Virus record (IMG/VR): IMGVR_UViG_3300044652_000022 | Coordinates: 1 to 64,000 of that record | Direction: 5' to 3' (one strand) | From: a virus | Taxonomy: Duplodnaviria; Caudoviricetes | Length of the DNA: 64,000 bases | In this document: positions 1 to 64,000 of the stretch, in pieces | Layout of the letters: every line of letters starts with the position of its first letter | Numbering within the stretch: the stretch's first letter is position 1 | Program-made: the position numbers and the translations under genes | Notes under the pieces: model-generated | What the model was told of the DNA's origin: nothing | Databases searched by the model: none | Seen by the model: only the letters and a program-made list of their open reading frames with translations

Positions 1-332
1 CGGTGACCTCTGGTGACGCCCAGCCCGAGTACTACAATCAAACCTATCAGAGTTGCAGTGTTCCTGATGCAGACTGTAGAACGGCATTTGAGAAGGCGGT
101 TGCCTGGATGCGCGCGAAAGAGGAGGCAAGCAAATGAACGATGCGGCGCGGAACAAAAATGTGGGTTGATCCTGGTTTTTATCTTGTGTAGAATGCTTCC
201 ATCTCTGCTAGGGCTTCATGGGCCCTTGCAGGGTTCGCGCGAAGACCACGCCGGGAACCGGAAGATGCGGCCACGCCCTTTTCCTCATACCGCAGCTAAC
301 AAACGAGTGCGGGACAAGCTCCCGGCGTTGCC

Positions 333-1256
333 CTAAAAAACAATCAGATCATTCGCCGCTTGCTTCAGGTTCTGACGATTCCCCAAATAGCGCTCCGTAG
401 TCTGGATCGAGGCGTGCCCGAGCAACATCTGGATCTGGTCGAGGTCACCGCCGCCGGCCTTGCAGAGTTTAGCGCACGTTCGGCGCAGGTCATGCGGCGC
501 TAATTTCGGCACGCCGATCCGATTCCCATACCTGCGCACCAGTTCCACAATCGTCTGCTCTAGAATCGGTCGTCCGGCGACACAGCCGCGCTTGTCCACC
601 ACGCGAAAAACGTAGGGACATTCTGGGAAGGCGTGCAACGACACCGCCGTCCATACGTCGATCAAATCCTTCGCCCACGGCGGAATCGGAACGGTGCGCA
701 CGCGCTGTCCCTTGCCCACGATATCCAGCACCACCCACCGACCTTCGCGCATCGCCAAATGGCGGTAGGTCAAGGCGGCGAGTTCGCTGCGCCGCAGCCC
801 GCACCCAATCAGCGTTCCCAGCACCGCCTTATCGCGTTTGCCGCGCAATGAGGAATCGGGCGCGGCGAGGATCGCGCGCACCTGTTCCGCTGTCAACCAA
901 TTACCCACCCGCACGCCTTTCAACTCCACGCTCTTTACTCGTCTAGCGTGCATGGCGCTGGCGAGCGGGATCAATTGCGCGTCTGCCATTTCCTCTACCA
1001 GCTTGCGCAGGGCGGTCAGCCGCAAATTGATAGAGGCTGGCGCGTACTTCTGTGACGCGAGGAAAGCCTTGTACGACAGGAGCAAGGCTTTGGTCATCGG
1101 TGCGGCGAGCGACAGCGCTAACCACCAGGCGAAAAAATCGTCCAAGGCGCGCCCGTAGGCGTATTTCGAGTGCGGCGAGTTTACACTGTCCACCACGATC
1201 TTCCGAAGGTGCTGGAAAATGTCGCGAGCAGGAGCGGAGGAAACGGCTGGTGTCAT
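333..1256 (-). CDS. int: Tyrosine recombinase/integrase (XerD-like, ~307 aa)
   Basis: Catalytic motifs GLRRSE, K, HDLRR, LGH and TERY. Start placed at MTPAVSS (1256) because the upstream in-frame extension overlaps an intergenic inverted repeat. Confidence 0.9.
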   Translation of the reverse strand: MTPAVSSAPARDIFQHLRKIVVDSVNSPHSKYAYGRALDDFFAWWLALSLAAPMTKALLLSYKAFLASQKYAPASINLRLTALRKLVEEMADAQLIPLASAMHARRVKSVELKGVRVGNWLTAEQVRAILAAPDSSLRGKRDKAVLGTLIGCGLRRSELAALTYRHLAMREGRWVVLDIVGKGQRVRTVPIPPWAKDLIDVWTAVSLHAFPECPYVFRVVDKRGCVAGRPILEQTIVELVRRYGNRIGVPKLAPHDLRRTCAKLCKAGGGDLDQIQMLLGHASIQTTERYLGNRQNLKQAANDLIVF

Positions 1257-1334
1257 AGCAACACATATAACGCTTGTTACCGCAGGTCTGGGCGTTGACT
1301 TCCCTGCAAAACTCGCGTTACGACGGTGCTGCTT

Positions 1335-1406
1335 CGGCTCTGCTCGCTTCCGCTGTCGGAAAGGGCTGTGCAGGTCCAGGAGGCGTCGGAAAATCGAGCA
1401 GCGCCG
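1335..1406. repeat. Imperfect inverted repeat built from two copies of the dispersed GCAG-CC core
   Basis: cggctctgctcg (1335-1346) / cgagcagcgccg (1395-1406), with an inner ttccg/cggaa pair. Confidence 0.7.
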
Positions 1407-1463
1407 ATCTAATGAGCCGACCTGTCCTGACATTTTGACCGATTCCTGTACAATTCAGTCGGA

Positions 1464-1733
1464 ATGGGAAAACCGAAAGAGGAAAGACCCCGCATCCCAA
1501 TAAAAATTGGCGCTCGCGGGCAATTCGTCAAGATCAACGGGCGAATCCTGCAAGTGGATGAGATTCGCTCCGTAAGCCCGCTGTCGCGCGGGATCCACCG
1601 GTCGGACTGCGTGCTGACCCACATCCTCCACCTGAAGCCAGGTTGCATGGGCGACGATCCAAATAAGGCGATCAAAAAGCTCTGGATCACGGATGAGGAA
1701 TACGAAGCCCTGGAGAAACTACTACTCACATGA
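1464..1733 (+). CDS. Hypothetical protein
   Basis: 89-aa ORF, first of the plus-strand run, divergent from int. Confidence 0.6.
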   Translation: MGKPKEERPRIPIKIGARGQFVKINGRILQVDEIRSVSPLSRGIHRSDCVLTHILHLKPGCMGDDPNKAIKKLWITDEEYEALEKLLLT

Positions 1734-1745
1734 ACTGGAGAGAAA

Positions 1746-2507
1746 ATGACCGCTGAACTCGAAGCCGTTGCGCATTTTCTTCAGGAGGCTGGCGACCACT
1801 TTGCGCGAAACAAGACGCCAATGCCCTCCGCCCTGCGCGAGGCGTTGGGCGTTCTGCCTACCTTGCAGCGGCGCGAAAAATCGCTTAACAAAATCCTCGT
1901 CCTGGCTAATGAATGGGGCTGGGACGGCGTGACGAACTCGAAGATCCTCGAGAACTTCCTGGAAGAGTTCGTCAACGGCTTGCAAGCGCAATTAGCCATC
2001 ACCCAGAAAATGGGTGCCCTTACGACAGCGGCGAGACGCGCCGACGCGCGCGGAGAAGAGGCGCTTCGCGAAGTCTTAGACGCTAAGGAAGAGGCGCGGA
2101 AACAGTGGGTGCGCACCGCCTACAGCCTTTTTCAGGTGCTGCTGCCCTTTATTGATGCCTATAAAAAGTACCGAGAATCGGTGACGAAAATCGGCTCGGT
2201 GCAAGCCGATACACCGCACGTGGACATTGCACATTTCGAGCGAGCCTGGCGCGAAACGTTCGACCTCCTAAAAAACGACGAACCGCCGTTGTACTTCATC
2301 CAAAACAAAGGGCACGTCGGCAACTGCTTGCTATGGTGGCGGAAGGGTAGTCACGGGTACACGACCGACCTCAATGAAGCGGAGCAGTTCACGGAGGAAG
2401 AAGCGCGCAAGATCGTCACAGGGCGCCGCCCGCAGGAAGATTTCATGTACCCGGTTTCGGCTGTGCTGCTGGCAGCGCAGCGGCATGTGGTGGAAGGAGC
2501 CTTGTAA
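1746..2507 (+). CDS. Hypothetical phage protein (coiled coil plus C-terminal GNCLLWW..GYTTDL domain)
   Basis: 253-aa ORF with GGAG RBS; the C-terminal motif is typical of small phage proteins. Confidence 0.7.
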   Translation: MTAELEAVAHFLQEAGDHFARNKTPMPSALREALGVLPTLQRREKSLNKILVLANEWGWDGVTNSKILENFLEEFVNGLQAQLAITQKMGALTTAARRADARGEEALREVLDAKEEARKQWVRTAYSLFQVLLPFIDAYKKYRESVTKIGSVQADTPHVDIAHFERAWRETFDLLKNDEPPLYFIQNKGHVGNCLLWWRKGSHGYTTDLNEAEQFTEEEARKIVTGRRPQEDFMYPVSAVLLAAQRHVVEGAL

Positions 2508-2700
2508 TGGAGACCTGGTTCACCTTCAACGGCGTCGGCATCCTGCTGACGACAGGCCGACACCTCCACGAAATTCAGAACTGGCCGGCGTGGGAGCCCG
2601 ACGTAATCCTTTCGGTGTACGAAGGCGAGGTCCGCGTCCTGCGTTCCAAACCCAACATGGTGCTGCTGACAAAATGACGAAAAATTTTTGGCGGAAGCCA

Positions 2701-2730
2701 TTGACACCTCCCTATAGTTTTCGTCATAAT
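2701..2730 (+). promoter_or_regulatory. Early promoter P1 (CCTATAGTTT-box class)
   Basis: TTGACA-18-CATAAT; ATG follows 6 nt later. Confidence 0.85.
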
Positions 2731-2736
2731 TTACGC

Positions 2737-3117
2737 ATGACCACGCGCCTTCACACCGACGTGAAAGACGAAACCTTCGAAGCCGCATACCGATACGTTC
2801 TGAACAACTACGCCTTCCTCTTCCACGATTCGCTGCGCGAGGTGAAGTTGCTGTACGGCGTGAAACATCATCGCGGAGCGGCGGGCGTTCATATTCGATA
2901 CGGCGGCGTGCGCGGCTATTCGGTCATCACCCTGCGCCATTCCCAATGGGCGACGATCCCCAAATATGTCGAGGTCCTCGTTCACGAATTGACGCACCTG
3001 GCGCAGTGGACGAGCGGGCGCGCGCCGTTTATGACGGAGGCGCAGATGGAAGCGGAAGCGTACCCGGCCGGGTTTGCGGCGATGTATGCCTACCAGTACC
3101 GCGCGCAGGCTGCGTAA
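2737..3117 (+). CDS. HExxH zincin-like metallopeptidase
   Basis: VLVHELTHLAQW followed by MEAEA; leaderless start after P1. Confidence 0.7.
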   Translation: MTTRLHTDVKDETFEAAYRYVLNNYAFLFHDSLREVKLLYGVKHHRGAAGVHIRYGGVRGYSVITLRHSQWATIPKYVEVLVHELTHLAQWTSGRAPFMTEAQMEAEAYPAGFAAMYAYQYRAQAA

Positions 3118-3139
3118 AAATGAAGCGAGAGGAGTTCAC

Positions 3140-3436
3140 ATGGCGATAGACGTGTTCATGCCAGGTACCCTGCGCGCAGCCCGGGAGATTAGCAACCTGT
3201 ACGTTTCGCTGATTTCCAAGCAATTGCGTCAGGTTGGGATTCGCATCCCTGCGGCGCAGAAAAACGACGAAGGACTGGACGATTTGGCTCGCATAATCGA
3301 GCGGCATACGGCGGTTTCGGAAATGGCGGCGGTGCTGGAGGAACTGGCGACGCTAGCGGAAAGCAGTCTGCCAAGTTTGCGGTCGTCTGACGGTGTGCTT
3401 CTCCGGGCTCGGATGGTGCTGGCGAAGATTCGGTGA
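3140..3436 (+). CDS. Hypothetical protein
   Basis: RBS GAGGAG before ATG at 3140. Confidence 0.6.
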   Translation: MAIDVFMPGTLRAAREISNLYVSLISKQLRQVGIRIPAAQKNDEGLDDLARIIERHTAVSEMAAVLEELATLAESSLPSLRSSDGVLLRARMVLAKIR

Positions 3437-3455
3437 AATTATTTTTGGAAGCGGG

Positions 3456-3484
3456 TTGACGCGCGCCTATAGTTTCCCTATAAT
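3456..3484 (+). promoter_or_regulatory. Early promoter P2
   Basis: TTGACG-17-TATAAT; ATG follows 7 nt later. Confidence 0.9.
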
Positions 3485-3491
3485 TAACAGT

Positions 3492-4634
3492 ATGAAGGTC
3501 ACCAAACAAGGCAGCTTTTACGTCGCGCAGACGGCCAACTCCGCCGAAGGCCAAGCACCCCGCAGCGCCGGGTTCCGCTGGGATCCGGCCAAGCGCGTCT
3601 GGTGGACGAAGTTCATCGAAAAAGCCTGCAAACTCGCTGCCTACGCCGACGCGACGTGCCAGAAGGAACTGACCGACTACGCCGCGCAGCATGACGCAGC
3701 GGTGGAAGCGAGCCGGGCAGAAACCGTCGCCGACGACGTGCATATCCCGGCGCCGAAGGGTCTCGAATACCTGCCCTACCAAAAAGCGGGGATCAGCTAC
3801 GCTAGCAAGCGCTTCGCCGCCGGCCAGCGCGTTTGGCTCTGCGCCGACGACATGGGCCTGGGAAAAACCATCCAGGGCGTCGGGCTGTTCAATATGAACG
3901 CCGCTATCCGGCGCGTCCTCGTTATCTGCCCCGCTTCGCTCCGCATCAATTGGAAGCGCGAGTTCGAAAAGTGGGCTGTCCGCCCCGTTACTGTCGGGAT
4001 CGCTAACGGCGTGTTCCCGGACACCGACGTTGTAATCATCAACTACGACATCCTGGAAAAATTCCACGTTCAGATCCGCGCGATTCAGTGGGACCTCATG
4101 CTCGTGGACGAAGCGCAGTACCTGAAGAATCCCAAAGCCAAGCGGACGCAGGAGGTGCTCGGGTCGAAAAAGTGGGACAAGGTGCGCAAGCTGGAAGTGG
4201 TCGAAGTCGAGCCGATCAAAGCCACGTACGCTGCGTTTCTGACGGGTACGCCGATCGTCAATCGCCCGGTGGAAGCCTGGCCGATTCTGCACTACGCAGA
4301 CCCGACGACCTGGTACAATTTCATGTCCTTCGCCAAGCGCTATTGCGGCGCCAAGCACAACGGCTACGGCTGGGACTTCAGCGGTTCGAGCAACCTCGCT
4401 GAACTCCAGGATAAACTGCGTAGCACGATCATGACGCGGCGCCTGAAGGTTGACGTTCTGAAAGAGCTTCCGGCCAAGCGCCGCCAGGTCATCGAGTTGC
4501 CCGCTGTCAACGGCGCGAAAGTCGCTCTCCAGGCGGAGCAGGAAGCGGCTGCGAAGTACCAGAAACTACAGGAAGAACTTGCGCGCCTGCAGGCGATGGG
4601 TCGTCAACTTGGATACGAAAAGGAGGTGGCGTAA
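3492..4634 (+). CDS. SNF2-family helicase, N-terminal ATPase lobe only
   Basis: DDMGLGKT (Walker A), VICPASL, VDEAQ (motif II), LTGTP (motif III); stops before motifs IV-VI. Confidence 0.9.
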   Translation: MKVTKQGSFYVAQTANSAEGQAPRSAGFRWDPAKRVWWTKFIEKACKLAAYADATCQKELTDYAAQHDAAVEASRAETVADDVHIPAPKGLEYLPYQKAGISYASKRFAAGQRVWLCADDMGLGKTIQGVGLFNMNAAIRRVLVICPASLRINWKREFEKWAVRPVTVGIANGVFPDTDVVIINYDILEKFHVQIRAIQWDLMLVDEAQYLKNPKAKRTQEVLGSKKWDKVRKLEVVEVEPIKATYAAFLTGTPIVNRPVEAWPILHYADPTTWYNFMSFAKRYCGAKHNGYGWDFSGSSNLAELQDKLRSTIMTRRLKVDVLKELPAKRRQVIELPAVNGAKVALQAEQEAAAKYQKLQEELARLQAMGRQLGYEKEVA

Positions 4635-4808
4635 ATGCCCAAAAAGTACGAAACGCGGAGGCTTCCCGAGGAGGAAGCCCTCGCCTTCATCCAGAATATG
4701 CGGTGGTTCGCAGGCATGGGACGCATTACCGCCAAGAGAAACGGAGACGGAACGGTGACGGTGCGCGCTACTCGTCACGCCTGGTCCAATTTCATATGCT
4801 ACCAGTAG
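4635..4808 (+). CDS. Small hypothetical protein
   Basis: AGGAGG RBS and TAAATG coupling to the helicase-N stop. Confidence 0.55.
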   Translation: MPKKYETRRLPEEEALAFIQNMRWFAGMGRITAKRNGDGTVTVRATRHAWSNFICYQ

Positions 4809-4827
4809 AACGCTACAGGTTTTTGCC

Positions 4828-5184
4828 ATGAACACCGAAATTCTGCTTAAACTGGGGTGGGCGCCGCCCCGCCCCGACTATCTTTTGGACGTTTGGCTGG
4901 CTCCAGGCGAGGTTCAGGCTCGTTTCGGCGCTGTCACCGCGTCATATCGCTGTCTGGAGCAGTACGAGGATGAAGCGGGGAACGAGTACGCGCGCATTGT
5001 CACGGTTGCCTGTGAGCCCTTTTGGGTGACAGGGAGCGAAGTCGCTCCGGGGCGCTGGCACGCGGTGACGGATCTGCACTTCGACCGCCTAGACGACGCG
5101 ATCCTTTACAACCTCCGCCGCCCGGCGTCGCGGGAGGAGGCAGGTGAAAAACACCCCGAAAACCGAAAACCTGCTGTTGGTTGA
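4828..5184 (+). CDS. Hypothetical protein
   Basis: 118-aa ORF in the run. Confidence 0.55.
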   Translation: MNTEILLKLGWAPPRPDYLLDVWLAPGEVQARFGAVTASYRCLEQYEDEAGNEYARIVTVACEPFWVTGSEVAPGRWHAVTDLHFDRLDDAILYNLRRPASREEAGEKHPENRKPAVG

Positions 5185-5323
5185 GGTTACATCCCCAAAC
5201 CTCGAAAACCGCTTGAATGCCCCTGAGCAGCCTTGGCGTATAACCGATCGCCAAAACTTCCGGATACCAAGTACCGGAAAATCGTTACGACGCAGCAGAA
5301 CCAGAGCTAACCGGGCTGCTCGC
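5184..5323 (+). repeat. ~140-bp structured repeat E1 (paralog of 13072-13211)
   Basis: Shares acatcccc, gcttga, gagcagc, cgtataaccgatcg, taccggaaaatcgtt, cgacgcagcag and ggctgctcgcc in the same order. Confidence 0.85.
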
Positions 5324-5359
5324 CGTCGCGATTTTCTTCCAAAATTCTCTTTGGAAGGG

Positions 5360-5389
5360 TTGACACACGCCTATAGTTTCCCTCATAAT
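5360..5389 (+). promoter_or_regulatory. Early promoter P3
   Basis: TTGACA-18-CATAAT; ATG at 5396. Confidence 0.9.
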
Positions 5390-5395
5390 TTCTAC

Positions 5396-5629
5396 ATGGC
5401 CGCTATCGAAAAACAGCCGAATGCTTACAAGGGGATGCGCCGCGTCCTTTACGGGTTTTCCACTTGGCAGGAATACGCACCGATCCTCCACCACCTGAAC
5501 GTTCTGCCGCTGGCGCAGGCGGGCAAGGTCCGCACGAGATGCGAGGACAAGCGCGGGTATTATTCGATCTTCTGCCTGGCGGAAGCGCGCGAGGCGGTTC
5601 TCGCCGCTTACAAGGAGGTGTCGAAATGA
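5396..5629 (+). CDS. Hypothetical protein (leaderless)
   Basis: ATG 6 nt after the P3 -10; ATGA overlap with the next ORF. Confidence 0.65.
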   Translation: MAAIEKQPNAYKGMRRVLYGFSTWQEYAPILHHLNVLPLAQAGKVRTRCEDKRGYYSIFCLAEAREAVLAAYKEVSK

Positions 5630-5832
5630 CGACACTCCGCACGCTGCCCAAGGATTTCGGAAAGGGATGGATGTCGTCTAACGCCGCCGACCTCTGCCGT
5701 ATCGTTACGGCGTTCACTGACGTATCTCCCGATGCGCTGGTGCGCATGATCCACCGCATTCACCCAGGCACTTGCCAGGTGAACGTCGCAACGGTTGAGC
5801 GGGCTTTGTCGATTTTGGAGGCGGAAAAATAG
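5626..5832 (+). CDS. Hypothetical protein
   Basis: AAGGAGG RBS. Confidence 0.6.
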   Translation: MTTLRTLPKDFGKGWMSSNAADLCRIVTAFTDVSPDALVRMIHRIHPGTCQVNVATVERALSILEAEK

Positions 5833-5856
5833 TTCCAAAAAATCCTTGGAACCGGG

Positions 5857-5885
5857 TTGACATTCACCTATAGTTTCCCTAGAAT
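5857..5885 (+). promoter_or_regulatory. Early promoter P4
   Basis: TTGACA-17-TAGAAT; ATG at 5895. Confidence 0.9.
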
Positions 5886-5894
5886 TATTAACGT

Positions 5895-7244
5895 ATGACG
5901 ACGCAGACACCAAACGATACCACGACTTGCGCGACGTGCGGGAAACTCGTCCGGGTCGAAGCCGCCATGAGCCGCGACGGACTCTATTGGCACCAGAGCT
6001 GTTCCGCTCCCGCTGCGACCCAGAAACCGAGCCTCACGGCTGCGGAATACGCTGCCGCTGTCGCTGCGCTGAAGTCGGCGGTTCAGGTGTCGTTCACCGA
6101 AATGTCGCGCCTCCGTCATGAGACGGCGGTGGCGAAGGTCCCGCTCGTTATCGACCACATCCAATCGTTCGTGGACGCTGGGGTGAAGGTGGTCGTGTTC
6201 GGTCACCATCATGACGTGCTCGATCCTATCGCCGCTGCGTTCCCGGGCATTTCGGTCGTTGTTGACGGCCGCGTGCCGGTGCCCAAGCGCCAGGCGAACG
6301 TTGACCGCTTCCAGAACGATCCCGATTGCCTGGTGTTCATTGGCGAGTTTCAGGCGGCTGGCACGGGCTGGACGCTGACGGCGGCTTCGAACGTCGTTTT
6401 CGCGGAGTTCGATTGGGTGCCCGGGAACATGAGCCAGTGCGAGGATCGCTGCAACCGCATCGGGCAGAAAAACGCCGTCCTCGCGCAGTACCTGGCGTTG
6501 GAGGGTTCGCTGGACGCGGTGATGGCGCACAAGCTGGTTTCGAAGGAATCGGTGATCTTCGACGCACTCGACCGCAAGCCTGAGCCTGCGCAGCCAATCA
6601 TCGTTCCTGCTGCGCCGACGACCGCTCCTTCAACGGGTTCAGTGAACCAGAATCCGCCCTCTAAGCCCGTCGTAAACGACCCGGTGCAAATCGCCGCGAT
6701 CCACGAGGCGCTTCGCCTTGTTGCTGGTGTTTGCGACGGCGCGCACATGCAGGATAACGTCGGGTTCAACGGAACGGATACGGACTTCGGGCGCCAGCTG
6801 GCGGCTCAGGATTCCATCAGCCCGCGTCAGGCGTTCGTCGCCGCGAAAATGCTTTTGAAGTATCACAAGCAGGTCGGCGCAGAGCGGATTCAGGTCTGCA
6901 AGGAGGCGATTGCGGACGCGACGGGTCAGGCGCGTCCCGCTGCTCCTGCTCCGAAGCCGGCGAAGGCTGCGAAGCCCGCTCCCGCCGCTCCGACGCAGCA
7001 GAGCCAGGCTGCTCCGCAGCAGCAACCCGCTGCTCCCAAGGGTAACCCGTACAAAGCGGGTACGCAGACGGCGAAAGCGTTCGATATCCTCTCCGACGGC
7101 CAATTTCATACGTGGGAGGAACTGAAAACTGCCAACCCAAAATGGCCCAAGGATTCGGTAATCGCAATCGCGAAGGACGCGGCTTCGATGGGCTGGACGA
7201 TCAATCGGACGAAGGAGGGCTTCCAGCTGACGCTGGGAGCCTAA
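5895..7244 (+). CDS. SNF2-family helicase, C-terminal lobe plus CDGA domain plus repeated C-terminal domain
   Basis: KVVVFGHH (IV), AAGTGWTLTAA (V), QCEDRCNRIGQ (VI). Confidence 0.88.
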   Translation: MTTQTPNDTTTCATCGKLVRVEAAMSRDGLYWHQSCSAPAATQKPSLTAAEYAAAVAALKSAVQVSFTEMSRLRHETAVAKVPLVIDHIQSFVDAGVKVVVFGHHHDVLDPIAAAFPGISVVVDGRVPVPKRQANVDRFQNDPDCLVFIGEFQAAGTGWTLTAASNVVFAEFDWVPGNMSQCEDRCNRIGQKNAVLAQYLALEGSLDAVMAHKLVSKESVIFDALDRKPEPAQPIIVPAAPTTAPSTGSVNQNPPSKPVVNDPVQIAAIHEALRLVAGVCDGAHMQDNVGFNGTDTDFGRQLAAQDSISPRQAFVAAKMLLKYHKQVGAERIQVCKEAIADATGQARPAAPAPKPAKAAKPAPAAPTQQSQAAPQQQPAAPKGNPYKAGTQTAKAFDILSDGQFHTWEELKTANPKWPKDSVIAIAKDAASMGWTINRTKEGFQLTLGA

Positions 7245-7470
7245 GGAGGTGGGCGTTGACCTGGATCGTTTTTACGATGGACGAGACGGTGGGAAAATTC
7301 TCGTTAAAGTACCAAGCCGTGGCAGCGGTGGTGGGGCGTTGCTGCGGGCGGTTGCGTGCGCGACGACTGCGTCCCGGAGCCTACGAGTACAAAAGCGAAG
7401 GCGAAAACCGCAGCCGCACGTATTGGGTGATGACCGAATACGAGGCGAAACGTGATGGGTGGGGTGGTGA

Positions 7471-7842
7471 ATGAAAGACGCGGACGGAGCGATCATTTCA
7501 GGCTATCGGTATGGCGCGGAAAATCTGCTAGTGTCGCGCGACCGGATTATCGGTGTGCCTAACCAGGTATTCAAAAACGAGGAGGAGTTGCTGGCGTACT
7601 ACGACCGCGAGCACCCAGAGTTCGGCCCGCCGCTGTCGCGCATTTACGAAGCCGGCGGCGAGGTCTGGCTGCGTCCTAAAATCGTTCCAGGATACCAAGC
7701 GCGTCCGCTGGTTGGCGGGCTTTGGGAGGTCGGGTTCGTGCGTCCAGAAAATGGAGAGTGGGTGCACACCGACACCTGCGACGACGAGGCGACGGCGCGA
7801 GAGAACGCGCGCTGGATGAACGATCATTCGGCGAGTCAATGA
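7471..7842 (+). CDS. Hypothetical protein
   Basis: 123-aa ORF with ATGA overlap. Confidence 0.6.
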   Translation: MKDADGAIISGYRYGAENLLVSRDRIIGVPNQVFKNEEELLAYYDREHPEFGPPLSRIYEAGGEVWLRPKIVPGYQARPLVGGLWEVGFVRPENGEWVHTDTCDDEATARENARWMNDHSASQ

Positions 7843-7864
7843 AAATCGGGGAAGTGGTCTAACG

Positions 7865-8803
7865 GTGCCCAAGATCAAGTACGAGGACATAAATTTCTCG
7901 CCGCAAAAAATGGCGATTATAGACGCCGCAAACAGGATTATTGCGGAGTACGCGCGGCAGGGCTACACATTGACGCTACGCCAAACTTATTACCAGTTTG
8001 TAGCGCGCGACCTCCTTCCGCAATCCTGGGCTGACGCCAACGGCGTCGTCAACCGCCCGGAGAGCTACAATAAACTGGGAACGATTATCAACGACGGGCG
8101 CATGGCCGGGCTGATTGATTGGCTGGCAATCGTGGATCGAGGGCGCAATTCCTACGCCAATCGACATTGGGATAAGCCGTCGTCAATCATCAAGGACACG
8201 ATCAATCAGTATGCCATCGACAAATGGGCGAACCAGAAGAATTACGTGGAGGTCTGGGTCGAAAAGGAAGCCCTCGAGGACGTGTTGCATCACGCCTGCC
8301 AACCGATGGACGTGCGGTACTTCGCCTGCAAAGGTTACACGTCGCAATCGGCAATGTGGGAGGCTTCACAGCGGCTCCTCAGGAAAATCGAGGCCGGCAA
8401 GGAGGTTCACATTGTCCATCTGGGCGACCACGACCCTTCCGGGATTGACATGTCGCGGGACATTTTCTCGCGGCTGTCGTTGTTCGTCGGAACGAAAGTT
8501 CACGTTATGCGGATCGCGCTGAACATGGTGCAGATTCAACGCTACAACCCGCCGCCCAACCCGGCCAAGACCACCGACAGCCGCTATGCCGACTACCGAG
8601 CGAAATACGGCGACGAATCGGGGGAGCTCGACGCCCTGGAACCGACCATTCTCGTTGACCTGATCGAGCGGGCGGTGGGTCAGTTCCGCGACGAAAAACT
8701 CTGGCAGGAGGCTTGCGATCAGGAGCGGAAAGGGCAGCGGACGCTGGAGACGTTGCACGAAAAATTCCCCCAAGTTGTCCAATTTCTGAGGACCCAAAAA
8801 TGA
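7865..8803 (+). CDS. Topoisomerase VI-A/Spo11-like TOPRIM protein
   Basis: TLRQTYYQ (candidate catalytic Tyr), VWVEKEA, LGDHDPSG TOPRIM motifs. Confidence 0.8.
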   Translation: MPKIKYEDINFSPQKMAIIDAANRIIAEYARQGYTLTLRQTYYQFVARDLLPQSWADANGVVNRPESYNKLGTIINDGRMAGLIDWLAIVDRGRNSYANRHWDKPSSIIKDTINQYAIDKWANQKNYVEVWVEKEALEDVLHHACQPMDVRYFACKGYTSQSAMWEASQRLLRKIEAGKEVHIVHLGDHDPSGIDMSRDIFSRLSLFVGTKVHVMRIALNMVQIQRYNPPPNPAKTTDSRYADYRAKYGDESGELDALEPTILVDLIERAVGQFRDEKLWQEACDQERKGQRTLETLHEKFPQVVQFLRTQK

Positions 8804-9153
8804 AACCAAAAATGAAACTGATCCATACGCTGGTTGTCTGCAAGGAATGCCCCTTCCGCAAAGGGCAGAGCTACCTCATGCCTGGTCGGGCTGCGGAAAT
8901 AGCCGATTATATGGGCGAGCAGGGCGGCGGAAAAATCTTTCCCTGCCATAAACACGCCGACGCACCGCGAGTGCGGGATCGGCTGGTATGCGCGGGCTCC
9001 ATTCTGTATGCGCTTCGGCGCGGGATCTGGACGCAGGCAATGCAGATTGGCGAGCGCCTGGGCCTTTACGACACCAGCAAAATCCGTCCTGCCGACGTGT
9101 ATCAATCGCGCGACGAAATGATCCGCGGCCATTCGCGCTGGCGAAAAAAATAG
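8800..9153 (+). CDS. Cys/His-rich phage protein (CxxCPF...CH...CAG; DUF6283-like)
   Basis: CKECPFRK, FPCHK, VCAGS. Confidence 0.6.
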   Translation: MKPKMKLIHTLVVCKECPFRKGQSYLMPGRAAEIADYMGEQGGGKIFPCHKHADAPRVRDRLVCAGSILYALRRGIWTQAMQIGERLGLYDTSKIRPADVYQSRDEMIRGHSRWRKK

Positions 9154-9177
9154 TCCAAAAAATTTTTGGCTTCCGGG

Positions 9178-9206
9178 TTGACATTCGCCTATAGTTTCCC
9201 TAGAAT
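9178..9206 (+). promoter_or_regulatory. Early promoter P5
   Basis: TTGACA-17-TAGAAT, then a GGAGG RBS. Confidence 0.9.
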
Positions 9207-9232
9207 TATGAATGTAAGCAGGAGGCGACAAA

Positions 9233-9520
9233 ATGACGATCACCAACGAACGACTTGCGGTTCTCAACGCCCTGAAGCCCGAAGCGGTTCCCAGCGCTTA
9301 CTCGGGAATCGACGGGAAATGCTGCTGCGGGTGCAGCGGAACGCACTATCACACGCGCACCTGGGCGACGACCAAGAATGACCTTCGCCAGGTGAAGCGG
9401 ATCCTCGGGATCGTGCAGGCGGAAGCCGCGCAGGGCAACGTTGAGGACGGCGGGAATCATTTCGCGTCCATCGTTGGCAATCGGGTGTACGTTGTCTACA
9501 CCGAGCAGGCGGAGGGCTAG
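9233..9520 (+). CDS. Hypothetical protein
   Basis: Strong RBS; YSGxDGKCCCGCSG motif. Confidence 0.65.
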   Translation: MTITNERLAVLNALKPEAVPSAYSGIDGKCCCGCSGTHYHTRTWATTKNDLRQVKRILGIVQAEAAQGNVEDGGNHFASIVGNRVYVVYTEQAEG

Positions 9521-9699
9521 TCGCCCATGACGTACCAGGAATATCGCAAGCAGGCGAAGGCGTTGAAAGCCGAGGGCTTTCGGCAGGTCAGCAACACGCT
9601 GGAACGGGGCAATGGGCGGGAAACACGTTCCGTTGCGGGAGCGGCAGTATCAGCGGCTCGATTTGAAGTAGGACAGAAAAAACCAGGAGGCATACGACA

Positions 9700-10158
9700 A
9701 TGACGACGACGAACAACAGCAAGCGGGTGAAGTGCACGGGATGCGGGGCGCGGACGCGCCGGACGGATGGGCTCTGCGCGGCTTGCGCAGGGAAGCAAGC
9801 GGCGCCGGTGGCGACGACGCCCGAGGCGGCGGATGCGAATCCGACGGGGCCGGGGAAGCACATGGTGGCGGCAGCGACAACGCGCGCCAAGCGCCTTGCG
9901 GCGACGAACGGGCACGGGCTCAAGGGCGCGGCGCGTCTGGCGAAGCTCGATAATCCCTTCCGCCCGTCCAGCGCGCAATACGCCTATTTCGAGATCATGC
10001 GCGACGGCAAGGACCACACGTACGAGGAACTGAACAAAAAGCCGCAGGCCCGCTGGCCTAAAGACTTGGTGTGGTTTATGCTGGATCACGGCCGGAAGAA
10101 CGGTGGGTTTCGGATCATCAAGGAACGGAACACGGCTCGGATGGAGGTGTCGAAGTAG
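9700..10158 (+). CDS. Zn ribbon plus repeated C-terminal domain
   Basis: CTGC..CAAC, an Ala-rich linker, then NPFRPSS..DGKDHTYEEL..WPKD. Confidence 0.7.
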   Translation: MTTTNNSKRVKCTGCGARTRRTDGLCAACAGKQAAPVATTPEAADANPTGPGKHMVAAATTRAKRLAATNGHGLKGAARLAKLDNPFRPSSAQYAYFEIMRDGKDHTYEELNKKPQARWPKDLVWFMLDHGRKNGGFRIIKERNTARMEVSK

Positions 10159-10160
10159 CC

Positions 10161-10685
10161 ATGAGCCGACCGAAGTTTTCAGGGCGCCCATTCGCCGACA
10201 GGTTTTGGGAACAGGTGAACAAAAAGGGCGCCCTGCGGCTTCCTAAACTCGGCAGGTGTTGGGAGTGGACAGGACACGTCAATGGTGAGTACGGGTATCT
10301 CACTCGCCAGTCGGACGGAAGCGGTACAGCGAAGGAAGTCGGTGCTCACCGCGCAGCCTGGGAATTAAAATACGGTGTCACGCTGCCCTCCAATGTCCTC
10401 GTCTGCCACAAATGCGACCACGGCCTCTGTGTGCGTTGGAATCATTTGTTCCTCGGTACCTATGCAGATAACAACGCCGATGCACGCCGCAAGGATCGTC
10501 ATGCGCGCGGTGAGCGGCAATACAACCATAAACTGACCGATGCGCTTGTGCAGGAGATTCGACGCCTGCACGGCGAGGGACTCAGCTACCGAAAAATCGC
10601 CGCCAAGCTGAAAGTCGTCCATGCATCGACAATTGGCGGCGTAGTGGAAGGCGCGATTTGGCGCCATGTAAAGGAGACGAAGTGA
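10161..10685 (+). CDS. HNH (homing) endonuclease with C-terminal HTH
   Basis: CWEWTG, AHRAAW, VCHKCDHGLCVRWNHLFLGTYADNNAD. Confidence 0.9.
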   Translation: MSRPKFSGRPFADRFWEQVNKKGALRLPKLGRCWEWTGHVNGEYGYLTRQSDGSGTAKEVGAHRAAWELKYGVTLPSNVLVCHKCDHGLCVRWNHLFLGTYADNNADARRKDRHARGERQYNHKLTDALVQEIRRLHGEGLSYRKIAAKLKVVHASTIGGVVEGAIWRHVKETK

Positions 10686-10878
10686 AAACGCCGACCTACA
10701 CCCTCAGTGTCAACGACGGCGACGCTGGCGAGTACTGCGAATTGACACAGGACAAGGTGTTGTCCGTCATTCGCGGGATGTTCGAAGAGGACGCCAAATT
10801 GAGTCCCGAAGAAAAGGCGGAGGCTGGTCCGCTCTGCCTCACGATCACCGAAAACCGAGAGGTTTCCGAGGAGGTCGC

Positions 10879-11178
10879 ATGACGAAATTCCGAACGACGT
10901 ACCGCAGTCGCGTTATCGTGCATGGCGGCTTGAAAGAGGCGACGGTCAGCATTGGGCACGGCGTCGCCCATGTCGCCTTCCAGCCCGCGCTGACATTCAT
11001 CCAAGGGATGATGTTCGCTGGGTTCGAGGGCAAAGCGGAAATCCATATCGAGCGGGTTCGGGTGAGTCGGGTTGGCGGGCTCGAATACGTCACTCCGCAC
11101 ACCGTCCACGTTGCAACGGTGAAAAACGATAACGTCGAAATTGGCAAGCCCATGACGCCGGCGGAGGTGACGAAATGA
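10879..11178 (+). CDS. Hypothetical protein
   Basis: GGAGG RBS; coupled operon. Confidence 0.6.
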   Translation: MTKFRTTYRSRVIVHGGLKEATVSIGHGVAHVAFQPALTFIQGMMFAGFEGKAEIHIERVRVSRVGGLEYVTPHTVHVATVKNDNVEIGKPMTPAEVTK

Positions 11179-11404
11179 CCATCATTATCGACCTCGATTA
11201 TCTGGACGTGGAGCGCTTCGGTCAGGCGCACAATCGTCCTGTCGGACCGCTCGAGGCGATGGCTGGCTTGAAGCAGGCGAGAGAGGCCCTCCAGCCGAGA
11301 GTGGACGACGAACTGCGCGACGAAATGCTCAGCAAGGCGCTGGACTTTGCCAGGGCGCGCATGGTGCGGGTGGGCAAGATCCGTCCCGACGAGGAGGCGA
11401 CGAA

Positions 11405-11674
11405 ATGATCGGACCTTGCCTGTGCGGCGACACCCATTGTCCGTCTTGCGGTCCAGCGCAAGGCAATTGGCGCTGTCCGCTATGTAACGCCTGGGCGGAC
11501 GACTGCTGCGAACATATCGACGCCGAAACCGGGAAAATCAAGCCCGAGTTCGAAGCGGAGGTGGAGGCTTTGCTGAAGGCGGAGGCCGAAGCCGAAGCGC
11601 AGATGGTGGAGGAGTATTTCGAGGACGAGCGCCTCGCCGAGGAATGGGAAAAGGAGCATCCCGATGAGTTTTGA
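11405..11674 (+). CDS. Cys-rich small protein with acidic tail
   Basis: CLCGDTHCPSC..CPLC..CCEH. Confidence 0.6.
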   Translation: MIGPCLCGDTHCPSCGPAQGNWRCPLCNAWADDCCEHIDAETGKIKPEFEAEVEALLKAEAEAEAQMVEEYFEDERLAEEWEKEHPDEF

Positions 11675-12122
11675 AGTCCTACCGCGTTACTCGGGCGGTA
11701 GCCCTGCCGCCGTTGACGAACACACCGCGCGACGTGTCGCGGAAGAGGAGCGCCAAAGCTACCTGGCAGCGCTTAAAGGAGCGTACGGCGACGAACGAGC
11801 AGCGGACGCGCGCCGCGAAGGGTTGGATGGGATCGTGCTGGAGCGGCACGCCAAAGGCAACCGTGTCTGCTACACCGACGTGATTACCGGGCGCGACTAC
11901 GACGATATGCCGTACGGCGCTCTGCGCCACCCGAACGAACTCGTTCTCCAGACGACCAAGCGCTACCACATTGTCTGGTATCGTCGCGATATCCTCATCG
12001 CCCAGCCCGATCCGAAAAAAGCGGCGATGCGCTGGTGGTCGGTGGTCAGCGCGCTAGAGGAAAAATACAGGCTGACCTACGACGACGCCAAGGCGCTGTG
12101 GGACAAGGTGAGGACGGCATGA
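11664..12122 (+). CDS. Hypothetical protein
   Basis: 152-aa ORF, coupled to its neighbours. Confidence 0.6.
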   Translation: MSFEVLPRYSGGSPAAVDEHTARRVAEEERQSYLAALKGAYGDERAADARREGLDGIVLERHAKGNRVCYTDVITGRDYDDMPYGALRHPNELVLQTTKRYHIVWYRRDILIAQPDPKKAAMRWWSVVSALEEKYRLTYDDAKALWDKVRTA

Positions 12123-12420
12123 CAAGCGCGCGAAAGCTAGCCCAGGAAAGAATGCGCCGCGAAACCCAGTCGCTGATGGAAACGAGCGGACTCTCGGAGG
12201 AGGTCTGTCACAATCTCCTGTACCCAGATGCGGAGGAGCACACGGTCCGCATTATCAAGCAACACCTCCTGACGCCTGACCAGCGCGCCAAACTCGCCGC
12301 GCGTTTTATCAGCATCGAGGACTTGCTGAACGGACGGGTGGAGGGCGATCAAGGCATCTATGACGAAATATTTTCTGTCTGGAATGCCAAGCTGGGCAGA
12401 CGGATGTTTGGATTCTGAGG

Positions 12421-12450
12421 TTGACACGTACCTATAGTTTCCCTCATAAT
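12421..12450 (+). promoter_or_regulatory. Early promoter P6
   Basis: TTGACA-18-CATAAT; ATG at 12458. Confidence 0.9.
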
Positions 12451-12457
12451 TGAGCGT

Positions 12458-12817
12458 ATGCGCGAACACGTCTACCAACCCAGCGGCGTCGCCGCCAAGC
12501 CTTGCTCGAAATGCAACGGGCAACCAAAAGAGCACCCTTCGGCTATGCTAGTCGAAAAAATGCTGTCTCTGGGCTTCGAAACGATACACGGCGGAGTGCA
12601 GTGGATTATCATTCAGGAAGCGCGGAACCTCGGGTGGGACGGATACTTCGATCCTATTGCCAGCCTGTCGGTCAAGGACGCGAGAGTCGCAGCGTCGGTG
12701 GACGAGGCGGCGGACTTTTTGATCGAAAAGGGCGTCTCATTTTACGGACGCAGCCGCACCAACCATGCCTGGAAGGCTGGGCGCTACAAAATGAACCCGG
12801 TCCGGGAGGACGCATGA
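12458..12817 (+). CDS. Hypothetical protein (leaderless)
   Basis: ATG 7 nt after the P6 -10. Confidence 0.65.
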   Translation: MREHVYQPSGVAAKPCSKCNGQPKEHPSAMLVEKMLSLGFETIHGGVQWIIIQEARNLGWDGYFDPIASLSVKDARVAASVDEAADFLIEKGVSFYGRSRTNHAWKAGRYKMNPVREDA

Positions 12818-13071
12818 CGACGATACGCACGGCGACGCTACGCACGGTAGAGGATCTTCTATACGCTGTCGCTGCGCGCGCCAAGGTGCTGGCGGAGGAC
12901 AAGGTAGACAATCTTCGTGCCAGCGTCGAGACGGCCCAGGAGACGCGCGCGGCGGCGATAGCGGAGAATCGTCACAAGACCAAAGGCGACCTGATCGAGG
13001 AAATCCTGATCGAGGAATTCGAGGAAGCCGCCAAAAAATTTGGACGAAAACCTAACCCCTGAATCCTAAAG

Positions 13072-13211
13072 GGGATACATCCCCGAATCTAGAAACGGCT
13101 TGACGCAGCCCGAGCAGCTTTGACGTATAACCGATCGTTTTCCGTTCTGGATGCTACCTACCGGAAAATCGTTTCGACGCAGCAGCGCCCGGAGCAGCCC
13201 GGCTGCTCGCC
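13072..13211 (+). repeat. ~140-bp structured repeat E2
   Basis: Collinear with 5184-5323; differences fall mostly in predicted loops. Confidence 0.85.
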
Positions 13212-13361
13212 GGAATCTTCCGAACGTCGAATCTGACCGAAAATCCCCTCCTCCGTTTGCATCCCTTATCCGAACCTGTATGATGATTCCGTGCAGACAG
13301 AACAAACCCGGAGCGGCGCTGCGCTGCCAGAAAATTTTTGGAAAAAAGTTAGGTTGGTGGG

Positions 13362-13390
13362 TTGACATTCACCTATAGTTTTCCTAGAAT
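13362..13390 (+). promoter_or_regulatory. Early promoter P7
   Basis: TTGACA-17-TAGAAT. Confidence 0.9.
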
Positions 13391-13442
13391 TGTTCATGTG
13401 ACGGGCAGCGCAAAGCGCCTGAAACAGAGAGGCTATACGACG

Positions 13443-14450
13443 ATGAGCAACGGAAACGATTTCTTCCTCGATATCGACAACCTGGGCGAAGTGGCGCCCG
13501 AATCGAACGACGCGGCGCCGACCAGCGACATTCAGGACCTGGTGCTCGCCAAGAACAACAAGCCCGAAACCCAGAACCCGCTGAACATTGGCGGTGGGCA
13601 GAAGCTCGAGGAGGTGTACGACCGCCTCATGAAGTTGATTTTCCTCTTCGATACGTCGGGCTCCATGGGCGATACGATCATCGACGACACCGACTTCTCC
13701 CAGTGGGCATGGGACATGAAGGCGATCCGCGCCAAGCTGGTTGCTTGCGACGCCGAGGTCGCCAACGCGCAGGCGCAGATTGGTCCCGACGCGGACGTGG
13801 CGGACGCGGTGGACGAGTTGACCCTCCGCTGCGCCGGGCTGAAAACGGCCACCGACGACGAGATCAAGGGCTTCATTTTGCGCGAGGATCTCACCCAGTA
13901 TTTCGGTGTCCTGTCCTTGTCCTCGCAACCGCGCAAGTCGAAGATGGCGGTGGTTCGTGACCTCGCGTCGTCGGAGATCCGCAAGCGCATCGCGAAGTAC
14001 AACGAGTCCGACATTCGCGTCATCACCTTCGACCAGAACCCGCACACCAAAGGCGCCCGCACGCAGTCGGAGCTGGTCGCGGCGGTGTCGTCCATGATGC
14101 CGGCTGGCGGGACGGATATCTGCGCAGCGGTGGAAGCGGCGATGCGGCTCTGCAAAAAGGCGCCGAGCCCGGTCAACCTGCATCACCTCGTCCTGATCTC
14201 GGACGGGCTGGATTACGGCGCTGTCCGCGTGAAAAGCCTCATCCCGGAAATGAAGCGGCTGGGTGTGGTGTTCGACTACATCTATATCAAGGGCACCAGC
14301 GAAAACGACGAGGATATCACCTCGGTCCTCAAGCAGGTCTGCGAGGAGACGGGCGGCGAGTTTGTCGAGGTGCAAAAGGTGAAGGACCTGGCGCAGAAGT
14401 TCATCGCCGCCGCCGAGCGAAAGATGCTCCCGCCTCCTGCTAACGTCTAA
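13443..14450 (+). CDS. von Willebrand factor A domain protein
   Basis: MIDAS motif FDTSGSM, GGTD, LVLISDG. Confidence 0.85.
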   Translation: MSNGNDFFLDIDNLGEVAPESNDAAPTSDIQDLVLAKNNKPETQNPLNIGGGQKLEEVYDRLMKLIFLFDTSGSMGDTIIDDTDFSQWAWDMKAIRAKLVACDAEVANAQAQIGPDADVADAVDELTLRCAGLKTATDDEIKGFILREDLTQYFGVLSLSSQPRKSKMAVVRDLASSEIRKRIAKYNESDIRVITFDQNPHTKGARTQSELVAAVSSMMPAGGTDICAAVEAAMRLCKKAPSPVNLHHLVLISDGLDYGAVRVKSLIPEMKRLGVVFDYIYIKGTSENDEDITSVLKQVCEETGGEFVEVQKVKDLAQKFIAAAERKMLPPPANV

Positions 14451-14509
14451 TCATGCGCAACCGACAGAGGGCGGCGGTTCGACGCTGCCGCCCTTCCGAG
14501 GGGACGACA

Positions 14510-15202
14510 ATGGTGAAAATCACAGAGGTATCTGACCCGATCCTGCGCGAAAAACTGCTGGCGCTGCGCAGCGGCACGCAGATCACCCTTTGCTATTTCC
14601 CAGTCACGCTAGAGGCGCGCATTCGGCGGGAACGCGCGACGATTACCCAAGCGCCTCGTCTGACAGAAAATGGGCGCTGGTCGGTGGAGGTGCAGCCGCC
14701 CGCCGGTTCGTTGATTCCAGGTACGGTCTGGGCAGCGATCCGCTTTGATCCCAATTCCCAGATTCCCGACGGCATCTGGGTCGAAACGTGGGCGCCGGAA
14801 ACACGCTGGACGAAGCCGCGCCCAGACGGGAAACCGTATTCGCGGACAGAGCCCTGCGAGTGCGCCCATTGCGACCACGTGTACTCGGGTTTCGATCAAT
14901 TGGAAATCATCAGACATTGCCGCGAACACCACCGCGCGTTCTACCGCCATAAATGGGAGACGGAATTGGCTAATCGCGCGACCGTGGACCAGAGCTACGC
15001 GCCGCTGCCCGAGTTCGAAACGGAGAATCTGGGTAGCGGCTTTCAGCTAGTCTGGCAGCGGTCGGTGAAAAGCAACCAGGTGCGCGCGGTGATAAAGGAC
15101 AGCGCCGGGACGATACGCGCGCGGGGCGACGTGATGCCCGAGGAACGCGCGATGCTTTCGCGGCAGTCGGCGCTGTATGCGTTCTTTCGCGGAGGTCGAT
15201 AA
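14510..15202 (+). CDS. Hypothetical protein with C2H2-like motif
   Basis: CAHCDH...RHCREHH; GAGG RBS. Confidence 0.6.
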   Translation: MVKITEVSDPILREKLLALRSGTQITLCYFPVTLEARIRRERATITQAPRLTENGRWSVEVQPPAGSLIPGTVWAAIRFDPNSQIPDGIWVETWAPETRWTKPRPDGKPYSRTEPCECAHCDHVYSGFDQLEIIRHCREHHRAFYRHKWETELANRATVDQSYAPLPEFETENLGSGFQLVWQRSVKSNQVRAVIKDSAGTIRARGDVMPEERAMLSRQSALYAFFRGGR

Positions 15203-15209
15203 CGACAAA

Positions 15210-15818
15210 ATGCCACCCACTCTGTCTCCAACCGAAATCGAAGCGGTACGGGCTGCGGACAAGATGGAGGAGTTGGTCTACGAAAACGGCGCGCGGGTGG
15301 CGGTGGACGGACACAACCGCCGCCTGTTCGCGTCAGGCGGTGAGGCGTCGTTCCGCAGTCTTTGGGAGCAGGCGCTCCTGATCCGAAAAAAGCCCAGCAA
15401 AAACGAACGAAACGGACACGGACACAATATGCCATCCACCGATTGGAAAGAGAAGGCTCGCCAGCGCCTGCAGGAAAAAGCGGTCGAGGTCGAATCGTCT
15501 GAGGAGCAACAACAACCGAAAAAGCCCAAGCCACCTGCTGCGCCAGCCAAGATGGCAGCGACGGCTGCAAAAGTCGCGGCGGCGCGGGTGGGGCAATCCG
15601 CAGCGAAACTCGCGAATCCCTGCCGTCCTGGGTCCCAGTTGGCGCAAGCGTTCGATCTTCTGACGGACGGGCGCTTGCACGAATGGGAAGAGTTCCGCGC
15701 AATCAATCCCAAGTACCCGAAAGATCCCGCCGCCAACCTCTCCCGCGATCCCGAAGTCGCCAAGCATTGGACGATCATTCGCGGACCGGAGGGGGCGCAG
15801 ATGGTAGCCAAAAAATAA
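15210..15818 (+). CDS. Hypothetical protein with repeated C-terminal domain
   Basis: NPCRPGS..DGRLHEWEEF..KYPKD. Confidence 0.7.
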   Translation: MPPTLSPTEIEAVRAADKMEELVYENGARVAVDGHNRRLFASGGEASFRSLWEQALLIRKKPSKNERNGHGHNMPSTDWKEKARQRLQEKAVEVESSEEQQQPKKPKPPAAPAKMAATAAKVAAARVGQSAAKLANPCRPGSQLAQAFDLLTDGRLHEWEEFRAINPKYPKDPAANLSRDPEVAKHWTIIRGPEGAQMVAKK

Positions 15819-15830
15819 TTGGAAGATGGG

Positions 15831-15859
15831 TTGCAATGGCCTATAGTTTCTGTCATAAT
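15831..15859 (+). promoter_or_regulatory. Early promoter P8
   Basis: TTGCAA-17-CATAAT with the CCTATAGTTT box; AGGAGG RBS follows. Confidence 0.8.
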
Positions 15860-15885
15860 TTTTCATGTAGGAGGCGTTGACGACG

Positions 15886-16905
15886 ATGGCAGCAAAATTG
15901 AAGGCACCCAAGACAGCGGAACTGAAAAAGGCGTTGGAGGGCTTGCTAGCCGCCTCTCCGACCAATCGCGTGAAGGCGCTCACGGCGGCGGTGCAGTGGT
16001 ACGACGCAGCCCTGCCGTATTTCATCCAGAACGTGCGCCTCGATCCGTCCAAACAAAAATTGTACGATCTGGCTACCAAGACCCGTTCGCAAGCGAACGG
16101 AACGAACCTCGTCCACGAGCAGGAAGTGGCGCTGAAGTCTACGGTTCAGTTGCTCGAAAAAGTCTGGAAGGACGCGGTGCCCAACCTGCCGTCGTCCGTG
16201 GACGCATACGCGGAATATCAGAAGCGCCGGGCGGCGCTGGAGGCTCAGGAAGCGGCGAACAAAGCGAAATACCAAGCCGTCGTCAACCTCCTCAATTTGG
16301 CGTTTGGCGGCGCTAACCTGAAGGTTTCGGTAATCGAGAGCCAGCAACCGCGCGCGATTGATTTCGGTGACGCGGGCGAGGTGAAAATCGTTCTCGGCGA
16401 CCAGCACGTCGCGGAACTGTCGAAGGTCCTGCAGCGGCAGGGTCCGCTGGACGTGATTTTCTCGGAGGTGTCGTACGCGGCGCGGGCGATGGGCGTGACC
16501 TCGACAAACAACGGGCCGGCGCTCGATCCCAAAGCCGTTGTCGCAAAACTTCCGACGTTGTTCGCCGGGATGCACACGGCTCTGAAGGGTGCGAAGGCGG
16601 CGAAGCCTGCTGTTACGAGGACCGCTGCTGCGCAGCAGCCCGGCGCTGCTGCGACGACGCCCACCCGCTCCGCTCCTGCGTCCAGCGGACCGCTCGTTGG
16701 CGGACTCTACAAGCCCGGAACAAACAACGCTATCGCGTTCCAGTTCCTCAGCGACCAGAAGTATCACACGTGGCAGGAAATCGCGCAGGGCACGGGCGCG
16801 AAGTACCCGAAAGACGGCCCGTACTACATCGGGAAGGACGGAGCGAAGAACGGCAAGTGGACGGTGCGGAAAGATAAGCACGGCGTCCAGCTGATCTTCA
16901 ACTAG
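15886..16905 (+). CDS. Hypothetical helical protein with repeated C-terminal domain
   Basis: ~340 aa; LYKPGT..SDQKYHTWQEI..KYPKD. Confidence 0.75.
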   Translation: MAAKLKAPKTAELKKALEGLLAASPTNRVKALTAAVQWYDAALPYFIQNVRLDPSKQKLYDLATKTRSQANGTNLVHEQEVALKSTVQLLEKVWKDAVPNLPSSVDAYAEYQKRRAALEAQEAANKAKYQAVVNLLNLAFGGANLKVSVIESQQPRAIDFGDAGEVKIVLGDQHVAELSKVLQRQGPLDVIFSEVSYAARAMGVTSTNNGPALDPKAVVAKLPTLFAGMHTALKGAKAAKPAVTRTAAAQQPGAAATTPTRSAPASSGPLVGGLYKPGTNNAIAFQFLSDQKYHTWQEIAQGTGAKYPKDGPYYIGKDGAKNGKWTVRKDKHGVQLIFN

Positions 16906-16908
16906 GAC

Positions 16909-16936
16909 AGGGGCCGGGCAACCGGCCCTCTTTTTT
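16909..16936 (+). terminator. Rho-independent terminator
   Basis: agggccgg-gcaaa-ccggccct followed by ctttttt. Confidence 0.85.
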
Positions 16937-17718
16937 CAGGAGGCGAATATGACGACGACCACCACCGACGCATTCATTCAGCGGATGCACGACCACGCCC
17001 TGAGGATCGCTGCTAGCGACCGTGCTCAGGCAGCGTTTGACGACGTGTGCCACGAGGAGGACCTGACGCCCAAGCAAAAATCCGCTTTGCGTCAGGTGCT
17101 GCACGTGGTGTACGGGATCCGGGTTCGGTAGAGGAGAAAAACATGTCAGAACCTGCGATGGAAGTTTACGTATTGCTGGAGATGGAAGGCGGCGTGAACG
17201 CCGTTGGCGGCGCGGATGCGCGTTACGAGATCAAGGACGTGGTAGCCAGCCCGCGCTATGCCGTCGATTGGGTGCAGGCGTCGCCCATCCTGCGCTCGGT
17301 GAAGCGCTTCAAGGTGCGAGGAGCATAATCATGCGAGCCAAAGACAAAAGACAGGAATGGTGGGTGGTGTCGAAAAACGGCGCTGTTATCGTGCGCAGCG
17401 ACCGCACCCTCGACCGCCGCTGCATCAAACTCCACGGGCCCCACGCCACGCGCGACGAGGCGATTGCCGGCTGGAACGAGGTGCTGTCGCTGGGCGGTCC
17501 TCGCCGCCCGCAGGACGAGGTGCGCGGATGAGGCGCACCTGGGGGCGACGACCCAAACTCAAGACCTACGAAGTCCGCTACCTGGTGACGGTGAGCGACG
17601 ATCTCAGCGCCGCGGATCTTCGCGGCGACATTCGAGGGCAGGCGCGCGACTACGAAGATCAATATGGGCCCATGCGCGTCAAGCACCTGAAAATCCACCC
17701 GCTGCCCAAGGAGAAGAA

Positions 17719-17985
17719 ATGATCGACAACGGTAAAGAGACTCCGTCCGTGAATGTGCGGGATCTCAGTTTTGACGAACGAAAAGCCTTTGCTAAGAGTT
17801 TAGCTGAGGCTCGTGGTCACCGTCTGGGACCTTGGGTGCAGTACTGCGGTCCAGATCGTCCACATGAGGTTCGGGCTAACTGCGAACGTTGCGGTGGGGC
17901 TGCATTTGTTGGCGGCGAACGGTGGAATAAAGATCCGGTTACTGGTGTCCTGGAACATAACTGTATTCCAGGGACCGAATTGTGA
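17719..17985 (+). CDS. Hypothetical Cys-containing protein, lower GC
   Basis: T-rich third codon positions relative to neighbours. Confidence 0.6.
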   Translation: MIDNGKETPSVNVRDLSFDERKAFAKSLAEARGHRLGPWVQYCGPDRPHEVRANCERCGGAAFVGGERWNKDPVTGVLEHNCIPGTEL

Positions 17986-17993
17986 TTGAGTTT

Positions 17994-18104
17994 CCTCAGG
18001 ACGCACCGCCAATCCTGAGGGAGAGCGAGGGCAACCGGTGAGTTACGCCTCCGCCGGCATGGGATCTGGGAGACTCGTCATCTCTCAGGTTCCTGCCCTT
18101 CGCT
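17994..18104 (+). ncRNA. Candidate structured RNA (hairpin plus three-way junction)
   Basis: cctcagga/tcctgagg, agcgagggca/tgcccttcgct, ctgggaga/tctctcag; intergenic. Confidence 0.35.
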
Positions 18105-18168
18105 GCGCGGAACGAGAAAATTTCCGTGCGGAATTCCTTGCAAGTTTACCGGAGATATCCGTATGCTA

Positions 18169-18699
18169 ATGACCGATGCCGAACGTAGCGTCTGGATGCG
18201 GAGAGGTGTCGATGCAACCAGGAAATGCGATCTCGTCGGGTGCGGGCGACCAATCACCTTGGTCCGATACAAAGGACGCGACGGCGAGTTCTGCTCGAAC
18301 CAGTGCCTGGAAAAGAGCCTGGGTATCAGCTATTCGGGATCACAGCCAACGAAAGAGGAGCTAAACAATATGGCTACAAAAACGAAGTCCGCAAAAAAGC
18401 CCGCCAAGGCAAAGGCGGCTGCGGCGTCCGCTAACGGGACTGGCGGTGGAGAAAAGATCGCCGGGAAGTATCGTCCCGGATCTTCGATGGCGGTTTACCT
18501 GGAGCGTCTCTCCGACGAAAAGCCGCACACGATTGAGGAGCTTTCCGAGGGGCTGGCTATCAAGTACCCGGCCGACCCTCCGTTCTATCTGAAGAAACGC
18601 GGCGCGGAGGAAAAACTCTGGAAGATCGAGTACGACCGTGAATCCAAAACCTACACCATGACCCTGACCGCGAAGGGCAAAAAGCTGCTTGGCAAATAG
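18169..18699 (+). CDS. Zn-finger plus repeated C-terminal domain (possible internal start at 18370)
   Basis: CDLVGC..FCSNQC; an internal GAGGAG RBS; KYRPGS..SDEKPHTIEEL..KYPAD. Confidence 0.7.
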   Translation: MTDAERSVWMRRGVDATRKCDLVGCGRPITLVRYKGRDGEFCSNQCLEKSLGISYSGSQPTKEELNNMATKTKSAKKPAKAKAAAASANGTGGGEKIAGKYRPGSSMAVYLERLSDEKPHTIEELSEGLAIKYPADPPFYLKKRGAEEKLWKIEYDRESKTYTMTLTAKGKKLLGK

Positions 18700-18838
18700 C
18701 GTCCATTCGAGTTGCACCTGGATCGTCGGAATAATGGCCCTAAATACGGCGACGAAGCATTCTAGGTGCAGGGCACAGGCAATGGTGGTAGCCCGAAAAG
18801 CGGGATGAAAGACTCCGCCCACCTCTGTACAATCAGCC

Positions 18839-19516
18839 ATGAGGAAATACGTCGTTGTTCACAGTGGAGGCCTTGATTCAACGGTCCTCCTTTACCACCT
18901 GCGCGATTTGGGGCACCACGTCCGCGCCTTGTCCGTCAATTATGGGCAGCGGCACGCCCACGAACTTCAGCAAGCGGTGAAAATCTGCAAGACTCTCGAT
19001 ATCGAGCACCAGTTTGCAGACCTCACCGGGATTACGCATTTGCTTGGCGGATCGAGCCAGACCGATCCGTCGATCCCTGTTCCACACGGGCACTACGCAG
19101 CAGAGAACATGAAGGTCACCGTCGTTCCCAATCGGAACATGATTATGCTCTCCGTCGCGATTGGCTGGGCGATCAGCACCAAGTCCGACGCAGTAGCGTA
19201 CGCAGCCCACGCCGGCGACCATACGATTTACCCAGACTGCCGGCCCGAGTTCGGCGCGGCGATGAACGTCGCGGCGTATTTGGCAGACTGGCATCAGGTG
19301 GAGGTGGTTCGCCCCTTCGTTAATTTCACCAAAGCCGAAATCGTTGCGTTCGGCGCCAAGCTGAATGTCCCTTTCCAGGATACGTATTCGTGCTATGAAG
19401 GGCGTCCGGTGCATTGCGGAAAGTGCGGAACCTGCGTGGAGCGCATCGAAGCCTTCCATCTTGCTAACGTGCCCGACCCAACCGAGTACGCTAATCCGGC
19501 GGCGGCGCTGGCGTGA
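18839..19516 (+). CDS. queC: 7-cyano-7-deazaguanine synthase
   Basis: [36 protein letters not shown]. Confidence 0.95.
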
Positions 19517-19605
19517 CGGAACTTTTACATTTGCGGGATCGGGCTACCCGATCCCTATCCTTATCGCCGGCGCAGATGAAAAATACGAAAGATTTCGAGG
19601 AACCT

Positions 19606-19634
19606 TTGACAGAATCTATAGTTTACCTAATAAT
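19606..19634 (+). promoter_or_regulatory. Early promoter P9 (degenerate)
   Basis: TTGACA-17-AATAAT with TCTATAGTTTACC. Confidence 0.7.
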
Positions 19635-19680
19635 TAAAGCGGAGGGCTGCAATCCAGTCCGAAGGAGCGGATAACAGGAC

Positions 19681-20118
19681 ATGGGCACACTACCACAAAC
19701 CACAGGAGGCTTCGTATTGACGAGGGCGCGCCGCGGTCCACGGATCCCAGAAGGCACCGTTCGCATATCGAAGTCCGGGGCCGACATTTCCATTCCATTC
19801 GAGGTGCTGGGAGAAGCGCTTGAGCAGCCCGACTACAACTTCCACACCGACACCAAGGTGACGCTGCGTCCTTTGGTGGACGAAAAGAAAAAGCGGCTGC
19901 GGTTCGTCGTCGTCCCAACGGATCAGGCTTCGGACGTGGACGCCTTCAACTGCCGCCCCTACGTGACCTCCCAGGACTCGCGTTCGGTGGTGGTGACGTG
20001 TCGAACGCTGCTGGAAAAAATGGGCAAAGTTCTACCCGGGCGCGACTACCCAGTCAAGGTGGCGGGTGACGCGCTGACCATTTCGTTTGGTAAGGTGGCG
20101 CCCAGAAAAAAGGCGTAG
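19681..20118 (+). CDS. Hypothetical beta-rich protein
   Basis: 145-aa ORF downstream of P9. Confidence 0.65.
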   Translation: MGTLPQTTGGFVLTRARRGPRIPEGTVRISKSGADISIPFEVLGEALEQPDYNFHTDTKVTLRPLVDEKKKRLRFVVVPTDQASDVDAFNCRPYVTSQDSRSVVVTCRTLLEKMGKVLPGRDYPVKVAGDALTISFGKVAPRKKA

Positions 20119-20296
20119 GAGGTGGGCTGTGCTGATAGGCTTCCTCTTTCGATGCGACGACTGCTTTACTCAGGCGAAAATCGGCGGCTCGAATCTGAAC
20201 GACGCCACCAAAGAACTGTGCCGGCAAGGGTGGACGGTAAAACAGGGCTTGAATCGAGCCGTCCACCTCTGCGAAAAATGCAAGCGCAAAGGCGCT

Positions 20297-20378
20297 GCTG
20301 CGTAACGTAGCGCCTTCCCTCCCTCTTCCCTTCCGTTCTCCTCCTTCCGACGCAGCAGAGCCAGAGCTAACGCGAGCA
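20297..20378 (+). repeat. Dispersed repeat copy
   Basis: cgcagcagagccagagctaacgcgagc; 9-bp inverted repeat ctgctgcgt/acgcagcag. Confidence 0.8.
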
Positions 20379-20713
20379 TTCTGGGTTCAGTCAACTGTCG
20401 GGTTGCAATTTCCCCTCGGATCCCGCAGAATGCGAGTAGAGAGGTGCCAAAATGACGACCGACCTCAAGCAAACGGCCGGCCGAGCCACTTCCGAAAATA
20501 ATCGCAACCGCGACCGTCGCAAATTCTTCCTTGCAGCCAGCGAACTCTCCATGAGCCCGGAGGAATACGACCGCGCCTTGCACGCCTACCTAAAAGCCAT
20601 TCTGCCTCCTGGTTCACCCTGCACCTGCACTCACTGCCTGCTGCGCAGAGCCGCTTAAACAACCGGGCTGGGATCGCTTGATTCCAGCCCATTATTGCGG
20701 CTGAAAATAGCGG

Positions 20714-20742
20714 TTGACAGCGCCTATAGTTTTCCTCATAAT
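20714..20742 (+). promoter_or_regulatory. Early promoter P10
   Basis: TTGACA-17-CATAAT; ATG at 20750. Confidence 0.9.
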
Positions 20743-20749
20743 AAAGAAC

Positions 20750-20926
20750 ATGCAGCAACGGAAACCAATCCGACGCGCGAACGCCTCGAGCGTAACGACC
20801 GAATGTCCGCAATGCCAGCGTCCCGTCACTGTGGACCTGGAAGAGGACTTCGAGTTTACGCCGCGCCTTTGCGACGATTGCCAGGAAGCCGCTGACCGGC
20901 GCCACGATGACGAGGAGGTCGCATGA
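20750..20926 (+). CDS. Zn-ribbon small protein (leaderless)
   Basis: CPQC..CDDC. Confidence 0.65.
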   Translation: MQQRKPIRRANASSVTTECPQCQRPVTVDLEEDFEFTPRLCDDCQEAADRRHDDEEVA

Positions 20927-21437
20927 AAAACCTGCGAGTGGTAGACGACGCTGGGAACGTTATCGAAACGCTTCCTGACCTCAATGCAATGGACGAAGCT
21001 GAGTTTCAGGAATGGGCGCTCGAATTTGCGACTCGCTTGAGCCAGGCGCAAGTGGAGGTCGCATGATTCCCGAAAAACTCACCTGGTGGAACGGCGTCAA
21101 CGAGTCCTACGAACTCTGGCAGACGCCCGAAGTCAAGCCAGGCTTCCATCTGTATCATTTCGTTGCCGGCGTCGAAGTCGGGCGGCATGGGTTTTCGTCG
21201 GCGCTAGCGGGACGCAAGGAATTCGAACGTCGGGTTACGGAGGCGGTCAATGGCCGGGCATAGACAGGTGAAGATTCGGCGCCCTGCTCCGCAGCCTCGG
21301 GTGTTTAGCGTCGATACGACGGTCATGTCCTCGATTGACGGGCTGACGGCAGAGGTTCTGGAGCAGGCGATTCTGACCGCTTTGCAGTCGGCTGGGTTCT
21401 CTGTTCCGCATATCGCTTGCCAGGAGGTGGTGGACTA

Positions 21438-21668
21438 ATGACGATTGACGAAAGGCTGGAACGTCTGACAGATCGGCACGAAGCCCTTGCCCAATCCCTC
21501 GAACTGCTGCGCGACTCGGTGCATGAGATGCGCGAATCGCTCGAAGCGGAACGCGCCGCGCGTCAGGAGGTAGAGGCTCGCGAGAGGCAGTTGCGGGACG
21601 CCTTGCTGCGATCTATCGCCGCTTTCATTCAAGGGCTGGGCGGTTTAGGTGAGGAAGGAACAGAATAA
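21438..21668 (+). CDS. Coiled-coil protein MTIDERLERLTDRHEAL
   Basis: N-terminus resembles, from memory, a small family common in Acidobacteria. Confidence 0.6.
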   Translation: MTIDERLERLTDRHEALAQSLELLRDSVHEMRESLEAERAARQEVEARERQLRDALLRSIAAFIQGLGGLGEEGTE

Positions 21669-21669
21669 T

Positions 21670-21867
21670 ATGGCGTGGAATTTCTTCAAGTCGATTCGGT
21701 TGCCGCTGGGCATCCGTTTGAATGTTTCCAAAAAGGGTGTCGGCGTTTCGGCTGGCATTCGCGGTGCGCGGGTAGGGATTACGGGCGACGGAAAGCGCAT
21801 CTACCGCAACCTCAGCATCCCAGGCACCGGGCTGTTCAATCGCAAATCATGGAGGCGGAAGCCGTGA
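21670..21867 (+). CDS. DUF4236-like protein
   Basis: FKSIRL..IRLNVSKKGVGVSAG..SIPGTGL. Confidence 0.8.
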   Translation: MAWNFFKSIRLPLGIRLNVSKKGVGVSAGIRGARVGITGDGKRIYRNLSIPGTGLFNRKSWRRKP

Positions 21868-22460
21868 AGCGCAAACAGGAGTGGCTGGTGGGCTGGCAGA
21901 ACGGTGCGGGGCGCTCGTTTAAGGTGCTGACTGACGGTCCCACTAAAACTGCACTCTACGCAGTCCTTGAGTACTGCGCAAGGATCGCAGCAACTCCTGA
22001 CGTTATCAGCGTCACAGTCAAGAAGTCGTTATCAGGAGGATCGGACATGAGGCAGGACGACAAAACGAAAATGCTAGCCCGCGCTGCCAAGCGCTTCATT
22101 ACCGCGTCGAATCGGCTGGTGAACGCCGAGTTGCGACTTCGACAGGCCCCTGGCGCGCGCAGCGCCACCAAAGCCCAGATCAACCTCGACCAGCGCGAGG
22201 AGGAGTACACAGAAGCCGAGGAAACGCTGCGCGCGTTGATCGAGGAGCTAGGATAATGGCGCAACACACCGAAAACGTGAAATTCCGCTTGTTTCGGATG
22301 CCGTGTTGCGGACAGCAACTGTGCTGGGTCAATCCGCGCCTGCCCTCCCACTGTCCCGAGTGCGGTACGTCGATCTTTTCGCGGCTGCGGTTCGAAAGCG
22401 AGCATACGCTCCTGTGCGACGAGCAAGCCCAGTTGAAGTTCCATCAATAGGAGACCAAAA

Positions 22461-23012
22461 ATGTACGGACCATACATGAAGGTTGGCGACTTGTACATGT
22501 TCCGAAAAAAGATCCCGGTCGAGTACTTGGGACGCGAAAACGGAATGCACCGCTTCCGCCGGCTCGACTGCGATCCGAAAATGGTGGGCGCGATATTCGA
22601 GCGCCGAGCCGCGCGCGGGCTGTCAACCCATTACCCCAAATGCAACGTGGAGACGGGCTGCGAGTGTCAGGAGCGGCTGGCTCTGAAGAAAAACCGGACC
22701 TGGCATTCGCCGCAACCGCAACCGCCTGCCGAAGATCCCTACCCGCAGCACACAGCGCTGGCGCAGGTCAAACGTGAGTCCCAGGTGATTGGCGAGTTCA
22801 TCGACTGGCTCCGAAACGAAAAGAAAATCCAACTGGCGCTGTGGGTCCCGGAAACCGACGACATGCACGCGCATCTAGCCTCGATCTTTACGCCCATCAA
22901 CGAACTCCTGGCCGAGTACTTCGAAATCGACCTCCACGCGCTGGAACTGGAAAAACTCGCCATGCTGCAAAAACAGCGACAATTGATCTCGGAGAACACG
23001 AACAATGGCTGA
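22461..23012 (+). CDS. Hypothetical protein
   Basis: 183-aa ORF with GGAG RBS. Confidence 0.6.
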   Translation: MYGPYMKVGDLYMFRKKIPVEYLGRENGMHRFRRLDCDPKMVGAIFERRAARGLSTHYPKCNVETGCECQERLALKKNRTWHSPQPQPPAEDPYPQHTALAQVKRESQVIGEFIDWLRNEKKIQLALWVPETDDMHAHLASIFTPINELLAEYFEIDLHALELEKLAMLQKQRQLISENTNNG

Positions 23013-23315
23013 AAGAGTTCAATACACGGTGCTCTGTTCCTGCGGCTGGCATGAGCAGTTTGATTCCTTTGGTGCAGCGGAGCATGGCGCCACGGTGCAT
23101 TTGTTCACCGAAGGCACCCACGATCAAATGCTATGCCTCCGCCCCTCCAGCCACAATCCAAACGCATCAGTGGTGGCGTTCGAGTTTCAGGCGCGGAAGG
23201 ATAACGTCGCCGCCGAGGTGAAGGGTGAATGATCGAACGCTGCCCAACCTGTGACGCTGGCTTCGGCATTAACCTGATGAGCGGTGCTGCGCGAATCGTG
23301 CCTCCTGTCCCAGAA

Positions 23316-23408
23316 CGTCGAAAATCGCGGTAGAATCGTTTCCTCCACCCGTTCCGGCTGTATTCCTCCACCTCCGGCTTCGGAAGCGAGCAGAACCAGG
23401 CTGCTCGC
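23316..23408 (+). repeat. Dispersed repeat copy
   Basis: gcgagcag-aaccagg-ctgctcgc hairpin; cgttccggctgtattcc is shared with the 36.8 kb copy. Confidence 0.75.
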
Positions 23409-23445
23409 CCGTAATCGAGAGGTTCTTTAGGTATTTTAGGCAACC

Positions 23446-23502
23446 CTTTGGCGGAATTGGGGATATTCCGCCCGGTGGGGGAGGTCTGAAATTCCGCCAA
23501 AG
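23446..23502. repeat. Perfect 13-bp inverted repeat
   Basis: ctttggcggaatt / aattccgccaaag. Confidence 0.85.
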
Positions 23503-23530
23503 ATTTTTGGAAGTTTTTTGGTCGGAAGGG

Positions 23531-23559
23531 TTGACACCACCTATAGTTTCCCTCATAAT
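23531..23559 (+). promoter_or_regulatory. Early promoter P11
   Basis: TTGACA-17-CATAAT; GTG at 23567. Confidence 0.9.
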
Positions 23560-23853
23560 TAGAAACGTGAACAGCAAACAACAGCCCGCTGCCAAAAAGA
23601 CATACGCGCAAATGACGCCTGCCGAGCGCCTTGCAGACCGCATCGCCAAGAATCGCGTTATCGACGCAAAGGTGGCGAAAATCGAGTATCGCCGCGAGGT
23701 AGCCCAGCGCGTTGCCTCCAACATGCTCTGCAACGCTCTCGAAACGTTCCTGAAGAATGCGCCGAAACTGTCTGACGAAGAGTTGGCGCAGGGCTTGGGT
23801 GCTGCTGCTGACGTTGCGAAGAAAATCAATAACCTGTAAAAAGGGAGCCGACC

Positions 23854-24201
23854 ATGAGCATCGAAACTATCCGCCTCAACTCCGCCAGAGAAGCCGAAAT
23901 CGCCACCGAGTTCAGCGGTGACGGGACGACGTTCAAAGTGGGCGACGTTGCGCGCCACGACCACATCAAAGGGCGTTTTTACGCCTCGACCTTGATCGAG
24001 ATCAAGCTGTACATTTGCGACGCCTCCGGGACCGCCAAGCAAACGCGGAATCTGTGGAGCGGTAGCGACGTAAAGCGCGCCGACGAGGTGTTCTATGCGA
24101 CGGCTCTGGTCGTAGAGTGCGCAGCAAAAACGAAGGTGCTCCGCGCGGTGTGGCTGGAAAACAACCGCGCGATCCGCAGCCATTCAAACGTAGAGGCATA
24201 A
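23854..24201 (+). CDS. Hypothetical protein
   Basis: GGGAG RBS. Confidence 0.6.
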   Translation: MSIETIRLNSAREAEIATEFSGDGTTFKVGDVARHDHIKGRFYASTLIEIKLYICDASGTAKQTRNLWSGSDVKRADEVFYATALVVECAAKTKVLRAVWLENNRAIRSHSNVEA

Positions 24202-24901
24202 ATCATGCGACGACGCCAAACAACGAGAACCAACCCCTTCAGCCAGTTGCTGAAAGAAAACGGGTGGCTGCTGAAAACCGCCACCGACCCGATCCTGGCC
24301 GGGCTGGGCCTGGACGAGTACGTGTACATTCTTCGCGCGGATCGGTTGCTGCACCTGCACCTCAGCCCGAGCGATATGACGTGGGAGGCGAAGCGCTACA
24401 CCCGCGAGCCGTTCGGCGACTACACCGGCGTGTATCAGCCCAAGGGCAGCGGTCAGGGAATCGAGAGCCTGCGCGCGTTCGTCGCGGAGGTAAAGTAAAT
24501 GGCTTACGAGGTGCGCGTCAACGGACGTTTGTTTTTCTTCTACCACCTGTCCAACCTCAAGCGCGTATCGCGCAGCCGTTGGACGGTCGAGCGCCACGGC
24601 GTCGAGTATCGAATCGAGGGTGGCAAGGCTGCGGGCGGAACGAGCCGCGATTGGTGGCTAGACGGTCCGGGCTGGGACAAATCTATCGACTGCACGTCGC
24701 TGGTGGACGCGCTGAAGTGCTTGGAGGGCATGTGAAAATCAACCTGGAAATCGAGATCCCGGAAGAATGGCTGGAAGAGTTAGGGATTGACGTGAGCGAG
24801 GCTCAGGCGATCCTGACCGACTTTATCAACCGGGAAAAGCACGAAATCCTGGCGGACAACAGCGGGAACTAAATCTGTACAATGAGGCGAGGATCCAGAC
24901 G

Positions 24902-25402
24902 ATGAAAAACGTATTGACCGAAACCCCCTTTCTGCGTATGTCGATGGACGCAGGTGTCTACATTTTCAGCCACAGCACCCAGGACACCCTCTGCGAACTC
25001 CAGATCCGCTTTGCGTATCACGGTGACGGGATTTCGAAGGACGGTGCCCACGGAACGGGCGACGTGGACGAACTAAAAAACTGGCTCAAATACAAGCGCA
25101 TCGTCCGCAGCGACGGCGGCGAGTACGAACTGGTTTCGGACGCAGAGTGGAAAGAGCGGATGGAGGCGGTGCTGGAGCACGAAGGCGAGGACGCGGTGAA
25201 CGAGGTCCAGAACGACGACCGCTACCGCGCCGTGTTCATGGGCGACGAATACTACCGCAATTGGCGCGTGTTCGAGGCGCTGATTGAACGCTGGGAGTCG
25301 ATGTTGCGCCTCCGCCTGTTCCGCCCGACCGTGACGCATAGCGACCGGTGGGATTGGCAACCGACGACGTTCCTGCGCCGCGATTCCGCGATTGGCGGTT
25401 GA
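24902..25402 (+). CDS. Hypothetical acidic protein
   Basis: 166-aa ORF with RBS. Confidence 0.6.
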   Translation: MKNVLTETPFLRMSMDAGVYIFSHSTQDTLCELQIRFAYHGDGISKDGAHGTGDVDELKNWLKYKRIVRSDGGEYELVSDAEWKERMEAVLEHEGEDAVNEVQNDDRYRAVFMGDEYYRNWRVFEALIERWESMLRLRLFRPTVTHSDRWDWQPTTFLRRDSAIGG

Positions 25403-25427
25403 CAGCGCCTATAGTTTCACTCATAAT
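25399..25427 (+). promoter_or_regulatory. Early promoter P12
   Basis: TTGACA-17-CATAAT. Confidence 0.9.
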
Positions 25428-25611
25428 TGTTTAGAGGCGGAATCATGACGACCGTTCCAAAAGCGAAAATCGAAATTGTCGTTCTGCGCATCGAACGCGA
25501 ATTAGCGAAGGTGCGCCAAGAGCTTCAGCGTCCCGCGCCGCGTTCGCTGGTGCTGGACAAGATTGGAAGCCGTGTTGTGAAGTTGTCCGATCAACTCAGG
25601 CCTGGTGCAAC

Positions 25612-26463
25612 ATGGGAATAATCGCACGCAACGAAGCCGCGCACCGCTTGCGCATTCTCGCCAGCCAAGCCAATCGCGGCGTGTCGGCCGCGCGCAACGG
25701 GGACTGGCGCGAGGCGTTTGACGCTGCGTATGAGATGCGCGAGGCGCTGAACAAATTGATCCCACACCTCGAAGAGGCAGCGGACGCGGTGGCGGCGGGT
25801 GTGATGCCAGAATCGTTCGCCGACGCCGACGCTGCTCCGCCAATCGACTACTCCGAGCCCAAGCGCACGGGCGGCGGGATGGGGTATCGCGGGGGAGCGG
25901 GCAATCGCGTCGGGTACACGACCTATTCCAGTGGTGGGTATGCGCCCATCAAGCGCGACGAAAGCGGGAACTGGACGCGCGAAACAACGGAAGAGCGTTG
26001 CCCGAATTGCAAGCGCTTCCCGAAAGAGGAAGGGCATGAAGGCTGGTGCCCGAGGGCGCATGAGCCAAAAGCGTTCACCGTCAAAACCAGGCCGCGCTAC
26101 GATTCGAGCTTCAACGCGCCCTCTCGCGACAAGGTCGAGCGCTCCACCGCCGACCCGATCTGGAACCCGCTGTCCGACATGATCGACGATATCAAGCGCA
26201 TGGCGGCAGAACGCGAGGCTCCCGCCGAACCGCAACCAATCGTCACGCCGCCACCTCCAGTCGAGAAAATCTATGCCTTCGACCTGCGACGTATTCCTGG
26301 CATGTCGGAGTACGAGCAAGCCTTCGCAACCTCTGGGCCGCTGAACGACGAGGAACGCGAGGCGGCAGAGGCGTTCAAGCTGCTCGCTCCCGAGATGCGG
26401 GATAAAATCATCGCGCGCTACCGTAGCACCTGCGCGCCCGTGAAGGTGAGGGTCAAAAAATGA
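25612..26463 (+). CDS. Hypothetical protein with CxxC..H..C motif
   Basis: 283 aa; CPNC..HEGWC. Confidence 0.65.
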   Translation: MGIIARNEAAHRLRILASQANRGVSAARNGDWREAFDAAYEMREALNKLIPHLEEAADAVAAGVMPESFADADAAPPIDYSEPKRTGGGMGYRGGAGNRVGYTTYSSGGYAPIKRDESGNWTRETTEERCPNCKRFPKEEGHEGWCPRAHEPKAFTVKTRPRYDSSFNAPSRDKVERSTADPIWNPLSDMIDDIKRMAAEREAPAEPQPIVTPPPPVEKIYAFDLRRIPGMSEYEQAFATSGPLNDEEREAAEAFKLLAPEMRDKIIARYRSTCAPVKVRVKK

Positions 26464-27908
26464 TTCGGTGGGTAAGCGCGACAAAGTGGGTGGTGTCCTC
26501 GCTAGCAAATGGAAAGGTTTATTTTCTGGCTTCGCAGGGACGGTGGCTGCGTCGTCACACCAAAGCCCTCCGATTCGATTCGCAGCAGGACGCAGAGGAC
26601 GTGGCGGGGCGGGTACAGGGAAAAGCGCTTCCTGTAAAGGTGCGACAGGCGGATTCGTTTCCACCAAAGAAAACGCATGACGCCTACCGTGCTGATGCTG
26701 TATCGGTGTTTGGGGCAGGGTACACGCCAGACTACTACGACCAGAACTTCGTTGGGTACATGCGCCGCGCCTATTGCGACGGATACGAGGACGGCAAAAA
26801 AGCAGAACGCAACCGCATCCGCAATATGCAGCGACGACAGAAAAAGGTGGCGGGCAAATGAGCCTCGGTCAAGATTACCTTTTGCCTTGCGATCCGCGAA
26901 CGTTCCGCGATGCAAAAACCGGACGATCTGTCATTGGCCCGCGGCGCTGCATTTTCGTCCACCAGCCAAAACACGTTCCAGGCAAGGTGTTCGTCTGTCC
27001 AGATTGCAAATCCGAGTACAAAGGCGTGTCAAACGGATGGGAGCCCAAAAATGAGAGTCGCTAGAACGTCCAATTACGGCGAAGAGGATCTCACCTTCCG
27101 CGCTGAAACGCCCGAGGAGGAAGGCCACCTTGCGCAATGCTACCAGCGAATGATTCAGGAAGGGACGACGCACGTACCAGCCCGCCTGCTCGAATTGCTG
27201 GAAGAAAAAGGTTATCGGTTGTCTTTAGTCGAACCCGAGGAGGAAAAATGCCCCGAACCAAAGAACGAATCAAAATCCTGAACCGCTTCCAAATGTCCAA
27301 GTACTCGCGATCGTTCGATCCGCGGCGCTATGCGGAGGAAACGAAGTTCCCGGTTACGTTTTCGCTTGTCCACAACGACGGCCCAGACGTTCGCTGCATG
27401 GTGGCGATATCGGACACGTCGGAACTGGCGATTACCATGCCGCTAGACGAGTTCAACGCCCTCCCGGTCGTGGAGGTGTAGCGGTGGCCGTCCTCCAGCC
27501 TGAGGTCCATGCCTATTATCTGCGCACGGGCTTCCTCGGGTATCTGTCGCGTCCGTATCGCCCAGAGGCCGTCGAGATTCGACGCATCCAGCAAGCTGAC
27601 CTGTCCTGGAAATGGATGGTTAAGGAGCCAGGTATCGAAGGCGGCGCTGTCCTCAATCGCTTGCTGGAATGGGAATATCAGAGTAGCCCGTCCAACCGCA
27701 CCACCGACGACTTGCAGCGGACGCGCTATGTATCCATGGAGGAGGCTCTGCAATACGTGGGCTGGTGGATTGAGCACGTCGTTTATGGTTGTACGCATCC
27801 ACCAGCCTGCGAACGCTGCAATTGGTGCGGGTGGAGGAAAACATGACGGACGCCTTCTGGAGATTTGTGCTGGTCGTGGTAGCGTTCGCAGGCGGCGTGC
27901 TGGTCGGG

Positions 27909-28189
27909 TGGGCAGTTCGCGATTTTCAGCATTGGTGCGAAAAGGAGCGAGGTCGATGATCGAAGCGTTGACGATTTCGGTGGCGGCGGTGTCTTGGGCA
28001 GTGGTCGTGGTGATTTTTCTGCGCATGGTAAATCGGTGGTCGCGAGGTGTCAAATGAAGGTCCGAGTGACGGCAGGCGAGTTGATCAAGGCGCTGGAGGC
28101 GGCGGTGGGTACAGAGAAAACTCCTATCACGCTGATTCTTCTGGGCAGTTCGCGATTTTCAGCATTGGTGCGAAAAGGCGCGAGGTCGA
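27909..28189 (+). repeat. 48-bp direct repeat, one mismatch (27909-27956 and 28142-28189)
   Basis: tgggcagttcgcgattttcagcattggtgcgaaaagg(a/c)gcgaggtcga. Confidence 0.95.
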
Positions 28190-28249
28190 AGGAGTTCGCC
28201 GAGTTGTTTGCGGAGTTCTTTTTTCACGCTGTCTTGAACGCCGGCGGAA

Positions 28250-28459
28250 ATGAAAGTCCGCGTAACGGCTAACGAGCTTACCCAGGCGTTGCGGTTGCTG
28301 GGTGTGGAGGACAATCCCATCACGCTGATTGACGAGGATGGGATGGAGTGGACGCTGGATCTTGGGAACAGAATGCCAGGTCCGCTTTTTCGAATGGGCT
28401 CGGTTTACCTGTCCATTCGACCGTACACGAACATGGACGCGGCGGCGGAGGGCGAGTAG
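28250..28459 (+). CDS. Hypothetical protein (N-terminal paralog at 28054)
   Basis: MKVRVTA(N/G)EL at both starts. Confidence 0.65.
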   Translation: MKVRVTANELTQALRLLGVEDNPITLIDEDGMEWTLDLGNRMPGPLFRMGSVYLSIRPYTNMDAAAEGE

Positions 28460-28527
28460 TTCTGATACGCTTGAAACGAAACCGGCAGAATAGCCGGTCA
28501 ACCTTAAAACGAAGAACGGGAGAAACG

Positions 28528-28989
28528 ATGGCCCAAAAACAAGACCCAATCTACAACCTCATCTCATTGCCAGGTCTGGAACAGGCGTGCGAAAGCCTCA
28601 TCAGGCAAATGAATGCGATTCGCCGCGCCGTGGGACAACCTGAAACGTACTACCTGGGCAGAGACGGACAGAAAAAGCCCAAACTGCTCGCACCTCCCGA
28701 AGTCGAGGTGCCTGCCCAGCAGCCTGACAATGCTCAGGTGAAAATCGAAATCGTCAAGCCCGACTTCGTGCTGCCCGACGCCCCACCGCCTCAAGTCGAG
28801 GGACAGGCTTCGGAAACGGAGATTCTGAACTACGCCAAGGAGAACGGCGGACTGTTCAATAAATTCCACTTCAAGGACAAAAACCCTTCCGCCAAGGTTC
28901 AGCGTCTCGGTGCGATGGTGCGTCACGGCTTGCTGAAGAAAACGCGCGACGTGGGCGTCTATCGTATGACAGCAGCGGCCCGCCGTTAG
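28528..28989 (+). CDS. Protein with C-terminal winged-helix-like segment, candidate regulator
   Basis: EILNYAKENGG...VQRLGAMVRHGLLKKTRDVGVYRMT; last gene of the early run. Confidence 0.55.
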   Translation: MAQKQDPIYNLISLPGLEQACESLIRQMNAIRRAVGQPETYYLGRDGQKKPKLLAPPEVEVPAQQPDNAQVKIEIVKPDFVLPDAPPPQVEGQASETEILNYAKENGGLFNKFHFKDKNPSAKVQRLGAMVRHGLLKKTRDVGVYRMTAAARR

Positions 28990-29068
28990 AAAAAGAAATC
29001 CAGCCCTAAAGGTGGGGGAGTTTGTCGAGCCCCCACTTTCCTACCTCTCCCGTTTTAGAACGCAATAT

Positions 29069-29093
29069 AGCCAGAGCAGACGCGAGCAGCGCC
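29069..29093 (+). repeat. Dispersed repeat copy
   Basis: agccagagcagacgcgagcagcgcc. Confidence 0.7.
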
Positions 29094-29141
29094 CTCTGCA
29101 AAACTCTAGCCGAACTATAGGAATGGTTTAACGTTCGCGAG

Positions 29142-29169
29142 TTGACAAAGTGCAGAGTTTCGCTACAAT
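29142..29169 (+). promoter_or_regulatory. Sigma70 promoter with an inverted CCTATAGTT box upstream (29113-29121)
   Basis: TTGACA-16-TACAAT. Confidence 0.75.
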
Positions 29170-29339
29170 TTTTTGCACACCGAGGGGCTCAATTCCCTGT
29201 CAAATTGCCCTGGCAATCGCTCCTCGTTTTCTCCAGGCCCGCTGTTGTCTTGAGCGGGAAAGCCTCGGCTATTTTTTCACCATTTTGATCCCGGTTCGGA
29301 GGCACGACTGGATCGGGCCCATTCGCCTGGGAGGAATTC

Positions 29340-29687
29340 GTGATTTTACCAAAGGAACGCACGTTACACTACCTGCGGATTCATGGCGCCAAAAACGTAG
29401 TAGTTCGGCTCGCCTCGGGCTCCCCTATGCAAGTAAATCCGGACGATCTCGAACTGCTGATCCGACAGGATCTTGCCTACGGCGTCGGCAACCGTCGGCG
29501 TCTAAGCTACATCAAGCTTCGCTTTGAAAATCGAGTTTCCCACCTGAGGGCCCTGAAGGTTTACCGACCGTATCATTCATTGCGCGCTGAGGACAGCAAG
29601 ACCTGGCAACAGGTTGGAACGAGCTTCGAACATCACCACCAGCATTGCGAGGCGTTTAGTCCCAGCAACCGCACCACCTTCACCTGA
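29340..29687 (+). CDS. Hypothetical protein, paralog A
   Basis: MILPKERTLHYLR..GVGN..LSY..HCEAFSP; GGAGG RBS. Confidence 0.75.
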   Translation: MILPKERTLHYLRIHGAKNVVVRLASGSPMQVNPDDLELLIRQDLAYGVGNRRRLSYIKLRFENRVSHLRALKVYRPYHSLRAEDSKTWQQVGTSFEHHHQHCEAFSPSNRTTFT

Positions 29688-29694
29688 CAACCGC

Positions 29695-29730
29695 GCGGCG
29701 CCGTTCAGTTTTGAGCGGCTCCGCTTTTTT
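29695..29730 (+). terminator. Rho-independent terminator
   Basis: gcggcgccgttca-gttt-tgagcggctccgc followed by T6. Confidence 0.8.
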
Positions 29731-29755
29731 CGCGCGACACCCATGGCAGTACACG

Positions 29756-29847
29756 TCGAGGTGCTGTCTGCCGCAAGTCCTTGAAATGTTAGGATTTTGA
29801 CGGTATGCAAATATTGGTTGACAGCACCTCGAAAATGTCCCTAAAAT
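29756..29847 (+). promoter_or_regulatory. Sigma70 promoter overlapped by a perfect 13-bp inverted repeat
   Basis: TTGACA(29818)-18-TAAAAT; tcgaggtgctgtc/gacagcacctcga. Confidence 0.7.
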
Positions 29848-29979
29848 TCCTGATGTAAGCGGCGTCTCTCGAATTTCACTGTCCTGGCTTTGAAATTCCA
29901 CCTCCTGCTCCCAGGCTGTTGCGAACCGATCCGTCCCGAAGTACACCACAATCAACAGCCTGAGAGTAGGGCGCGTGGA

Positions 29980-30333
29980 ATGATTCTCCCCAGAGAAAAA
30001 ACACTTCATTACCTGCGGTACTGGCGCGGCGACAACCCACCAACGGTGCGCACGCCAGACGGAAAGCCGATCCCGTTCCCGCAGGATGACCTGCCTGCCT
30101 TGATTCAAGAGGGACTGGCGGTGGGGGTAGGCAACGAGCGCAAGCTCTCCTACGTCCTGCTGAAGTTCTTCTCCCGCATATCCCACCATCTTTCGCAGCC
30201 GCGAAACCGCCCGCTACCTTCCTACTCGTCCGAAGCCAGCCGCACGTGGCTGGAATGGGCTCCCGGGCAATACGAGCCGCACCCGTACCACTGCGCGGCG
30301 TTCTCACCGGAAAATAAAGAAACCTTCGTCTAG
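29980..30333 (+). CDS. Hypothetical protein, paralog B
   Basis: MILPREKTLHYLR..GVGN..LSY..HCAAFSP. Confidence 0.75.
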   Translation: MILPREKTLHYLRYWRGDNPPTVRTPDGKPIPFPQDDLPALIQEGLAVGVGNERKLSYVLLKFFSRISHHLSQPRNRPLPSYSSEASRTWLEWAPGQYEPHPYHCAAFSPENKETFV

Positions 30334-30349
30334 GAGCGATCTGGAAAAA

Positions 30350-30667
30350 ATGCGCAACGTCAACGACCACCAGGGCATCGCCAAGCAGCCGACCGTCACC
30401 GTGCTAGACGAACCCGCCGTCGGTGAGACGCTATCGCGCATCTACCAGTTCAAGCATAGTTCAGGCTCCAGCATTCTTCACTTCGCCGACCGCGACCACG
30501 AAGGCGTCACGAACGAATCGGTCCTGGCTGTCCTGATTGACAGGCTCCGCTCGGCTCAGGCTGGGCCCACAGGCTGTCGCGAGTACGCCATGGCCTTGCT
30601 GAAGATGGAAGAGGCGATGATGTGGCTGCACAGAAAATCGGCGCCTGTCGCAGCCCAAGCAAAATAG
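30350..30667 (+). CDS. Tad1-like anti-defence sponge protein (putative)
   Basis: GVTNESVLAVLIDRLRSAQAGP..CREYAMALLKMEEAMMWL resembles the Tad1 helical core as I recall it. Confidence 0.65.
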   Translation: MRNVNDHQGIAKQPTVTVLDEPAVGETLSRIYQFKHSSGSSILHFADRDHEGVTNESVLAVLIDRLRSAQAGPTGCREYAMALLKMEEAMMWLHRKSAPVAAQAK

Positions 30668-31524
30668 GAATCTGTATCATTTGGGCAGAGGGACAAGCAT
30701 GACAACTGCAACGAGCACTGCCAACCTCGTCCGCGAAATCGAGCACAAGCGAAACGCGGCGGCGCTGCCACCCGACACCATTCTCCTTTTCAACACGGAC
30801 ATGCGGTACGAGCTATCGCATGACACCGAGCATGTATGGAAGGAGGAGCGCCGAGGGATCAAGCTCCAGGTCTTTTGCGGGATCCCGTTCGCCTTCGACA
30901 TTTCGGTCCCTCGAGGCAAGGTGCGCGTGCTGTTTGGTTCCGAAGCCGTCACGGAGTGGACGTTATGACACCAGCCGCCGATCCTAAAGACCACGAAGCG
31001 TTGCAAGAGTTGGTAGACGCCCTGGAGCCGATCATGGAGTTGTGGGGCGATTATCAGAACCGGCAAGCGGTCGCGGAAAAATCCTGCCCGAAGGCGTGGG
31101 CGAAAGCGTTCCAGGCATACTACCGGGCAAAAAACCTGCTGAAGAAAACGGCCTACACGTAAAAATAAGCGCGATGCCGTTCTGGGTCTATTGGGTGATC
31201 CCGGTCACGGTGTTCGGTCTTGGCTTTAGTCTGGGATGCTCGTTTGGGAAACGGACGATGTTGAACCTGATCGAAAAACACGTTATTCAGGGCGAGAGCG
31301 GACGCGACGCCGTAGCCTACGAGCGAGCCATCTTAGAAGGCAGGCGACTGTGGTAACGAGTTCGGGCGCGCAATCCCAACGGTGCCAGACGGTCGGGGGA
31401 TCGAATCTGGCACCGGCGAGCCCGGCGTTCCACATAATATACCTGATTAAACGTTTCTTTCATCATTGGGAACTGGCGAAGTGGCGCCGCGAGCGTTTCA
31501 TCAGGTGGCACAGGGAGAATTGAA

Positions 31525-31896
31525 ATGGTCAACGCGCTACAGATCCTGAGAACGATGCGGGACGAGCTTCGAGAGCTTCGCCAGCCGCTGCCCGTATGCG
31601 TCGGTCCAAATTGCGGCTGGTGCGAGGCAGAACAATTCGCCGCCGTGAAGCCTTTCTCCTTCCACATCCCTTTGGTGATGGCGCAGCGAGAGCAATTGGC
31701 GGACAGGATCATTCGCGACGCCGAAACGGTGTCGGTCTTGTCGGTGGAAGAGGAACGCGAAATCCGAAGGCGCGTCATGCGCGGCGAGTACGATTCGCTT
31801 TTAGAAAATCTGGACGGGGAGCGGCATTCAGAAGGGAATCAGCGAGGTGGCGGCGCTCCCTCAACGATTCCGGCTACAGGTCCCTCACAGCCATGA
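31525..31896 (+). CDS. Hypothetical protein
   Basis: 123 aa with RBS. Confidence 0.55.
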   Translation: MVNALQILRTMRDELRELRQPLPVCVGPNCGWCEAEQFAAVKPFSFHIPLVMAQREQLADRIIRDAETVSVLSVEEEREIRRRVMRGEYDSLLENLDGERHSEGNQRGGGAPSTIPATGPSQP

Positions 31897-31967
31897 GAAC
31901 CTGAGCTAGTACTCAAAGGGGCCGTCGAGCAGGGACGCGGCAAGCCCTGCATAAAGGAAAAAACAAA

Positions 31968-32222
31968 ATGGATCTGCAATTTCCGCATTGTGACGCCAAG
32001 GTGTTGCATGCTCCAGGAGAGTGCGTTTACTGTGACAGGCGCCCCGAATGGCAGGAACTGCGCAAGGCGTGGGGTATCGCGTTCACCGGTCAGAAGAACG
32101 CGACCCGCAAGGCGTGGGTGGACGGCGAACTAAAAGACGTGCCTGCCTTGACGTGCCCCTCCGAAATCGACCGTCCGCTTGAAACCATCAACGCATGGCC
32201 GGGTAATCGCGCCTCCATATAG
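31968..32222 (+). CDS. Hypothetical Cys/His protein
   Basis: PHCD..LHAPGECVYCD. Confidence 0.6.
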   Translation: MDLQFPHCDAKVLHAPGECVYCDRRPEWQELRKAWGIAFTGQKNATRKAWVDGELKDVPALTCPSEIDRPLETINAWPGNRASI

Positions 32223-32396
32223 GAAAATGAAACCGCGCCCGAAGCCCACGGATCTGTGCAACGAGCCGCGGTACCCAAATCATCGGACGGTGGTGTTCTC
32301 CATGCGGCGCCCGGATCTGACGATCCACAGAAAAACGTCCCGCTGTTCTATCGAATGCCCGCACGCGGTAACGGAGTGCGGCGAGTGGAAAAAGAA

Positions 32397-32765
32397 ATGA
32401 AATTCAATCGCAGAAAATTCTTGTCCGCAGTCGGGCTTGGATGGCTGGCGAAGGACGCGGTAGCGGCAAAGGAAGAACAACCCGGAGTCCATTCTGCGGA
32501 ACTGCTAGTCGCTCCGGAACCTGCGCCGTCGTCAAGGGTCGGTCTCTACCTCTGGGACAAGGATCAGCAGTGGCGCAAGATCGGGGAGGTGGAAGGTCCT
32601 CCTCTCCCGCCCGACACGGTAACCCTGAATAAGACGGTCGCCTCTTATTTCGAGGGTTACAACCTGATCGAGGTGACGACGCACGAGGACACGGTCCCGA
32701 AATACATTCGGGTTCGGGATCCGCTTACGTTCGGGATCGAGTTCAAGGACGGCGGGAAGGTTTAG
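32397..32765 (+). CDS. Hypothetical protein with Tat-like signal
   Basis: MKFNRRKFLSAVGLGWLA. Confidence 0.55.
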   Translation: MKFNRRKFLSAVGLGWLAKDAVAAKEEQPGVHSAELLVAPEPAPSSRVGLYLWDKDQQWRKIGEVEGPPLPPDTVTLNKTVASYFEGYNLIEVTTHEDTVPKYIRVRDPLTFGIEFKDGGKV

Positions 32766-32791
32766 ACTATTAAAAAACAGGTTCAGGTTTT

Positions 32792-33136
32792 ATGCCCCAG
32801 GCCCCATACAAGCCGACGAAGGCAGATCGGCAGACGGTAAAAAATTTAGCGATCCTCGGATTGAAGGAAGAGGAGATTGCGAAGTGTCTCGGCACTCAAG
32901 GGATCTCGGTCCCGACGATGCGGAAATACTACGAGTACGAACTCTACCGCTACCCGAAGGAGATGTTCGGGAAGATCGCGCAGACGGCAGCACAGGCGGC
33001 AATGTCAGGGGACAAAACGATGATGATCTTCGTCCTCAAGTGTCGGGCTGGCTGGAAGGAATCGGACTCGGTGCAGTTGAACGGCAAGGTGGAGTTGGTG
33101 AAGCGAGTTGTCGGTGTTGACGAAAAGGATATCTGA
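32792..33136 (+). CDS. terS: Terminase small subunit
   Basis: N-terminal HTH (EEEIAKCLG..ISVPTMRKYY), MIFVLKCRAGWKE; upstream of TerL. Confidence 0.75.
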   Translation: MPQAPYKPTKADRQTVKNLAILGLKEEEIAKCLGTQGISVPTMRKYYEYELYRYPKEMFGKIAQTAAQAAMSGDKTMMIFVLKCRAGWKESDSVQLNGKVELVKRVVGVDEKDI

Positions 33137-33338
33137 AACAGAATGCCTCGCCGCCAGGACCAGGACCAGGACGACGATCCAACCCGCTATCCGCTGATCT
33201 TCAAAACGGAAGCGGAGGAGAGCTTGTGGTGTTCGATCATTACGCGGAATTGCGACCAGGAGGAGCATATCGTCCACATTATCGAAGCGGCGGACATGGC
33301 GGTCCTGGCGTTCCGGAAGCGGAAGAGGGTCAAATAAA

Positions 33339-33659
33339 ATGACCATCGCTGCTCTCCTCGCCGCGGCTCGCAAAATCTGGGGGGCGGAGCGGATGACCTT
33401 GCCCGAGATCATCGTTTGTCTGAACGTGATCCTGGGCGATATCGCGCGGCTGCAACGAGACCGGGATCGGGAGCGGTCGCTTCCTGGAGTTTGGGACCGC
33501 GCGCTGAAAAAGGAACTCGGGAATCTGATCTTATCCACGATCCGCTGGTGCGACGATTTAGACTTCAACCCCAACGAGTGCATTATCGAAGCGCAAAAGG
33601 CTCAGGCGGTGATGGCGGATCGGCTGCGGATCGAGCGGACAGGGAGGATTCAAGGATGA
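33339..33659 (+). CDS. MazG-like all-alpha NTP pyrophosphohydrolase (tentative)
   Basis: LGDIARL..KELGNLILSTIRWCDDLDFNP pattern. Confidence 0.4.
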   Translation: MTIAALLAAARKIWGAERMTLPEIIVCLNVILGDIARLQRDRDRERSLPGVWDRALKKELGNLILSTIRWCDDLDFNPNECIIEAQKAQAVMADRLRIERTGRIQG

Positions 33660-33946
33660 GTCTTTTCACTTCTCTATTGCTGGCGGACGCTTTCGAGAAA
33701 GGCGGTCCCGGTTCCGGCCAACTCCCAGGATCCGCATCCGCCGCTGCGGCTCGGGCTTCGGAACGGGCTATTGACAAGTCCTCGCATAAGCGAGCAGCAA
33801 AGCTGCACACCCGCGCCGCCACCGCTCATTTGCAGGCGGCGGTGCATGTTGGCGGAACACTGTCGGAAAAGGGACGCGAGCACCTTGCTGCGTACGATAC
33901 CCACCACAATGCGGCGTTAGAGCATTGGCTGCGGGCGGGCAAATAA
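33656..33946 (+). CDS. Small His/Ala-rich protein with leader MSLFTSLLLADAFEK-GGPGSG
   Basis: Leader shared with 40867 and 41244. Confidence 0.8.
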   Translation: MSLFTSLLLADAFEKGGPGSGQLPGSASAAAARASERAIDKSSHKRAAKLHTRAATAHLQAAVHVGGTLSEKGREHLAAYDTHHNAALEHWLRAGK

Positions 33947-34450
33947 ATGATCTCCGTGACCATTCAGTTTAATTCCGCCGAGGAAATGCTCGAGGCGCTC
34001 CTCTCGCTGGCGGAGAACGCAGGAAAGTTTCAGGAACAGCTGGACCGCATCGAAGGCACCCTTGACAAGATCCTAGAAAACGAAAGGAATATTATGGCCA
34101 ATGAACAGCAGATGCAGGATGCGTTGAACAAAATCGACCAGGCGACGACGCGCGCGGGTCAGAACCTCCAGACCCTGTCCACTACCACGCAGAAAATCAG
34201 CGACGAGGTGGACCAATTCATTTCGAAACTCCAAGACGCGAACGTTCCGCAGAACCTCATCGACCAGGCTACCGGGTTGGCGGATCGTCTCCAGACCGTG
34301 TCCGACGGTTTGGACCAGCACGCCACCTTTCTTAGCGCAATCGCTTCGAAAGGAGCCAGCAATCCAGTCCCTGTCCCAGTCCCTCCCGCTCCCACCGACG
34401 GCGGAAGCCTCAGTCCCACTCCCGACACGGGTTCCGCTCCGACGCCGTAG
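33947..34450 (+). CDS. Coiled-coil protein with Pro-rich tail
   Basis: 167 aa with heptad pattern. Confidence 0.7.
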   Translation: MISVTIQFNSAEEMLEALLSLAENAGKFQEQLDRIEGTLDKILENERNIMANEQQMQDALNKIDQATTRAGQNLQTLSTTTQKISDEVDQFISKLQDANVPQNLIDQATGLADRLQTVSDGLDQHATFLSAIASKGASNPVPVPVPPAPTDGGSLSPTPDTGSAPTP

Positions 34451-34466
34451 CGCGGCGGCGGCTAAA

Positions 34467-34600
34467 GCTCTTCTAGCGTTCCTCCGCAGGCTCCTCGGGC
34501 GTTAGAAGGGGAAAGGGCTGCGCGTAGCGGATGCGAGGCCGACAATGGTGCGCCGGTCTCGACCACTCAACGTCATGAGGTCGTCTGTTACCGCAGCCCT
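34467..34600 (+). ncRNA. Candidate structured RNA (three-way junction)
   Basis: P1 agggctgcg/cgcagccct plus an 8-bp extension, P2 gaggccg/cggtctc, P3 gac..ctca/tgaggtc. Confidence 0.4.
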
Positions 34601-35064
34601 GACCTAGATTCCGCCAATGTCCTCGCCGGCTCCGCATCCCAGGGTCAAGATTACCTTTCATTCCGCTGGCGCCTCGACTGGCGGATATTCGTTTCCTGCG
34701 GCGCCCGAATCTGCGCATTTCGATCTTCCCGAGGATCTGACGTTCGAAGGCTTCTGTTCTAAGATCATGTCGGAAGGATTCCTGTTGTCAGGCGACGGCA
34801 TCCCGAACCGGTACCGCCACCGTCCGCATATCAAGCGTTACGTTCCGCCGTACGCGGTCATCCGCATCGAGGAAGCATGACCGCTTATTATGCCCCCCAA
34901 GGTCTTGTGCTGACCCGTCCGCAAGCGGCGAGCGAGGCCAAAGGGGGCCACCCCTTTTCATGACGCACCCAAGCTGGATCGTTCCGGCCTCGCAGCCGCA
35001 GGGACGCATGGTGATTCGTTTTTATCGGACGCCCACCGGGTTCAAACCCATCCTCGTCCACTCC

Positions 35065-35140
35065 TGGGGCATAGCTCAAGCGGCAGAGCGCCGGACCTTG
35101 ATTCCGGAGGTTGCAGGTTCGAAGCCTGCTGCCCCAGCCA
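35065..35140 (+). tRNA. tRNA-Gln(UUG)
   Basis: 76 nt; TGGGGCA/TGCCCCA acceptor stem, D arm GCTC/GAGC, anticodon arm CCGGA-CCTTGAT-TCCGG, TTCGAAG loop, encoded CCA. Confidence 0.9.
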
Positions 35141-35167
35141 GAAAAAAATCCTTCAGGTAACCCTCCC

Positions 35168-36721
35168 GTGCCCAAGTCCGTCGCCCCTCCGCCTCCCAAA
35201 AAGCAAAAGTACATCCCGCGGAAACAGTTCCTCGCGCAAAAACACGCCGGCGTGATCCCTGGCAGCGTCCAGTTCATCGACTACAAGCCGCGCGGCGCCA
35301 TCAAGCAAATTTTCAGCCTAAGGATCCCGGAATGGGTGCTGTCGGGACCAGCCGGGACTGGGAAGTCTCGCGGCTGTCTAGAAAAAGCGCACTGGATGCT
35401 GGAGAAGTATCCAAACGCGCGCGGGCTGATGGTGCGCAAGACGCGGAACAGCATGAACCAGTCCTGCATCGTCACGTTCGAAAACAAAGTCCTCCCCACC
35501 CCAACCTACGTTCCCTTCCACACGACCGATCAGGAATACCGCTATCCCAACGGCTCGATATTCGCCGTAGCCGGGATCGACGACCCGAAGAAAATCTATT
35601 CGTCAGAGTGGGACTTCTGTTACGTCAACCAGGCGGAGGAACTGACCGAGGACGATTGGGAGAACATCAAATCCCGGCTCCGCAACTGGAAGATGCCGTA
35701 TCAATCGTTGTTTGCGGACTGCAACCCGGACGCGCCTTCGCACTGGATTCGGACGCGCGCCGCCACCGGGATGCTGCAACTGCTCGAAAGCCGCCACGAG
35801 GATAACCCGGAACTGTGGGACGAGGTAAACAAGTGCTGGACGGAGCGAGGGCGGCAGTACGTTTTAGAGATCCTCGATAAACTTACCGGCGTCCGCTACA
35901 AGCGTTTGCGGCTCGGGCAGTGGGCGGCGGCGGAAGGGACGGTGTACGAGGACGTCTGGGACCGCGCCGTCCATATTATTGATCGCTTTTATCCCAACGT
36001 TCCTTTGGACCGCGATCAAGTCCCACCCGACTGGCCGCGGTACTGGGTGATTGATTTTGGCTATACGAATCCGTTCGTCTGGCAGGCTTGGGCGGAGGAC
36101 CCCGACGGGCGCCTGATCCGCTACAAGGAAATCTACCACACAAAACGATTGGTCGAGGACCACGCCCGCCAGATCCTCGAGGTCACGAAATACGATCCGA
36201 AACCGAAACTGATCGTATGCGACCACGACGCCGAAGACCGAGCGACGTTAGAAAAGTACCTCGGGATGCCAACCAAGGCGGCGTGGAAGTCTGTGAGCCC
36301 TGGCATTCAAGCGGTGGCGGCGAGACTGCGAGTCCAGGACGACGGCAAACCGCGTTTGATGTACATGCGCGATTCGGTCATCGAACTCGACCAGGAACTC
36401 CTCCGCCAGCACCTCCCGACCTCGACCGAGGATGAATACGACGTTTACGCCTGGGATATCGCGACGGCAGGCAAACCGCGCAAGCGAGGAATCGGCGAGG
36501 AGCCAATCAAGAAATACGACCACGGGATGGACGATACGCGGTACATCGTCACGTACATCGACAAGACCTGGGAGATCAAGCCGCACCTGTTCAAGATGAT
36601 TTCCGTGACCAAGTCAGGATCCGACACGCCAGACAATCTGCACTCCGGAAGCGGCTGGCGGATGGGAAACACGAACGCTCCAAGCAAGTTTGGGGGTGGG
36701 AGCGGGAGGTTTCGTGAATAA
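35168..36721 (+). CDS. terL: Terminase large subunit (PBSX-like)
   Basis: GPAGTGKS Walker A, DCNP, IDFGYTNP nuclease motif, DHGMDDTRY. Confidence 0.93.
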   Translation: MPKSVAPPPPKKQKYIPRKQFLAQKHAGVIPGSVQFIDYKPRGAIKQIFSLRIPEWVLSGPAGTGKSRGCLEKAHWMLEKYPNARGLMVRKTRNSMNQSCIVTFENKVLPTPTYVPFHTTDQEYRYPNGSIFAVAGIDDPKKIYSSEWDFCYVNQAEELTEDDWENIKSRLRNWKMPYQSLFADCNPDAPSHWIRTRAATGMLQLLESRHEDNPELWDEVNKCWTERGRQYVLEILDKLTGVRYKRLRLGQWAAAEGTVYEDVWDRAVHIIDRFYPNVPLDRDQVPPDWPRYWVIDFGYTNPFVWQAWAEDPDGRLIRYKEIYHTKRLVEDHARQILEVTKYDPKPKLIVCDHDAEDRATLEKYLGMPTKAAWKSVSPGIQAVAARLRVQDDGKPRLMYMRDSVIELDQELLRQHLPTSTEDEYDVYAWDIATAGKPRKRGIGEEPIKKYDHGMDDTRYIVTYIDKTWEIKPHLFKMISVTKSGSDTPDNLHSGSGWRMGNTNAPSKFGGGSGRFRE

Positions 36722-36739
36722 TCTCTGTTTCCGCCGCGA

Positions 36740-36840
36740 AAATCCACCCGCTGCTCCGCGTTTGCTCTGGTTCTGCTCGATTCCGACGCCGGAACTGGTG
36801 GAATACAGCCGGAACGCCGCTTCCGATCGCTTATAGACCA
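36740..36840 (-). repeat. Dispersed repeat copy (minus strand)
   Basis: Reverse complement reads tggtctataagcgatcg...tcgagcagaaccagagcaaacgcggagcag. Confidence 0.8.
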
Positions 36841-36921
36841 TGCTCTTCCCAGGGAAATATCGCCACCCGAGGCACTTCGCTATTACCCAGGAGCTAGTGA
36901 AAGCAGATTATAAGGTGTGGA

Positions 36922-37191
36922 ATGACCCCAGCCGAACAGCTACCCAATCCGCCAGCCGAGACCGAGGATCTGGGAACGATCCCAGGAACGCAAGCGCCGC
37001 TGAGGCGAGTTCCGCCTCCGCCGCGCCCAGCGTGGTACGAACTCGACAGGTACCAGCGCTACCGGGACTTGTTCCTGGCTATTGGTTTTTTGATCCTGCT
37101 GTCCGGGATAGCGATGATTTCGAAACCTGCTGCGATCATTTGCGCTGGCGTCGGGCTGATGATCCTGGCTTATCTAATGTCGGTGAAATAG
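36922..37191 (+). CDS. Two-TM membrane protein, holin candidate
   Basis: Two hydrophobic helices; upstream of the endolysin. Confidence 0.5.
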   Translation: MTPAEQLPNPPAETEDLGTIPGTQAPLRRVPPPPRPAWYELDRYQRYRDLFLAIGFLILLSGIAMISKPAAIICAGVGLMILAYLMSVK

Positions 37192-37202
37192 AAGAGGAAA
37201 AA

Positions 37203-37754
37203 ATGTCCACTGCATCGAAGAGTATTCTATTGGCGCTGCAATACGCCCCGTCCGTGTCCAACGCCGTGCGGCAGTTGCAGCAAACGCATTCCGATCTTCC
37301 AGGTCCCAACCGCAAGGCGGTCATCATGGACAGCATTACGGCGGCGTGTCAGATTGGAGAAACGGTGCCTGAAGAACACGTGGCGCTGATCTCTTGCCTG
37401 ATCGAAACGGCGGTCGGGCTAGTGAAGCGCTGGCAGGCGGAGGGTGCCTTGAATAAAGCGGATTCGGGTCCGAAGGCCGACAACCTATCTGGGACTACGA
37501 TTGCTCAGGCGCGCAACGTTGGCGGAGCCGGAACTGGGCCTCGTCCTGTTACGGGATTGGGCACCGTGACTACCTCTCCGCCTTTCCCGTCCACGTCCAC
37601 CACGACTGTCACGCCGCCGCCGCAAGCGCCGCCGGCCCCATCATATCCCACTGCCGCGGATGCAGCGGAAGGCGGTAGAACGCGCAGCGACGGCGGAACG
37701 ATTCCGGGTCCGTCATTGACGACTGCTCCCGACCGTCCAGCCGGGAATCCGTGA
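37203..37754 (+). CDS. Hypothetical protein, Pro/Thr-rich tail
   Basis: GAGG RBS at 37203. Confidence 0.6.
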   Translation: MSTASKSILLALQYAPSVSNAVRQLQQTHSDLPGPNRKAVIMDSITAACQIGETVPEEHVALISCLIETAVGLVKRWQAEGALNKADSGPKADNLSGTTIAQARNVGGAGTGPRPVTGLGTVTTSPPFPSTSTTTVTPPPQAPPAPSYPTAADAAEGGRTRSDGGTIPGPSLTTAPDRPAGNP

Positions 37755-37788
37755 AACGCCGAATCAGGCTGGCGAGGTCGCGAAGGCG

Positions 37789-38217
37789 ATGGCGTCGAAT
37801 GAAGAAATGGTGAGCGAGCACTTCTCTATCCGAGAACTCGCTTGCCATCATTGCGGGCGGTCAGGGGTCCGGGACGAACTCGTCCGCGCCCTGGAAGCAT
37901 TCAGGGCCGAGGTGTCGAAGGAACGCGGAGCCGATACGGCTGTGATTGTGGACGACGCTTACCGGTGTCCGATTCACAACCGCGCCGTGGGTGGCGTCCA
38001 GAACTCCCAGCACCTCCTCGGGTTGGCAGCGGACGTGAAGGTGTCGGGCATGACCGCCCGCGAGCTTTACAAAATCGCCCTCCGCGTTCCCGAGATCAAA
38101 GGCTTGGGCGTGGACGACCACCACAACTATTTGCATATCGACGTGCGAGCGACCCACGCCGTGGTTTCGTGGTGCTACGACCTCGCCGGGAAGCAAACGA
38201 AATTCTATGAGGCTTGA
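37789..38217 (+). CDS. Peptidase M15A endolysin
   Basis: HFSIRELAC, AYRCPIHN..VGG..NSQHLLGLAAD, LHIDVR. Confidence 0.9.
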   Translation: MASNEEMVSEHFSIRELACHHCGRSGVRDELVRALEAFRAEVSKERGADTAVIVDDAYRCPIHNRAVGGVQNSQHLLGLAADVKVSGMTARELYKIALRVPEIKGLGVDDHHNYLHIDVRATHAVVSWCYDLAGKQTKFYEA

Positions 38218-38265
38218 ATCTCTGGGGTGTTGTCTGCGTACTCTCCCGTTCCGCTTCTCCCAGAG

Positions 38266-38329
38266 CTGCGGCGGAGGGCCAGGTCATGACTCCGCCTGGG
38301 GTGCTCGCATCCTCTGCCGCAGTCTTTTT
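38266..38329 (+). terminator. Terminator-like hairpin
   Basis: 12-bp stem ctgcggcggagg/cctctgccgcag followed by tcttttt. Confidence 0.65.
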
Positions 38330-38343
38330 CAGGATCGTGTGAC

Positions 38344-39837
38344 ATGGCGCTAATCGACCGCGTGTCCAAACTCATCCCCTCGGCGTCGTCGCGGATGGGC
38401 ATTTTAGGCAATAGCGCCGCCGTCGCTCTTCCAGGTCGCGGTGGCGTGCCCGACATGCCGCGTCCGCGTCCCTTCGACGAACTGGGCGTGTCCGGCTTGA
38501 ATCGGATGCGCGGCATCGGGACGGTCAATGAAGAATGGCTGATTGACCTGTCCGGGAATCGGTGGAAGCAAATCTACCGCGAGATGCGCGACAACGATCC
38601 CGTTATCGGTGCGATGTTCTTCGCTCTGGAGACCATCCTCCGCAAAGCGGAATGGTCCGTCGAACCAGCCAAGGGACCCGACGGCGACAACATCGCCCAG
38701 TTCATCCGCGACTGCATGGACGACATGTCGCATACGTGGGAGGACTTTATTGCCGAGTGCGTCTCCCAGTTCACCTTCGGATTCGCGCTATTCGAGACCG
38801 TATACAAGCGCCGCAAGGGGATGAACGGAAAGCACGCCTCCCGGTTTGGCGACGGGCTGATTGGCTGGCGCAAATTCGCGCCTCGCGCCCAGGAGTCTAT
38901 CGTGTACTGGGTTTGGGACGAGGAAGGCGGGTTGCAGGGAGCGCAGCAGCTAGCTCCGCCCGACTACAAGCTCTGCACTCTCCCAATTGAAAAACTGATG
39001 CTCTTCCGCACCACCTCGCTGAAGAACAACCCGGAGGGAAGGTCCATTCTGCGGAACTGCTATCGCCCGTGGTTCTTCAAGCGCCGCATCGAAGAGGTGG
39101 AAGGGATCGGGATCGAGCGAGACCTCTGCGGGTTGCCGGTCCTCTATGCGACCGAAGAGGCCCTTGGGCAAATGGGTGGTGAGAACGCCGCGCGGACTCT
39201 TGTGCGGAACATTCGCGTGGACGACCAAGCTGGCGTCGTTCTCCCTCAGGCCTTCGACGACAAAGGCAATCCGCTGGTCAAGCTGGAACTTTTAAAAGCT
39301 GCCGGAGCCAAACAGACGGACCCGGACAAGACCATCACGCGGTACAATCAGGATATTTTGAACACGATGCTCGCCGGGTTCATTCAATTCGGCCAGACAC
39401 CCACCGGGTCGCGGTCGTTGCACGTTTCCGCCACCGAAATCTTCTCGCTCGCGATTACGACGTTCATGGACGGCGTGGCTGCGGTGATGAACCGCTACGC
39501 CATCCCGCGCCTGATGGCGCTGAATCAGATGGATCTGGAAAAAGCGCCGCGCCTGATCCCAGGTGAAATCGGCGTCCGCGATTTAGAAGAGCTTGCGGAC
39601 TTCGTGCAAAAGCTGTCCCAGGCTGGGTTGACGTTCTGGGATCCGCCAACCGTCGATTACCTGCGCAAGATGGCGCGGTTGCCCAAGGCGCCGCCCGAGG
39701 AAGCCATGCCGCCCGCGGCGCAGAATCCCGAAGGGGAACCGCAGCCTGGACAATTGCCTCCAGGACAAGCGCCCGCCGGGTCTGAAGGGCCTCAGGATCA
39801 GGCGGAGGCGCAGCGGCAGCTGGAGGGCGTGGCGTGA
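38344..39837 (+). CDS. Portal protein (DUF935/Mu gp29-like)
   Basis: YREMRDNDPVIG, NPEGRSILRNCY, ERDLCGLP; position after TerL. Confidence 0.9.
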   Translation: MALIDRVSKLIPSASSRMGILGNSAAVALPGRGGVPDMPRPRPFDELGVSGLNRMRGIGTVNEEWLIDLSGNRWKQIYREMRDNDPVIGAMFFALETILRKAEWSVEPAKGPDGDNIAQFIRDCMDDMSHTWEDFIAECVSQFTFGFALFETVYKRRKGMNGKHASRFGDGLIGWRKFAPRAQESIVYWVWDEEGGLQGAQQLAPPDYKLCTLPIEKLMLFRTTSLKNNPEGRSILRNCYRPWFFKRRIEEVEGIGIERDLCGLPVLYATEEALGQMGGENAARTLVRNIRVDDQAGVVLPQAFDDKGNPLVKLELLKAAGAKQTDPDKTITRYNQDILNTMLAGFIQFGQTPTGSRSLHVSATEIFSLAITTFMDGVAAVMNRYAIPRLMALNQMDLEKAPRLIPGEIGVRDLEELADFVQKLSQAGLTFWDPPTVDYLRKMARLPKAPPEEAMPPAAQNPEGEPQPGQLPPGQAPAGSEGPQDQAEAQRQLEGVA

Positions 39838-39852
39838 GAGTTTTTTACAACC

Positions 39853-40497
39853 ATGAGGACGCTGCATTTTCTAGCGGTCTCTCTGGTGCTCCTTTCTCTT
39901 GTAGACGCCTTTGGGCAACCTCAGGAAGCGGAACGGTATCAGGACGACCGCAAACGCTCCCCGCTCATTGGTCAACCACCCCGGGTTGCGAGCCCAGAGA
40001 TCGTCCAGCAAATGAAGCAGAGATTAGAAAGGAGCGAATTTGGATCGGGGCTGACACCAGCCGAACTGAACGAGATCAAAAAATTACGGGAAGCCGATAT
40101 TGCGCTACTCAATCGCATTATCGAAACCGACCGCAAGTACAAGGAACTGGTCGAGTACATCAACGGACTGAACGACACGTTAGACGCCAGGCTCCTGACC
40201 CAGGCCATAGACGATATCAAGCAACTGAAGCAGGAACAGCAGGACAGGTTGGAGACCGAGAAAACCGAGCACGAGCGCAACATGCGCATGGTCGGGTCGA
40301 TCAAAACCGGAACGATCATGCTGGTAATTGGCATGGTCGTGCATTGGGTCAAATGGATGATCTTCGACCCGAAGCGGAGGAAGGCTCTGCTCAACGCCAT
40401 GCAGCGGCAAACGGAAGAGGTCAAGCACAAGGACTGCACGGAGTTCGAGCGGGAGTATCGACCTCACTACTACCCCAAAGAGGGGTCGGACGACTGA
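39853..40497 (+). CDS. Secreted/membrane coiled-coil protein
   Basis: N-terminal signal peptide and a C-proximal TM helix. Confidence 0.65.
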   Translation: MRTLHFLAVSLVLLSLVDAFGQPQEAERYQDDRKRSPLIGQPPRVASPEIVQQMKQRLERSEFGSGLTPAELNEIKKLREADIALLNRIIETDRKYKELVEYINGLNDTLDARLLTQAIDDIKQLKQEQQDRLETEKTEHERNMRMVGSIKTGTIMLVIGMVVHWVKWMIFDPKRRKALLNAMQRQTEEVKHKDCTEFEREYRPHYYPKEGSDD

Positions 40498-40510
40498 ATC
40501 GGCTTTAAAA

Positions 40511-40870
40511 ATGCGCGAATGGTTCCATCGTTTTGCGGAGAAGGCGGAAAGGTACGCTGGGTCCCCATCTGCCTTCTTCATTGCCACGGCGATGGTCTTG
40601 GTCTGGCTGGCCACGGGACCAGCCATGCGCTTCACCGACACGTGGCAGTTTCTGATCGACACGCCCACCAACATCATTACCTTCCTGATGGTCTTTGTTC
40701 TGCAAACCTCGCAGAACCGGAACCAGAAGGCGCTTCATTTGAAGCTAGACGAACTGATCCGCGTTTCGACAGCGCGGAATGCCTTTGTCGGTCTGGAGAA
40801 GTTCAGTGAGGACCAGATTGCCGAACTCCAGCGCGAGTTTGATAGGATAGCGAAGGGAGACGAAAGATGA
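40511..40870 (+). CDS. Low-affinity iron permease family (Fet4-like)
   Basis: FTDTWQFLIDTPTNIITFLMVFVLQTSQNR..ALHLKLDELI. Confidence 0.85.
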   Translation: MREWFHRFAEKAERYAGSPSAFFIATAMVLVWLATGPAMRFTDTWQFLIDTPTNIITFLMVFVLQTSQNRNQKALHLKLDELIRVSTARNAFVGLEKFSEDQIAELQREFDRIAKGDER

Positions 40871-41232
40871 GTTTGTTCACTTCCCTGCTCTTGGCGGATG
40901 CGGTGGAGAAAGGCGGACCTGGATCGGGACGCCATCCGGGAGGCGGATCGGATCCTCGTTCGCTGGCGATCCATGCCCGCCGTATGACAGAGGCAGCGCA
41001 GGACGCGACGAAACGATCCCGTTCAGAAAATTCTGGGTCGGCGCATCGCGAAGCAGCGGCGGCTCATGAGCGGGCAGAGTACGCCCACCGCGCCGCATCC
41101 GACGCCTATCGAGCGGAAGGCAATCGCGAGCGTTCCGCCAACGGACATGCAGACCAGGCGCAGCGACACCAGCGCGCCGCAGCGTTTCACAGCAGGATGG
41201 CTACCGCCGACACCGTTCGGCGCTGGGAATAG
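40867..41232 (+). CDS. Small His/Ala/Arg-rich protein with shared leader
   Basis: MSLFTSLLLADAVEK-GGPGSG. Confidence 0.8.
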   Translation: MSLFTSLLLADAVEKGGPGSGRHPGGGSDPRSLAIHARRMTEAAQDATKRSRSENSGSAHREAAAAHERAEYAHRAASDAYRAEGNRERSANGHADQAQRHQRAAAFHSRMATADTVRRWE

Positions 41233-41243
41233 GAGAACAGAAG

Positions 41244-41885
41244 ATGAGTTTGCTAACGTCGTTGCTGTTGACGGACTCGATTGAAAAAGGCGGACCCGGA
41301 TCGGGACGCCGCCCTGGCGGTGGGCAAGCTCCTCCGTCCTCGTTATTCGAACACGAACGCGCGGCGCGGCAGGCTTCGACGCGCGCCAACTTCACCAACA
41401 AGCCCGAACACCACGCCTACGCTGCGAAAATGCACCGCGAGGCTGCGTCGGCGTTTGGCGCCAAGGGTGACCGAGAAAAGCAACAGAGCCACGAGCGCCT
41501 GGCTGCGTTTCACGAACGCAAAGCCGCGAGCGTGGGCAAGGGTGGTCCCGGATCCGGCCGACATGCGGAAGGCGGAAGCCAACGCTTCACAATGGCCGGC
41601 GGTCGTCATTCAGGAACAGGAATGACGCACCAGGAGTTCGGGCACTTTGCGGCGAAGGTCGGCATGGCGCTGAACGAAAACCGCGCGAAGGAGAACTCGT
41701 TGCGGGCAGCAGGCAACCACGAAGCCGCCAACCGCATTTACGATGAGAACAAGGGCCGGGTCAAAGGGATCCTGGATGAACACGGCGTAACGCCCCAAGC
41801 CTTCGATCACCACATGGGCGTTTACTCCAAAGCATCCGGGTCTCGTCCGCCCAACGTGAAGCTGTCCCGCATGTTCATGTCCTAA
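41244..41885 (+). CDS. Protein with shared leader and a second internal KGGPGSG
   Basis: MSLLTSLLLTDSIEK-GGPGSG ... SVGK-GGPGSG. Confidence 0.8.
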   Translation: MSLLTSLLLTDSIEKGGPGSGRRPGGGQAPPSSLFEHERAARQASTRANFTNKPEHHAYAAKMHREAASAFGAKGDREKQQSHERLAAFHERKAASVGKGGPGSGRHAEGGSQRFTMAGGRHSGTGMTHQEFGHFAAKVGMALNENRAKENSLRAAGNHEAANRIYDENKGRVKGILDEHGVTPQAFDHHMGVYSKASGSRPPNVKLSRMFMS

Positions 41886-41962
41886 AAAATGATCGTCCTT
41901 CTTCTAGCGGCGAGTCTGTTGCTGCTAGCCCTACTGCTGTCGAATCGCGTCGGCAAATAAAA

Positions 41963-42292
41963 ATGATTCCGCTCGTTACGCTGTTCTGGCTGCTGGTTGG
42001 ACATGCGGTTGCCGACTACCCGCTGCAAGGGGACTTCCTTGCCCGAGCCAAGAATCACCGCCAGCCGTTGCCTGGTGTGCCGTGGCAAATCTGCCTCGTC
42101 GCCCATGCGCTGATTCACGCGGGTGCGGTGATGGCGATTACGCATAACCTGATCCTCGCTTTATCCGAACTGTCCTGCCACATCGTTATCGACTTCTGCA
42201 AGTCGGAAGGTTGGTACGGGTTCGCCGCCGACCAAGCCTTGCACGTGGTCTGCAAAATCCTGTGGGTGGCGTTGTTGTTCCTCTTTCGTTAG
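41963..42292 (+). CDS. DUF3307-like membrane protein
   Basis: GHAVADYPLQ, HALIH, HIVID, DQALH. Confidence 0.8.
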   Translation: MIPLVTLFWLLVGHAVADYPLQGDFLARAKNHRQPLPGVPWQICLVAHALIHAGAVMAITHNLILALSELSCHIVIDFCKSEGWYGFAADQALHVVCKILWVALLFLFR

Positions 42293-43261
42293 ATGCCCGT
42301 TACCTTCGTCAGGAAGTCGGTGTCCAACCCGATCAACGATGCTGCGGCGAACATGGAGCCCAAGCTGAGAAAGGCTTTCTTAGACGCCGTAGCCGCGATG
42401 AAAAAGAAAGTCAGCCTCGACAAGCTGGCGAAGGCGGTGGAGCGAGGCAATGTAAATGAAGCCTTGTCCATTCTGGCGTTAGACAAAGACTTCGCCGACG
42501 CCCTGCGCGGCAAAGGACTCCAGGCCCACCTCGATTCGTTCCGCGACGCCATCAATCAAACGGTCGCGGCTGGAGCCAAGGCGGCTGTGAAAATGCTGCC
42601 AACCAGAATCAGCACCGACCTGTCCTTCAACCTCATGTCTCCCGACGCCGTGGCCTTCGTAGACTCGTATTCGTTTGGACTCATTCACCAGGTCACGCAG
42701 GACACCATCGAAGCCATCCGAGATGTCCTGCATCGCGGATTCAGCGAGGGCGGACATCCGCTGGAGATGGCGCGCGAGATTCGCGACTTCATTGGGTTGA
42801 CGACCAACCAGGAACGGGCGGTGGCCAACTACAAACGCGCCTTGTCCGATCCGTCGAAAATGCGGACGGCTCTGGATCGGGCTCTGCGCGATGGACGCCA
42901 CGACGCCACCGTCCTCCGCGCCGTCCGCAACAACGCGCCGCTAGACCAGGCGATGGTAGACAAAATGGTGGCTCGATACAAGGAACGTTACGTCCAGTAC
43001 CGAGCCCAAATGATCGCTCGCACCGAATCCATCCGAGCCAGCAATGTCGGTCAAAAAGAAGTCTGGCGGCAAGCCCAGCGCCAGGGCTTGCTAGATGGAG
43101 CGGTGCGGGTATGGATTTCGTCGGGCGACGACCGCGAGTGCGACATTTGCGGAGACCTCGACGGCGAAACGGCAGGCATGGATGAGGAATTTGCTCCCGG
43201 TATCCTGCATCCGCCAACTCATCCGTCCTGCCGCTGTACAACGGCCTTGCAATTCAGCTAA
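42293..43261 (+). CDS. Head morphogenesis protein (MuF/SPP1 gp7)
   Basis: RAQMIARTE, CDICGDLDG, PPTHPSCRCT. Confidence 0.9.
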   Translation: MPVTFVRKSVSNPINDAAANMEPKLRKAFLDAVAAMKKKVSLDKLAKAVERGNVNEALSILALDKDFADALRGKGLQAHLDSFRDAINQTVAAGAKAAVKMLPTRISTDLSFNLMSPDAVAFVDSYSFGLIHQVTQDTIEAIRDVLHRGFSEGGHPLEMAREIRDFIGLTTNQERAVANYKRALSDPSKMRTALDRALRDGRHDATVLRAVRNNAPLDQAMVDKMVARYKERYVQYRAQMIARTESIRASNVGQKEVWRQAQRQGLLDGAVRVWISSGDDRECDICGDLDGETAGMDEEFAPGILHPPTHPSCRCTTALQFS

Positions 43262-43279
43262 CCGAAAGGAGAAATCAAA

Positions 43280-43855
43280 ATGGGAACTACAACGGCACCG
43301 CCTCCGGCTCCTCCGCCGACCGATAACCCGGCCCCGTCCGGAATTCGCGGTCCCGCTCGCCCCGACTTGCTCGCCAACGAGGAGTCGCGGAAGAACGCGG
43401 AAACCGACCGAATGCAGCTTGGATTCAACGCCCGCTGCCGCTACCGCATTCCCGGCAACCCGGATGACGTGAACGTGAGCATGGTTCGCGTCACCGTTTC
43501 CGATCCAGCCGCCGTCAGTATTCAGCCCGATCCGCAGCCCGAGGAAGGCACGCTGGCTTCCGGGACTCTCGTTGCGGTGGGCGGTCACGAATCGCACGGG
43601 GTGGCTCTGACCGCTCGCATTCCTTATCGCGATGGCGTCATCCGCACCGCGGATACGATCTTCGACGTGGTGGACCATGTTCAGAACGACCTCAAAATCG
43701 AACTGAGCGACGTGGAGGAAGGAACCGGGTTCAGCACGCAGACCCAAATGCTGCATCCGACACCCGAACTCCAAGCCATTCAAGACACCACGGCCAGTTC
43801 CAAACCGGTCGCAGCCACCAACCCCATGCCTCCGGGACCGGGCAACGCGATCTAA
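43280..43855 (+). CDS. Hypothetical (possibly Ig-like) protein
   Basis: Strong RBS; beta-rich core. Confidence 0.65.
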   Translation: MGTTTAPPPAPPPTDNPAPSGIRGPARPDLLANEESRKNAETDRMQLGFNARCRYRIPGNPDDVNVSMVRVTVSDPAAVSIQPDPQPEEGTLASGTLVAVGGHESHGVALTARIPYRDGVIRTADTIFDVVDHVQNDLKIELSDVEEGTGFSTQTQMLHPTPELQAIQDTTASSKPVAATNPMPPGPGNAI

Positions 43856-43887
43856 AACAGCCCGCTGTCGCGTCACACTTCAGGGGA

Positions 43888-43979
43888 GCGCTAGCTTGGC
43901 GTATAAAGCCTTTTCGCACGTTCGCCGGTGGTAAGCATGGAAACCTCGCTCAGGATCGCTTATACGCCGAGCTTTGCGC
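43888..43979 (+). repeat. Long hairpin related to the dispersed repeat 5' end
   Basis: agcttggcgtataa/ttatacgccgagct; cttggcgtataa is identical to E1. Confidence 0.7.
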
Positions 43980-44018
43980 AGCAGCACCGCAGTTTTTCCG
44001 CAGGAAAGGAGTAGATCC

Positions 44019-44192
44019 ATGGGTCTCTTTGCTTTTGTCCTCATGCTGGTGGCGTTTTTCTGTTTCCTCGCCGCCGCATTCGCGATTCCGTCGCGCATCA
44101 ACCTCACCGCCCTAGGCCTGGCGCTTTGGGTTCTGGCGGTGGCGCTTCTCGGCTTCCAGTCAGGCTGGGTGACGACGCACGTACGGCCGTGA
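44019..44192 (+). CDS. Small two-TM membrane protein
   Basis: AAGGAG RBS; 57 aa, hydrophobic. Confidence 0.65.
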   Translation: MGLFAFVLMLVAFFCFLAAAFAIPSRINLTALGLALWVLAVALLGFQSGWVTTHVRP

Positions 44193-44649
44193 CCGACTGG
44201 GAGATCATTTTGCTGATCCTAGCCTTCATCGCCGCCATTGTCGTTTTTTCGCTCCTTCCGCTCCGTCGAAAAAAGTGACCACGCTTTGCACCTGGGTTGG
44301 CTGCTCGAAGCTCGCCGCCCATCCTCAGGTTCGAGAAGGTGGACAAGTGTGGGCGCGGCTCTGCGACGAACATCACCAGGAACTGGAAGAGGCAGTTCAG
44401 AAGGGTAGTCCCGGACGCCTTTTATCGTGCTGGGTCAAGGCTAACGGCGGCGCAAAAAAGCTGTCGGAGAAAATGTGAGGATTTGGCACGCCATCCGCCA
44501 GGTGTTCTGCCTCCACCGTCGGTTAGAGTTCGTGCGGAACATTTACGGCGACGAGATCAACTACAGCGGCGGCAATCGCTCGCTTTGGACATGTTTGAAC
44601 TGCCACGCGCTGATCGGTAAAAAGAACCTGTACTTCGGAGATAGCGACA

Positions 44650-47600
44650 GTGACGACTATCCCTCCCCCAGTGTTTGAAAAGATCCCGGACCCGAAGGCG
44701 CAGTCGCTCTTAAAGCAGTTTGTGGCGCGTCATTTGAACAGCGGAGCTTCGGAGCTGGTCGCCTACGTGAAGGCGTATCGAGCACTCGAGGAAGCCGGGT
44801 ACGCGCGCGGCGACGACGGGACCTGGGTCCTGAAGGACTCGCCCACCATCTCCGACGTGCATGTTCCTGGCATCTTCCGCTTCCGTCTGCCGCGTCGTCG
44901 CCGCAAGCCCAAAAAAGACAAGCCAGCAATTCTGAAGCGCATCAGCGGCAACTCGGATATCGGGTTGAACGCCAAAGGCTCTGAGGACGCCATGCGCCTT
45001 GGGGAGCGGTTAGCGGCGCGTGGGGGGCTGGATGTGCTTTACGCAAGTCCAGTGGCGCGCGCCGCCCAGACCGCTGAAGCCTTGACCGAAGCCGATCCGT
45101 CCTTGACGTACCAGCTGAACAGCGCCCTGGCGCCCTGGCACCTGGGAAAGTACGAAGGGCGGATGCCCGAAGAGGTTGGGACGAAAATCGACCGCCTGAT
45201 CCAGAACCCGGACGACCGTCCTCCAGGCAACGGGCAGGATGCGGTGCCAGGTGAATCTTTCAACGATTTCAAAAAACGGATTATTACCTTCGTGCATGAC
45301 GCCGGGATCGAATGGTCCAAGCATCCCGATATGCGCCTCGGGATCGTGATGCACTCGCGCCCGCTCGATCTGATAATGGACTGGATCGCGGCTGGTGGTC
45401 CTCCTCCAGACTCGTCTTTCCGTCTGCGTCATACGCAGGAACACAACGACAATTTGCAGCATGGATCGGTCTGGGTCTGGCGCCTCAACGATATCGAGAC
45501 GCAGCAGGTGGACCTGAACCTCAACGATCCGCTGCCTGGCGGCGTGTACCTGATCCTGCATTGTCTGACGGACGACGACCCGGACGACGGGATCGAACTC
45601 GACGCTACCGAAAAACGCTACGTCCCTCCTATCGAAGCCATCCGCGATGCCCAGGCTTCGTTCGAGGCTGGGTTCACGGTTCCTGAAATCACGGAAAAGC
45701 TGGCTTCGGGTGAAGGACTGACGCTCGATGAGGTCGAGCGGATATACGAGTTCTTCGGGACCGCCTCCAACGATATCGAAAAGCGCGCCTGGGGCGGACC
45801 CTTCGCCGCCAAGTGGGTGACGCGCGTTATCCGCAAGGCGTACACGGTCGAGGAGGACTTTGAAAAGGCAGATGGGCAGTGGGTAACTGTTCATGGTGTG
45901 CATGTATTCATCGACAAAAATGGTGTTATCCAAAAAGGTCCTCGCACGCTGATTGGGCAACACCATACCGCTGTTACCCACAAGGACGTTGACGCTGTTT
46001 TCGAGGACAAAACGCCGCCTTCAATTCCCCCTAAAGGTTCTCCTGTAGAGGCTTACGCAGAGAACCTTCCGCATTTTGCGTCTTTCTACCTAAAGGATCA
46101 GGAGGCTGTTAAAACACTTCGGGATGCCTACTTCGCGCAGGAGCATGGTATTGCACCGCCCACAGAGGCAGAAAGACAGTGGACAGAGCACAACCAAAAG
46201 TTTGACCTGAACGATCCTGCCGTAAAAGCCCAGCAGGAGTTCGTGCAGGCGTGGATGCGGCATTCCTACCCTGATGGAAAGGTCAAGCTGTACAGAGCCC
46301 AATTGGGAGAGCCTCCTAGCAATCAGGTTTCTTACGCCCACGACCGAACGTCCGCCGTCGAGTTCAAGGAAACAGCGCTACAGGGACAGGGCAAGATCGT
46401 TTCGCACACGATCAAGGTCTCCGACATTGTGAATGCGTCGCCCTTTATCGGCTACCTGGGGCGAGCCGATGAGCGTGAAGTCGTCGTAAACCGTTCGGTA
46501 AAGAAAAACGACGCGGTAGAAAAACAAGGCGGCGGGATCATGGTCGCGTTTACCGTGTCCCCAGCGCTTGCGGACTTGCTGCGTGTAGACGACGGCGAGG
46601 ACTCGGACGACATGCACATTACGCTGGCGTACCTGGGCCAGGTAGATGAAGTGGATCCCGAGCGCCTCGCCTTTCTCGAGGACGCGCTGGAAGGCTTCGG
46701 GTTGACGCATGGGCCAATGACCGGCGACATTTCGGGACCTGCTCGATTCGCTGCAACGAAGCACAGCGACGACAAGGACGTGGCGATAGCGCTGTTCAAT
46801 TCCCCAACCATCCAGGAGTTCCGGAACGAACTCGTCCAGACGATTGAAGCGCTGGGACTGGAGGTAAAAAAGAACTTCGGGTACACGCCGCATATCACGC
46901 TGGCGTACATCAGCCCGGACGAGGACATGCCCGTCCAGCGCATCGACCCGGTCAAGGTGACGTTCGATCAAATCACGTTGTACGTTGGCGGCGAGCGAAC
47001 GGACTTCGATCTGGTGGGATACGCAGAGCCAGTCACCAAGGCTACCGCCGTGGACGAAGGCACCTGGGTGACGATCAATGGCCAGCATGTTTTGATCGGT
47101 GCGAACGGAGAGATCCTGCGCGGGAATCCCAAGGTACTTGGACAGCCCAAGCAAGGTGACCTGCCGCTCCAGCCGGCGATGAAGTTGACGCCGGTAAATG
47201 AAAAAGCCTTCAACGGGAAGCAAATCGAGGTCCAGCACAAGCTCTCTAAACTCGAAACCGGCAAGACAGCAGAGGAAGCCGTCCTCGCGCATTTCCACCA
47301 GCAAGGGCTGACGGACGCGCGTCCGCTGAACGAAAAGCACACGAACTTCCCTATCGACCTCGTCCAGGACCATCAAGCCATCGAGGTCAAAGGCGGGCTG
47401 GTGTCGAATAGCAAAGCCGCGCAGCAGTGGCGTGCGACTATCGGACAGCCAGGCAAGACGGAAACGGCGTGGCTGAAGCAAGCCGGGAAGGAAGAAAAAG
47501 CGGCGTGGAATGATCGCAAGTCCCAGGAGATCCTGAAGCGCAAGGCGGACGCTGTGAAGGAACTCTCCAAGGAGCACGGAGTCAAATTCAAGGGGTACAC

Positions 47601-47730
47601 AATGACCTCGATTATCAACCCCGACACCAAGACCATCGACCTGTATAAATTCGAGGGCTTCCACCTCCGCATCCCGTGGAACTCACCGTCCGCGAAAGCC
47701 GCGTACGTCGGAACATTCCGGTATCAATAA
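44650..47730 (+). CDS. Polyvalent multidomain head-associated protein
   Basis: ChaB-like, His-phosphatase-like, ART-like, 2H phosphoesterase (two HITL motifs) and PD-(D/E)xK (IDLV..IEVK) segments. Confidence 0.85.
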   Translation: MTTIPPPVFEKIPDPKAQSLLKQFVARHLNSGASELVAYVKAYRALEEAGYARGDDGTWVLKDSPTISDVHVPGIFRFRLPRRRRKPKKDKPAILKRISGNSDIGLNAKGSEDAMRLGERLAARGGLDVLYASPVARAAQTAEALTEADPSLTYQLNSALAPWHLGKYEGRMPEEVGTKIDRLIQNPDDRPPGNGQDAVPGESFNDFKKRIITFVHDAGIEWSKHPDMRLGIVMHSRPLDLIMDWIAAGGPPPDSSFRLRHTQEHNDNLQHGSVWVWRLNDIETQQVDLNLNDPLPGGVYLILHCLTDDDPDDGIELDATEKRYVPPIEAIRDAQASFEAGFTVPEITEKLASGEGLTLDEVERIYEFFGTASNDIEKRAWGGPFAAKWVTRVIRKAYTVEEDFEKADGQWVTVHGVHVFIDKNGVIQKGPRTLIGQHHTAVTHKDVDAVFEDKTPPSIPPKGSPVEAYAENLPHFASFYLKDQEAVKTLRDAYFAQEHGIAPPTEAERQWTEHNQKFDLNDPAVKAQQEFVQAWMRHSYPDGKVKLYRAQLGEPPSNQVSYAHDRTSAVEFKETALQGQGKIVSHTIKVSDIVNASPFIGYLGRADEREVVVNRSVKKNDAVEKQGGGIMVAFTVSPALADLLRVDDGEDSDDMHITLAYLGQVDEVDPERLAFLEDALEGFGLTHGPMTGDISGPARFAATKHSDDKDVAIALFNSPTIQEFRNELVQTIEALGLEVKKNFGYTPHITLAYISPDEDMPVQRIDPVKVTFDQITLYVGGERTDFDLVGYAEPVTKATAVDEGTWVTINGQHVLIGANGEILRGNPKVLGQPKQGDLPLQPAMKLTPVNEKAFNGKQIEVQHKLSKLETGKTAEEAVLAHFHQQGLTDARPLNEKHTNFPIDLVQDHQAIEVKGGLVSNSKAAQQWRATIGQPGKTETAWLKQAGKEEKAAWNDRKSQEILKRKADAVKELSKEHGVKFKGYTMTSIINPDTKTIDLYKFEGFHLRIPWNSPSAKAAYVGTFRYQ

Positions 47731-48434
47731 TGCCTGTCCCAAAAGAGGTTGAGCAGGAGTTCCAGGACGCCCTGGACGCCTACATTAAAGACTGGAAGGC
47801 GGACCTTCTCGCTCACGCCAAAGAGTATGAGGCGAAAAAGGAGAAGCGCGAAAAGCCCAAATGTCCGCATTGCGGATCGAGCGACTACGGGCTTCTCCCT
47901 GCCGACTTCGAAACGGCTCGCTGCCACAACTGCGGCAAGACATGGGACCACGGCATTGTTCCCGGCATCAACGATCCATACGAAAAACGCCAGGTCGAAG
48001 TTTCTGGGACGATCACGAAATTGGACAAGAGCCGCCACCTGGTGTTTGGATGGTTCTCGATTGTCAAGGTGGACGGACGTCCGGTCGTGGACAGCCAGCA
48101 GGATATCATCACGCCAGAAACCCTCGAGGACTCTGCCTACCAGTTTGTCTTGAACGCGCGAGTGGCTGGCGAGATGCACAACAAGGACGGCGACAACACG
48201 GTGGTTGGCGTCGGGCGCCTCGTAGAGTCTGTGGTCTTTACGAAAGAAAAGCAAGCCGCCATCGTGTCTAGCCTAACCGACCAGCACATCTCTGCCGTGA
48301 TGGATCTTGGGATGGAGGGCTGGTGGGGCGGCTTTCGCATCGAGGACGAAGCCACTTGGGCGAAGGTAGTTACCGGAGAACTGCGCGCCTTCTCGATTGG
48401 CGGCAAGGGCAAGCGAGAAAAGATTTCGGAATAG
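47730..48434 (+). CDS. XkdF-like prohead serine protease
   Basis: LVFGW, DIITPETLE, GEMH, VESVV, WWGGF, FSIGG. Confidence 0.85.
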   Translation: MPVPKEVEQEFQDALDAYIKDWKADLLAHAKEYEAKKEKREKPKCPHCGSSDYGLLPADFETARCHNCGKTWDHGIVPGINDPYEKRQVEVSGTITKLDKSRHLVFGWFSIVKVDGRPVVDSQQDIITPETLEDSAYQFVLNARVAGEMHNKDGDNTVVGVGRLVESVVFTKEKQAAIVSSLTDQHISAVMDLGMEGWWGGFRIEDEATWAKVVTGELRAFSIGGKGKREKISE

Positions 48435-48443
48435 GAGTGACAG

Positions 48444-48866
48444 ATGGCCAATAGCTGGTACAACGTGGCGCTGGACAATTTCGCCAAAAAGCAAATCGAC
48501 TGGATCAACGACACGATCAAAGCCGTCCTGATCGACTCGGGCGCTTACACGTTCGCAGCCACGCACGCCGACCTGACCTCGATCCCGACTGGGTCGCGCA
48601 TCGGGACGCCGCAGACGTTGGCTGGGAAAACAGTTTCAGGAGGCGGCATTTTAGACGCCAACGACATTACCTTCCCGGCTGTGGCGCAGACCAACCCGAC
48701 GGTCGAGGCGGTGCTGGTTTACGCGGAAGGCGGCGGTACGGACGCGACACGCACGCCGCTCCTGTATTTGGACACCTTCGACGTGGGCGCGCTGTCCGTG
48801 CAACCCAACGGCGGCGATATCGCCATCACCTGGGACAACGGGACCAACAAGATCGCGAAGTTATGA
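48444..48866 (+). CDS. Virion structural protein (fibre/decoration-associated family)
   Basis: IDWINDTIKAVLID..PNGGDIAITWDNGTNKIAKL, a common phage family. Confidence 0.7.
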   Translation: MANSWYNVALDNFAKKQIDWINDTIKAVLIDSGAYTFAATHADLTSIPTGSRIGTPQTLAGKTVSGGGILDANDITFPAVAQTNPTVEAVLVYAEGGGTDATRTPLLYLDTFDVGALSVQPNGGDIAITWDNGTNKIAKL

Positions 48867-49309
48867 ACACCGACAGCGTGCGGGTTTTGCTGAACTTCAG
48901 CCGCGATACGGATGTTGGGACGTATAGCGACTCCATCAACCTGTCGCAGGAAGAATACGCTGCCATGACCGCCGACCAAATCGAGGCGATGAAACAGGAG
49001 CGTGTGAACGCCTGGGTTAATCTGGTAAAGAACCCGCCACCGCCTCCACCACCCGATCCCACCGTAAGACGGATCGACAAATGGACGTTTCGGCAGCGGT
49101 TCACGTTTAACGAGCAGGCTGCTATCGCTGCCGCACCGCTGAACAACGACCTTCCGATTCAGGTCCGCGGAGCGGTGCGCGCGATCCTCGACAACCTCGA
49201 CGCAGCACCCGACGTAGGACTAGACGATCCCGACACCCAGGCAATGCTCCAGCAGCTAGTCACCTTCGGGCTCCTGACAGCCGATCGTGTTCCTTTAATC
49301 CTGAGCTAA
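48863..49309 (+). CDS. Fibre chaperone-like hypothetical protein
   Basis: FRQRFT..V.LDDPDTQ..L..GLLTADR pattern. Confidence 0.55.
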   Translation: MNTDSVRVLLNFSRDTDVGTYSDSINLSQEEYAAMTADQIEAMKQERVNAWVNLVKNPPPPPPPDPTVRRIDKWTFRQRFTFNEQAAIAAAPLNNDLPIQVRGAVRAILDNLDAAPDVGLDDPDTQAMLQQLVTFGLLTADRVPLILS

Positions 49310-49310
49310 C

Positions 49311-52184
49311 GTGGCGACGCGGACTATCAGCAACGCGGGCGGCAATTGGAACGCCACCGGGACCTGGGTGGAAGGTGCGGTCCCGACGGCCTCCGACGAC
49401 GTGGTAGCAACCGCTACCAGCGGGAATCTGACGATCAACGCCGCGGCTTCGTGCCGCTCGATTGACCTGACGAACTACACCGGGACCGTGACGCATAACG
49501 CGGCGATATCGCTGTCGATTGGGACTACGACGACCAACGCTAGCAACACGGCGCTGGTGTTCCCGTCAACCGGGTGGACGTACACACTTGGGAACAGCGC
49601 CACTTCCGCTCTGGTGTTCGCCAGCACCTCCGCCACGCAGCAAACGATTGACTTTGGCGGCAAGACAGTAGGTAACGTGACGTTTAACGGTGCTGGATCG
49701 AGCTACCTGCTGTCCAGCGCCATGAACTCTAGCGGAACCTTGACGCTGAACGCCGGAACATTCAACAGCAACGCCAAAAACGTCACCGCCTCCGTTATCA
49801 ATACGAACACCGGAACCACGACCCGCGTCCTGACCTTGACGAACTCGACCGTGACGCTGACGGGCTCTGGCGTAAACGCCTTCGACAGTGGGAACCCTTC
49901 GGGATCGAATCTGACGATCAATGCTACGGGCTCCACCGTCAATATGACCGGTGCCAGCGCCATCTTTAAAAACGGGTACACGTTCGGGACCCTCAATCTC
50001 CAGGCGGCGAATCAGCAAATTGGCAATACAGGATCGGGCGCTTCGGGTACGTACACCTCCGTCAATTACACGGGCGGCGGCAACATGGCGATGCAGAATG
50101 GAACCTTTACCAATCTGACCGTCACCGGGACTGCCGCCAAGACCGACAATATCCTAATTCGCGCGATCACCGTAACTGGGACCCTGACGATCAATGGGAA
50201 CTCGGCCTCGAACCGTCTCCTGATTTCCTCCGATATCGTCAACACCCAGCGCGTCATCACGCTGCAAGGCGCCGGTGCCAATGTCGTCGCGTCCAACGTC
50301 GACTTTATGGATGTTGGGTTTGCCCAGGGCACCGGCGGTCCTGCGATGCCGATTAACCTGTCCGCCATTTCAGGTGGAGCAGGTGACGCTGGAGGAAATT
50401 CCAACATCACGTTTTCTGCATCCCAGACAAACTACTGGGTAGCGGATACCGGGAACTGGTCCGACAGCACGAAATGGAAACTTTCTGACCATACCACCGC
50501 TGGGCGCGTTCCGCTTCCTCAGGATGACGTGCGTTTCGACGCCAGCAGCTTCACGGCGACTGGGAAACAGGTCACGACCGACATGCCGCGCGTTGGTCGC
50601 AACGTTGACTTTACCGGCGTCACGAATAGCCCGACGCTAGTGCCCAACGGAACTGGGTTGCTGTTCATGGGCAGTTTAACGATGGTGTCGGGCATGACCC
50701 AGAACACCACCGTATTCACGTCGTATACGTTTGGCGCCCGAAGCACCGCCATTACTATCACTAGCGCAGGCAAAACGCTGCCTGGCGGATTGACGCTGAA
50801 TCTGGTTGGCGGATCGCTGACCTTGCAGGACGCTTTGAACAGCAACGGTGCGATCATCCACAACTTCGGGACCTTCGACGCCGTTTCCTACAACGTCACC
50901 GGGCAGAACTTCCAGTCCAACAATAGCAACACCCGCAGCATCAAAATGGGGTCCGGGACCTGGACGCTGTGGGGTGACTTCACGATCTGGAACACCGCCA
51001 CCCAGACCAACCTGACGTTCAACGCAGGGACCTCGACGCTGGTCATTTCTTCGACTTCAGGCAGCGGGCGCACTTTCACTCCTGGCGGCGGATTGACGTT
51101 CTACAACCTGACGATTACAGGTGGCGGAACGGGATCGGTGACGATTCAAAGCGCTAGCACGTTCCACAACTTGGTAATTGGGGCTCCCAAGACCGTCATC
51201 TTCCCGTCGTCAACGACGCAGACCATTACCGGAATCTTCGATGCGGTTGGTTCGAGCGGGAATGTTATCACGATCCAAGCCAGCACGTCTGGGACCGCCG
51301 CCACCTTGAGTAAAGCCAGCGGGATTGCGGTAGCCAATTATCTGTCGCTGAAGGACAGCACGGCTACGGGTGGAGCGACGTGGTACGCAGGCGCCAACTC
51401 GACCACCGTGTCCAACGTCACCGGTTGGACGATGACCAACCCGCCGACGCAAACCGAAAACATGACGGCGCGGGCTTCGGTCGTCGCATACGGTTCTCCG
51501 CACCTGACCAGCAATCGCACCATGACCCTCACCGCAAAGGGCTCGGCGGTCGCTTACGGTGCCACGCATTTGACCCCGCCTGCGTCGTTGCTCACACTGA
51601 CCTCCCGCGCCACCGTCGTCGCATTTGGATCACCGACTTTAAAACAGGCGATCTTGATGAACCCGGTGGCGCGAGGGTCGGTGGTGGCCTTTGGGACCGC
51701 GAGTCTTACGCCAGGTGCTGTCACGCTGCATCCACCTGCGTTATCGGCTGGTGTACTCGGTGCTGCGCATCTGTCCACGCTGCGGACTGTGTTCCCAAAC
51801 GCTGTACTCAGCGCGCAAGCGGAAGGCGCTCCCCACCTGTTGTCGGTGTTCAATACGCATCCGGTGGGCTTGGCTTCGTCGCGAGTGTTTGGGCAGCCGC
51901 ATCTTTTCTCGCTGTTCACTTTTCATGCGATTGGGAAAGGGTCGTCCGCCGCGCCAGGGTTAGCGCACCTGCTCGCGCTGTACCGCATGAATCTGGTTGG
52001 CGTCGTGGACCCCGCGCAATTGGGTGTCCCGCATTTTATCCTGTCCAAGTTTTTCGAACCGATTCTCCTCACCGCAGAATGGAACCCGCAAGTGGACCTC
52101 GCTGCGGTGTGGGGGTTCGCAGACGGTGAAGGCAATCTAGAGGGGTCGTTCGTGGCTGACCTTTCGATGCAGGGTGAGATATGA
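49311..52184 (+). CDS. Large beta-helix/adhesin-like fibre protein
   Basis: 957 aa, G/T/N/S-rich LTxNxG repeats; C-terminal G.PHL repeats. Confidence 0.75.
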   Translation: MATRTISNAGGNWNATGTWVEGAVPTASDDVVATATSGNLTINAAASCRSIDLTNYTGTVTHNAAISLSIGTTTTNASNTALVFPSTGWTYTLGNSATSALVFASTSATQQTIDFGGKTVGNVTFNGAGSSYLLSSAMNSSGTLTLNAGTFNSNAKNVTASVINTNTGTTTRVLTLTNSTVTLTGSGVNAFDSGNPSGSNLTINATGSTVNMTGASAIFKNGYTFGTLNLQAANQQIGNTGSGASGTYTSVNYTGGGNMAMQNGTFTNLTVTGTAAKTDNILIRAITVTGTLTINGNSASNRLLISSDIVNTQRVITLQGAGANVVASNVDFMDVGFAQGTGGPAMPINLSAISGGAGDAGGNSNITFSASQTNYWVADTGNWSDSTKWKLSDHTTAGRVPLPQDDVRFDASSFTATGKQVTTDMPRVGRNVDFTGVTNSPTLVPNGTGLLFMGSLTMVSGMTQNTTVFTSYTFGARSTAITITSAGKTLPGGLTLNLVGGSLTLQDALNSNGAIIHNFGTFDAVSYNVTGQNFQSNNSNTRSIKMGSGTWTLWGDFTIWNTATQTNLTFNAGTSTLVISSTSGSGRTFTPGGGLTFYNLTITGGGTGSVTIQSASTFHNLVIGAPKTVIFPSSTTQTITGIFDAVGSSGNVITIQASTSGTAATLSKASGIAVANYLSLKDSTATGGATWYAGANSTTVSNVTGWTMTNPPTQTENMTARASVVAYGSPHLTSNRTMTLTAKGSAVAYGATHLTPPASLLTLTSRATVVAFGSPTLKQAILMNPVARGSVVAFGTASLTPGAVTLHPPALSAGVLGAAHLSTLRTVFPNAVLSAQAEGAPHLLSVFNTHPVGLASSRVFGQPHLFSLFTFHAIGKGSSAAPGLAHLLALYRMNLVGVVDPAQLGVPHFILSKFFEPILLTAEWNPQVDLAAVWGFADGEGNLEGSFVADLSMQGEI

Positions 52185-52552
52185 GCAAGCAGCAGAACAT
52201 TGACGAGTTGCCCATCGGCTGCTATCGCCGTCTGAAGGTTACGGTCACGGACCCGGACAACAATAATGCTCCGCTCGACCTGACCAGCGTCCAGGAGATC
52301 CGCTGGGTGCTATCTGCCCTGCCGTCGTACGCGGTCAAGGTAAGCAAAACGCTGGAAGACGGGATCACGATCCTCGACCAGACCGTGACCGAAAACGTCG
52401 GACAGTTCCTGGTTGAAATTGCACCGACCGACACCGACGGCTTCAAGCCAGGTATCTATTATCACGAGGCGCGCGTCGTGGATTATCTGGGACGCCCGGA
52501 CGTGGTGGTCTGGGGAAAAGTCACCGTAAAAGCCAGCCCCTCGAATAGCTAA
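52181..52552 (+). CDS. BppU-N/Ig-like structural protein
   Basis: PLDLT..VKVSKT..G.F.VEIAPTDT..YYHEARV. Confidence 0.65.
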   Translation: MSKQQNIDELPIGCYRRLKVTVTDPDNNNAPLDLTSVQEIRWVLSALPSYAVKVSKTLEDGITILDQTVTENVGQFLVEIAPTDTDGFKPGIYYHEARVVDYLGRPDVVVWGKVTVKASPSNS

Positions 52553-52562
52553 GGAGGATTCT

Positions 52563-53897
52563 ATGGCGCAGGAATTGAGAGAACTGGAACTCGAGGAGGT
52601 TAGCCTCGTGGACCGCCCGGCCTGTTCAGAAAAAGGCATCCCGCGCGCGAGGATCGCGCTGACCAAGCGCCACGCGGAGGTGGTGAAGGCCGGGACCAAG
52701 GGCGTCAAATTTGTTATCGGATTTCCCAAGGAGGGCGGTGGAGGATCGGAAGTCCAGTCCGTAATCTTCGATCAAAACGACTGGACGGAGGATGAAGCGC
52801 GGCAGTGGTTGAAAGACCACGACTTCTCCTCAGGCAAGATGGACAAGACAGAAGGGTCCTTGCGGTTTCGTCAGGCGGACCCGGACAAGTTCGGGAGATT
52901 CAGGACCATCTCTCCTGGACAGGTGAAAAAGGAAGGAGACCACTCAATGACGTTGGAGCAAATCGAAAAGAAAGTCGAGGAGCAGGACAAGGTTCTCAAG
53001 GGCATCCAGGATGAGAACACGGTCCTGAAAACCGAAAACGAACTCGTTCTGAAGATGAACTCCGAGGAGCGCAGGCTATACGCGGTGATGCCCGCAGAGC
53101 GCCGCCTCGAGTACATCAACGGCGACGTAGCCAAGCGGAAAAAGCTCCTGGAGGATCAGGAGAAGGAGGAGAAGGAGAAGGCGCTGGTTGGCGGGCTGGA
53201 CGACACCCGCAAGGCCGAGTATGCGGCAGCGGGTCCCGCGCGCCGCGCGCAGATCCTCAAGGAAGCTGAGGAGGCGCTGGAAAAGAAAAAGACCGCGAAA
53301 GCCATGTGCCCCGATTGCGACGGCACGGGCGAGGTGGACGGCGAGGACTGCCCGACCTGCGATGGCACGGGCGAGGTGGACAGCAGCGAAATGGACAAGC
53401 ACAAAAAGGAACCGAAAAAGACCGAGAAGCGCGACGACGACCCCCGCATCGTGGAACTCCAGAAGCGGGCGGCCGAAGCCGAGGACAACGTGGCCAAGGT
53501 GACCGCCAAACTCAGCGAGATCGAGAAGCGCGAGCGCCTCGAGAACTTCACCAAGCGCGCCGAGGAAGAGCTGCCCAATACGCCTGGCAGCCCGGCCGAA
53601 AAGGGCGAGATGCTGATGAAAATGGCGGACGCCTTCGGCGGTGTCCACAGCGCCGAATACAAGCGCTATTTCGGGACGCTGAAGGAGGCGGACAAGATTT
53701 ACGCCTCGCAGTACACCGAGATCGGCAAGATGGGCGGACCGATCCCGGCGGCCAAGGTCTGGGACGCGAAGGTGGAGGAGATCGCCAAGCGCGACAAACT
53801 CGGCATCGGGAAGGCGACGGCGGTGGCGATGAAGGAAGCGCCCGAACTGTACGTGGAGTACGAACGCGCCCAGCGGCAACTCGTCCGGTCGATCTAA
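52563..53897 (+). CDS. Scaffold protein with N-terminal protease strand and DnaJ-type Zn finger
   Basis: ELELEEVSLVDRPA; two CxxCDGTG motifs; charged coiled coil; upstream of the capsid genes. Confidence 0.75.
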   Translation: MAQELRELELEEVSLVDRPACSEKGIPRARIALTKRHAEVVKAGTKGVKFVIGFPKEGGGGSEVQSVIFDQNDWTEDEARQWLKDHDFSSGKMDKTEGSLRFRQADPDKFGRFRTISPGQVKKEGDHSMTLEQIEKKVEEQDKVLKGIQDENTVLKTENELVLKMNSEERRLYAVMPAERRLEYINGDVAKRKKLLEDQEKEEKEKALVGGLDDTRKAEYAAAGPARRAQILKEAEEALEKKKTAKAMCPDCDGTGEVDGEDCPTCDGTGEVDSSEMDKHKKEPKKTEKRDDDPRIVELQKRAAEAEDNVAKVTAKLSEIEKRERLENFTKRAEEELPNTPGSPAEKGEMLMKMADAFGGVHSAEYKRYFGTLKEADKIYASQYTEIGKMGGPIPAAKVWDAKVEEIAKRDKLGIGKATAVAMKEAPELYVEYERAQRQLVRSI

Positions 53898-53947
53898 CGA
53901 CCGGGCTCTGCGGCCGTCGATAGGTTAACCGAAGCAAGGAGAAGAAA

Positions 53948-54313
53948 ATGGCCTTTGAAATTCAAAGCTCGAAGTCGATCAATGCAGGTGTGGACCTGCG
54001 GACCAAGCAGTACACCTTCGTCCGTCTCGACAACACGGGGCGCCTGGCCTCCGCGGGTGCGGGCGCGTCGGCGATTGGTGTCCTGCAGGACAAGCCCAAC
54101 CTGAACGACCCTGGCGCCGTCTGTGGACCCGGCGACATTACCAAGATCGTTTGCGGTGGCAACATCCCGGCGGGCGCGGATATCATGTCCGACGCCAACG
54201 GCGCTGCGGTCGTCGCCACCAGCGGGTCGTACATTTTGGGAGCCAATCTGTACGGCGCCGGCGTCGCGGGCGCGGTCATCACCATGCGCTTCCAGCCGCG
54301 CGGTCGGATGTAG
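53948..54313 (+). CDS. Capsid cement/decoration protein (DUF2190-like)
   Basis: 121 aa, Gly/Ala-rich beta pattern directly before the MCP. Confidence 0.75.
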   Translation: MAFEIQSSKSINAGVDLRTKQYTFVRLDNTGRLASAGAGASAIGVLQDKPNLNDPGAVCGPGDITKIVCGGNIPAGADIMSDANGAAVVATSGSYILGANLYGAGVAGAVITMRFQPRGRM

Positions 54314-54354
54314 GAAGCGGTGTAGGACTTCAGGAGAAAAGGAGAACAGCGTAA

Positions 54355-55356
54355 ATGCCTCAACCGACCTTAGCAGATATTCACGTAAACCGACCGCTGA
54401 CGAACCTCACGGTCGGCTACGTCCAGGACGCCTCGGACTTCGCGGCCGGACAGCTTTTTCCCAGCGTGCCCGTCACGTCTCGATCGGATCTGTACTACGT
54501 GTACAACCGCGGCGACTTCTTCCGCAACAACATGCAGAAGCGGGCGCCGGGAACTCCCGCGGCTGCTGGCGGCTACAAGCTGACCACGGCGCCGTATACG
54601 GCGGACGTTTGGGCGCTCAAGAAAATCATTGACGACCAGATCCGCGCCAACTACGAGTCGCCGCTCGACGCTGAACGCGACGCCACGCAGTGGCTCACGC
54701 AGCAGGCCCTCATCAATCGCGACGTGAACTTCGTCGCCGCCTATTTTGGCACCGGCATCTGGGGCACGGACCTGACCGGGCATCCGACCACCGCCGACGC
54801 CACGCATTTCATCCAGTGGTCCAACACGGCCTCGACCCCCATCGACGACATCCTCAACGCCCAGCTTTACATGAAGCGGACGACTGGGATGTGGCCGAAC
54901 GTGCTGGCTCTGGGCGCGCAGGTCTACATCAAACTCCTGACGCACCCGCAGATCATCGACCGCTTGAAATACGGTCAAACGGGACCTGGTCCGGTGGTCG
55001 TCAGCACCTCCGACCTCCAGGCTCTGTTCAAAGTGGACAAGGTCGTGGTCATGTCGGCGATCCAGACGACTTCGCCGGAGAACATGGACCCGACGGGCGC
55101 TGGCGACACGTTCGACTTCATCGCCGGGAAACACGCCCTCCTCGCCTACGCCTCTCCGAATCCCGGGCTCATGCAGCCCTCCGCCGGGTACACGTTCAAT
55201 TGGACCGGGCTGACGGGCGCCACGGCCGCTGGCATTCGGATCAAGAAATTCCGCTGGGAAGTCGACGCTGCCGACCACCTGGAAATCGAGCAGGCTTACG
55301 CCTTCGGTAAAGTGGCGGCGGAGTTGGGCTACTTCTTCAGCGGCGCCGTGGCGTAG
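54355..55356 (+). CDS. Major capsid protein (HK97 fold)
   Basis: VNRPLTNLTVGY, FPSVPV; 333 aa; strong codon bias; synteny. Confidence 0.88.
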   Translation: MPQPTLADIHVNRPLTNLTVGYVQDASDFAAGQLFPSVPVTSRSDLYYVYNRGDFFRNNMQKRAPGTPAAAGGYKLTTAPYTADVWALKKIIDDQIRANYESPLDAERDATQWLTQQALINRDVNFVAAYFGTGIWGTDLTGHPTTADATHFIQWSNTASTPIDDILNAQLYMKRTTGMWPNVLALGAQVYIKLLTHPQIIDRLKYGQTGPGPVVVSTSDLQALFKVDKVVVMSAIQTTSPENMDPTGAGDTFDFIAGKHALLAYASPNPGLMQPSAGYTFNWTGLTGATAAGIRIKKFRWEVDAADHLEIEQAYAFGKVAAELGYFFSGAVA

Positions 55357-55388
55357 TTGTAGTAGTTCGCGACGAAAGGAAAAAGGCA

Positions 55389-55847
55389 ATGCGTTTTTGC
55401 GACCGTCCACATGAAAACACCATCGACTTCGGAGCCTCGCGGTTCGTGGTCGGCAAAGGGTGCGGGATCGACGTGGACGGCCAGCACCTGGAATTAGGAG
55501 ATCCAGTACCCGAGGGGCTCGGCATGGACGTCTTACGACGCATGTACGAGCCTCCTCTACGTCTCATCGAGGTGGTCGAGTACGCGATGAAGGTCCCTGA
55601 ACTGCGCGAGGCTTGCGCCCGCAGACAAGGAGAACCTGCCGCCGTGAGTGCGCCCGCTGCCCAGACGCCGGAACCCAAGACTCCTGCGCCTGACGCTCAT
55701 CCGCCCAAGCAGCCCAAGTACTCCACCGACTACCTCGATGGGCTCTCCGCAAGCGAACTCCAGAACCTCTGCCGCAAACATAAACTCGCCACATCCTATG
55801 TCAACAAAGCCCAGTTACGGGACCGTCTCCGAACCGTGGTGGTCTAG
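55389..55847 (+). CDS. Head-associated hypothetical protein with SAP/HeH-like C-terminus
   Basis: LSASELQNLCRKHKL..NKAQLRDRL. Confidence 0.65.
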   Translation: MRFCDRPHENTIDFGASRFVVGKGCGIDVDGQHLELGDPVPEGLGMDVLRRMYEPPLRLIEVVEYAMKVPELREACARRQGEPAAVSAPAAQTPEPKTPAPDAHPPKQPKYSTDYLDGLSASELQNLCRKHKLATSYVNKAQLRDRLRTVVV

Positions 55848-56385
55848 GGTCTGGCTGATAGCCAACGGTCCCTCGGCTCTCCGGTTCGACTACAGTTTAA
55901 TGCGCGGTCAGACGGTATGCGCGGTCAACGACGCCGCCATCCGTCTGTATCCGCTGCGCCAGCAGTTCGCCTCCTTATCCGTGTTCAGTCTGGACAGCGT
56001 GTGGGTCAATAAGAACTGCAAGTTTCTGGCGGATTTCGACGGCGAAAAATTCGTCGCCTTGCCGCTCGACACATTTCCTGAATGCGACGGCATTCCAGGT
56101 GTCACGTACCTGCAATGGAGCACGAAGCCTGGCCTCAGCGACGATCCTGGCGTCATTTGCACAGGCGGCAATTCGGGATACGGAGCGCTGAACCTGGCCT
56201 ACCTGAAAAAGGCGCGCTACATCAACCTCGTTGGCTACGACATGCACCCTGCCGACAAGCCGCACTTCCCGATCTGGTCGGCGATGTTTCAGGAGGCCGT
56301 TCCCCAGCTTCGCAAAAACGGTGTCCTCGTTCTCAATTTCAATCCCCATAGCAATATTCATGCATTCCCGAAGGTGCCTCGATGA
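55798..56385 (+). CDS. Glycosyltransferase-like (Maf/DUF115/sialyltransferase-type fold), paralog 1
   Basis: IANGPS, AVND, GGNSGYGALNLAY, LVGYDM; start inferred by comparison with paralog 2. Confidence 0.7.
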   Translation: MSTKPSYGTVSEPWWSRVWLIANGPSALRFDYSLMRGQTVCAVNDAAIRLYPLRQQFASLSVFSLDSVWVNKNCKFLADFDGEKFVALPLDTFPECDGIPGVTYLQWSTKPGLSDDPGVICTGGNSGYGALNLAYLKKARYINLVGYDMHPADKPHFPIWSAMFQEAVPQLRKNGVLVLNFNPHSNIHAFPKVPR

Positions 56386-56807
56386 GCTGGACCTACTCTG
56401 GCGACCCTTCTAATTCCGACCTGGACGAGGTTCGGTTTCTGATTGGCGACACGAACCCCGACGAAGCCCAACTTCAGGACGAGGAAATTCAGTACCTCGT
56501 CAATCTATACGGCTCCGGCCCAGCCGGGAATCTGGTGCCGGCTATCTATGCCATCGAGTCGCTGATTGCGCGCTATGCGCGGTCGGTAGACAAGTCGGTG
56601 GGCGACCTGCGCATCTCCCATTCCAATCGCGTAAAGCAGTTTCAGGATTTGGCGACGAGACTGCGCCAGCGCGCGACGTTGAAAGGCGTCCGCACGTTCT
56701 TTACCAGCACCGCCGATGGTGAGGTGGTAAGCGGACGTCGGTCCGTGTTCGACAGCACCTCCGGGTTGTTCGATTCCGCATCCGGTTCCTTTGACGACGA
56801 ATTATGA
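56382..56807 (+). CDS. Head-tail adaptor
   Basis: MSWTYSGDP..VRFLIGDT..DEEI. Confidence 0.8.
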   Translation: MSWTYSGDPSNSDLDEVRFLIGDTNPDEAQLQDEEIQYLVNLYGSGPAGNLVPAIYAIESLIARYARSVDKSVGDLRISHSNRVKQFQDLATRLRQRATLKGVRTFFTSTADGEVVSGRRSVFDSTSGLFDSASGSFDDEL

Positions 56808-59347
56808 AGTCCTTGGCCATTCAGGTTACCGTAGTAGTATCGCTGATCCTCGCGGCTCTGCTCCTCGCTCAGGTGCAAAACGTTCCCAATACCACCTTCC
56901 CCACTGTGCGCTCGCTGCTGAATCAGAATTTTACCTGGCTGAACAACAACAAAGCTAGGACGGGTGATTGTCCTTCAGGCAAGTTTGCGATGCGACTAGG
57001 AGCCGGCGGCGTAACCTGTATTTCCGTTGACTGGTCGATGGTGACGAATAAACCCGATATCATGCCGCCCACGTTCTCTACGCATCAAACGAACGGCTGC
57101 TATTTCTTCCCGGACAACAGCATTTTCCACGCCGACATGAGCGGCGCACCGCGCGACGATTGGGCTACGGCGTGGTTTATTGGAAAGCGGTATCCCATCA
57201 CCGCAGCGACCTGGCTGAATGGCGTGGTCACGGCCACCGTAGCCTCGACGGCTGGGATTGCGTCAGGCATCAAGGGCTACATCGACGGTGCAAGACCAGC
57301 GCGCCTCGCTGCCGGATACACAACCGGCGTCGGTTCTCCGTTTGGATCCGCGAACCCGCGCGACACTCGCGTCACCATCACCGTTCCCCCTGTCGATCAA
57401 TGCCCTAACGGCTTGCCGTGCTTTCAGTATCCTGTCGCGTCAGATCCTGGAGCGTATCCAGGCAACCTATCGTTTTCGATTGGGCCTTACGGTTCTGCGA
57501 ATTTCGGGACTACAGGTCCGGCGATGGTTCTGAACACAGCCGACGCCACCACGCCGCGGTACATGATTCAAACGGGCCCTGGTCCCGATGGGCTAGACGC
57601 TGGGACGCCCATGCTGTTAGAGAGTGACGCAGGACCGTATCCGATCCTGCCGTCATATCAGATTGAAGGCGGCTACACGATCCAGAACGGCGCTCCCGAT
57701 CCGTTTCAGGACAACCATGTCCTTACGCTCGATACCTCAGCCTGCTACCTGTACGAAATCTTTGCCTTCCCGGGACCCGCGAGCGGACCGCCATTCGTCA
57801 ACGGCGGCGGCGCAGTCTGGAACCTGCGATCCAACGCCATGCGGCGCGACGGATGGACGAGCGCAGACGCCGCCGGGTTGCCAATCTGGCCTTTTGTTCT
57901 GACGCGCGGTCAGGCGTTTGGCGATGATCCAATCGAGGGGCCAATTCGCGTAACCTTCGTATCGACACCTGCCTACTATCGCTTTCCTGCCACCCACTTC
58001 GCCGCGTCATATTCCTACAATCAGTGGCCGCCCTTCGGGACTTGGTTCCGTCTGCGTCGGGACTTCGATATTTCCGGGTTCCCGGTTGGCGGAGACGGCG
58101 TGACGCCGAAGATGCAGAAAATCCTCGCCGCGTGGAAAAAATACGGCGTTATCAACGCTGACAACGGCGGGACAGGGTTCATCACCATCGACCATTCCTT
58201 TTCTGCAAACGACGACTCGGCGCTGGTCACGCAACTGCACAATCTTTGGCTGGAGAGCTTCGAGGTCGTCTGCACCGCCTGCCTGCAAAAGCAAATCGAC
58301 TCTTACGAAGTCAAGCCCTTTACCCCAGTCAGCGTACCGCGCCTGAATCAGGTTGTCGTCACGGCTAGCCAAACTGGCTTATACCTGACAGTGGACGGGC
58401 AGGGCTGCTACGCGCCTTGCCAGGTGTTCTGGAACTCGAACGACGTACACACTATTTCCGCACCGCTGCAAACGAACGGGAATATCCAGTACACGTTTGC
58501 ATCGTGGAGCGATGGCGGAGCAGGCTCGCATACGACCTCGGTCACGGACGCGGCTACGATCACCGCGACTTTCACGGCGCAATACACGCAGCCCTCCGCC
58601 CCAACCTTCTCCTCGACGCTGAACGCTGTGGCTCCAGGGACCGTGATTACAGCGAGCACCGTTCCAGCTTCCTGCAACGGGTTCGTGCATATCAGCACCA
58701 CCAACCCACCCACGTTGACCGACCCAGCCACCTACACCATCAATACGCCTGTGACGCTGTACGCCAACGTCCTGGGATGTCCAATAACCATCGCGCCCAA
58801 CTCGACCGTGTCCTCGGCGTCCTTCTCGATGCTCTTTACCGACACCTTCTCTGGGACGGGCGTGCTGAACGCGGCTAATTGGACTCGCATTCCAACACTG
58901 AGCTACGGGTCAGGGAACACGCTGATCCAGAGTGCAGGGACCGCGATTCCTGCTGCGATCAATAGCGGCGCCGCGTACATCGTCACCGGGCAGACCTTCA
59001 CCCGCGCGCAGTTCTCGCAGACGACAGTAAACACGTACGCCTCAGGTGGAGTGGTCTTGTATGTCTTGATGGACGCGAACGGGAACGGCTACGGGTGGAT
59101 CGGAACGAACCTCAACCGGTACACCGCCGGCGTCCCGTCGTGGATGCAAAGCTGCGCCGCGCCGGCTCCTGGAAACACGATCCGCCTCGAGTCCGACGGT
59201 GCTGGTGGGATTCGGACGTACATCAATAACGTGTTCTCCTGCCTCGCCACCGACCAGACGTATACAACCGGATCGCCTGGCGTGTTCGTCGGCGCTGGCG
59301 GAACGATTAACGCTTCGATTTCGAATTACCAAGCTGGGAACCGATAA
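56804..59347 (+). CDS. Secreted-type multidomain protein
   Basis: Signal peptide; WTSADAAGLP..KKYG..ADNG domain; Ig-like and lectin-like C-terminal parts. Confidence 0.75.
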   Translation: MKSLAIQVTVVVSLILAALLLAQVQNVPNTTFPTVRSLLNQNFTWLNNNKARTGDCPSGKFAMRLGAGGVTCISVDWSMVTNKPDIMPPTFSTHQTNGCYFFPDNSIFHADMSGAPRDDWATAWFIGKRYPITAATWLNGVVTATVASTAGIASGIKGYIDGARPARLAAGYTTGVGSPFGSANPRDTRVTITVPPVDQCPNGLPCFQYPVASDPGAYPGNLSFSIGPYGSANFGTTGPAMVLNTADATTPRYMIQTGPGPDGLDAGTPMLLESDAGPYPILPSYQIEGGYTIQNGAPDPFQDNHVLTLDTSACYLYEIFAFPGPASGPPFVNGGGAVWNLRSNAMRRDGWTSADAAGLPIWPFVLTRGQAFGDDPIEGPIRVTFVSTPAYYRFPATHFAASYSYNQWPPFGTWFRLRRDFDISGFPVGGDGVTPKMQKILAAWKKYGVINADNGGTGFITIDHSFSANDDSALVTQLHNLWLESFEVVCTACLQKQIDSYEVKPFTPVSVPRLNQVVVTASQTGLYLTVDGQGCYAPCQVFWNSNDVHTISAPLQTNGNIQYTFASWSDGGAGSHTTSVTDAATITATFTAQYTQPSAPTFSSTLNAVAPGTVITASTVPASCNGFVHISTTNPPTLTDPATYTINTPVTLYANVLGCPITIAPNSTVSSASFSMLFTDTFSGTGVLNAANWTRIPTLSYGSGNTLIQSAGTAIPAAINSGAAYIVTGQTFTRAQFSQTTVNTYASGGVVLYVLMDANGNGYGWIGTNLNRYTAGVPSWMQSCAAPAPGNTIRLESDGAGGIRTYINNVFSCLATDQTYTTGSPGVFVGAGGTINASISNYQAGNR

Positions 59348-59697
59348 TGCCAGTATCCGATTGGGCAGACCTCGCCAAGCAAACGATTGTCTGGGAACCG
59401 GCGACGAGTCGAGATCGCTACGGCAAACCGCAATACGGAGGGATAAAGAAATACACGTTTCAGGGACGGCGGGTAAACAAGGTATCGCGTCGTCCAGGCG
59501 GAAACAATCAAGGCGTGGACCTGGTTTCGGAATCTACCATCTGGATTCTGGGAACGCCCAATATCAAGTACGAGGACCGGGTGTACGTCGAAGGCGACGA
59601 ACCGCCATACCCGAACATCCTCAGCATTGACCGCTACCCGGATGAAACGGGTCAGGATCTGTACGTGAAAGTCTCGCTAGGGAGTGCAAAAGGATGA
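59347..59697 (+). CDS. Head closure protein
   Basis: DRYGKP..DRVYV; synteny. Confidence 0.7.
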   Translation: MPVSDWADLAKQTIVWEPATSRDRYGKPQYGGIKKYTFQGRRVNKVSRRPGGNNQGVDLVSESTIWILGTPNIKYEDRVYVEGDEPPYPNILSIDRYPDETGQDLYVKVSLGSAKG

Positions 59698-59836
59698 CAG
59701 TAGAGGTCTTTCGTTTGCTATACGGCAAACTCAGCGTGCGGCTGAACAACCGGGAGGTGGCGCTCATCGACTCACGGCCAGATGAGCGAGCGCTGGCTAG
59801 CCTTCTGCGCAAGGTCAGCGAGGAGGTCGAAAAGGA

Positions 59837-60223
59837 ATGCCTCGACTCAGCTTTGAAGTCGCTATCACAACCCAAAAGAATGTCGGAGCCCGGGCGCGCC
59901 AAGCCGCTGCTCGTGCGCTCTACCAGTTCGCCGAGGAGGTGATGGCCGAGTCCAAGCGCATCGTTCCTGTGGACACAGGTGCGTTGATGAACACGGGTAC
60001 CGTGATGCCGCCTGTGGACAATGGACGCGAGATCATGGTTGAGATGGGCTACGGTTCGCAGTCGGTCGATTACGCCGTGTACGTTCACGAAAACATGGCG
60101 CCGGTCAAATGGCAGCGTCCCGGATCCGGGCCCAAGTATTTGGAGACGCCCCTGAAAGAAAAACAGGACAGCTTGCCCGACCGTATCGCCTCGGCCATCG
60201 AAGCGGCTTTGAGGAATCCGTAA
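59837..60223 (+). CDS. HK97 gp10-like tail completion protein
   Basis: VPVDTGALMNTG, YAVYVHE, KYLETP. Confidence 0.85.
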   Translation: MPRLSFEVAITTQKNVGARARQAAARALYQFAEEVMAESKRIVPVDTGALMNTGTVMPPVDNGREIMVEMGYGSQSVDYAVYVHENMAPVKWQRPGSGPKYLETPLKEKQDSLPDRIASAIEAALRNP

Positions 60224-60603
60224 TGCCCCTTTTGGAAGACATTGCCGACTACCTGACCACGCACGGGGTGGTGACAGCGCCGTGGACGCTGTATATAGGA
60301 ACGTTCCCGGACGATCAAGACCAGGTCATTGGCTTGTTTGCGACTGGCGGCGAGCCGTTCGATACGCTCGGACGCGAGAATGTCCGCCCGACGTTTCAGA
60401 CGCGCGTCCGCGCCGCGGCGTCGGATTACGGAGTCGGGTACGCCAAGTGGAAGCAGATTTTTGACACGTTGCAGGACGCAATACCAACCTCCGCCTATGC
60501 TTACGTGCAGGCGACAGCAACTGGACCGCTGGCGTTTTCTGACGACAAGGAACGGCCCAACTTCACGTCGAATTGGCGGGTTTTAATGTCGCGGAACGGG
60601 TAA
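60223..60603 (+). CDS. Tail terminator (minor capsid 3-like)
   Basis: IADYL..P.FQ.RVR..D.KERPNFT.N. Confidence 0.75.
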   Translation: MPLLEDIADYLTTHGVVTAPWTLYIGTFPDDQDQVIGLFATGGEPFDTLGRENVRPTFQTRVRAAASDYGVGYAKWKQIFDTLQDAIPTSAYAYVQATATGPLAFSDDKERPNFTSNWRVLMSRNG

Positions 60604-60604
60604 A

Positions 60605-60668
60605 GCGGTAGGAAACATCCACCCGGCAGCGGAAAATCGAGCAGAGCCAGAGCAAACGCGAAGCTCCG
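60605..60668 (+). repeat. Dispersed repeat copy
   Basis: cggaaaatcgagcagagccagagcaaacgcg. Confidence 0.8.
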
Positions 60669-60692
60669 GGTGTTTAAAAACGGGAGAAAACG

Positions 60693-61361
60693 ATGGAATA
60701 CAGAGTAGACCCGATCTGGAGAGGAGAAACGTGCGTCATTCTCGGCGGCGGACCGTCGCTGCTGAAACAAAGCCTCGATCCGCTGTGGAACACCTCCCCC
60801 AAGCCGCGCATTCTGACCATCAACGATTCCTGGCGGTTGGCGCCCGACAACGCCATCCACTACTTCGCCGATCAGGAATGGTGGGATCGTCAGATCGCGC
60901 GGAACTACATCGCGGTTAATCATCTGGGAACGCACTACCGATTCCACAACATGATTTATGAGGGGTTTTGGGTTTCGACCGCGCCTGCATTCGCCGCCCA
61001 TCCGCAAGTCCGCTATTTGAGACTCACGGGAGAGCAAGGACTCGAAACCGATCCGACCGGGCTGCGACACGGATCCAATTCAGGCTACCAGGCGATTGGG
61101 CTGGCGTATCACCTGGGAGTCAAAAAGATCGTGCTTTTGGGTTACGACATGCGCGTGGACCGCGACCGCACCCACTGGCACGATGAAAGCACCATCCCAG
61201 CGCAGGGCTTCGAGATGATGCTGAAAAAGTCTTTTCTACCGCACTTCGACACCTTAGCCAGACCGCTCGCGGACGCTGGGGTGACGGTGATTAACGCGAC
61301 CGAAAATTCCGCGTTGCGAGTTTGGCCCTTTCAGCCGCTAGCGACGGCGTTGGGTCACTAA
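60693..61361 (+). CDS. Glycosyltransferase-like (Maf/DUF115/sialyltransferase-type fold), paralog 2
   Basis: LGGGPS, TIND, GSNSGYQAIGLAY, LLGYDM. Confidence 0.75.
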   Translation: MEYRVDPIWRGETCVILGGGPSLLKQSLDPLWNTSPKPRILTINDSWRLAPDNAIHYFADQEWWDRQIARNYIAVNHLGTHYRFHNMIYEGFWVSTAPAFAAHPQVRYLRLTGEQGLETDPTGLRHGSNSGYQAIGLAYHLGVKKIVLLGYDMRVDRDRTHWHDESTIPAQGFEMMLKKSFLPHFDTLARPLADAGVTVINATENSALRVWPFQPLATALGH

Positions 61362-61382
61362 CCAAATAATAAGGAGGCGAAA

Positions 61383-61637
61383 ATGGCAAGCAATACAGAC
61401 CGTGATATCGGATATCGGATGTACTTGAAGGGGACTACGCTGGGCGAGCGCAATTTTGAACCCAGCGGCACCGTCCAGTACGTGAGCAACCATCCGCACC
61501 TGAACTTTGGGACGGGTGTTTATGAACCTGGACAAGCCCTGCCCTTCGACGGTGCGGGTGGGACGGTGTACGCCCCCACCTCCATCAACACCCTGCGGAT
61601 GTATTTCGAGCGAGGCTGGATCATCCCGGCGTCGTAA
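61383..61637 (+). CDS. Hypothetical protein
   Basis: AAGGAGG RBS. Confidence 0.65.
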   Translation: MASNTDRDIGYRMYLKGTTLGERNFEPSGTVQYVSNHPHLNFGTGVYEPGQALPFDGAGGTVYAPTSINTLRMYFERGWIIPAS

Positions 61638-61640
61638 TCA

Positions 61641-62348
61641 ATGCAGGAAAAAGGAGTCACGATCATTACCGCGACGGGCAACCGTCCCGAGGCGCTTCAG
61701 CTCTGCGCCAAGTACGTGTTGCGTCAGGACTGGGAGGGCATTTTGCAGTGGATCGTAGTGGACGACGGCGTTCCCGAATCCGTAATCCCTGCCCTTCCAG
61801 ACCGCGTCCGGCTGCATTACATTTCGGCGCCGAATAAATGGGACGGCAAGACGGACACCTTGCGCCAGAACATGCTGTTGGCGATCAAGTCGGTTGAGTT
61901 TGACCTGATCTTCATATTCGAGGACGACGACTGGTACTCGCCAACGTACATCCGCAACCAGATTCGTCGCATGGGGGAGGCGGAACTGGTCGGTGAGGTT
62001 CCGTCGTTATATTACCATCTCCCTTCGCGCCAGTATTTGATGCTGAACAACCGCAGCCACGCCAGCCTGTGCCAGACCGGGTTTCGGCGATCCTTTCTAC
62101 CAATCTTCAGCGCCGCGTGTCACGGCAACGACAGCTTTATCGACATACGGTTGTGGACGGCGATGGTATACAAAATCCTGCACGAAAGCCGCCGCGTGAT
62201 TGGGATGAAGGGATTGCCTGGTCGTCCAGGTATTGGCATCGGACATCGTCCCGAAAGAGTCACCGGCTGGCTACCCGATCCGGAAATGCAAATGCTGGAG
62301 TCGTGGATCGGGCTCGAGGACGCGAACGAATACCGAGGTCTGGTATGA
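61641..62348 (+). CDS. GT2-family glycosyltransferase
   Basis: IITAT.NR, IVVDDG, FEDDDWY (DxD). Confidence 0.85.
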   Translation: MQEKGVTIITATGNRPEALQLCAKYVLRQDWEGILQWIVVDDGVPESVIPALPDRVRLHYISAPNKWDGKTDTLRQNMLLAIKSVEFDLIFIFEDDDWYSPTYIRNQIRRMGEAELVGEVPSLYYHLPSRQYLMLNNRSHASLCQTGFRRSFLPIFSAACHGNDSFIDIRLWTAMVYKILHESRRVIGMKGLPGRPGIGIGHRPERVTGWLPDPEMQMLESWIGLEDANEYRGLV

Positions 62349-62626
62349 GCGAAACCGAGTACGGCTTTGAGATATTTCACTGGCGCGGTCAAAAGCGCTA
62401 CCGCTGCAACCAGACCTGGGAGTCAGGAACGCCCTGCGAGTTCGACACCTACGATTTGGAAGCCATACGCGAACACGCCCGGGAACCGCACACGCGAACC
62501 GGAAAACCCGTCGAACCACCGCCAGCCCGAGTCTCACCGATCCTAGACGAATCAGGGAAGCACATTATCGTTGGTAACGAGAAACCCACACCGCCCGAGT
62601 TCTCGGATTTTCGTTTCAAGGAGTGA
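62345..62626 (+). CDS. C2H2-like small protein
   Basis: YRC..CEF..EH..H. Confidence 0.55.
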   Translation: MSETEYGFEIFHWRGQKRYRCNQTWESGTPCEFDTYDLEAIREHAREPHTRTGKPVEPPPARVSPILDESGKHIIVGNEKPTPPEFSDFRFKE

Positions 62627-62629
62627 TCG

Positions 62630-63301
62630 TTGGCGCACCGAACCTCAGCCCCCGCGCTATCCGCTGCGCGCGTATTGTTCAAGAACTACGACCTTACCGT
62701 ACGTCCGCCAGAGACCTTGCCTTCAGGACGCATCGCAAACCTGCAGGCGACGGTTGCCTGCGCAGCCATCCTCATCGACTACGCCACGAACATTTTCGAG
62801 GTGACCAACCTCCGTCCCGAGTTCCGCTACTGGCAGGAGCGGCTGCTGATGGGTAGCGCTACAGCGCCGCAGTTGGGAGCGTTTCTAGCGACCCTGCGCG
62901 AGGCGTTCCGCAAGATCCCAGCCGATGGGTCTTACGAAGAACCGGTATACATCCAATTGCGCGCACCGCACCAGTTCAAGTCCGATTTCACCAACCATCG
63001 GTTGTCCAAGCCCGCGCGCGAGGCTTCAAGATTCCTCTTTTACTACTACCTGCTCAAACCCAAAACGCGAATGTTGGAAGAGGAAATGGATCGTCGCATC
63101 GTAGCTGCTCTGGTGGATTCGGCTCTGGGGCTGGAGCGGTCGCTGGAGGCGGTCCCTTTCATCGACAACTGCATTGCCGGGTTGAAGGCTGGGCGGTTGA
63201 CGGCTCAGGAGGTGAAGCAGCATTTTCGCTCGATTGGGGTGCGGTTAGAGTACTTCCCAGGATACGAAAACCGCGAGGAAGAAAGTTTGCTTTTAGTTTA
63301 A
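62630..63301 (+). CDS. Hypothetical protein
   Basis: 223-aa ORF with AAGGAG RBS. Confidence 0.6.
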   Translation: MAHRTSAPALSAARVLFKNYDLTVRPPETLPSGRIANLQATVACAAILIDYATNIFEVTNLRPEFRYWQERLLMGSATAPQLGAFLATLREAFRKIPADGSYEEPVYIQLRAPHQFKSDFTNHRLSKPAREASRFLFYYYLLKPKTRMLEEEMDRRIVAALVDSALGLERSLEAVPFIDNCIAGLKAGRLTAQEVKQHFRSIGVRLEYFPGYENREEESLLLV

Positions 63302-63319
63302 CCAAAGGAGAAAAAGAGA

Positions 63320-63745
63320 ATGGCAATTACAACCGCGAAGGGAACTGTCCTGAGAATGTCAGACGTGGCTTCGCCGGCTACCTACAGCAACGTCGGCCAG
63401 GTGCGTTCGATCAGCGGTCCGACAGTCAAGCCGTCCATCGTGGATGTGACCACGCACGATACGCCCGGGTTCTGGCGGCGAAAAATCGCTGTCCTGAACG
63501 ACGCTGGCGATATCACCTTTGAGGTCAACTTCGACAAGGCGGACGCCACGCACTCGTTCACCACGGGCATGTGGGGGCAACTCATCGGCCTGATCCTGTC
63601 TGGGTTCCAGATGGTGTTCCCGAACGCCGCCGGGACCTTGACGTTCAAGGGCTACATGTCCTCCCACGAATTTGGAGTCCCGGTCGATAACGTCCTCTCC
63701 TCGAAGATGGGCGTGGCGATCACCGACGCTATCGCGGCAGCGTAA
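63320..63745 (+). CDS. Major tail (tube) protein, siphovirus type
   Basis: VRSISGP..DVTTHD..DAGDITFEVNF..F.GY. Confidence 0.85.
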   Translation: MAITTAKGTVLRMSDVASPATYSNVGQVRSISGPTVKPSIVDVTTHDTPGFWRRKIAVLNDAGDITFEVNFDKADATHSFTTGMWGQLIGLILSGFQMVFPNAAGTLTFKGYMSSHEFGVPVDNVLSSKMGVAITDAIAAA

Positions 63746-63747
63746 TC

Positions 63748-64000
63748 ATGACGCCAATTGCTGAAAAACGGATTCCGCTTACGCTCGACAAGGAGCGGGT
63801 GTTGATCTTCAACTGCAACACCATGGTGGCGTATGAGGAGGCGACCGGGAAGTTTTTTCTCGACACCATCGCCTCCTTGTACGACGCCTTGAAACCGCTC
63901 CTTGACGCGCGGTTAGCGGTCAAGGCTGGAAAGACCGACCAGCCGATGGTCACAGGCATGGAGGTCGTTCGCCGCGTGCCCATGACGCAGCTCCGGGCTC
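63748..64000 (+). CDS. Tail assembly chaperone (partial; runs off the window)
   Basis: Follows the tube gene; LDKERVLIFNCN..YEEATG. Confidence 0.7.
   Translation, partial: MTPIAEKRIPLTLDKERVLIFNCNTMVAYEEATGKFFLDTIASLYDALKPLLDARLAVKAGKTDQPMVTGMEVVRRVPMTQLRA

Follow-up and report, generated by a model that had tools for sequence, protein, structure and literature searches.

What are the repeats that recur between the genes of this phage, and what might they do? The phage is temperate and uncultivated, and it is represented by a 75-kb record (IMGVR_UViG_3300044652_000022) in which nearly all genes run rightward and the integrase gene (333-1256) lies on the minus strand. No member of its lineage, which appears to be linked to Chloroflexota or Armatimonadota, has been studied. 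We analysed a window of 64,000 nt of this record, for which an initial annotation had reported some ten repeat copies on both strands. Related sequence was found at all ten sites, and an eleventh copy lies beyond the window, at 64599.

Composition of the repeat family

The repeat family is genuine; it is intergenic and occurs in both early and late regions, as had been claimed. The short motif AGCAG[ACT][AG]CC is found 22 times genome-wide, compared with 3.8 +/- 2.1 expected from Markov simulations, and 13 of the 22 are intergenic, whereas intergenic sequence makes up 15.4% of the genome (P = 3e-6). The common core that had been attributed to all copies is less general than this. The full box of 20-22 nt is present in four clean copies and three degenerate ones (29069, 1335(-) and 1395), and the remaining copies have the 5' part only. 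At three or fewer mismatches, GCAGMRCCAGAGCWAACGCG is found only at 5295, 20355, 36757(-) and 60641, and shuffles give 0.08. The approximately 9-nt 5' part (AGCAGnnCC) alone is common to all 11 copies, and 13180 and 23386 have AGCAGnnCC(AG) only. It had also been suggested that the core is often preceded by particular upstream sequences. CGGAAAATCG does belong to the family, since its four exact copies all lie inside it (0.5 expected), but TTGGCGTATAA is located about 60 nt upstream of the core and does not adjoin it.

Up to three modules combine as a mosaic in each copy: M1 (GGCGTATAAsCGATCG), M2 (a mini-hairpin, TTCCG-loop-CGGAA) and the core, M3, which consists of a GC-rich arm (C)GAGCAG and the box CCAGAGCWAACGCG. 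Copy A (1311..1363, minus strand) faces the minus-strand integrase gene and consists of a TTCCG-ACAG-CGGAA mini-hairpin followed by GCGAGCAGAGCC and a box that is split by a 10-nt insertion, which preserves helical phase (nhmmer E = 1.6e-4). Copy B (1381..1426, plus strand) carries CGGAAAATCGAGCAGCGCC and a degenerate box that ends about 10 nt upstream of the -35 element (1427) of the first rightward promoter. A and B lie in the divergent integrase/early control region, where together they make up a long, imperfect inverted repeat. In copy C (5233..5338, plus strand), M1 (5233-5250) is followed by the M2 hairpin (5258-5280) and the core (5291-5314); CTGCTCGCCGTCGCGATTTTC serves as the closing arm ahead of a T-rich tail, and the next promoter has its -35 element at 5360. 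Copy D (13120..13232, plus strand) has M1, M2 and CGCAGCAGCGCC, with the palindrome GAGCAGCCCGGCTGCTC in place of the box. Copy E (20289..20386, plus strand; nhmmer E = 3.9e-7) has a hairpin that spans the stop codon (GGCGCTGCTGCG...), with a C/T-rich tract and a full core at 20351-20375 after it. Copy F (23326..23431, plus strand) has a degenerate M1, a duplicated TTCCGGC unit and the M2 hairpin, after which come a perfect hairpin, GCGAGCAG-AACCAGG-CTGCTCGC, and a T-rich tail, with the next promoter at 23531.

Copy G (29047..29101, plus strand; nhmmer E = 1e-4) has the 3' part of the box, AGCCAGAGCAGACGCG, with GAGCAGCGCC after it, and sits between a hairpin at 29011-29040, with a short T-run and then a C/T-rich tail, and a promoter at 29142. 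Copy H (36731..36845, minus strand; nhmmer E = 4e-7) is located between the large terminase gene and the next gene, on the strand opposite to both, and is a complete composite with an M1-like module, M2, a full core, the closing stem CCACC/GGGTGG and TTTT. Copy K (43893..43995, plus strand; nhmmer E = 8e-3) carries its upstream module, M1 (TTGGCGTATAA), as an inverted pair at 43896 and 43970(-) that forms a 15-bp stem; a weak AGCAGCACC is found 80 nt downstream, at 43980, and a weak core, CGCAGCAGCACC, lies at 43977 and is followed by TTTTT. Copy I (60618..60673, plus strand) occupies the 89-nt gap between the connector gene and a sialyltransferase-like gene, and has a closing stem CACCCGG/CCGGGTG around CGGAAAATCG and a full core, followed by TTTAAAAA. 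The eleventh copy, J (64599, plus strand), has a reverse-complement partner at 64539(-).

The extent of similarity differs from pair to pair. Copies C and D are 76% identical over 139 nt and F and H 90% identical over 50 nt, while H and I have 38 nt in common. Copies C, E and I share only 22-24 nt between unrelated flanks, with 95% identity over 22 nt for E and I. Segmental gene duplication was rejected as the source of the paralogous copies C and D because their flanking genes are unrelated. Three further candidates were also discarded. A promoter role for M1 was dismissed, since the 20 nt between TTGAAT or TTGACG and TATAAC exceed the spacing of sigma-70 promoters, and this pairing is missing in copies H and K. 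An ECF-type promoter was rejected because CGGAA and AACGCG are separated by anything from 17 to 28 nt, and the geometry of a tyrosine-recombinase core site fits only copy F and the copy at 64599.

The absence of any matching element, as initially reported, was borne out by wider searches. No Rfam match with E below 0.9 overlapped any copy at gathering or permissive thresholds, and a tRNA-Gln at 35065 is the sole Rfam match above threshold in the record. Among 50,697 GenBank phages there was no match to the 158-nt copy C by blastn, nor to 20 kb of the phage by megablast. An exact-pattern scan of IMG/VR found none, and a fuzzy pattern and an nhmmer profile gave nothing significant in 1.3 Mb of related loci and in the relative L124. 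Repeat analysis of three whole relatives (G002, G003 and G005) revealed no analogous family, and the motif is absent from the locus of the best relative of an early topoisomerase-like gene (70% identity). The best relative of the large terminase among IMG/VR, JGI metagenomes and GTDB genomes has 64% identity. No conservation of the repeats in related phages was seen, but nothing can be learned from this: even in their best-conserved genes, the nearest relatives are only 64-70% identical at the amino-acid level.

Position, orientation and spacing

Every copy follows the stop codon of a gene block. Copies B, C, D, F and G are located 30-180 nt upstream of a sigma-70-type promoter, and copy E about 50 nt upstream of a weaker one (TTGCAA-N17-CAGAAT) that was identified by eye; the other five copies have no promoter nearby. 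The repeat itself contains no promoter. The promoters are a separate sigma-70-type family with a conserved spacer box of their own, outside the repeat, and those that have no repeat copy lie in short gaps of 39-79 nt. The initial annotation had overlooked that the copies lie where gene blocks end, in many cases shortly before the next promoter.

The copies partition the genome into blocks of about 3-17 kb and are more evenly spaced than random (CV 0.52; P = 0.03 against uniform positions and 0.009 against random gaps). In addition, 10 of the 11 copies have the same orientation as transcription (P = 0.006); copy A is one of them, as it faces the minus-strand integrase gene. Copy H is the only one that runs against transcription.

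Folding and terminator-like features

It had been proposed that most copies sit in a hairpin, and this is partly true. A GAGCAG arm has a nearby CTGCTC complement in 7 of 11 copies, but folding gave a z of -1.8 or lower relative to shuffles in only four of nine regions, the other five being indistinguishable from shuffles. The four are 1330-1415, with copies A and B (-39.1 kcal/mol, z -2.7), 5255-5345, with copy C (z -3.4), 23345-23430, with copy F (z -2.3), and 60615-60680, with copy I (z -1.8). The z was -0.8 for copy D and -1.2 for copy K, and copy H was no more stable than shuffles. In all four well-folding regions z was slightly lower on the sense strand, and the wobble pairs of the stems 43896/43970 and 64537/64610 can form on the sense strand only. 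A/B, C, K and the copy at 64537-64625 can form extended, irregular stems of some 15-26 bp that are interrupted by internal loops. No secondary structure is common to the family: RNAalifold returned 0 pairs for the six full-box copies, and the conserved box occupies the 5' arm of some copies but a large loop of others.

A run of three to four T follows AGCAG at 33-38 nt in copies A, B, C, F, H and I, and is closer to AGCAG in J and K. The T-run of copy B is inside its promoter, which is probably a coincidence. A predicted hairpin followed by a U-run of 3-5, as in a canonical intrinsic terminator, is present in C, F, H (minus strand) and I. Copies D, E and G have no U-run and depart from this pattern, and the U-runs elsewhere are short. 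The box of E and G comes after a separate hairpin, and thus is not itself the terminator there. A standard terminator scan with a loop of 8 or less recovered no copy, and a purpose-built permissive scan gave too much noise in so GC-rich a genome to be discriminating. Short-loop intrinsic terminators are at or below shuffle expectation genome-wide, and other signals may therefore end transcripts.

Possible roles of the repeats

We read the copies, with a probability of roughly 40%, as lineage-specific transcription-unit boundary elements that combine a terminator or attenuator hairpin with a conserved box. In the sense transcript, the GAGCAG arm would pair with the nearby CTGCTC, or an outer stem would close round the core. 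The resulting GC-rich hairpin, usually with a short U-run after it, would then terminate or attenuate transcription from the upstream block, and would protect the next promoter or gene block from read-through. The conserved box is not explained by a common fold and probably serves for recognition by a phage or host factor that acts on the boundaries. The family may have spread inside the genome by duplication and by recombination between copies. In favour of this reading are the intergenic enrichment, the mosaic similarity between copies, their placement behind gene blocks and often before promoters, their even spacing and orientation, the sense-strand preference of the hairpins and wobble pairs, the T-runs and the scarcity of ordinary terminators. 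Several observations count against boundary elements of this kind, including the lack of a shared fold, the five of nine regions that fold no better than shuffles, the inverted copy H, and the missing U-runs of D, E and G. In addition, terminators need no conserved primary sequence.

In the main alternative, possible though doubtful, the box and arm (about 22 nt, GAGCAGARCCAGAGCWAACGCG) are a double-stranded DNA docking site for a phage protein and the hairpin potential is secondary. The bound protein could be an operator or roadblock factor, as at the stoperators of cluster A mycobacteriophages, or the site could be an architectural landmark. The primary sequence is kept whatever its structural context, with sharply bounded identity between unrelated flanks (E and I) and no common fold. 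The first rightward promoter lies a short distance after the A/B inverted pair, the insertion of 10 nt in copy A is in helical phase, and an inverted copy H is no problem for a DNA site. A stoperator set comprises more than 20 uniform 13-bp sites and has a known cognate repressor of the L5 gp71 type; the orientation of the sites tracks transcription (PMC9283540). The repeats resemble them as asymmetric intergenic sites scattered through early and late regions of a temperate phage, oriented with transcription in 10 of 11 cases and with one copy beside an early promoter. However, the box here is about 22 nt long, is complete in only 4-7 copies (four clean and three degenerate, with about 9 nt in the rest), and lies inside hairpin-forming modules, so that the set is much less uniform than operators or stoperators. 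Box and promoter are also separated by anything from 30 to 180 nt. The record, which is about 79% complete, yielded no recognisable repressor: HTH_3 gave no match, and no regulator family appeared among 30 early-region ORFs searched against PHROGs.

A candidate reader of such a site is a C-terminal domain of about 65 aa that is common to five otherwise unrelated early proteins and was modelled as a winged helix-turn-helix (mean pLDDT 82); one instance is encoded at 7041-7241. Its best PDB matches were weak (E 0.03 and above) and comprised the BirA N-terminal domain and the T4 MotA activation domain, along with MarR- and ArsR-type regulators; no relatives of the domain were found. One of the five proteins is the second half of a split SNF2-type helicase, and two are presumably zinc-finger proteins. 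The domain is, however, no more tied to the box than to the spacer box of the promoters. It is highly improbable that the box is the genomic address of this domain, by which several enzymes would be recruited to about 11 evenly spaced landmarks on the phage's DNA, so that the repeats would be docking sites instead of simple terminators. If the docking site were real, the few genome-wide site arrays of phages would gain a new recognition sequence and perhaps a novel reader domain as well.

The mosaic sharing of modules also raises the idea that the copies are selfish or neutral patches of homology, serving as crossover points for the gain, loss and exchange of cassettes with little regulatory role. 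At the junction of copy I, the genes of the closest relative are only about 13 nt apart, as opposed to the 89-nt gap here; the element is thus an insertion and is dispensable at this site. No equivalent family exists in G002, G003, G005 or L124, and the flanking genes are mostly ORFans. A precedent is provided by the promoter-early stem-loops (PeSLs) of the T4-type phages RB49 and phi1, some 50 intergenic cassettes of about 100 nt that contain a strong sigma-70-like promoter and a stem-loop that blocks upstream transcription, and which were proposed as cassette crossover points (Arbiol et al. 2010, PMC2839356). By analogy, the repeats may be comparable to PeSLs, as multi-copy intergenic units some 100 nt long that carry a stem-loop and are associated with sigma-70-type promoters and ORFans, with a few copies inside virion modules, candidate termination activity and possible use as crossover points. 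They differ in that the promoter lies outside the repeat and is not near five of the copies, in their stems (GAGCAG/CTGCTC instead of GGGG/CCCC) and in number (11 copies instead of about 50). Mere homology patches are unlikely, since identity that is confined to 22 nt between unrelated flanks argues for selection on the box. Moreover, the spacing is more even than random, the copies have neither uniform ends nor target duplications, and no Y1-type transposase (PF01797) was matched in the 75-kb record.

RNA processing is a still weaker candidate, and we consider it very unlikely that the copies are long irregular hairpins that RNase III or a comparable nuclease cleaves. RNase III signals in the mRNA of phage T7 were reportedly described by Dunn and Studier in 1983. 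The T7 early mRNA precursor has five such intergenic signals (PMC3867540), and about ten sense-strand copies between genes in early and late regions, along what would be polycistronic transcripts, recall this handful of irregular hairpins. The resemblance comes down to about four extended duplexes, those at A/B, C, K and 64537-64625, as D, E, G, H and I have none, and there is neither a common fold nor a conserved internal-loop architecture.

The roles first put forward, namely a REP-like element, an sRNA family, or priming or segregation sites, now seem the least plausible of all and are favoured by a general resemblance only. REP/BIME elements are likewise short, GC-rich, partly palindromic, intergenic and multi-copy, but they have a conserved GTAG head and RAYT transposases. 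The present copies have no uniform palindromes and no GTAG head, and the record has no RAYT. Among 802 sampled genomes of the two candidate host phyla, none had more than three matches, the same as a control pattern. The sRNA proposal found no Rfam match, consensus structure or own promoter in its favour. Segregation and priming gained no positive evidence; ParB was not found in the phage record, and an integrase is present.

In conclusion, the sequence of the copies is new, multi-copy boundary repeats are a familiar phage design, and the role assigned to the family here is a candidate one derived from sequence. At present, the family represents another case of this common design, without conserved relatives. 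If the copies are indeed transcription-unit boundary elements, they would provide a transcription map of the phage from sequence alone, with 5-6 early and about 5 late blocks, and this map would give concrete sites for tests in a lineage without a studied member.

Extent and modular make-up of the repeat family

The virus record is a linear molecule of 75,153 bp, of which the window forms the first 64 kb, with a completeness of approximately 79% according to CheckV and a GC content of 58%. Gene boundaries were obtained with our own codon-bias caller, which places almost all genes in the rightward reading direction. Landmarks include a tyrosine integrase (333-1256, minus strand), the large terminase (35168-36721), the portal (38344-39837) and the major head protein (54355-55356). 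Family matches are lacking for most early ORFs. Amino-acid identity to the nearest relatives reaches only 64% for the terminase and 70% for an early topoisomerase-like protein; more distant relatives of the terminase occur in Chloroflexota, Armatimonadales and Binatia MAGs. The phage DNA may carry 7-deazaguanine modifications, as hinted by a QueC-like gene at 18977-19516 (phrog_1550, E = 5e-47).

The initial annotation described a family of intergenic repeats, and all ten of its sites were found to carry related sequence, but the copies vary more than that description implies. Allowing up to three mismatches, the strict 20-nt core occurs at 5295, 20355, 36757 (minus strand) and 60641, compared with 0.08 matches in shuffles. 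A profile built from the copies regained exactly the ten sites, together with an eleventh at 64599 (plus strand) and its partner at 64539 (minus strand) beyond the window; the sole further match with E below 1 was a coding low-complexity stretch at 6992. For the common 5' part, AGCAG[ACT][AG]CC, 22 occurrences were counted where 3.8 would be expected, with 13 of these within the intergenic 15% of the genome (P = 3e-6), and all four occurrences of CGGAAAATCG belong to the family.

Comparison of the intergenic gaps by blastn revealed that the copies are related as mosaics. Copies C and D align over 139 nt at 76% (5188-5325 and 13076-13212), with unrelated flanking genes, and C and E over 24 nt at 96% (5288-5311 and 20348-20371). 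Copies F and H align in inverted orientation over 50 nt at 90% (23350-23399 and 36816-36767), as do H and I over 38 nt at 89% (36745-36782 and 60672-60635), and E matches I over 22 nt at 95% (20354-20375 and 60640-60661). Three modules were distinguished: M1, GGCGTATAAsCGATCG, at 5233, 13120 and 36841 (minus strand) and as an inverted pair at 43896 and 43970 (minus strand); M2, a TTCCG-loop-CGGAA mini-hairpin; and M3, the core, in which the arm (C)GAGCAGnnCC precedes the box AGAGCWAACGCG. The core is complete in C, E, H and I and degenerate in G (29047-29101), B (1381-1426) and A (1311-1363, minus strand), the last with a 10-nt insertion. In D, F and the 64599 copy, the complement of the arm stands in place of the box, giving a simple hairpin.

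Folding and distribution among relatives

The earlier statement that most copies sit in a hairpin holds in so far as seven of the eleven have a CTGCTC close by with which the arm can pair; only four of nine folded regions, however, fold better than dinucleotide shuffles (A/B, z -2.7; C, z -3.4; F, z -2.3; I, z -1.8), the D, E, G, H and K regions folding no better. RNAalifold predicted no consensus structure, with 0 pairs, for the six full-box copies, and the position of the box differs between copies, some having it in the 5' arm and others (H, I) within a large loop. Therefore, this is not a structured-RNA family, and its conserved feature is the primary sequence. A run of 3-4 T follows AGCAG at a distance of 33-38 nt in six copies, and in two stems wobble pairs are possible on the sense strand only. 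C/T-rich, G-poor tracts of 25-35 nt, similar in composition to Rho-utilisation sites, precede several copies (window 20317-20350, 23340-23370 and 29040-29063; genome 64552-64570).

The initial annotation named no matching element, and no match to the repeat was found among Rfam families, GenBank phages or, by exact match, IMG/VR contigs. No significant match was found in 1.3 Mb of related loci or in the related locus L124, nor any analogous multi-copy family in three whole related genomes (G002, G003 and G005). The gene directly after copy I (60693-61361) has a sialyltransferase-like PHROG match (E = 3e-33) and is conserved in the closest relative, where it likewise adjoins the connector gene. 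At this one cleanly conserved junction the gap is about 13 nt in the relative versus 89 nt with copy I here, so that the element is a lineage-specific addition. None of 802 genomes sampled from phyla holding related prophages had more than three near-matches, equal to the reversed-pattern control. One near-match, GCAGCGCCAGGGCAAGCGCG, is identical on six contigs of a Binatia MAG; it probably stems from a repeated gene or an insertion sequence that has nothing to do with the phage family.

Placement relative to genes and promoters

Every copy sits after the stop codon of a gene block, and 10 of 11 point in the direction of transcription (P = 0.006). Intervals between copies are more regular than expected at random (CV 0.52; P = 0.03 versus uniform positions, 0.009 versus random gaps). 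At least 12 promoters of sigma-70 type, sharing a conserved spacer box, are present in the early region; such promoters lie 30-180 nt downstream of B, C (5233-5338), D (13120-13232), F (23326-23431) and G, and a weaker TTGCAA-N17-CAGAAT, read by eye, lies about 50 nt downstream of E (20289-20386). Promoters that have no copy are located in short gaps of 39-79 nt. No sigma-70 promoters were found in the late region, where H (36731-36845, minus strand) lies between the terminase and a small conserved ORF, K (43893-43995) ahead of the polyvalent head-protein cassette, I (60618-60673) between the connector and sialyltransferase-like genes, and the 64599 copy ahead of a 1055-aa ORF taken to be the tape-measure gene.

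At eight or more boxed promoters, only 6-9 nt separate the -10 hexamer from the start codon, which lacks a ribosome-binding site (window 2701-25427; e.g. 2730/2737, 3484/3492, 5389/5396, 12450/12458, 20742/20750, 23559/23567 and 1454/1464), and thus leaderless mRNAs are probably translated for many early genes. Separate from the repeat family, an AT-rich palindrome, TTCCAAAA...TTTTGGAA, lies directly 5' of the -35 in several boxed promoters (5332-5351, 5833-5853, 9150-9170, 13330-13350 and 23499-23520) and may be an operator or UP-like element.

Ordinary short-loop intrinsic terminators are not enriched. A hairpin at 16910-16929 followed by CTTTTTT has the canonical look of one, which suggests that ordinary terminators are used by the host polymerase, and another terminator-like hairpin, with a short T-run and C/T-rich tail, lies just upstream of copy G (29011-29040).

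A proposed boundary role and its alternatives

The best single reading, put forward tentatively (probability about 0.4), takes the copies as boundary elements of transcription units. The GC-rich hairpins, mostly with a short U-run after them, would bring rightward transcription to an end or attenuate it and would insulate the promoter or gene block that follows, and the attached box would probably be the recognition site for a factor.

The main rival would make the copies docking sites on double-stranded DNA, whether stoperator, operator or architectural in kind, and is rather unlikely overall. It gives a better account of primary-sequence conservation without a fold, of the inverted orientation of copy H, of A and B standing as a pair in the integrase/early control region and of a 10-nt insertion in A that preserves phase, but explains less well the four copies that retain the arm only. 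A possible candidate for the reader of such sites is a C-terminal domain of about 65 aa common to five early proteins (7041-7241, 9949-10155, 15612-15815, 16699-16902 and 18460-18696), modelled as a winged helix-turn-helix (mean pLDDT 82). Its best PDB matches, all weak, are the BirA N-terminal domain, the T4 MotA activation domain and MarR/ArsR-type regulators, and it has no Pfam match and no relatives in an IMG/VR pattern scan. Neutral or selfish homology patches serving as recombination joints, a role proposed for PeSLs (PMC2839356), are improbable, and nuclease processing signals, for which T7 offers a precedent (PMC3867540), are more doubtful still. The REP-like, sRNA, priming and segregation roles put forward initially retain, even jointly, only a very small probability. 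Genes for a Y1 transposase, ParB, a sigma factor or an XRE-type HTH are absent from the 75,153-bp record.

Among known systems, PeSL cassettes and stoperator arrays come closest to how the family would work, but it lacks a defining feature of each: PeSLs carry the promoter within the repeat, whereas here it lies outside, and stoperator sites are uniform and numerous, whereas these are neither. It is therefore placed in neither named family and is filed under phage intergenic boundary or regulatory repeats, a general kind that is already well known.

What the first reader, a model, noticed from the sequence alone, without database searches (positions are those of the whole stretch)
3492..7244. 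SNF2 helicase naturally split into two separately promoted genes
Lobe 1 (motifs I-III) ends at 4634. Lobe 2 (motifs IV-VI) starts at 5895 behind its own boxed promoter and a new CxxC..H..C N-terminus. Four unrelated ORFs, repeat E1 and two promoters lie between them. The break falls in the helical inter-lobe linker, both halves look intact, and no intein or intron hallmarks are visible. This suggests a heterodimeric helicase rather than a pseudogene.
Basis: partly seen in the sequence, partly recalled or inferred. Interest (0 to 1): 0.75.

Follow-up and report, generated by a model that had tools for sequence, protein, structure and literature searches.

The report
Phage SNF2 motor encoded in two genes
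An uncultured phage encodes its only SNF2-type DNA motor as two separate genes cut inside the second motor lobe. A second, diverged phage keeps the same cut, so this is probably a working two-piece enzyme rather than a broken gene.

Summary
ORF 3492-4634 (380 aa) carries SNF2 motifs I-III. ORF 5895-7244 (449 aa) carries motifs IV-VI. Together they cover a 647-position profile of full-length homologues with nothing missing.

Between them lie 1.26 kb holding four small ORFan genes with a coding signal, a terminator-like repeat and two copies of the phage's early promoter. No intron, intein, flanking repeat or second SNF2 copy was found. Frame 0 has 16 stops between the halves.

All 118 nearest database homologues and 41 of 42 viral-contig loci are single genes.

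The cut is not between the lobes. It lies about 50 residues into lobe 2, at the turn of a long helical hairpin. Ino80, Swr1 and SRCAP carry their large insert at this site. The N half therefore supplies lobe 2's first strand and one hairpin helix.

The key new evidence is P0122, from an independent assembly. It is a 438-aa stand-alone C half, 65% identical to the window's. It has the same start, the same new C-x2-C-x17-H-x2-C tail and a fully canonical lobe 2.

This argues for a maintained, non-covalently assembled two-chain ATPase (confidence about 0.65). Assembly and activity are untested. It is a new variant of phage "genes in pieces".

The parts
3456..3484 (+). Early promoter of the N-half unit (-35 TTGACG, conserved CCTATAGTTT spacer box, -10 TATAAT). 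The ATG lies 7 nt after the -10, so the mRNA is leaderless or nearly so.
3492..4634 (+). SNF2 N-half gene (380 aa). It holds an N-terminal domain with the GFRWD motif (DUF5710-like in homologues) and RecA-like lobe 1. Motifs: I (GLGKT, 3846-3869), Ia (CPASL), II (DEAQ, 4104-4118) and III (TGTP). It continues into the first roughly 55 residues of lobe 2.
4461..4631 (+). The part of lobe 2 carried by the N half. It comprises the strand KELPAKRRQVIELPA (4461-4505), hairpin helix alpha-1 (4509-4613) and a 6-residue end, YEKEVA.
   Evidence: The AF2 model of homologue P0002 has strand 324-331, helix 337-365, turn 366-369 and helix 370-417. The lobe-2-only crystal chain 5jxt_K aligns from model residue 320. 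Lobe-1-only chains end at 318-319.
4635..4808 (+). orfA (57 aa). Its ATG abuts the N-half stop codon and its Shine-Dalgarno site (AAGGAGGT) lies inside the N half's last codons. It has no family match and a weak paralogue at 11664-12122.
4828..5184 (+). orfB (118 aa), an ORFan. It has a coding signal and no nuclease or other domain.
5157..5335 (+). Non-coding repeat 'E1', about 75-80% like 13046-13215. It ends in a long hairpin (5279-5333) followed by a U-rich run. It is the probable terminator of the N-half transcription unit.
   Evidence: folding energy z = -3.5
5360..5389 (+). Early promoter of the orfC-orfD unit (TTGACA ... CATAAT). The ATG lies 6 nt after the -10.
5396..5629 (+). orfC (77 aa). 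It has a coding signal and no family match.
5626..5832 (+). orfD (68 aa). It is translationally coupled to orfC and has no family match.
5857..5885 (+). Early promoter of the C-half unit (TTGACA ... TAGAAT), preceded by an A/T-rich palindrome at 5832-5852. The ATG lies 9 nt after the -10.
5895..7244 (+). SNF2 C-half gene (449 aa). Order of parts: new tail, hairpin helix alpha-2, rest of lobe 2 (motifs IV-VI), family-specific helical tail domain, Pro/Ala linker, winged-helix domain.
5895..6038 (+). Lineage-specific 48-residue N-terminal tail, with C-x2-C-x17-H-x2-C at residues 12-36 (5928-6002). All four putative ligands and the RDGxYWH stretch are conserved in P0122. There is a weak match to the first LIM zinc finger (E 0.046, below cut-off).
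6042..6572 (+). Hairpin helix alpha-2 (6042-6182) and the lobe-2 core. Motifs: IV (VKVVVFGHHH, 6183-6212), V (FQAAGTGWTLTAAS, 6348-6389) and VI (QCEDRCNRIGQ, 6435-6467).
   Evidence: The fold matches SNF2 lobe 2 of SWR1, SRCAP, INO80 and Fun30.
7044..7241 (+). C-terminal winged-helix-like domain of about 65 aa (H-H-H-strand-strand). It is also the C-terminus of ORFs 9700-10158, 15177-15818 and 15877-16905, and it is retained in P0122.

Best explanation
This is a real, evolutionarily maintained 'gene in pieces'. The phage's single SNF2-family ATPase is made as two polypeptides, and they most likely reassemble without covalent joining.

How the gene was cut (shown). A 1.26-kb block interrupted an ancestral single gene. 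The block holds four small early genes, a terminator-like repeat and two early promoters. The break is at the turn of the long helical hairpin that projects from RecA-like lobe 2.

What each chain carries (shown). Chain 1 has the N-terminal domain, lobe 1 (ATP-binding motifs I-III), the first beta-strand of lobe 2 and hairpin helix alpha-1. Chain 2 has a new Zn-knuckle-like tail, hairpin helix alpha-2, the rest of lobe 2 (motifs IV-VI with the arginine fingers), the family's helical tail domain and a winged-helix domain.

How it is expressed (inferred). Each gene heads its own transcription unit, driven by the same early promoter class and read as a leaderless or nearly leaderless mRNA. The two chains should therefore appear together.

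How it assembles (inferred). Chain 1's strand slots into chain 2's lobe-2 sheet and the two hairpin helices pack antiparallel. This rebuilds a normal two-lobe motor. The conserved Zn-like tail may help docking, as the tails do in the split NrdA of phage Aeh1.
For: (1) The halves are complementary. Together they cover 642 of 647 profile positions, with no loss and no real overlap.

(2) The halves share one origin. Their distance profiles to 207 intact relatives agree as well as the two lobes of an intact protein do (rho 0.41; family 0.43 +/- 0.12). No other SNF2 copy is in the 75-kb genome.

(3) The break sits at a permissive site. It is the hairpin turn in a pLDDT-90 model of a homologue. SRCAP, SWR1 and INO80 carry inserts of up to about 1,170 residues at the same place (PMC7445562).

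(4) The split is conserved. P0122 comes from another data source and is a singleton on a 2,570-nt contig. It is a stand-alone C half that starts with Met at the same position and has the same tail and C-terminal domain. Overall identity is 65%. Folded parts are 77-82% identical and linkers 40-48%. All four Zn-ligand positions are kept. It has no deviation at 43 lobe-2 columns that are at least 95% conserved.

(5) The N half looks selected. It has no stop in 380 codons and keeps 51 of 53 invariant residues. Its lobe-1 identity to the family is typical.

(6) Expression signals match. Both halves sit behind the same conserved promoter, with start codons 7 and 9 nt after the -10. Eight of the 12 promoters have this arrangement.

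(7) There is precedent. The Aeh1 NrdA-a/NrdA-b fragments are active, and their new tails are essential (PMC3045599).
Against: No interaction, expression or activity data exist.

Only one relative with the split is known. Only its C half was found, as a protein without DNA context. No N half above 57% identity turned up.

The window's C half has 5 substitutions at 35 lobe-2 columns that are at least 98% conserved. The family mean is 0.16 and the maximum is 2. One of them is motif VI His to Asn. The N half has DEAQ instead of the invariant DEAH. Its Helicase_C score is 31 bits, against 48-57 bits for three homologues. This particular phage's copy may therefore be drifting or altered.

The homologue set was chosen by similarity to the N half, which may exaggerate the asymmetry between the halves.
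Confidence: 0.65

Rival explanations
1. The split lineage once had a working two-chain enzyme, but the copy in this phage is losing or has lost ATPase function. Constraint is relaxed and the gene is an early-stage pseudogene, or it has only a structural role.
For: The window's C half deviates at 5 of 35 family-invariant lobe-2 columns (6 of 43 at the 95% threshold), while P0122 deviates at none. Motif II is DEAQ and motif VI is RCNRIGQ. Its lobe-2 identity to the family is in the lowest 5 of 118. Its Pfam Helicase_C score is weak.
Against: Both ORFs are intact and have strong codon-usage signals. Walker A, Walker B (DE), TGTP, motif IV and both motif VI arginines are present. The substitutions are conservative in type (His to Gln, Asn or Tyr; Leu to Phe; Val to Ala or Thr). 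Both promoters and start sites are intact.
Confidence: 0.15
2. The two products no longer work together. The C half acts alone as a DNA-binding or adaptor protein through its winged-helix and Zn-like modules. The N half acts separately or is dispensable.
For: The C half gained two extra modules, the Zn-like tail and the winged helix. The winged helix is shared with at least three unrelated early proteins. The two genes are in different transcription units.
Against: Motifs IV-VI matter only next to an ATP-loaded lobe 1, yet P0122 keeps every invariant lobe-2 residue. The C half lacks lobe 2's first beta-strand, which only the N half provides. The N half is as conserved as intact family members.
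Confidence: 0.1
3. The halves are rejoined by splicing, by DNA rearrangement or by read-through. Candidate mechanisms are a split intein, a group I or II intron, programmed excision and translational bypass.
For: Phage 'fractured genes' with split inteins are known (PMC2677866). The C-half tail of about 34 aa ends in HQ-S, which superficially recalls the end of a C-intein.
Against: No Hint or intein domain appears in either half or in the gap ORFs, even at E <= 10. The N-half remainder beyond the family profile is 16 residues with no Cys or Ser nucleophile. Rfam finds no intron; its only hit is RT-19 at E 0.11. The gap holds four coding ORFs and two promoters. Frame 0 has 16 stops between the halves. 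No direct repeat flanks the gap.
Confidence: 0.03
4. The split is an assembly or chimerism artefact of this metagenomic contig.
For: The genome is a single uncultured contig, and reads could not be mapped here.
Against: P0122, from an independent assembly, has the same start and the same tail. The gap has the same promoters and codon usage as the rest of the genome. The C half has a bespoke promoter, start codon and tail, which a misjoin would not create.
Confidence: 0.02

Closest known systems
Aeromonas phage Aeh1 NrdA-a / NrdA-b (ribonucleotide reductase split by mobE; Friedrich 2007, Crona 2010, PMC3045599)
   Same: A phage enzyme gene is cut into two separately translated ORFs by inserted DNA. 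There is no RNA or protein splicing. New tail sequence sits at the break. In Aeh1 the pieces reassemble into an active enzyme and the tails are essential.
   Different: The enzyme is different. Here the insert carries no recognisable homing endonuclease. Instead it holds four ORFans plus two promoters and a terminator-like repeat, so the halves lie in separate transcription units. Reassembly has not been tested here.
Ino80 / Swr1 / SRCAP 'split ATPase' remodellers (PMC7445562; PDB 6igm, 6gej, 8av6)
   Same: They belong to the same SNF2 motor family. The chain is interrupted at the same structural site: after the LPxK strand and inside the lobe-2 helical protrusion. The homologue P0002 aligns to SRCAP as 112-330 with 638-858 and 384-549 with 2028-2191, which brackets the break at 366-369.
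   Different: The eukaryotic proteins remain one polypeptide, and their insert is a functional RuvBL-binding domain. Here the chain is actually severed, and the intervening DNA encodes unrelated proteins.
Full-length phage SNF2 helicases of PHROG 62 with a DUF5710-like N-terminus (for example in Thermus phage MN1, Rhodothermus phage RM378, Microcystis phage Mwe-JY26 and many uncultured phages)
   Same: They are 40-57% identical. The N-terminal domain, motor and helical tail domain occur in the same order.
   Different: All 118 top database homologues and 41 of 42 IMG/VR loci are single ORFs. They lack the Zn-like tail at the hairpin and the C-terminal winged helix.
Split-intein 'fractured genes' of marine phages (Dassa 2009, PMC2677866)
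   Same: A phage DNA-metabolism gene is broken into two ORFs, with other genes in between.
   Different: Those loci carry N- and C-intein halves and a free-standing endonuclease, and the protein is re-ligated. None of these features is present here.

Membership tests
SNF2-family ATPase (Pfam SNF2-rel_dom + Helicase_C) | Lobe 1 with motifs I, Ia, II and III | tested here: met
   PF00176 matches at E 3e-32. GLGKT, CPASL, DEAQ and TGTP are present. Motif II has Gln in place of the family-invariant His.
SNF2-family ATPase (Pfam SNF2-rel_dom + Helicase_C) | Lobe 2 with motifs IV, V and VI, including both arginines of motif VI | tested here: met
   PF00271 matches at E 3e-7, 31 bits, above the 23.5-bit cut-off. 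FGHHH, TLTAAS and EDRCNRIGQ are present. The fold matches SNF2 lobe 2.
SNF2-family ATPase (Pfam SNF2-rel_dom + Helicase_C) | Both lobes on one polypeptide | tested here: not met
   There are two ORFs 1,260 nt apart, with 16 in-frame stops between them.
Phage 'genes in pieces' caused by homing-endonuclease insertion (Aeh1 nrdA/mobE type) | A gene fragmented into two separately translated ORFs that together equal the intact homologue | tested here: met
   Profile coverage is 1-351 plus 348-644 of 647 positions.
Phage 'genes in pieces' caused by homing-endonuclease insertion (Aeh1 nrdA/mobE type) | A free-standing homing endonuclease gene in the gap | tested here: not met
   None of the four gap ORFs has a Pfam or PHROG match, even at E <= 10. 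orfB is an ORFan among 5.8 billion proteins. An HNH gene exists elsewhere in the genome, at 10071-10685.
Phage 'genes in pieces' caused by homing-endonuclease insertion (Aeh1 nrdA/mobE type) | The fragments reassemble into an active enzyme | not testable with these tools
   This needs co-expression, pull-down and ATPase assays.
Split-intein fractured gene | An N-intein with a Cys or Ser nucleophile at the end of the first fragment, and a C-intein ending in His-Asn at the start of the second | tested here: not met
   No Hint or intein domain was found. The 16-residue N-half remainder has no Cys or Ser. The two tails together are too short for a Hint fold.
Group I / group II intron | A structured self-splicing RNA spanning the gap | tested here: not met
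   Rfam at E <= 1 gives only RT-19 (24 bits, where the gathering score is 78). The gap is filled with coding ORFs and promoters.
Ino80/Swr1-type split ATPase | An interruption at the lobe-2 protrusion site, after the LPxK strand | tested here: met
   The SRCAP alignment brackets the break. The hairpin turn is in the AF2 model. INO80 and SRCAP are among the best structural matches, at Z 23-25.
Ino80/Swr1-type split ATPase | One polypeptide whose insert binds the RuvBL hexamer | tested here: not met
   The chain is severed, and the gap encodes unrelated small proteins.

The most novel reading that the evidence does not exclude
This would be an obligate two-subunit SNF2 motor in which assembly itself is the point of control. 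The lineage-specific Zn-knuckle tail on the C half would act as a docking or checkpoint module. The winged helix, which several early proteins share, would park the C half on a common target (phage or host DNA, or a host factor). The ATP-binding N half would then be recruited only there. That would make it the first natural SNF2 enzyme whose catalytic cleft is built from two gene products.
Probability: 0.25. Interest if true: 0.65.

Novelty: new variant of a known kind. Interest (0 to 1): 0.5.

Why it matters
SNF2 motors work by tight coupling of two RecA-like lobes on one chain. A natural enzyme cut inside lobe 2 and kept that way across two diverged phage lineages would matter in three ways.

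- It would show that the site where Ino80 and Swr1 carry their insert tolerates even a broken backbone.
- It would provide a ready-made split-remodeller scaffold for studying lobe coupling or for engineering.
- It would add a case of phage gene fragmentation without a homing endonuclease or intein, perhaps caused by shuffling of promoter-bounded early-gene cassettes.

It also warns annotators that an 'SNF2 N-terminal only' ORF and a 'Helicase_C only' ORF lying apart in a phage genome can be one enzyme.

Tried and rejected
- **Intron.** An Rfam scan of 3300-7400 at E <= 1 found only a sub-threshold RT-19 hit.
- **Intein or in-frame insert.** No Hint domain was found. The N tail has no nucleophile. 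Frame 0 has 16 stops between the halves.
- **Target-site duplication or excision repeats.** Local DNA and protein alignments of the two break ends score no better than shuffles. The apparent Y-x-x-x-V overlap seen in the MAFFT alignment is not supported.
- **Homing endonuclease in the gap.** None was found.
- **Second intact SNF2 copy in the genome.** None was found.
- **Close relatives of the phage.**
  - Megablast against GenBank phages found nothing.
  - tblastn gave at most 51% identity.
  - The promoter pattern found nothing in IMG/VR and one chance hit in metagenomes (L044, no similarity).
  - P0122-like loci are absent from IMG/VR.
- **N half of the P0122 phage.** It was not found among proteins of near or shorter length.
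- **Origin from two different paralogues.** The idea was that the C half came from a Zn-knuckle-type SNF2 such as P0139 or P0191. The tail similarity is only weak (p 0.005-0.4). Lobe 2 is not close to those proteins (ranks 108 and 191 of 207). The affinities of the two halves are congruent. The idea is rejected as unsupported.
- **AF2 helix for C-half residues 12-42.** This is distrusted, because the supplied alignment put homologues' unrelated residues over the tail.
- **Other short C-half-like hits.** P0131, P0148, P0152, P0171 and P0198 start at the conserved Met of the MVRRLK stretch. P0131 and P0148 lie on contigs of about 1.1-1.3 kb. They are fragments, not splits.
- **Caulobacter phage BL57.** Its two overlapping CDS look like a frameshift inside lobe 1, not a comparable split.

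Full report
**Setting.** The window is the first 64 kb of a single 75,153-bp contig treated as a virus record. It has no close relative among GenBank phages. Its large terminase is at most 49% identical to those of actinophages. Earlier notes of this scan also call it an uncultured phage.

**Observation.**
- ORF 3492-4634 (380 aa) matches Pfam SNF2-rel_dom (E 3e-32) and PHROG 62 positions 656-947.
- ORF 5895-7244 (449 aa) matches Helicase_C and PHROG 62 positions 980-1129.
- I built a profile from 118 full-length homologues (647 positions). The N half aligns to positions 1-351 and the C half to 348-644. Five scattered positions are uncovered, and the five positions covered twice are low-confidence alignment ends.
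- The genome has no other ORF matching this profile.
- The two ORFs are therefore the two parts of the phage's only SNF2 gene, with nothing lost.

**The gap (4635-5894).**
- Four ORFs (4635-4808, 4828-5184, 5396-5629, 5626-5832) each score positively for the phage's codon usage in their own frame only. Their GC3 is 0.67-0.77, and 5144-5395 is non-coding.
- None matches Pfam or PHROGs, even at E <= 10. orfB has no relative among 5.8 billion proteins. No nuclease is present.
- The non-coding stretch is one copy of a repeat also found at 13046-13215. It ends in a long hairpin followed by a U-rich run, with a folding z-score of -3.5. It is probably the terminator of the N-half unit.
- Two copies of the phage's early promoter follow, at 5360 and 5857, and a third precedes the N half at 3456.
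- Twelve such promoters lie between 2.7 and 25.4 kb, all on the + strand. In eight of them a start codon lies 5-9 nt after the -10 hexamer. These include the starts at 3492, 5396 and 5895, which implies leaderless or nearly leaderless mRNAs and fixes the start of each half.

**Ways of rejoining the halves are excluded.**
- Rfam finds no intron.
- No Hint or intein domain is present. The N-half remainder beyond the profile is 16 residues without Cys or Ser.
- The shared reading frame has 16 stops between the halves.
- The two break ends share no repeat above chance.

**Where the cut lies.**
- An AlphaFold2 model of the nearest homologue, P0002, has pLDDT 90. It shows strand 324-331 (LPAKRRQVIE), helix 337-365, a four-residue turn at 366-369, helix 370-417 and then the motif IV strand.
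- The N half ends and the C half resumes at that turn.
- Structural alignment places the lobe boundary earlier. Lobe-1-only chains align to model residues up to 318-319. The lobe-2-only crystal chain 5jxt_K aligns from residue 320.
- The N half therefore carries about 55 residues of lobe 2: its first strand and one helix of the hairpin (nt 4461-4631).
- By sequence, the best solved relatives are SRCAP, SWR1 and INO80. SRCAP aligns to P0002 as two blocks, 112-330 and 384-549, separated in SRCAP by about 1,170 residues. The phage break therefore falls at the site of the well-known insert of these 'split ATPase' remodellers (PMC7445562).

**Is it maintained?**
- All 118 nearest database homologues (at most 57% identical) are single proteins with both domains.
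- In 41 of 42 IMG/VR loci the two lobes are contiguous in one frame.
- An exhaustive HMMER search of 1.84 billion representatives with the C half found one much closer protein, P0122 (438 aa, E 3e-173).
- P0122 is a singleton from a different source (Logan) on a 2,570-nt contig.
- It begins with Met at the same position and has the same N-terminal tail. Compare CASCGRFVRLDGAMRRDGMYWHAAC with the window's CATCGKLVRVEAAMSRDGLYWHQSC. It also has the same order of lobe 2, tail domain, Pro/Ala linker and winged helix.
- Identity is 65% overall and uneven. It is 77-82% in the hairpin helix, lobe-2 core and tail domain, and 40-48% in the linkers. It is 60% in the Zn-like motif, with all four ligand positions kept.
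- P0122 deviates at none of 43 lobe-2 columns that are at least 95% conserved in the family.
- A stand-alone C half thus exists in a second, well-diverged genome and shows the pattern expected of purifying selection. This also rules out misassembly.
- If the split predates that divergence, as the shared start and tail suggest, then the window's N half has also been kept by selection. It has 380 codons without a stop, keeps 51 of 53 invariant residues and has typical family identity.
- The two halves have congruent affinities to 207 intact relatives (rho 0.41; family 0.43 +/- 0.12). This fits one ancestral gene rather than two paralogues.

**Caveats.**
- The window's own C half is unusual. It has five substitutions at 35 columns that are at least 98% conserved, where the family mean is 0.16 and the maximum is 2. 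One of them is motif VI His to Asn.
- The N half has DEAQ in place of DEAH.
- Walker A and B, TGTP, motif IV and both motif VI arginines are intact.
- These changes could be compensatory, or they could be a sign of drift in this one phage.
- The homologue set was picked by N-half similarity, which may inflate the asymmetry.
- The N half of the P0122 phage was not found.
- AlphaFold's helix for C-half residues 12-42 probably reflects a misaligned input alignment. The C-x2-C-x17-H-x2-C spacing and a weak LIM-finger match (E 0.046) point to a small zinc knuckle instead.

**Mechanism proposed.**
- Shown: the gene is cut at a loop that other family members use for large inserts; both parts are intact; and the cut form is conserved.
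- Inferred: both parts are made early from the same promoter class. The N-half strand completes the C half's lobe-2 sheet and the two hairpin helices pack together, which restores a two-lobe ATPase. The conserved new tail may aid docking, as the insertion-derived tails do in the split NrdA of phage Aeh1, where they are essential for activity (PMC3045599).
- The C-terminal winged helix is shared with at least three other early proteins. It may bring them all to a common target.

**Comparison and novelty.**
- Phage genes in pieces are known. Examples are Aeh1 nrdA (PMC3045599) and split-intein fractured genes (PMC2677866). From my own knowledge, the T4 topoisomerase genes 39 and 60 are another case.
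- SNF2 ATPases with an insert at this site are also known, but they are single chains.
- Full-text searches found no report of a naturally two-chain SNF2 motor. This is not proof that none exists.
- I file this as a new variant of a known kind. It is a severed SNF2 motor, cut inside lobe 2, with no endonuclease or intein in the gap. The gap instead holds a block of promoter-bounded early genes.

**Verdict.** Interest is 0.5.

Noticed in passing
window 2701-25427 (+), -35 boxes at 2701, 3456, 5360, 5857, 9178, 12421, 13362, 15830, 19606, 20714, 23531, 25399: Twelve sigma-70-like promoters share an invariant CCTATAGTTT box inside the spacer. In eight of them the start codon lies 5-9 nt after the -10, so the mRNA would be leaderless. 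The other four have a Shine-Dalgarno leader. A conserved spacer suggests that a phage or host factor reads it.
   Followed up: partly
window 5832-5852, and similar sequences just upstream of the -35 at about 3440, 5340, 9158 and 15808: An A/T-rich palindrome (TTCCAAAAAA..TTGGAA) abuts several of the promoters. It could be an operator, an UP element or a weak bidirectional hairpin.
   Followed up: no
window 5157-5335 and 13046-13222; the core is also at 20342-20371 and 60640-61: A repeat of about 170 nt with conserved hairpins lies at the 3' ends of early transcription units. The 5250-5345 copy folds with a z-score of -3.5. It looks like a terminator or processing site, or possibly a small RNA.
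   Followed up: partly
window 7044-7241, 9949-10155, 15612-15815, 16699-16902: The same winged-helix-like domain of about 65 aa ends at least four unrelated early proteins, each time after a Pro/Ala/Lys-rich linker. AF2 and Atlas structure matches point to BirA-N, Trans_reg_C and ScpB-type winged helices.
   Followed up: partly
window 10071-10685 (+): A free-standing HNH endonuclease gene (PHROG 1872 and 59, E 1e-21 to 1e-23) lies in the early region. It is not in the SNF2 gap.
   Followed up: no
proteins P0139, P0191, P0277, P0288, P0316 (relatives from elsewhere): A subset of SNF2 proteins in this family begins with a C-x2-C-x20-H-x2-C knuckle at residue 11 instead of the DUF5710-like domain; two are full-length and three are N-terminal fragments. 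It weakly resembles the window's C-half tail (p 0.005-0.4).
   Followed up: partly
protein P0158 (369 aa, NCBI/ENA, contig 55.7 kb): This is a C-half-like protein that starts at MLTELPDK, just before the LPxK strand, on a long contig. It may be an independent split at the true lobe boundary, or a frameshift. Its locus could not be fetched.
   Followed up: partly
L037 6001-7728 (IMGVR_UViG_3300012363_000001): In this viral contig the family's helical tail domain lies upstream of the SNF2 N-lobe rather than after lobe 2. This may be a domain permutation.
   Followed up: no
L001 2426-4350 (Caulobacter phage BL57, PQ287320.1): The SNF2 helicase here is annotated as two overlapping CDS, which looks like a frameshift within lobe 1, unlike its sister phages.
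   Followed up: no
window 4632-4637: orfA starts on the base after the N-half TAA stop and is in the same frame. Read-through of that stop would add 57 unrelated residues. This is probably coincidence with translational coupling.
   Followed up: no
window 35065-35140: A tRNA-Gln (anticodon UUG) lies just upstream of, and overlaps, the longest-ORF start of the large terminase gene. The true terminase start must be later.
   Followed up: no

Follow-up and report, generated by a model that had tools for sequence, protein, structure and literature searches.

A strongly diverged phage Tad1 homolog with a largely substituted gcADPR pocket

The DNA analysed here (the window, 64,000 nucleotides) comes from a virus of the Caudoviricetes (Duplodnaviria) and corresponds to positions 1 to 64,000 of IMG/VR virus record IMGVR_UViG_3300044652_000022, a linear record of 75,153 bp that is 79% complete according to CheckV. 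The GC content is ~58%, and almost all genes lie on the plus strand. At 30350-30667, among small ORFans upstream of the small terminase gene, an open reading frame encodes a 105-aa Tad1-like protein. The landmarks of the contig and the features around this gene are as follows.

333-1433, minus strand: integrase
29700-29719: terminator-like hairpin, upstream of the promoter at 29818-29847
29818-29847, plus strand: putative sigma-70-like promoter, TTGACA-N18-TAAAAT, an 11/12 match to the consensus
29980-30333, plus strand: upstream co-directional ORFan of 117 aa, a paralog of the ORFan at 29340-29687
30350-30667, plus strand: Tad1-family ORF, 105 aa plus a TAG stop (protein P0001)
32792-33136: small terminase (TerS)
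35111-36721: large terminase (TerL)
38344-39837: portal (497 aa)

Together with a helicase that is apparently split in two and head proteins that include a Mu-F-like one, the integrase, TerL and portal indicate a temperate tailed phage. Among named genomes, relatives of the portal reach only ~40-45% identity and come from MAGs of Clostridia, Acidobacteriota and Gammaproteobacteria. In phages with 65-69% identical portals, we found no Tad1 homolog within 10 kb of the portal, from which we conclude that the Tad1-like gene is accessory, the usual situation for anti-defence genes. The contig contains no second gene of the Tad1/Acb2 type, and none of the neighbouring genes except TerS has a Pfam or PHROG annotation.

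Several other features of this phage and its relatives were recorded. A tRNA-Gln gene (anticodon TTG; 35065-35140, plus strand) overlaps the annotated 5' end of TerL (35111, TTG start), whose true start is probably further downstream. Four of the related portals (P0295, P0319, P0324 and P0325; 815-863 aa) carry a LAGLIDADG/intein-type insertion (PF14528) that is absent from the 497-aa portal here. A 1026-aa ORF at 44650-47730 (plus strand), which precedes the head protease region, has a segment (aa 607-802) that resembles RNA ligases/2H phosphoesterases, and ORFs in the same place beside an S78 protease in related phages (L003, 15729-19697; L006, 16135-19746) contain ADP-ribosyltransferase, His-phosphatase, 2',5'-RNA-ligase and Zeta-toxin/AAA_33 modules; such ORFs look like virion-packaged effector polyproteins.

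The sigma-70-like promoter at 29818-29847 is not followed by any terminator-like site on the plus strand up to 33200, the end of the scanned region. A transcription unit that starts there would likely take in the ORFan at 29980-30333, which is probably co-transcribed with the Tad1-like gene, then the Tad1-like gene itself and small ORFans, and end at TerS. The ORFan at 29980-30333 and its tandem paralog at 29340-29687 (117 and 115 aa; 46% identical, E = 3e-34) have no Pfam or PHROG match. Each is preceded by a near-consensus sigma-70-like promoter (29818-29847 and 29142-29169, respectively), and the hairpin at 29700-29719 separates the two, of which the 117-aa ORFan lies directly upstream of the Tad1-like gene. 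Elsewhere in the phage, the 9-mer CTATAGTTT occurs as 13 exact plus-strand copies in the early region (2712-25417), and 18 matches vs. 3.3 expected were found when up to one mismatch was allowed. This box is absent from both promoters next to the Tad1-like gene, a distribution that suggests two promoter classes. Further upstream (region 27509-28460, plus strand), two short ORFs, at 27994-28272 and 28250-28459, have near-identical peptides of the form MKVRVTA.EL..AL, either internally or at their start; SSRFSALVRKGARS is present twice in overlapping ORFs, which points to a short direct DNA duplication.

The Tad1-like ORF is intact. Its ATG, the earliest start codon of a 167-codon open frame, stands 16 nt past the TAG stop of the upstream ORF and is preceded by GGAG at 30333-30336 and an A-rich stretch, and its codon usage resembles that of its neighbours. 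The protein is encoded as a stand-alone ORF without a propeptide and is made up of the following parts.

30350-30487, plus strand: N-terminal beta-sheet domain (aa 1-46), aligned to positions 5-60 of a query-free Tad1 profile
30416-30439, plus strand: replaced beta2-beta3 pocket loop, AVGETLSR for GPGGAxH, in which H29 of CbTad1 corresponds to R30
30482-30502, plus strand: shortened beta4-alpha1 loop, FAD-RDHE for FQKGARKEEKSQH in the HMM alignment
30503-30640, plus strand: Acb2/Tad1 helical hairpin (aa 52-97), from Pfam, phmmer and VIA-align
30635-30664, plus strand: short non-homologous C-terminal tail, KSAPVAAQAK, with the last 13 profile positions unmatched

The MRxxxDH and VLDEP motifs are kept in the beta-sheet domain, and the hairpin retains R65, Q70, C76, R77, E78, K85, E87, E88, M91 and W92. 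In an AlphaFold2 model built on the homolog alignment (pLDDT 88, pTM 0.79), the protein folds into four strands (residues 2-4, 15-18, 32-36 and 39-43) and two helices (55-71 and 77-103), the second of which runs on through the tail to residue 103.

By descent and fold, this protein is a member of the Tad1 family, homologous over its whole length. The hairpin matched Pfam PF24729 (Acb2/Tad1 hairpin; aa 59-95) with 27.7 bits, just above the cut-off of 27, and the protein matched phrog_2428 (1.4e-11). The initial annotation had recognised the helical core from a Tad1 sequence string; that string is real CbTad1 sequence, and among PDB sequences phmmer matched the protein to CbTad1 (7UAV, 8KBE-H; 1.7e-8) and CmTad1 (8KBB; 7.5e-8), with residues 47-96 aligned ungapped to CbTad1 60-109 (E = 1.7e-8). 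An exhaustive HMMER search of 1.84 billion representative proteins returned 621 matches, the best non-self match at 6.7e-12, with several alignments of ~37-41% identity that extended from residue 1-4 to residue 97. A profile built from 93 homologs without the query gave 88.5 bits and placed residues 1-98 on profile positions 5-114 of 127, showing that the N-terminal sheet domain is homologous too. The Foldseek comparison of the model with PDB structures agreed: ranks 1-18 were all Tad1 (probability 1.0, best E 6e-5), nothing else was significant, and the matches in BFVD were 'Acb2/Tad1 hairpin domain' proteins. With VIA-align, the hairpin superposed on Tad1 chains with an rmsd of 1.0-1.6 A over 51-55 residues (Z 5.5-6.3). 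The global TM-score of the monomer model to Tad1 was only ~0.48, because the orientation of sheet to hairpin in the monomer model differs from that in the crystal protomers, which are interlocked in dimers. NCBIfam and PADLOC searches gave no match to the protein.

The PF24729 hairpin is held in common with Acb2 (anti-CBASS 2), which by analogy also has a trinucleotide site on the hexamer three-fold axis. The Acb2 protomer is small and all-helical, without an N-terminal beta-sheet domain; unlike it, the Tad1-like protein has the four-stranded N-terminal domain of the Tad1 type, and its alignment with the Tad1 profile begins at residue 1. Membership of the Acb2 family was considered and not adopted, since only the common Pfam hairpin matches and the N-terminal sheet is Tad1-type. 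No Acb2 chain appeared among the PDB sequence, profile or structural matches, an absence that does not exclude distant kinship.

When the Tad1 family profile was compared with the PDB, Tad1 chains were matched over their full length (2.5e-33), and beyond them a single further match was significant, the C-terminal half of PhiKZ gp184 (PDB 8Y6V chain I, residues 101-227; E = 1.4e-20). PhiKZ gp184 is a protease-processed inner-capsid vertex protein, so a Tad1-homologous domain is packaged in the head of a jumbo phage. Among the HMMER matches, P0010, P0016, P0053 and P0113 (273-587 aa) have a Tad1-like hairpin at the C-terminus, indicating that fused or multi-domain forms of the sponge domain are common in metagenomes. 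Both the gp184 domain and the many homologs fused to other domains lend some credit to the idea that the Tad1 fold has a non-sponge function here, for example protein binding or a virion-associated role. We consider such a role extremely improbable for the present gene, which stands by itself as a 105-aa ORF, has small early or accessory ORFans as neighbours, lies outside the head module and encodes no propeptide.

CbTad1, the Thoeris anti-defence 1 protein of a Clostridium botulinum prophage (PDB 7UAV, 7UAW, 8SMD, 8KBE-8KBH), is like the present protein in being small, phage-encoded and composed of an N-terminal antiparallel sheet and two long helices. Full-length identity to CbTad1 chains is ~26-32% in the Foldseek alignments, and D77, R78, Q83, G85, P86, R90, E91, M104 and W105 of CbTad1 are conserved. 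The two differ in length (105 aa vs. ~123 aa), in the loops and in the tail. The GPGG loop and the Arg-rich tail after the MW motif had been described as replaced and the C-terminus as truncated, and our alignments bear this out. Where CbTad1 has G23-P-G-G-A-Y-H29, the Tad1-like protein has A23-V-G-E-T-L-S-R30, with AVGET standing for G23-A27 and LSR for Y28-H29. The tail NRRVEDRIERNVLGTNT of CbTad1 is replaced by HRKSAPVAAQAK, which is non-homologous, and the lid-type tail RTxDRxxRGVEGT is absent. Beyond the conserved Trp there are 13 residues, compared to a near-invariant 19 in the family (both the 5th and the 95th percentile are 19), and only three of 200 homologs have 13 or fewer. A frameshifted tail was ruled out, as neither of the other two frames encodes an RGVEG-like remnant at a suitable spacing.

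The ligand pocket was compared residue by residue. Hairpin numbering was transferred by adding 13 (CbTad1) or 11 (CmTad1) to the position in the Tad1-like protein, and it was checked on Q8, L13, H29, R57, F82, R90, N92, T97, R109 and R113 of the CbTad1 chain sequence and against the residue numbers of the PDB entry itself. In CbTad1 bound to 1''-2' gcADPR, the adenine is contacted by F82 and R109 through stacking and by N92 at its Hoogsteen edge; F87 supports the ribose of the adenosine, the ribose hydroxyls are bound by H29, G55, R78 and N122, and the beta4-alpha1 loop and a lid of residues 116-122 close over the pocket (Leavitt et al., bioRxiv 10.1101/2022.05.03.490397). The beta4-alpha1 loop moves to seal the pocket, and its R57 binds the diphosphate (Leavitt et al., bioRxiv 10.1101/2022.05.03.490397; Li et al., bioRxiv 10.1101/2023.11.15.567273). 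Only one of the 11 gcADPR contacts, R78 (R65), is kept in the Tad1-like protein, and the other ten are substituted or deleted. F82 corresponds to A69, N92 to Y79, F87 to T74, H29 to R30, R113 to V100 and R109, conservatively, to K96; G55 and R57 lie inside the five-residue deletion of the beta4-alpha1 loop (FQKGARKE to FAD), and G120 and N122 are absent with the lid. Two of the four pocket loops are thus replaced or shortened.

The compounds gcADPR and 2',3'-cGAMP occupy the same Tad1 pocket, and the F82A/N92A and R109A/R113A double mutants of CbTad1 show severely reduced binding of both (Li et al., bioRxiv 10.1101/2023.11.15.567273). All four of these positions are changed together in the Tad1-like protein. 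The divergence therefore goes beyond the tail and loop to which the initial annotation had drawn attention, since core pocket residues inside the matching helices are changed too. Its suggestion that the ligand range may differ gains support from F82A, F87T, N92Y, R109K, R113V, H29R and the five-residue loop deletion; indeed, with core pocket residues, H29 and the beta4-alpha1 loop all changed, canonical binding of gcADPR and cGAMP appears not just modified but unlikely, and the protein probably captures a different molecule or none at all. Clear family membership, the retained R78 and the conservative change of R109 to Lys would suit a canonical Tad1, able despite the changes to sequester gcADPR and cGAMP-type dinucleotides and to inhibit type I Thoeris. 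This is very improbable, however, as either double mutant alone severely cuts binding in CbTad1 and F87, H29, the R57 loop and the lid residues G120 and N122 are lost as well.

Tad1 has a second binding system, which depends on its oligomer. In CmTad1 from Clostridioides mangenotii (PDB 8KBB-8KBD), a hexamer with a cA3/cAAG site, the hexamer interface involves R88, K96, T95, Q98, E99, M102, W103 and K106, the cyclic-trinucleotide site on the three-fold axis is formed by R88, T95, C87, A91 and M92, and the equivalent site of CbTad1 consists of R90 and T97 with the hydrophobic residues C89, A93 and C94 (Li et al., bioRxiv 10.1101/2023.11.15.567273). Most of these residues are identical in the Tad1-like protein: R88 (R77), K96 (K85), E99 (E88), M102 (M91), W103 (W92), C87 (C76), A91 (A80) and M92 (M81). 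Conservative replacements are found at Q98 (E87) and K106 (R95). The one changed residue is T95 (T97 in CbTad1): in CmTad1 it forms a hydrogen bond to the trinucleotide phosphate, and here it is replaced by L84. Substitution of the same residue by Ala in CbTad1 markedly lowers cA3 binding (Li et al., bioRxiv 10.1101/2023.11.15.567273). As judged from these residues, of the two Tad1 binding systems the trinucleotide site is almost intact and the gcADPR pocket is almost erased.

Conservation was scored at 13 functional columns across 214 single-domain homologs. In most of them, 11-13 of the positions are kept; the Tad1-like protein keeps two (R78 and R90), the lowest number of all, followed by P0099 with three and P0133 and P0151 with four each. 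The residues it has lost are otherwise strongly conserved, F82 being Phe in 200, N92 Asn in 208, R109 Arg in 207 and R113 Arg in 205 of the 214 homologs. By residue content, its pocket loss is the most complete among the homologs measured. Site-substituted Tad1 variants are already known, though uncharacterised, given that substitutions affect the gcADPR/dinucleotide site in 12% and the trinucleotide site in 6% of Tad1 orthologs (Li et al., bioRxiv 10.1101/2023.11.15.567273). Among columns conserved in at least 80% of homologs, two ligand contacts were kept and seven changed, compared to 21 kept and eight changed among the remaining columns (Fisher p = 0.016), and five of those eight belong to the lid or a loop. 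This concentration of changes on ligand contacts argues against random decay.

The protein stands alone among available sequences. No ortholog was found in the 1.84 billion representative proteins, in the IMG/VR scan or in GenBank phages by tblastn; the best non-self representative protein (57% identity) covers the hairpin only, and a word-based search for close relatives returned only the protein itself. The tblastn search gave just a weak N-terminal match, to the 'ABC transporter ATPase' of Agrobacterium phages OLIVR5/6 (27% identity, E = 7e-3). In a FastTree phylogeny of the 214 sequences, its terminal branch was 1.10 vs. a median of 0.44 (rank 196 of 214). A singleton without orthologs on a long terminal branch, with damage to both known sites (F82A, N92Y, R113V and loss of the lid at one, T97L at the other), could be a decaying relic, that is, an inactive Tad1 remnant under relaxed selection that binds no signal. 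We regard this as rather improbable. The ORF is intact without a frameshift and has the codon usage of its neighbours, it is part of an operon-like array behind a near-consensus promoter, 21 of 29 highly conserved non-contact columns are kept, with five of the eight changed ones in the lid or loop, and the model is confident (pLDDT 88). Random decay would not be expected to spare the core and the interface.

The other pocket-degenerate Tad1 homologs, P0133/P0151 and P0099, are likewise tail-less or lid-less with several pocket substitutions, but they are only 36-49% identical to the Tad1-like protein. A clade shared with these variants was looked for and rejected: a search seeded with P0001, P0133 and P0099 added only P0151, and the tree grouped none of them with the query.

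The substitutions single out ligand contacts and spare the fold core, which could also mean that the dimer-interface pocket has been rebuilt, so that Y79, R30, R48, K96 and the kept R65 recognise some other immune signal. Candidate ligands are a further ADPR derivative, a cyclic mononucleotide and an undescribed signal. The aromatic Y79 adjoins the position of the lost F82, basic residues remain around the site, and the N92Y change is also present in P0133 and P0151, both of them tail-less. Ligand switching is known from sponge families, and of 84 sponge homologs tested, 19 inhibited none of seven systems (sponge-diversity study). Rebuilding might also serve to avoid decoy nucleotides. Panoptes, a decoy-based system, is triggered by CbTad1 and ColiTad1, probably because they bind 2',3'-c-di-AMP (PMC12657218); this provides a selective reason to lose dinucleotide binding, and the sponge-diversity study stresses high ligand specificity on account of decoy-based defence. 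Against such a re-tooled pocket, the lid and one sealing loop are missing, making full enclosure of a ligand in the manner of Tad1 unlikely, and there is no clade with the same pocket, the query being placed apart from P0133, P0151 and P0099 in the tree. We consider a rebuilt pocket unlikely. It is similarly doubtful that the pocket was rebuilt or closed to yield either a protein that sequesters a signal bound by no known sponge or a 'stealth' Tad1, which may have kept the trinucleotide site and shed dinucleotide and gcADPR binding, and so avoid tripping decoy surveillance such as Panoptes.

The explanation to which we incline, with only slightly more conviction than doubt, is an oligomer of Tad1 fold in which canonical binding of gcADPR and dinucleotides is lost and of which, if it is still a sponge, trinucleotide binding would be the likeliest remaining activity. 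The gene is a genuine, strongly diverged Tad1 descendant carried as an accessory gene of an uncultivated temperate phage. From the retained interface residues, we infer that the oligomer (a trimer of dimers) still assembles. By their residues, its six dimer-interface pockets for gcADPR and cGAMP are dismantled, so that canonical sequestration of gcADPR or cyclic dinucleotides would be lost, and its two trinucleotide sites would be kept, perhaps weakened. If the protein is an anti-defence sponge, the three-fold site would bind molecules of the cA3/cAAG type, and the target would be CBASS with NucC-type effectors. Two observations weigh against this trinucleotide-binding oligomer. The residue corresponding to T97 is Leu, so the trinucleotide site may be impaired too, with weaker binding of cyclic trinucleotides as a result; and the terminal branch is long, with no ortholog among the 1.84 billion representatives.

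Sponges have revealed immune messengers before, Tad1 leading to gcADPR and MoTad2 to His-ADPR. Roughly one in four of the sponge homologs tested failed to inhibit any known system (sponge-diversity study). The protein described here has the homology and fold of Tad1 and, by its residues, lacks the pocket and lid hallmarks of a gcADPR sponge; it represents a Tad1 scaffold with core and interface intact at the sequence level and the classic pocket most altered among more than 200 relatives. Because no orthologs were found, we view it as an experimental lead and not as a result. It may be a single-site sponge for trinucleotides only, and would in that case be a candidate natural example of phages trimming sponge specificity under the pressure of decoy-based defence. 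If inactive, the gene would document the decay of sponge genes, and if the reading of a novel signal is true, the protein is a candidate bait for a new bacterial immune signal.

Follow-up and report, generated by a model that had tools for sequence, protein, structure and literature searches.

Three small open reading frames (ORFs) in a 64,000-nucleotide stretch of an IMG/VR phage contig (the window) encode proteins that share the N-terminus MSL[FL]TSLLL[AT]D[AS][FVI]EK-GGPGSG, a leader of 15 residues followed by a GGPGSG junction. From comparison with other phage sequences we propose, with middling confidence, that leader and junction may load cargo into the phage head, the first as an address peptide and the second as a site cut by the head protease.

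The window contains a head module with a terminase, Mu portal, MuF and polyvalent proteins, an XkdF protease and a capsid protein (Table 1). Each of the three ATG codons is preceded, 7-9 nt upstream, by a Shine-Dalgarno sequence (GGAGG for ORF 33656; GGAGG, GGGAG or AGGAG over all three), and the start of ORF 40867 overlaps the stop of an upstream gene encoding a PF04120 membrane protein (ATGA). The common leader ending in EK-GGPGSG, and the second K-GGPGSG unit in ORF 41244, were found just as a first-pass annotation of this DNA had described them. A degenerate DNA pattern for GGPGSG matches four times in the window, always on the plus strand and within these three ORFs (0.07 matches expected from shuffles; at least four copies in 0 of 100 shuffles), and no further copies occur across the whole 75-kb contig. 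Searches of Pfam and PHROGs assigned the three ORFs to no family, with a single marginal PHROG match; each consists of one or two small modules with no enzyme domain detected in these databases, and they are therefore not polyvalent proteins, unlike their 1026-residue neighbor, which qualifies as one.

Table 1. Leader-bearing ORFs and head-module genes of the window
Feature	Position	Strand	Remarks
Small cargo candidate 1 (96 aa)	33656..33946	+	basic His/Ala helical body after junction
ORF 33656 leader MSLFTSLLLADAFEK	33656-33700	+	then GGPGSG junction 33701-33718
Mu-type portal protein	38344..39837	+	head-module context
Small cargo candidate 2 (121 aa)	40867..41232	+	leader, then junction, then predicted three-helix bundle
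ORF 40867 leader MSLFTSLLLADAVEK	40867-40911	+	then GGPGSG junction 40912-40929
Two-module cargo candidate 3 (213 aa)	41244..41885	+	His/Ala module, second unit, different second module
ORF 41244 leader MSLLTSLLLTDSIEK	41244-41288	+	then GGPGSG junction 41289-41306
ORF 41244 second unit ASVGK-GGPGSG	41526-41558	+	separates His/Ala module from different second module
MuF-like head morphogenesis protein	42293..43261	+	head-module context
Polyvalent protein, 1026 aa	44650..47730	+	His-phosphatase and 2H phosphoesterase domains
Head-maturation protease candidate, XkdF family	47730..48434	+	Peptidase_S78_2, 60.9 bits (cut-off 24)
Scaffold-like protein, 444 aa	52563..53897	+	coiled-coil, N-terminal EVSLVDRPA motif, CxxCxGxG zinc finger
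Major head protein (phrog_1005)	54355..55356	+	family also in relative G008

Over codons 1-21 (leader plus junction), pairs of the three genes retain 17-20 of 21 identical residues while differing at 7-12 codons synonymously (identical/synonymous-different/non-synonymous codons: 8/12/1, 6/11/4 and 10/7/4). The peptide has been kept while its codons differ, and synonymous sites are therefore heavily diverged; the leader tag is under strong selection, as the first-pass annotation had argued, and with half of its codons differing synonymously there has been no recent conversion. The bodies form a single alignable His/Ala helical domain (35-46% identical), so the three window genes are paralogs in which the leader is far better conserved. 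These bodies, paralogous basic His/Ala three-helix bundles rather than unrelated proteins, have a pI of 10.3-10.9 after residue 15 and contain H-x6-H four, four and three times, or three, two and one times in the stricter form H-x2-AA-x2-H, in agreement with the basic character and periodicity noted earlier. In the predicted structure of ORF 40867 (AF2, mean pLDDT 84), helices span residues 30-54, 57-83 and 87-120, the leader forms a low-confidence helix (residues 4-15), and residues 16-29 are disordered. A Foldseek search of the PDB with the three-helix bundle returned designed or generic helical proteins only, and the ESM Atlas gave no usable match for the second module of ORF 41244.

Since the window bodies are paralogous, their common leader would not by itself prove a portable signal, and it is in other contigs that the tag is shown, by sequence comparison, to be portable. 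In at least 12 of these, two to four proteins carry a common, phage-specific leader on bodies without a BLASTP match to each other; the leader xLTTLLLADAVEK recurs on diverse bodies (12 clusters among 17 tested) across dozens of protein clusters from metagenomes, and in the metagenomic protein P0001 the second module of ORF 41244 is fused straight to a leader. At positions -5 to -13, N-terminal units hold 1-1.6 bits of additional information, in a set retrieved with a leader-containing profile and hence subject to ascertainment bias. Two further leader proteins with other bodies lie on short contigs with uninformative gene context.

The junction has a far broader distribution. IMG/VR contains 186 distinct KGGPGSG units, and the hydrophobic-x-K-GGPGSG unit proved to be widespread among uncultured phages. 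About 30% of units lie within 35 residues of an ORF start; internal units occur in polyvalent, MuF and protease fusion proteins and, where Pfam domains are known, fall between domains (NUDIX/MTase and XkdF, His_Phos and 2H, MuF and HAD, ART and MuF). A consensus was drawn from the 186 units of IMG/VR and from 136 internal units. At internal junctions, -3 (V/L/I/F, 2.0 bits) and -1 (K or A, 1.9 bits) are the only informative positions, a rule that all four window units follow (AFEK, AVEK, SIEK and SVGK before GGPGSG). By these comparisons GGPGSG is a general junction, mostly found inside large proteins, and not a feature of the window leader, so that the "leader" has two components, an address peptide that is specific and a junction that is generic.

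The junction lies at module borders. Four homologous polyvalent proteins keep V-[EQT]-K before the 2H domain and again directly before the XkdF domain, and in two of the four, GGPGSG plus a His-rich bundle forms an insertion cassette exactly at a V-x-K border; the second unit of ORF 41244 is likewise a border between two modules that are found separately elsewhere (P0001). Of 38 contigs with the unit, a small sample, 19 encode XkdF, among them nearly all with the RxPxG junction subclass, and the window fits this co-occurrence. The NxGH subclass is found in contigs without detectable XkdF, so the junction does not depend on a single protease family and could be a generic linker.

The leader tag is also linked to head-module proteins within the window. 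The leader-end motif D[AS][VIFLTM][EQ]K occurs five times in the head proteome (0.12 expected), and leader-like D-A-[TV]-E-K sites border the modules of the polyvalent protein (DATEK at 45601-45615, DAVEK at 46510-46524), whose stop codon overlaps the start of the protease gene. No obvious propeptide carrying the junction motif is present in the capsid protein of the window; in relative G008, the phrog_1005 family of that protein and the same leader family are found together. The XkdF protein (PF14550) is the only protease found and is presumed to be the enzyme acting on the junctions. HK97 prohead protease, in delta-domain cleavage, cuts at F-N-K|S and herpesvirus assemblin at V-x-A|S, that is, with a hydrophobic P3, Lys (HK97) or Ala (assemblin) at P1, and then a small residue. 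These two enzymes and XkdF belong to the same protease clan, and the -3/-1 signature of internal junctions matches this P3/P1 pattern, although the known sites lie in capsid or scaffold proteins and those of the window in putative cargo.

In the proposed mechanism, residues 1-12 (xSL[FL]TSLLLAD[AS]) would form a short hydrophobic helix that serves as the address peptide and docks cargo on the assembling procapsid, via the scaffold, the inner capsid surface or a protease/polyvalent complex; the scaffold-like protein is a possible docking partner, a role suggested by inference. Residues 13-21 onward ([VIF]-E-K-GGPGSG-[RQ]x-P-G-G) would provide the generic junction, in which P3 is hydrophobic, P1 is Lys and a Gly/Pro-rich flexible stretch follows; the XkdF-family head-maturation protease would cut it, most likely after Lys; LLLADAVEK-GGPGSGRHPGGG is a candidate leader-end/junction substrate peptide. 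After assembly, the protease would strip the leader from all three proteins, separate the two modules of the ORF 41244 product and cleave the polyvalent protein wherever D-A-V/T-E-K occurs, and the small basic (pI > 10) three-helix bundles would remain in the head with the DNA and later enter the host by ejection. The parts of this scheme that we infer are docking, packaging, ejection, the precise point of cutting and the function of the cargo.

Alternatively, the junction might stay uncut and act as a conserved flexible hinge, with the leader helix staying on to mediate oligomerization or docking (e.g. to MuF, portal or DNA-bound partners). This would agree with the disorder predicted for the junction by AF2 and with its occurrence in several protease contexts, including contigs without an XkdF or S78 match, yet we consider it unlikely: an exact K-GGPGSG with hydrophobic -3 and K/A at -1 across very distant phages is rare for plain linkers, the V-x-K border is kept directly before the protease domain in fused proteins, and modules have been exchanged exactly at junction sites. 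Somewhat harder to credit is a scheme in which the junction is a protease site, the leader is its P-side half or a simple propeptide, and the basic helical body decides packaging, for instance by binding DNA or scaffold. Ten further leader positions, superfluous for a P3-P1 site, are conserved across many lineages and on unrelated bodies, and leaders are phage-specific while the junction is universal. That scheme would nonetheless account for the sufficiency of -3 and -1 at internal junctions, for the His-rich bundle inside polyvalent proteins that have no leader at all, and for two database proteins (P0085 and P0125) that start with M-GGPGSG and lack a leader, although these starts may be gene-calling artefacts.

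An export signal or membrane anchor is highly improbable, and judged by eye the leader is unlike a membrane signal, despite its short hydrophobic N-terminal stretch followed by GG and the PF04120 gene just upstream of ORF 40867. Sec and lipoprotein signals begin with a basic n-region, continue with an h-region of 10 or more residues and are cleaved at an AxA or lipobox region; here no basic residue precedes a hydrophobic run of about nine residues, which is followed by Asp, and by eye this class was ruled out. Double-glycine leaders of the bacteriocin type, cut after GG by a C39 peptidase transporter encoded nearby, have hydrophobic residues at -4, -7 and -12 from GG. They were ruled out by a register off by one (Glu at -4, the hydrophobic residue at -5), by the lack of any transporter or C39 peptidase family match among the scanned head-module proteins, and by the presence of the same unit inside large phage proteins, among them cytoplasmic enzyme polyproteins of head modules. 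The PF04120 gene is itself absent in 17 related contigs, and for that reason we rejected, as a general feature, the idea that an iron-permease gene and His-rich cargo form a conserved module for metal handling. That the shared N-terminus is a functionless remnant of recent gene duplication or gene conversion, as the paralogy of the three bodies might suggest, is next to negligible, and pure paralogy is rejected as the source of the leader, given an almost unchanged peptide over synonymously diverged codons and the same leader in many other phages on unrelated bodies.

The address-plus-junction arrangement is described in none of the papers searched. With tblastn, no match for ORF 40867, ORF 41244, the leader-junction peptide or a typical NxGH junction was obtained in 50,697 phage records, a result to which the low-complexity filter probably contributed. 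No cultured phage with the hydrophobic-x-K-GGPGSG unit was found in these records or among the actinophages checked, and the junction is absent from actinophages GTE6 and Wheelbite, in which a homologous 2H domain adjoins or is fused to the head protease. Scanning the species genomes of GTDB for relatives confirmed none. Neither GGPGSG or related strings nor a description of the junction was found in phage papers, and XkdF specificity was not found documented in the literature searched; a jumbo-phage paper describes neither. In Iyer et al. 2017 (PMC5512222), the text searched mentions neither a junction motif nor XkdF specificity, nor does it describe small proteins that stand alone and bear N-terminal leaders.

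The closest parallel is phage T4, where internal proteins IPI-III and Alt carry a capsid-targeting sequence that the prohead protease gp21 cleaves off (Mullaney and Black 1996, cited in PMC12991175 and PMC9024508). Both systems feature a portable N-terminal peptide of some 10-15 residues on several small basic proteins, head-internal in T4 and putatively so in the window, with a protease site (in the window a candidate one) at its end; three ORFs sharing 15 residues match this description by analogy only. The two peptides have no sequence similarity, the T4 site is I/L-x-E for an S77 protease whereas the window leaders end in [VIF]-E-K-GG, a putative hydrophobic-x-K site for XkdF (S78_2), and, unlike that of T4, the window junction also occurs inside polyproteins, in a system known from sequence alone. 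We regard the window system, at about even confidence, as analogous to the T4 capsid-targeting sequence and not homologous with it. The earlier suggestion of a T4-independent head-loading leader with protease removal thus holds in part: junctions at module borders, V-x-K before XkdF, leaders on unrelated bodies and a leader unlike a membrane signal favor it, whereas the paralogy of the window proteins and the generality of GGPGSG, which is not leader-specific, set limits to it.

Other loading systems share single features. The first 30 residues of P1 DarB suffice to target a reporter to the capsid (PMC9024508), and here too an N-terminal peptide sends anti-host cargo into the head; DarB differs in being one large protein that lacks a shared junction motif, and descriptions of DarB include no co-resident family bearing its leader. 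The polyvalent proteins that Iyer et al. 2017 (PMC5512222) treat in phages and conjugative elements combine two to fifteen unrelated effector domains per polypeptide, with processing by a C-terminal peptidase predicted, and one has been reported in virions (phi24B preprint). The junction lies between domains of such proteins (ART, NUDIX, 2H, MuF, C-terminal assemblin-like/XkdF peptidase), whereas the three window proteins are single- or double-module. Encapsulin cargo-loading peptides also join a short hydrophobic peptide to a Gly/Pro/Ser linker and bring diverse cargo into an HK97-fold shell; they are usually C-terminal, uncleaved and of another consensus, a resemblance by analogy only.

More tentatively than for the window itself, we suggest that a general code for capsid loading, made of two parts, may be in use among many tailed phages that are uncultured, in which a phage-specific N-terminal address peptide co-evolves with its own procapsid and a near-universal hydrophobic-x-K/A-GGPGSG junction is cut by the head protease. 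Any module, stand-alone or within a polyprotein, could then pass from phage to phage as a cassette ready for loading, and the simplest cargoes of the stand-alone kind would be the three His-rich bundles of the window. If so, the T4/P1 idea of capsid targeting would extend to a large part of uncultured phages and to an unrelated protease family, and the XkdF family would gain its first substrate motif. A sequence rule (address peptide plus hydrophobic-x-K-GGPGSG) would flag capsid-packaged and probably injected proteins in metagenomes, delimit the modules of polyvalent proteins and guide protein loading into HK97-fold capsids, and how polyvalent and internal proteins enter heads, and whether they are processed, would become testable with a small peptide.

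Three small proteins of the window, named by the start coordinates of their genes (ORFs 33656, 40867 and 41244), share a 15-residue N-terminal leader that runs into a GGPGSG junction. The first-pass annotation had described this leader as common to the three proteins (MSLFTSLLLADAFEK, MSLFTSLLLADAVEK and MSLLTSLLLTDSIEK, respectively, each followed by GGPGSG) and as selected at the protein level, and both points hold: the ORFs are real plus-strand frames, with a Shine-Dalgarno-like GGAGG, GGGAG or AGGAG 7-9 nt 5' of all three start codons, and pairwise comparison of codons 1-21 gives 17-20 identical residues of 21, with synonymous differences at 7-12 codons and only 1-4 non-synonymous ones. 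Recent duplication or gene conversion is thus excluded as the cause of leader identity. The second K-GGPGSG unit reported in ORF 41244 is also present (ASVGK-GGPGSG); a degenerate DNA pattern for GGPGSG finds four copies in the window, all in the three ORF frames, versus 0.07 expected, and none in the remainder of the 75-kb IMG/VR virus contig (∼79% complete) of which the window represents 64 kb.

The mature parts are, as first noted, basic (pI 10.3-10.9) and His-periodic, with H-x6-H spacing 3-4 times in each. A feature missed at that stage is that the bodies align as a single His/Ala-rich helical domain (35-46% identity), so that the three proteins are old paralogs in which the leader is the segment under strong constraint, rather than unrelated proteins bearing a common tag. 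AlphaFold2, with a small alignment, predicts for ORF 40867 a confident three-helix bundle (residues 30-54, 57-83 and 87-120; pLDDT mostly >95), a disordered junction (16-29) and a low-confidence leader helix (4-15); Foldseek matches to the bundle were generic or designed helical bundles only.

The three leader genes sit in the head module, ORF 33656 just 5' of the packaging genes, ORFs 40867 and 41244 between the PF04120 gene and MuF. The ATG of the XkdF-family protease (at 47730) overlaps the stop of the polyvalent gene.

Head-module genes and junction-related motifs of the window
Feature	Position	Strand	Size	Match
ORF 33656, leader protein	33656-33946	+	96 aa open frame	
Large terminase	35111			
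M15 endolysin-type peptidase	37789-38217			
Mu-type portal	38344			
Membrane protein, 'low-affinity iron permease' family	40511-40870			PF04120, 147 bits
ORF 40867, leader protein	40867-41232	+	121 aa open frame	
ORF 41244, leader protein	41244-41885	+	213 aa open frame	
ASVGK-GGPGSG, internal to ORF 41244	41526-41558			
MuF	42293			
Polyvalent protein, His-phosphatase and 2H domains	44650-47730		1026 aa	
W-V-T-[VI] motif, first copy	45880-45912			
W-V-T-[VI] motif, second copy	47065-47097			
XkdF-family protease	47730-48434			PF14550, 60.9 bits
Protein between protease and scaffold-like gene	49311-52184		957 aa	
Scaffold-like coiled-coil protein	52563-53897			
Major head protein	54355			phrog_1005

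The M15 peptidase gene lies between the terminase and portal genes, remote from any obvious lysis cassette. The PF04120 gene, inside the head module, is translationally coupled (ATGA) to His-rich ORF 40867. A metal module combining this 'iron permease' with the His heptads was considered and rejected as a general feature: a search of 17 related contigs did not find PF04120, though control genomes also gave no match in that search; the gene is therefore probably a window-specific moron rather than part of a cargo system. The protease carries a ∼95-residue N-terminal extension with a CPHC...CHNC zinc-ribbon, terminating at T-I-T-K just before the catalytic domain. The 957-aa protein, without a Pfam or PHROG match, is Thr/Asn/Gly-rich and beta-helix- or fibre-like in appearance, which is unusual for this position. 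The scaffold-like protein contains a DnaJ-type CxxCxGxG double zinc-finger internally and, at its N-terminus, an EVSLVDRPA motif, which also precedes a junction in IMG/VR locus L006.

Direct homologs of the window leader proteins are few. Metagenomic protein P0001 joins a related leader straight onto the second module found in ORF 41244, two units are present in P0002, and P0003 fuses leader, junction and His-rich domain to a larger protein. Scanning IMG/VR with a DNA pattern for KGGPGSG gave at least 119 stretches and, with additional loci, at least 186 distinct units, with subclasses defined by the sequence that follows: RxPxG, the window's type (K-GGPGSG-[RP]-[HYR]-P-[EGA]-G-[GS]; at least 59 units), NxGH (N-[FW]-GH-x-GRPG-x-x-GGS; at least 39), GHxF (x3-GH-x-F-x-GNQ; at least 13), I-K-GH (at least 7) and others. 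Among the matches listed, position -3 to GGPGSG is V, L, I, F or M in 72% of units, and units fall between Pfam domains wherever these are recognisable, separating NUDIX and methyltransferase from XkdF, His_Phos from 2H, ART and XkdF, MuF from HAD phosphatase, and ART-PolyVal from MuF. Single proteins contain five to nine units in some cases. A 1549-aa ART-PolyVal/MuF protein (L114:4229-8875) with four junctions shows weak, sub-threshold Hint/intein-type matches near its C-terminus.

A four-way alignment of the window polyvalent protein with homologs from L008, L124 and G008 shows V-[EQT]-K conserved directly before the 2H domain (DAVEK/QGGG, DDVQK/ASNG, DRVEK/AGNG, EEVTK/AGDG), and again directly before XkdF (VSKVEK/, SPVEK/, SAVTK/), the window counterpart being PVTK/, plus TITK/ in the separate protease. 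L008 and L124 continue past the phosphatase domain with ELEK-GGPGSG-RYPAGS and then a ∼120-residue His-rich helical domain, closed in L008 by DAVQK just before the next shared domain; at this point the window has LDATEK only and G008 a short linker only. GGPGSG plus His-rich bundle thus behaves as an insertion cassette bounded by hydrophobic-x-K, and the stand-alone window proteins are the same His-rich module, with the 15-residue leader replacing the upstream polyprotein. The pattern D-[AS]-[VIFLTM]-[EQ]-K occurs five times in the window head proteome, at the three leaders and two polyvalent borders (0.12 expected by shuffling; maximum 2 in 500). A further junction-like motif, W-V-T-[VI]-x-G-x-H-V-x-I-x-x-x-G-x-I-x-x-G, is present in two copies in the polyvalent protein; a new module immediately follows each, and the second copy comes after a PVTK site.

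HK97 protease, which cleaves at F-N-K/S, and herpesvirus assemblin, which cleaves at V-x-A/S, belong to the same peptidase clan as XkdF. The junction pattern (hydrophobic P3, Lys or Ala at P1, then a small residue) is that of both sites; the papers searched gave no description of XkdF protease specificity. The junction is widespread. Among 38 contigs with a unit, mostly fragments, XkdF was detected in 19, which take in nearly all contigs with RxPxG or GHxF junctions; in these, XkdF frequently forms the C-terminal domain of the very protein that holds the unit. NxGH contigs mostly lack detectable XkdF. MuF is present in 18 of the 38 and HK97-type S78 matches in 6, two of them in the same region as the XkdF match. 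The NxGH pattern may reflect either a lineage effect or a junction not tied to one protease. In L018, L026, L062, L068, L103, L114 and others, a single protein can hold as many as six copies of K-GGPGSG-N-[FW]-G-H-x-G-R-P-G-x-x-G-G-S, with XkdF not detected in these contigs. As cleavage is a prediction here, and one subclass occurs without XkdF, a junction that is a hinge never cut, with the leader as a permanent docking helix, keeps some probability, though it is unlikely.

A HMMER profile built from leader, junction and bundle and run against the whole of a set of 1.84 billion representative proteins matched 199 of them at E ≤ 0.001; the first junction lies within 45 residues of the N-terminus in 103 of 153 sequences examined, and dozens have xLTTLLLADAVEK variants (e.g. 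MNMLTTLLLADAVEK, MDRLTSLLLADAVEK, MSLVAHLLADAVDK, MRLLTDLILKDAVEK). The bodies of 17 strictly matched leader proteins form 12 BLAST clusters. Internal junctions (n = 136) hold information at -3 and -1 only; N-terminal junctions (n = 76), a set biased by the inclusion of the leader in the profile, hold an extra 1-1.6 bits at each of ∼8 positions from -5 to -13, suggesting that the leader is not just the P side of a cleavage site. The unbiased IMG/VR scan provides stronger evidence: ∼30% of units among the matches listed are no more than 35 residues away from the first Met, and at least 12 contigs encode two to four proteins each with a common phage-specific leader before the junction and bodies without a significant BLASTP match to one another. 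MLKSI[HY][RQ]LQ[NK]EQIALVK, M[KT][SD]STGYLIGTIMK and MTI[KT]LLV[CR]VK each occur twice, and MTNPFS..L......P[VL][KT]K heads three proteins of one 113.7-kb contig, G019 (L087/L088/L054), which has at least nine K-GGPGSG units over several large proteins. G008, the nearest relative represented by a long contig and of the same capsid family as the window, has MSSMLTTLLLAD[AS]V.K twice, in a pair of leader genes whose bodies are unrelated and one of which is the second gene after the capsid gene, as well as a polyvalent protein that ends in XkdF and carries a unit. A phage-specific N-terminal peptide on unrelated proteins, joined to a generic processing-type junction, is characteristic of a targeting signal. 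That the junction is a protease site and the leader has no address function is accordingly rather improbable, weakened by the extra conserved leader positions and by these phage-specific leaders. An export or membrane signal is very hard to credit: the leader has the wrong composition for one, its register differs from that of double-glycine leaders, and units also occur inside cytoplasmic enzyme polyproteins. Pure paralogy, the least credible, is excluded by the synonymous codon differences and by how widely the leader occurs.

The functionally closest systems are the T4 capsid-targeting sequence with gp21 and its I/L-x-E sites (cited in PMC12991175), the N-terminal 30-residue signal of P1 DarB (PMC9024508), and polyvalent proteins with C-terminal assemblin-like peptidases (PMC5512222), one of which is abundant in phi24B virions (preprint). 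The window system falls outside the T4 system, from which it differs in protease family and site and to which it shows no similarity in sequence. The papers searched describe neither the GGPGSG junction nor these leaders.

The original proposal of a T4-independent capsid-targeting leader, cut by the head protease, is partly supported on a comparative basis: conserved border sites before XkdF and phage-specific leaders on unrelated bodies favor it, while the bodies in the window itself are paralogous. The proteins would be expressed late (their late-module position is observed), and the leader helix would dock them to a procapsid component; the XkdF protease would then cut after Lys15, also after Lys98 in ORF 41244, and at the V/T-E-K borders of the polyvalent protein. 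The basic bundles would remain with the DNA and be ejected, serving, at a guess, in DNA charge neutralisation or condensation, or against the host like T4 internal proteins. G019 would be a good model for such an address-plus-junction code if a cultured relative exists. This reading would extend the pairing of capsid-targeting leader and head-protease site to a widespread modular junction.
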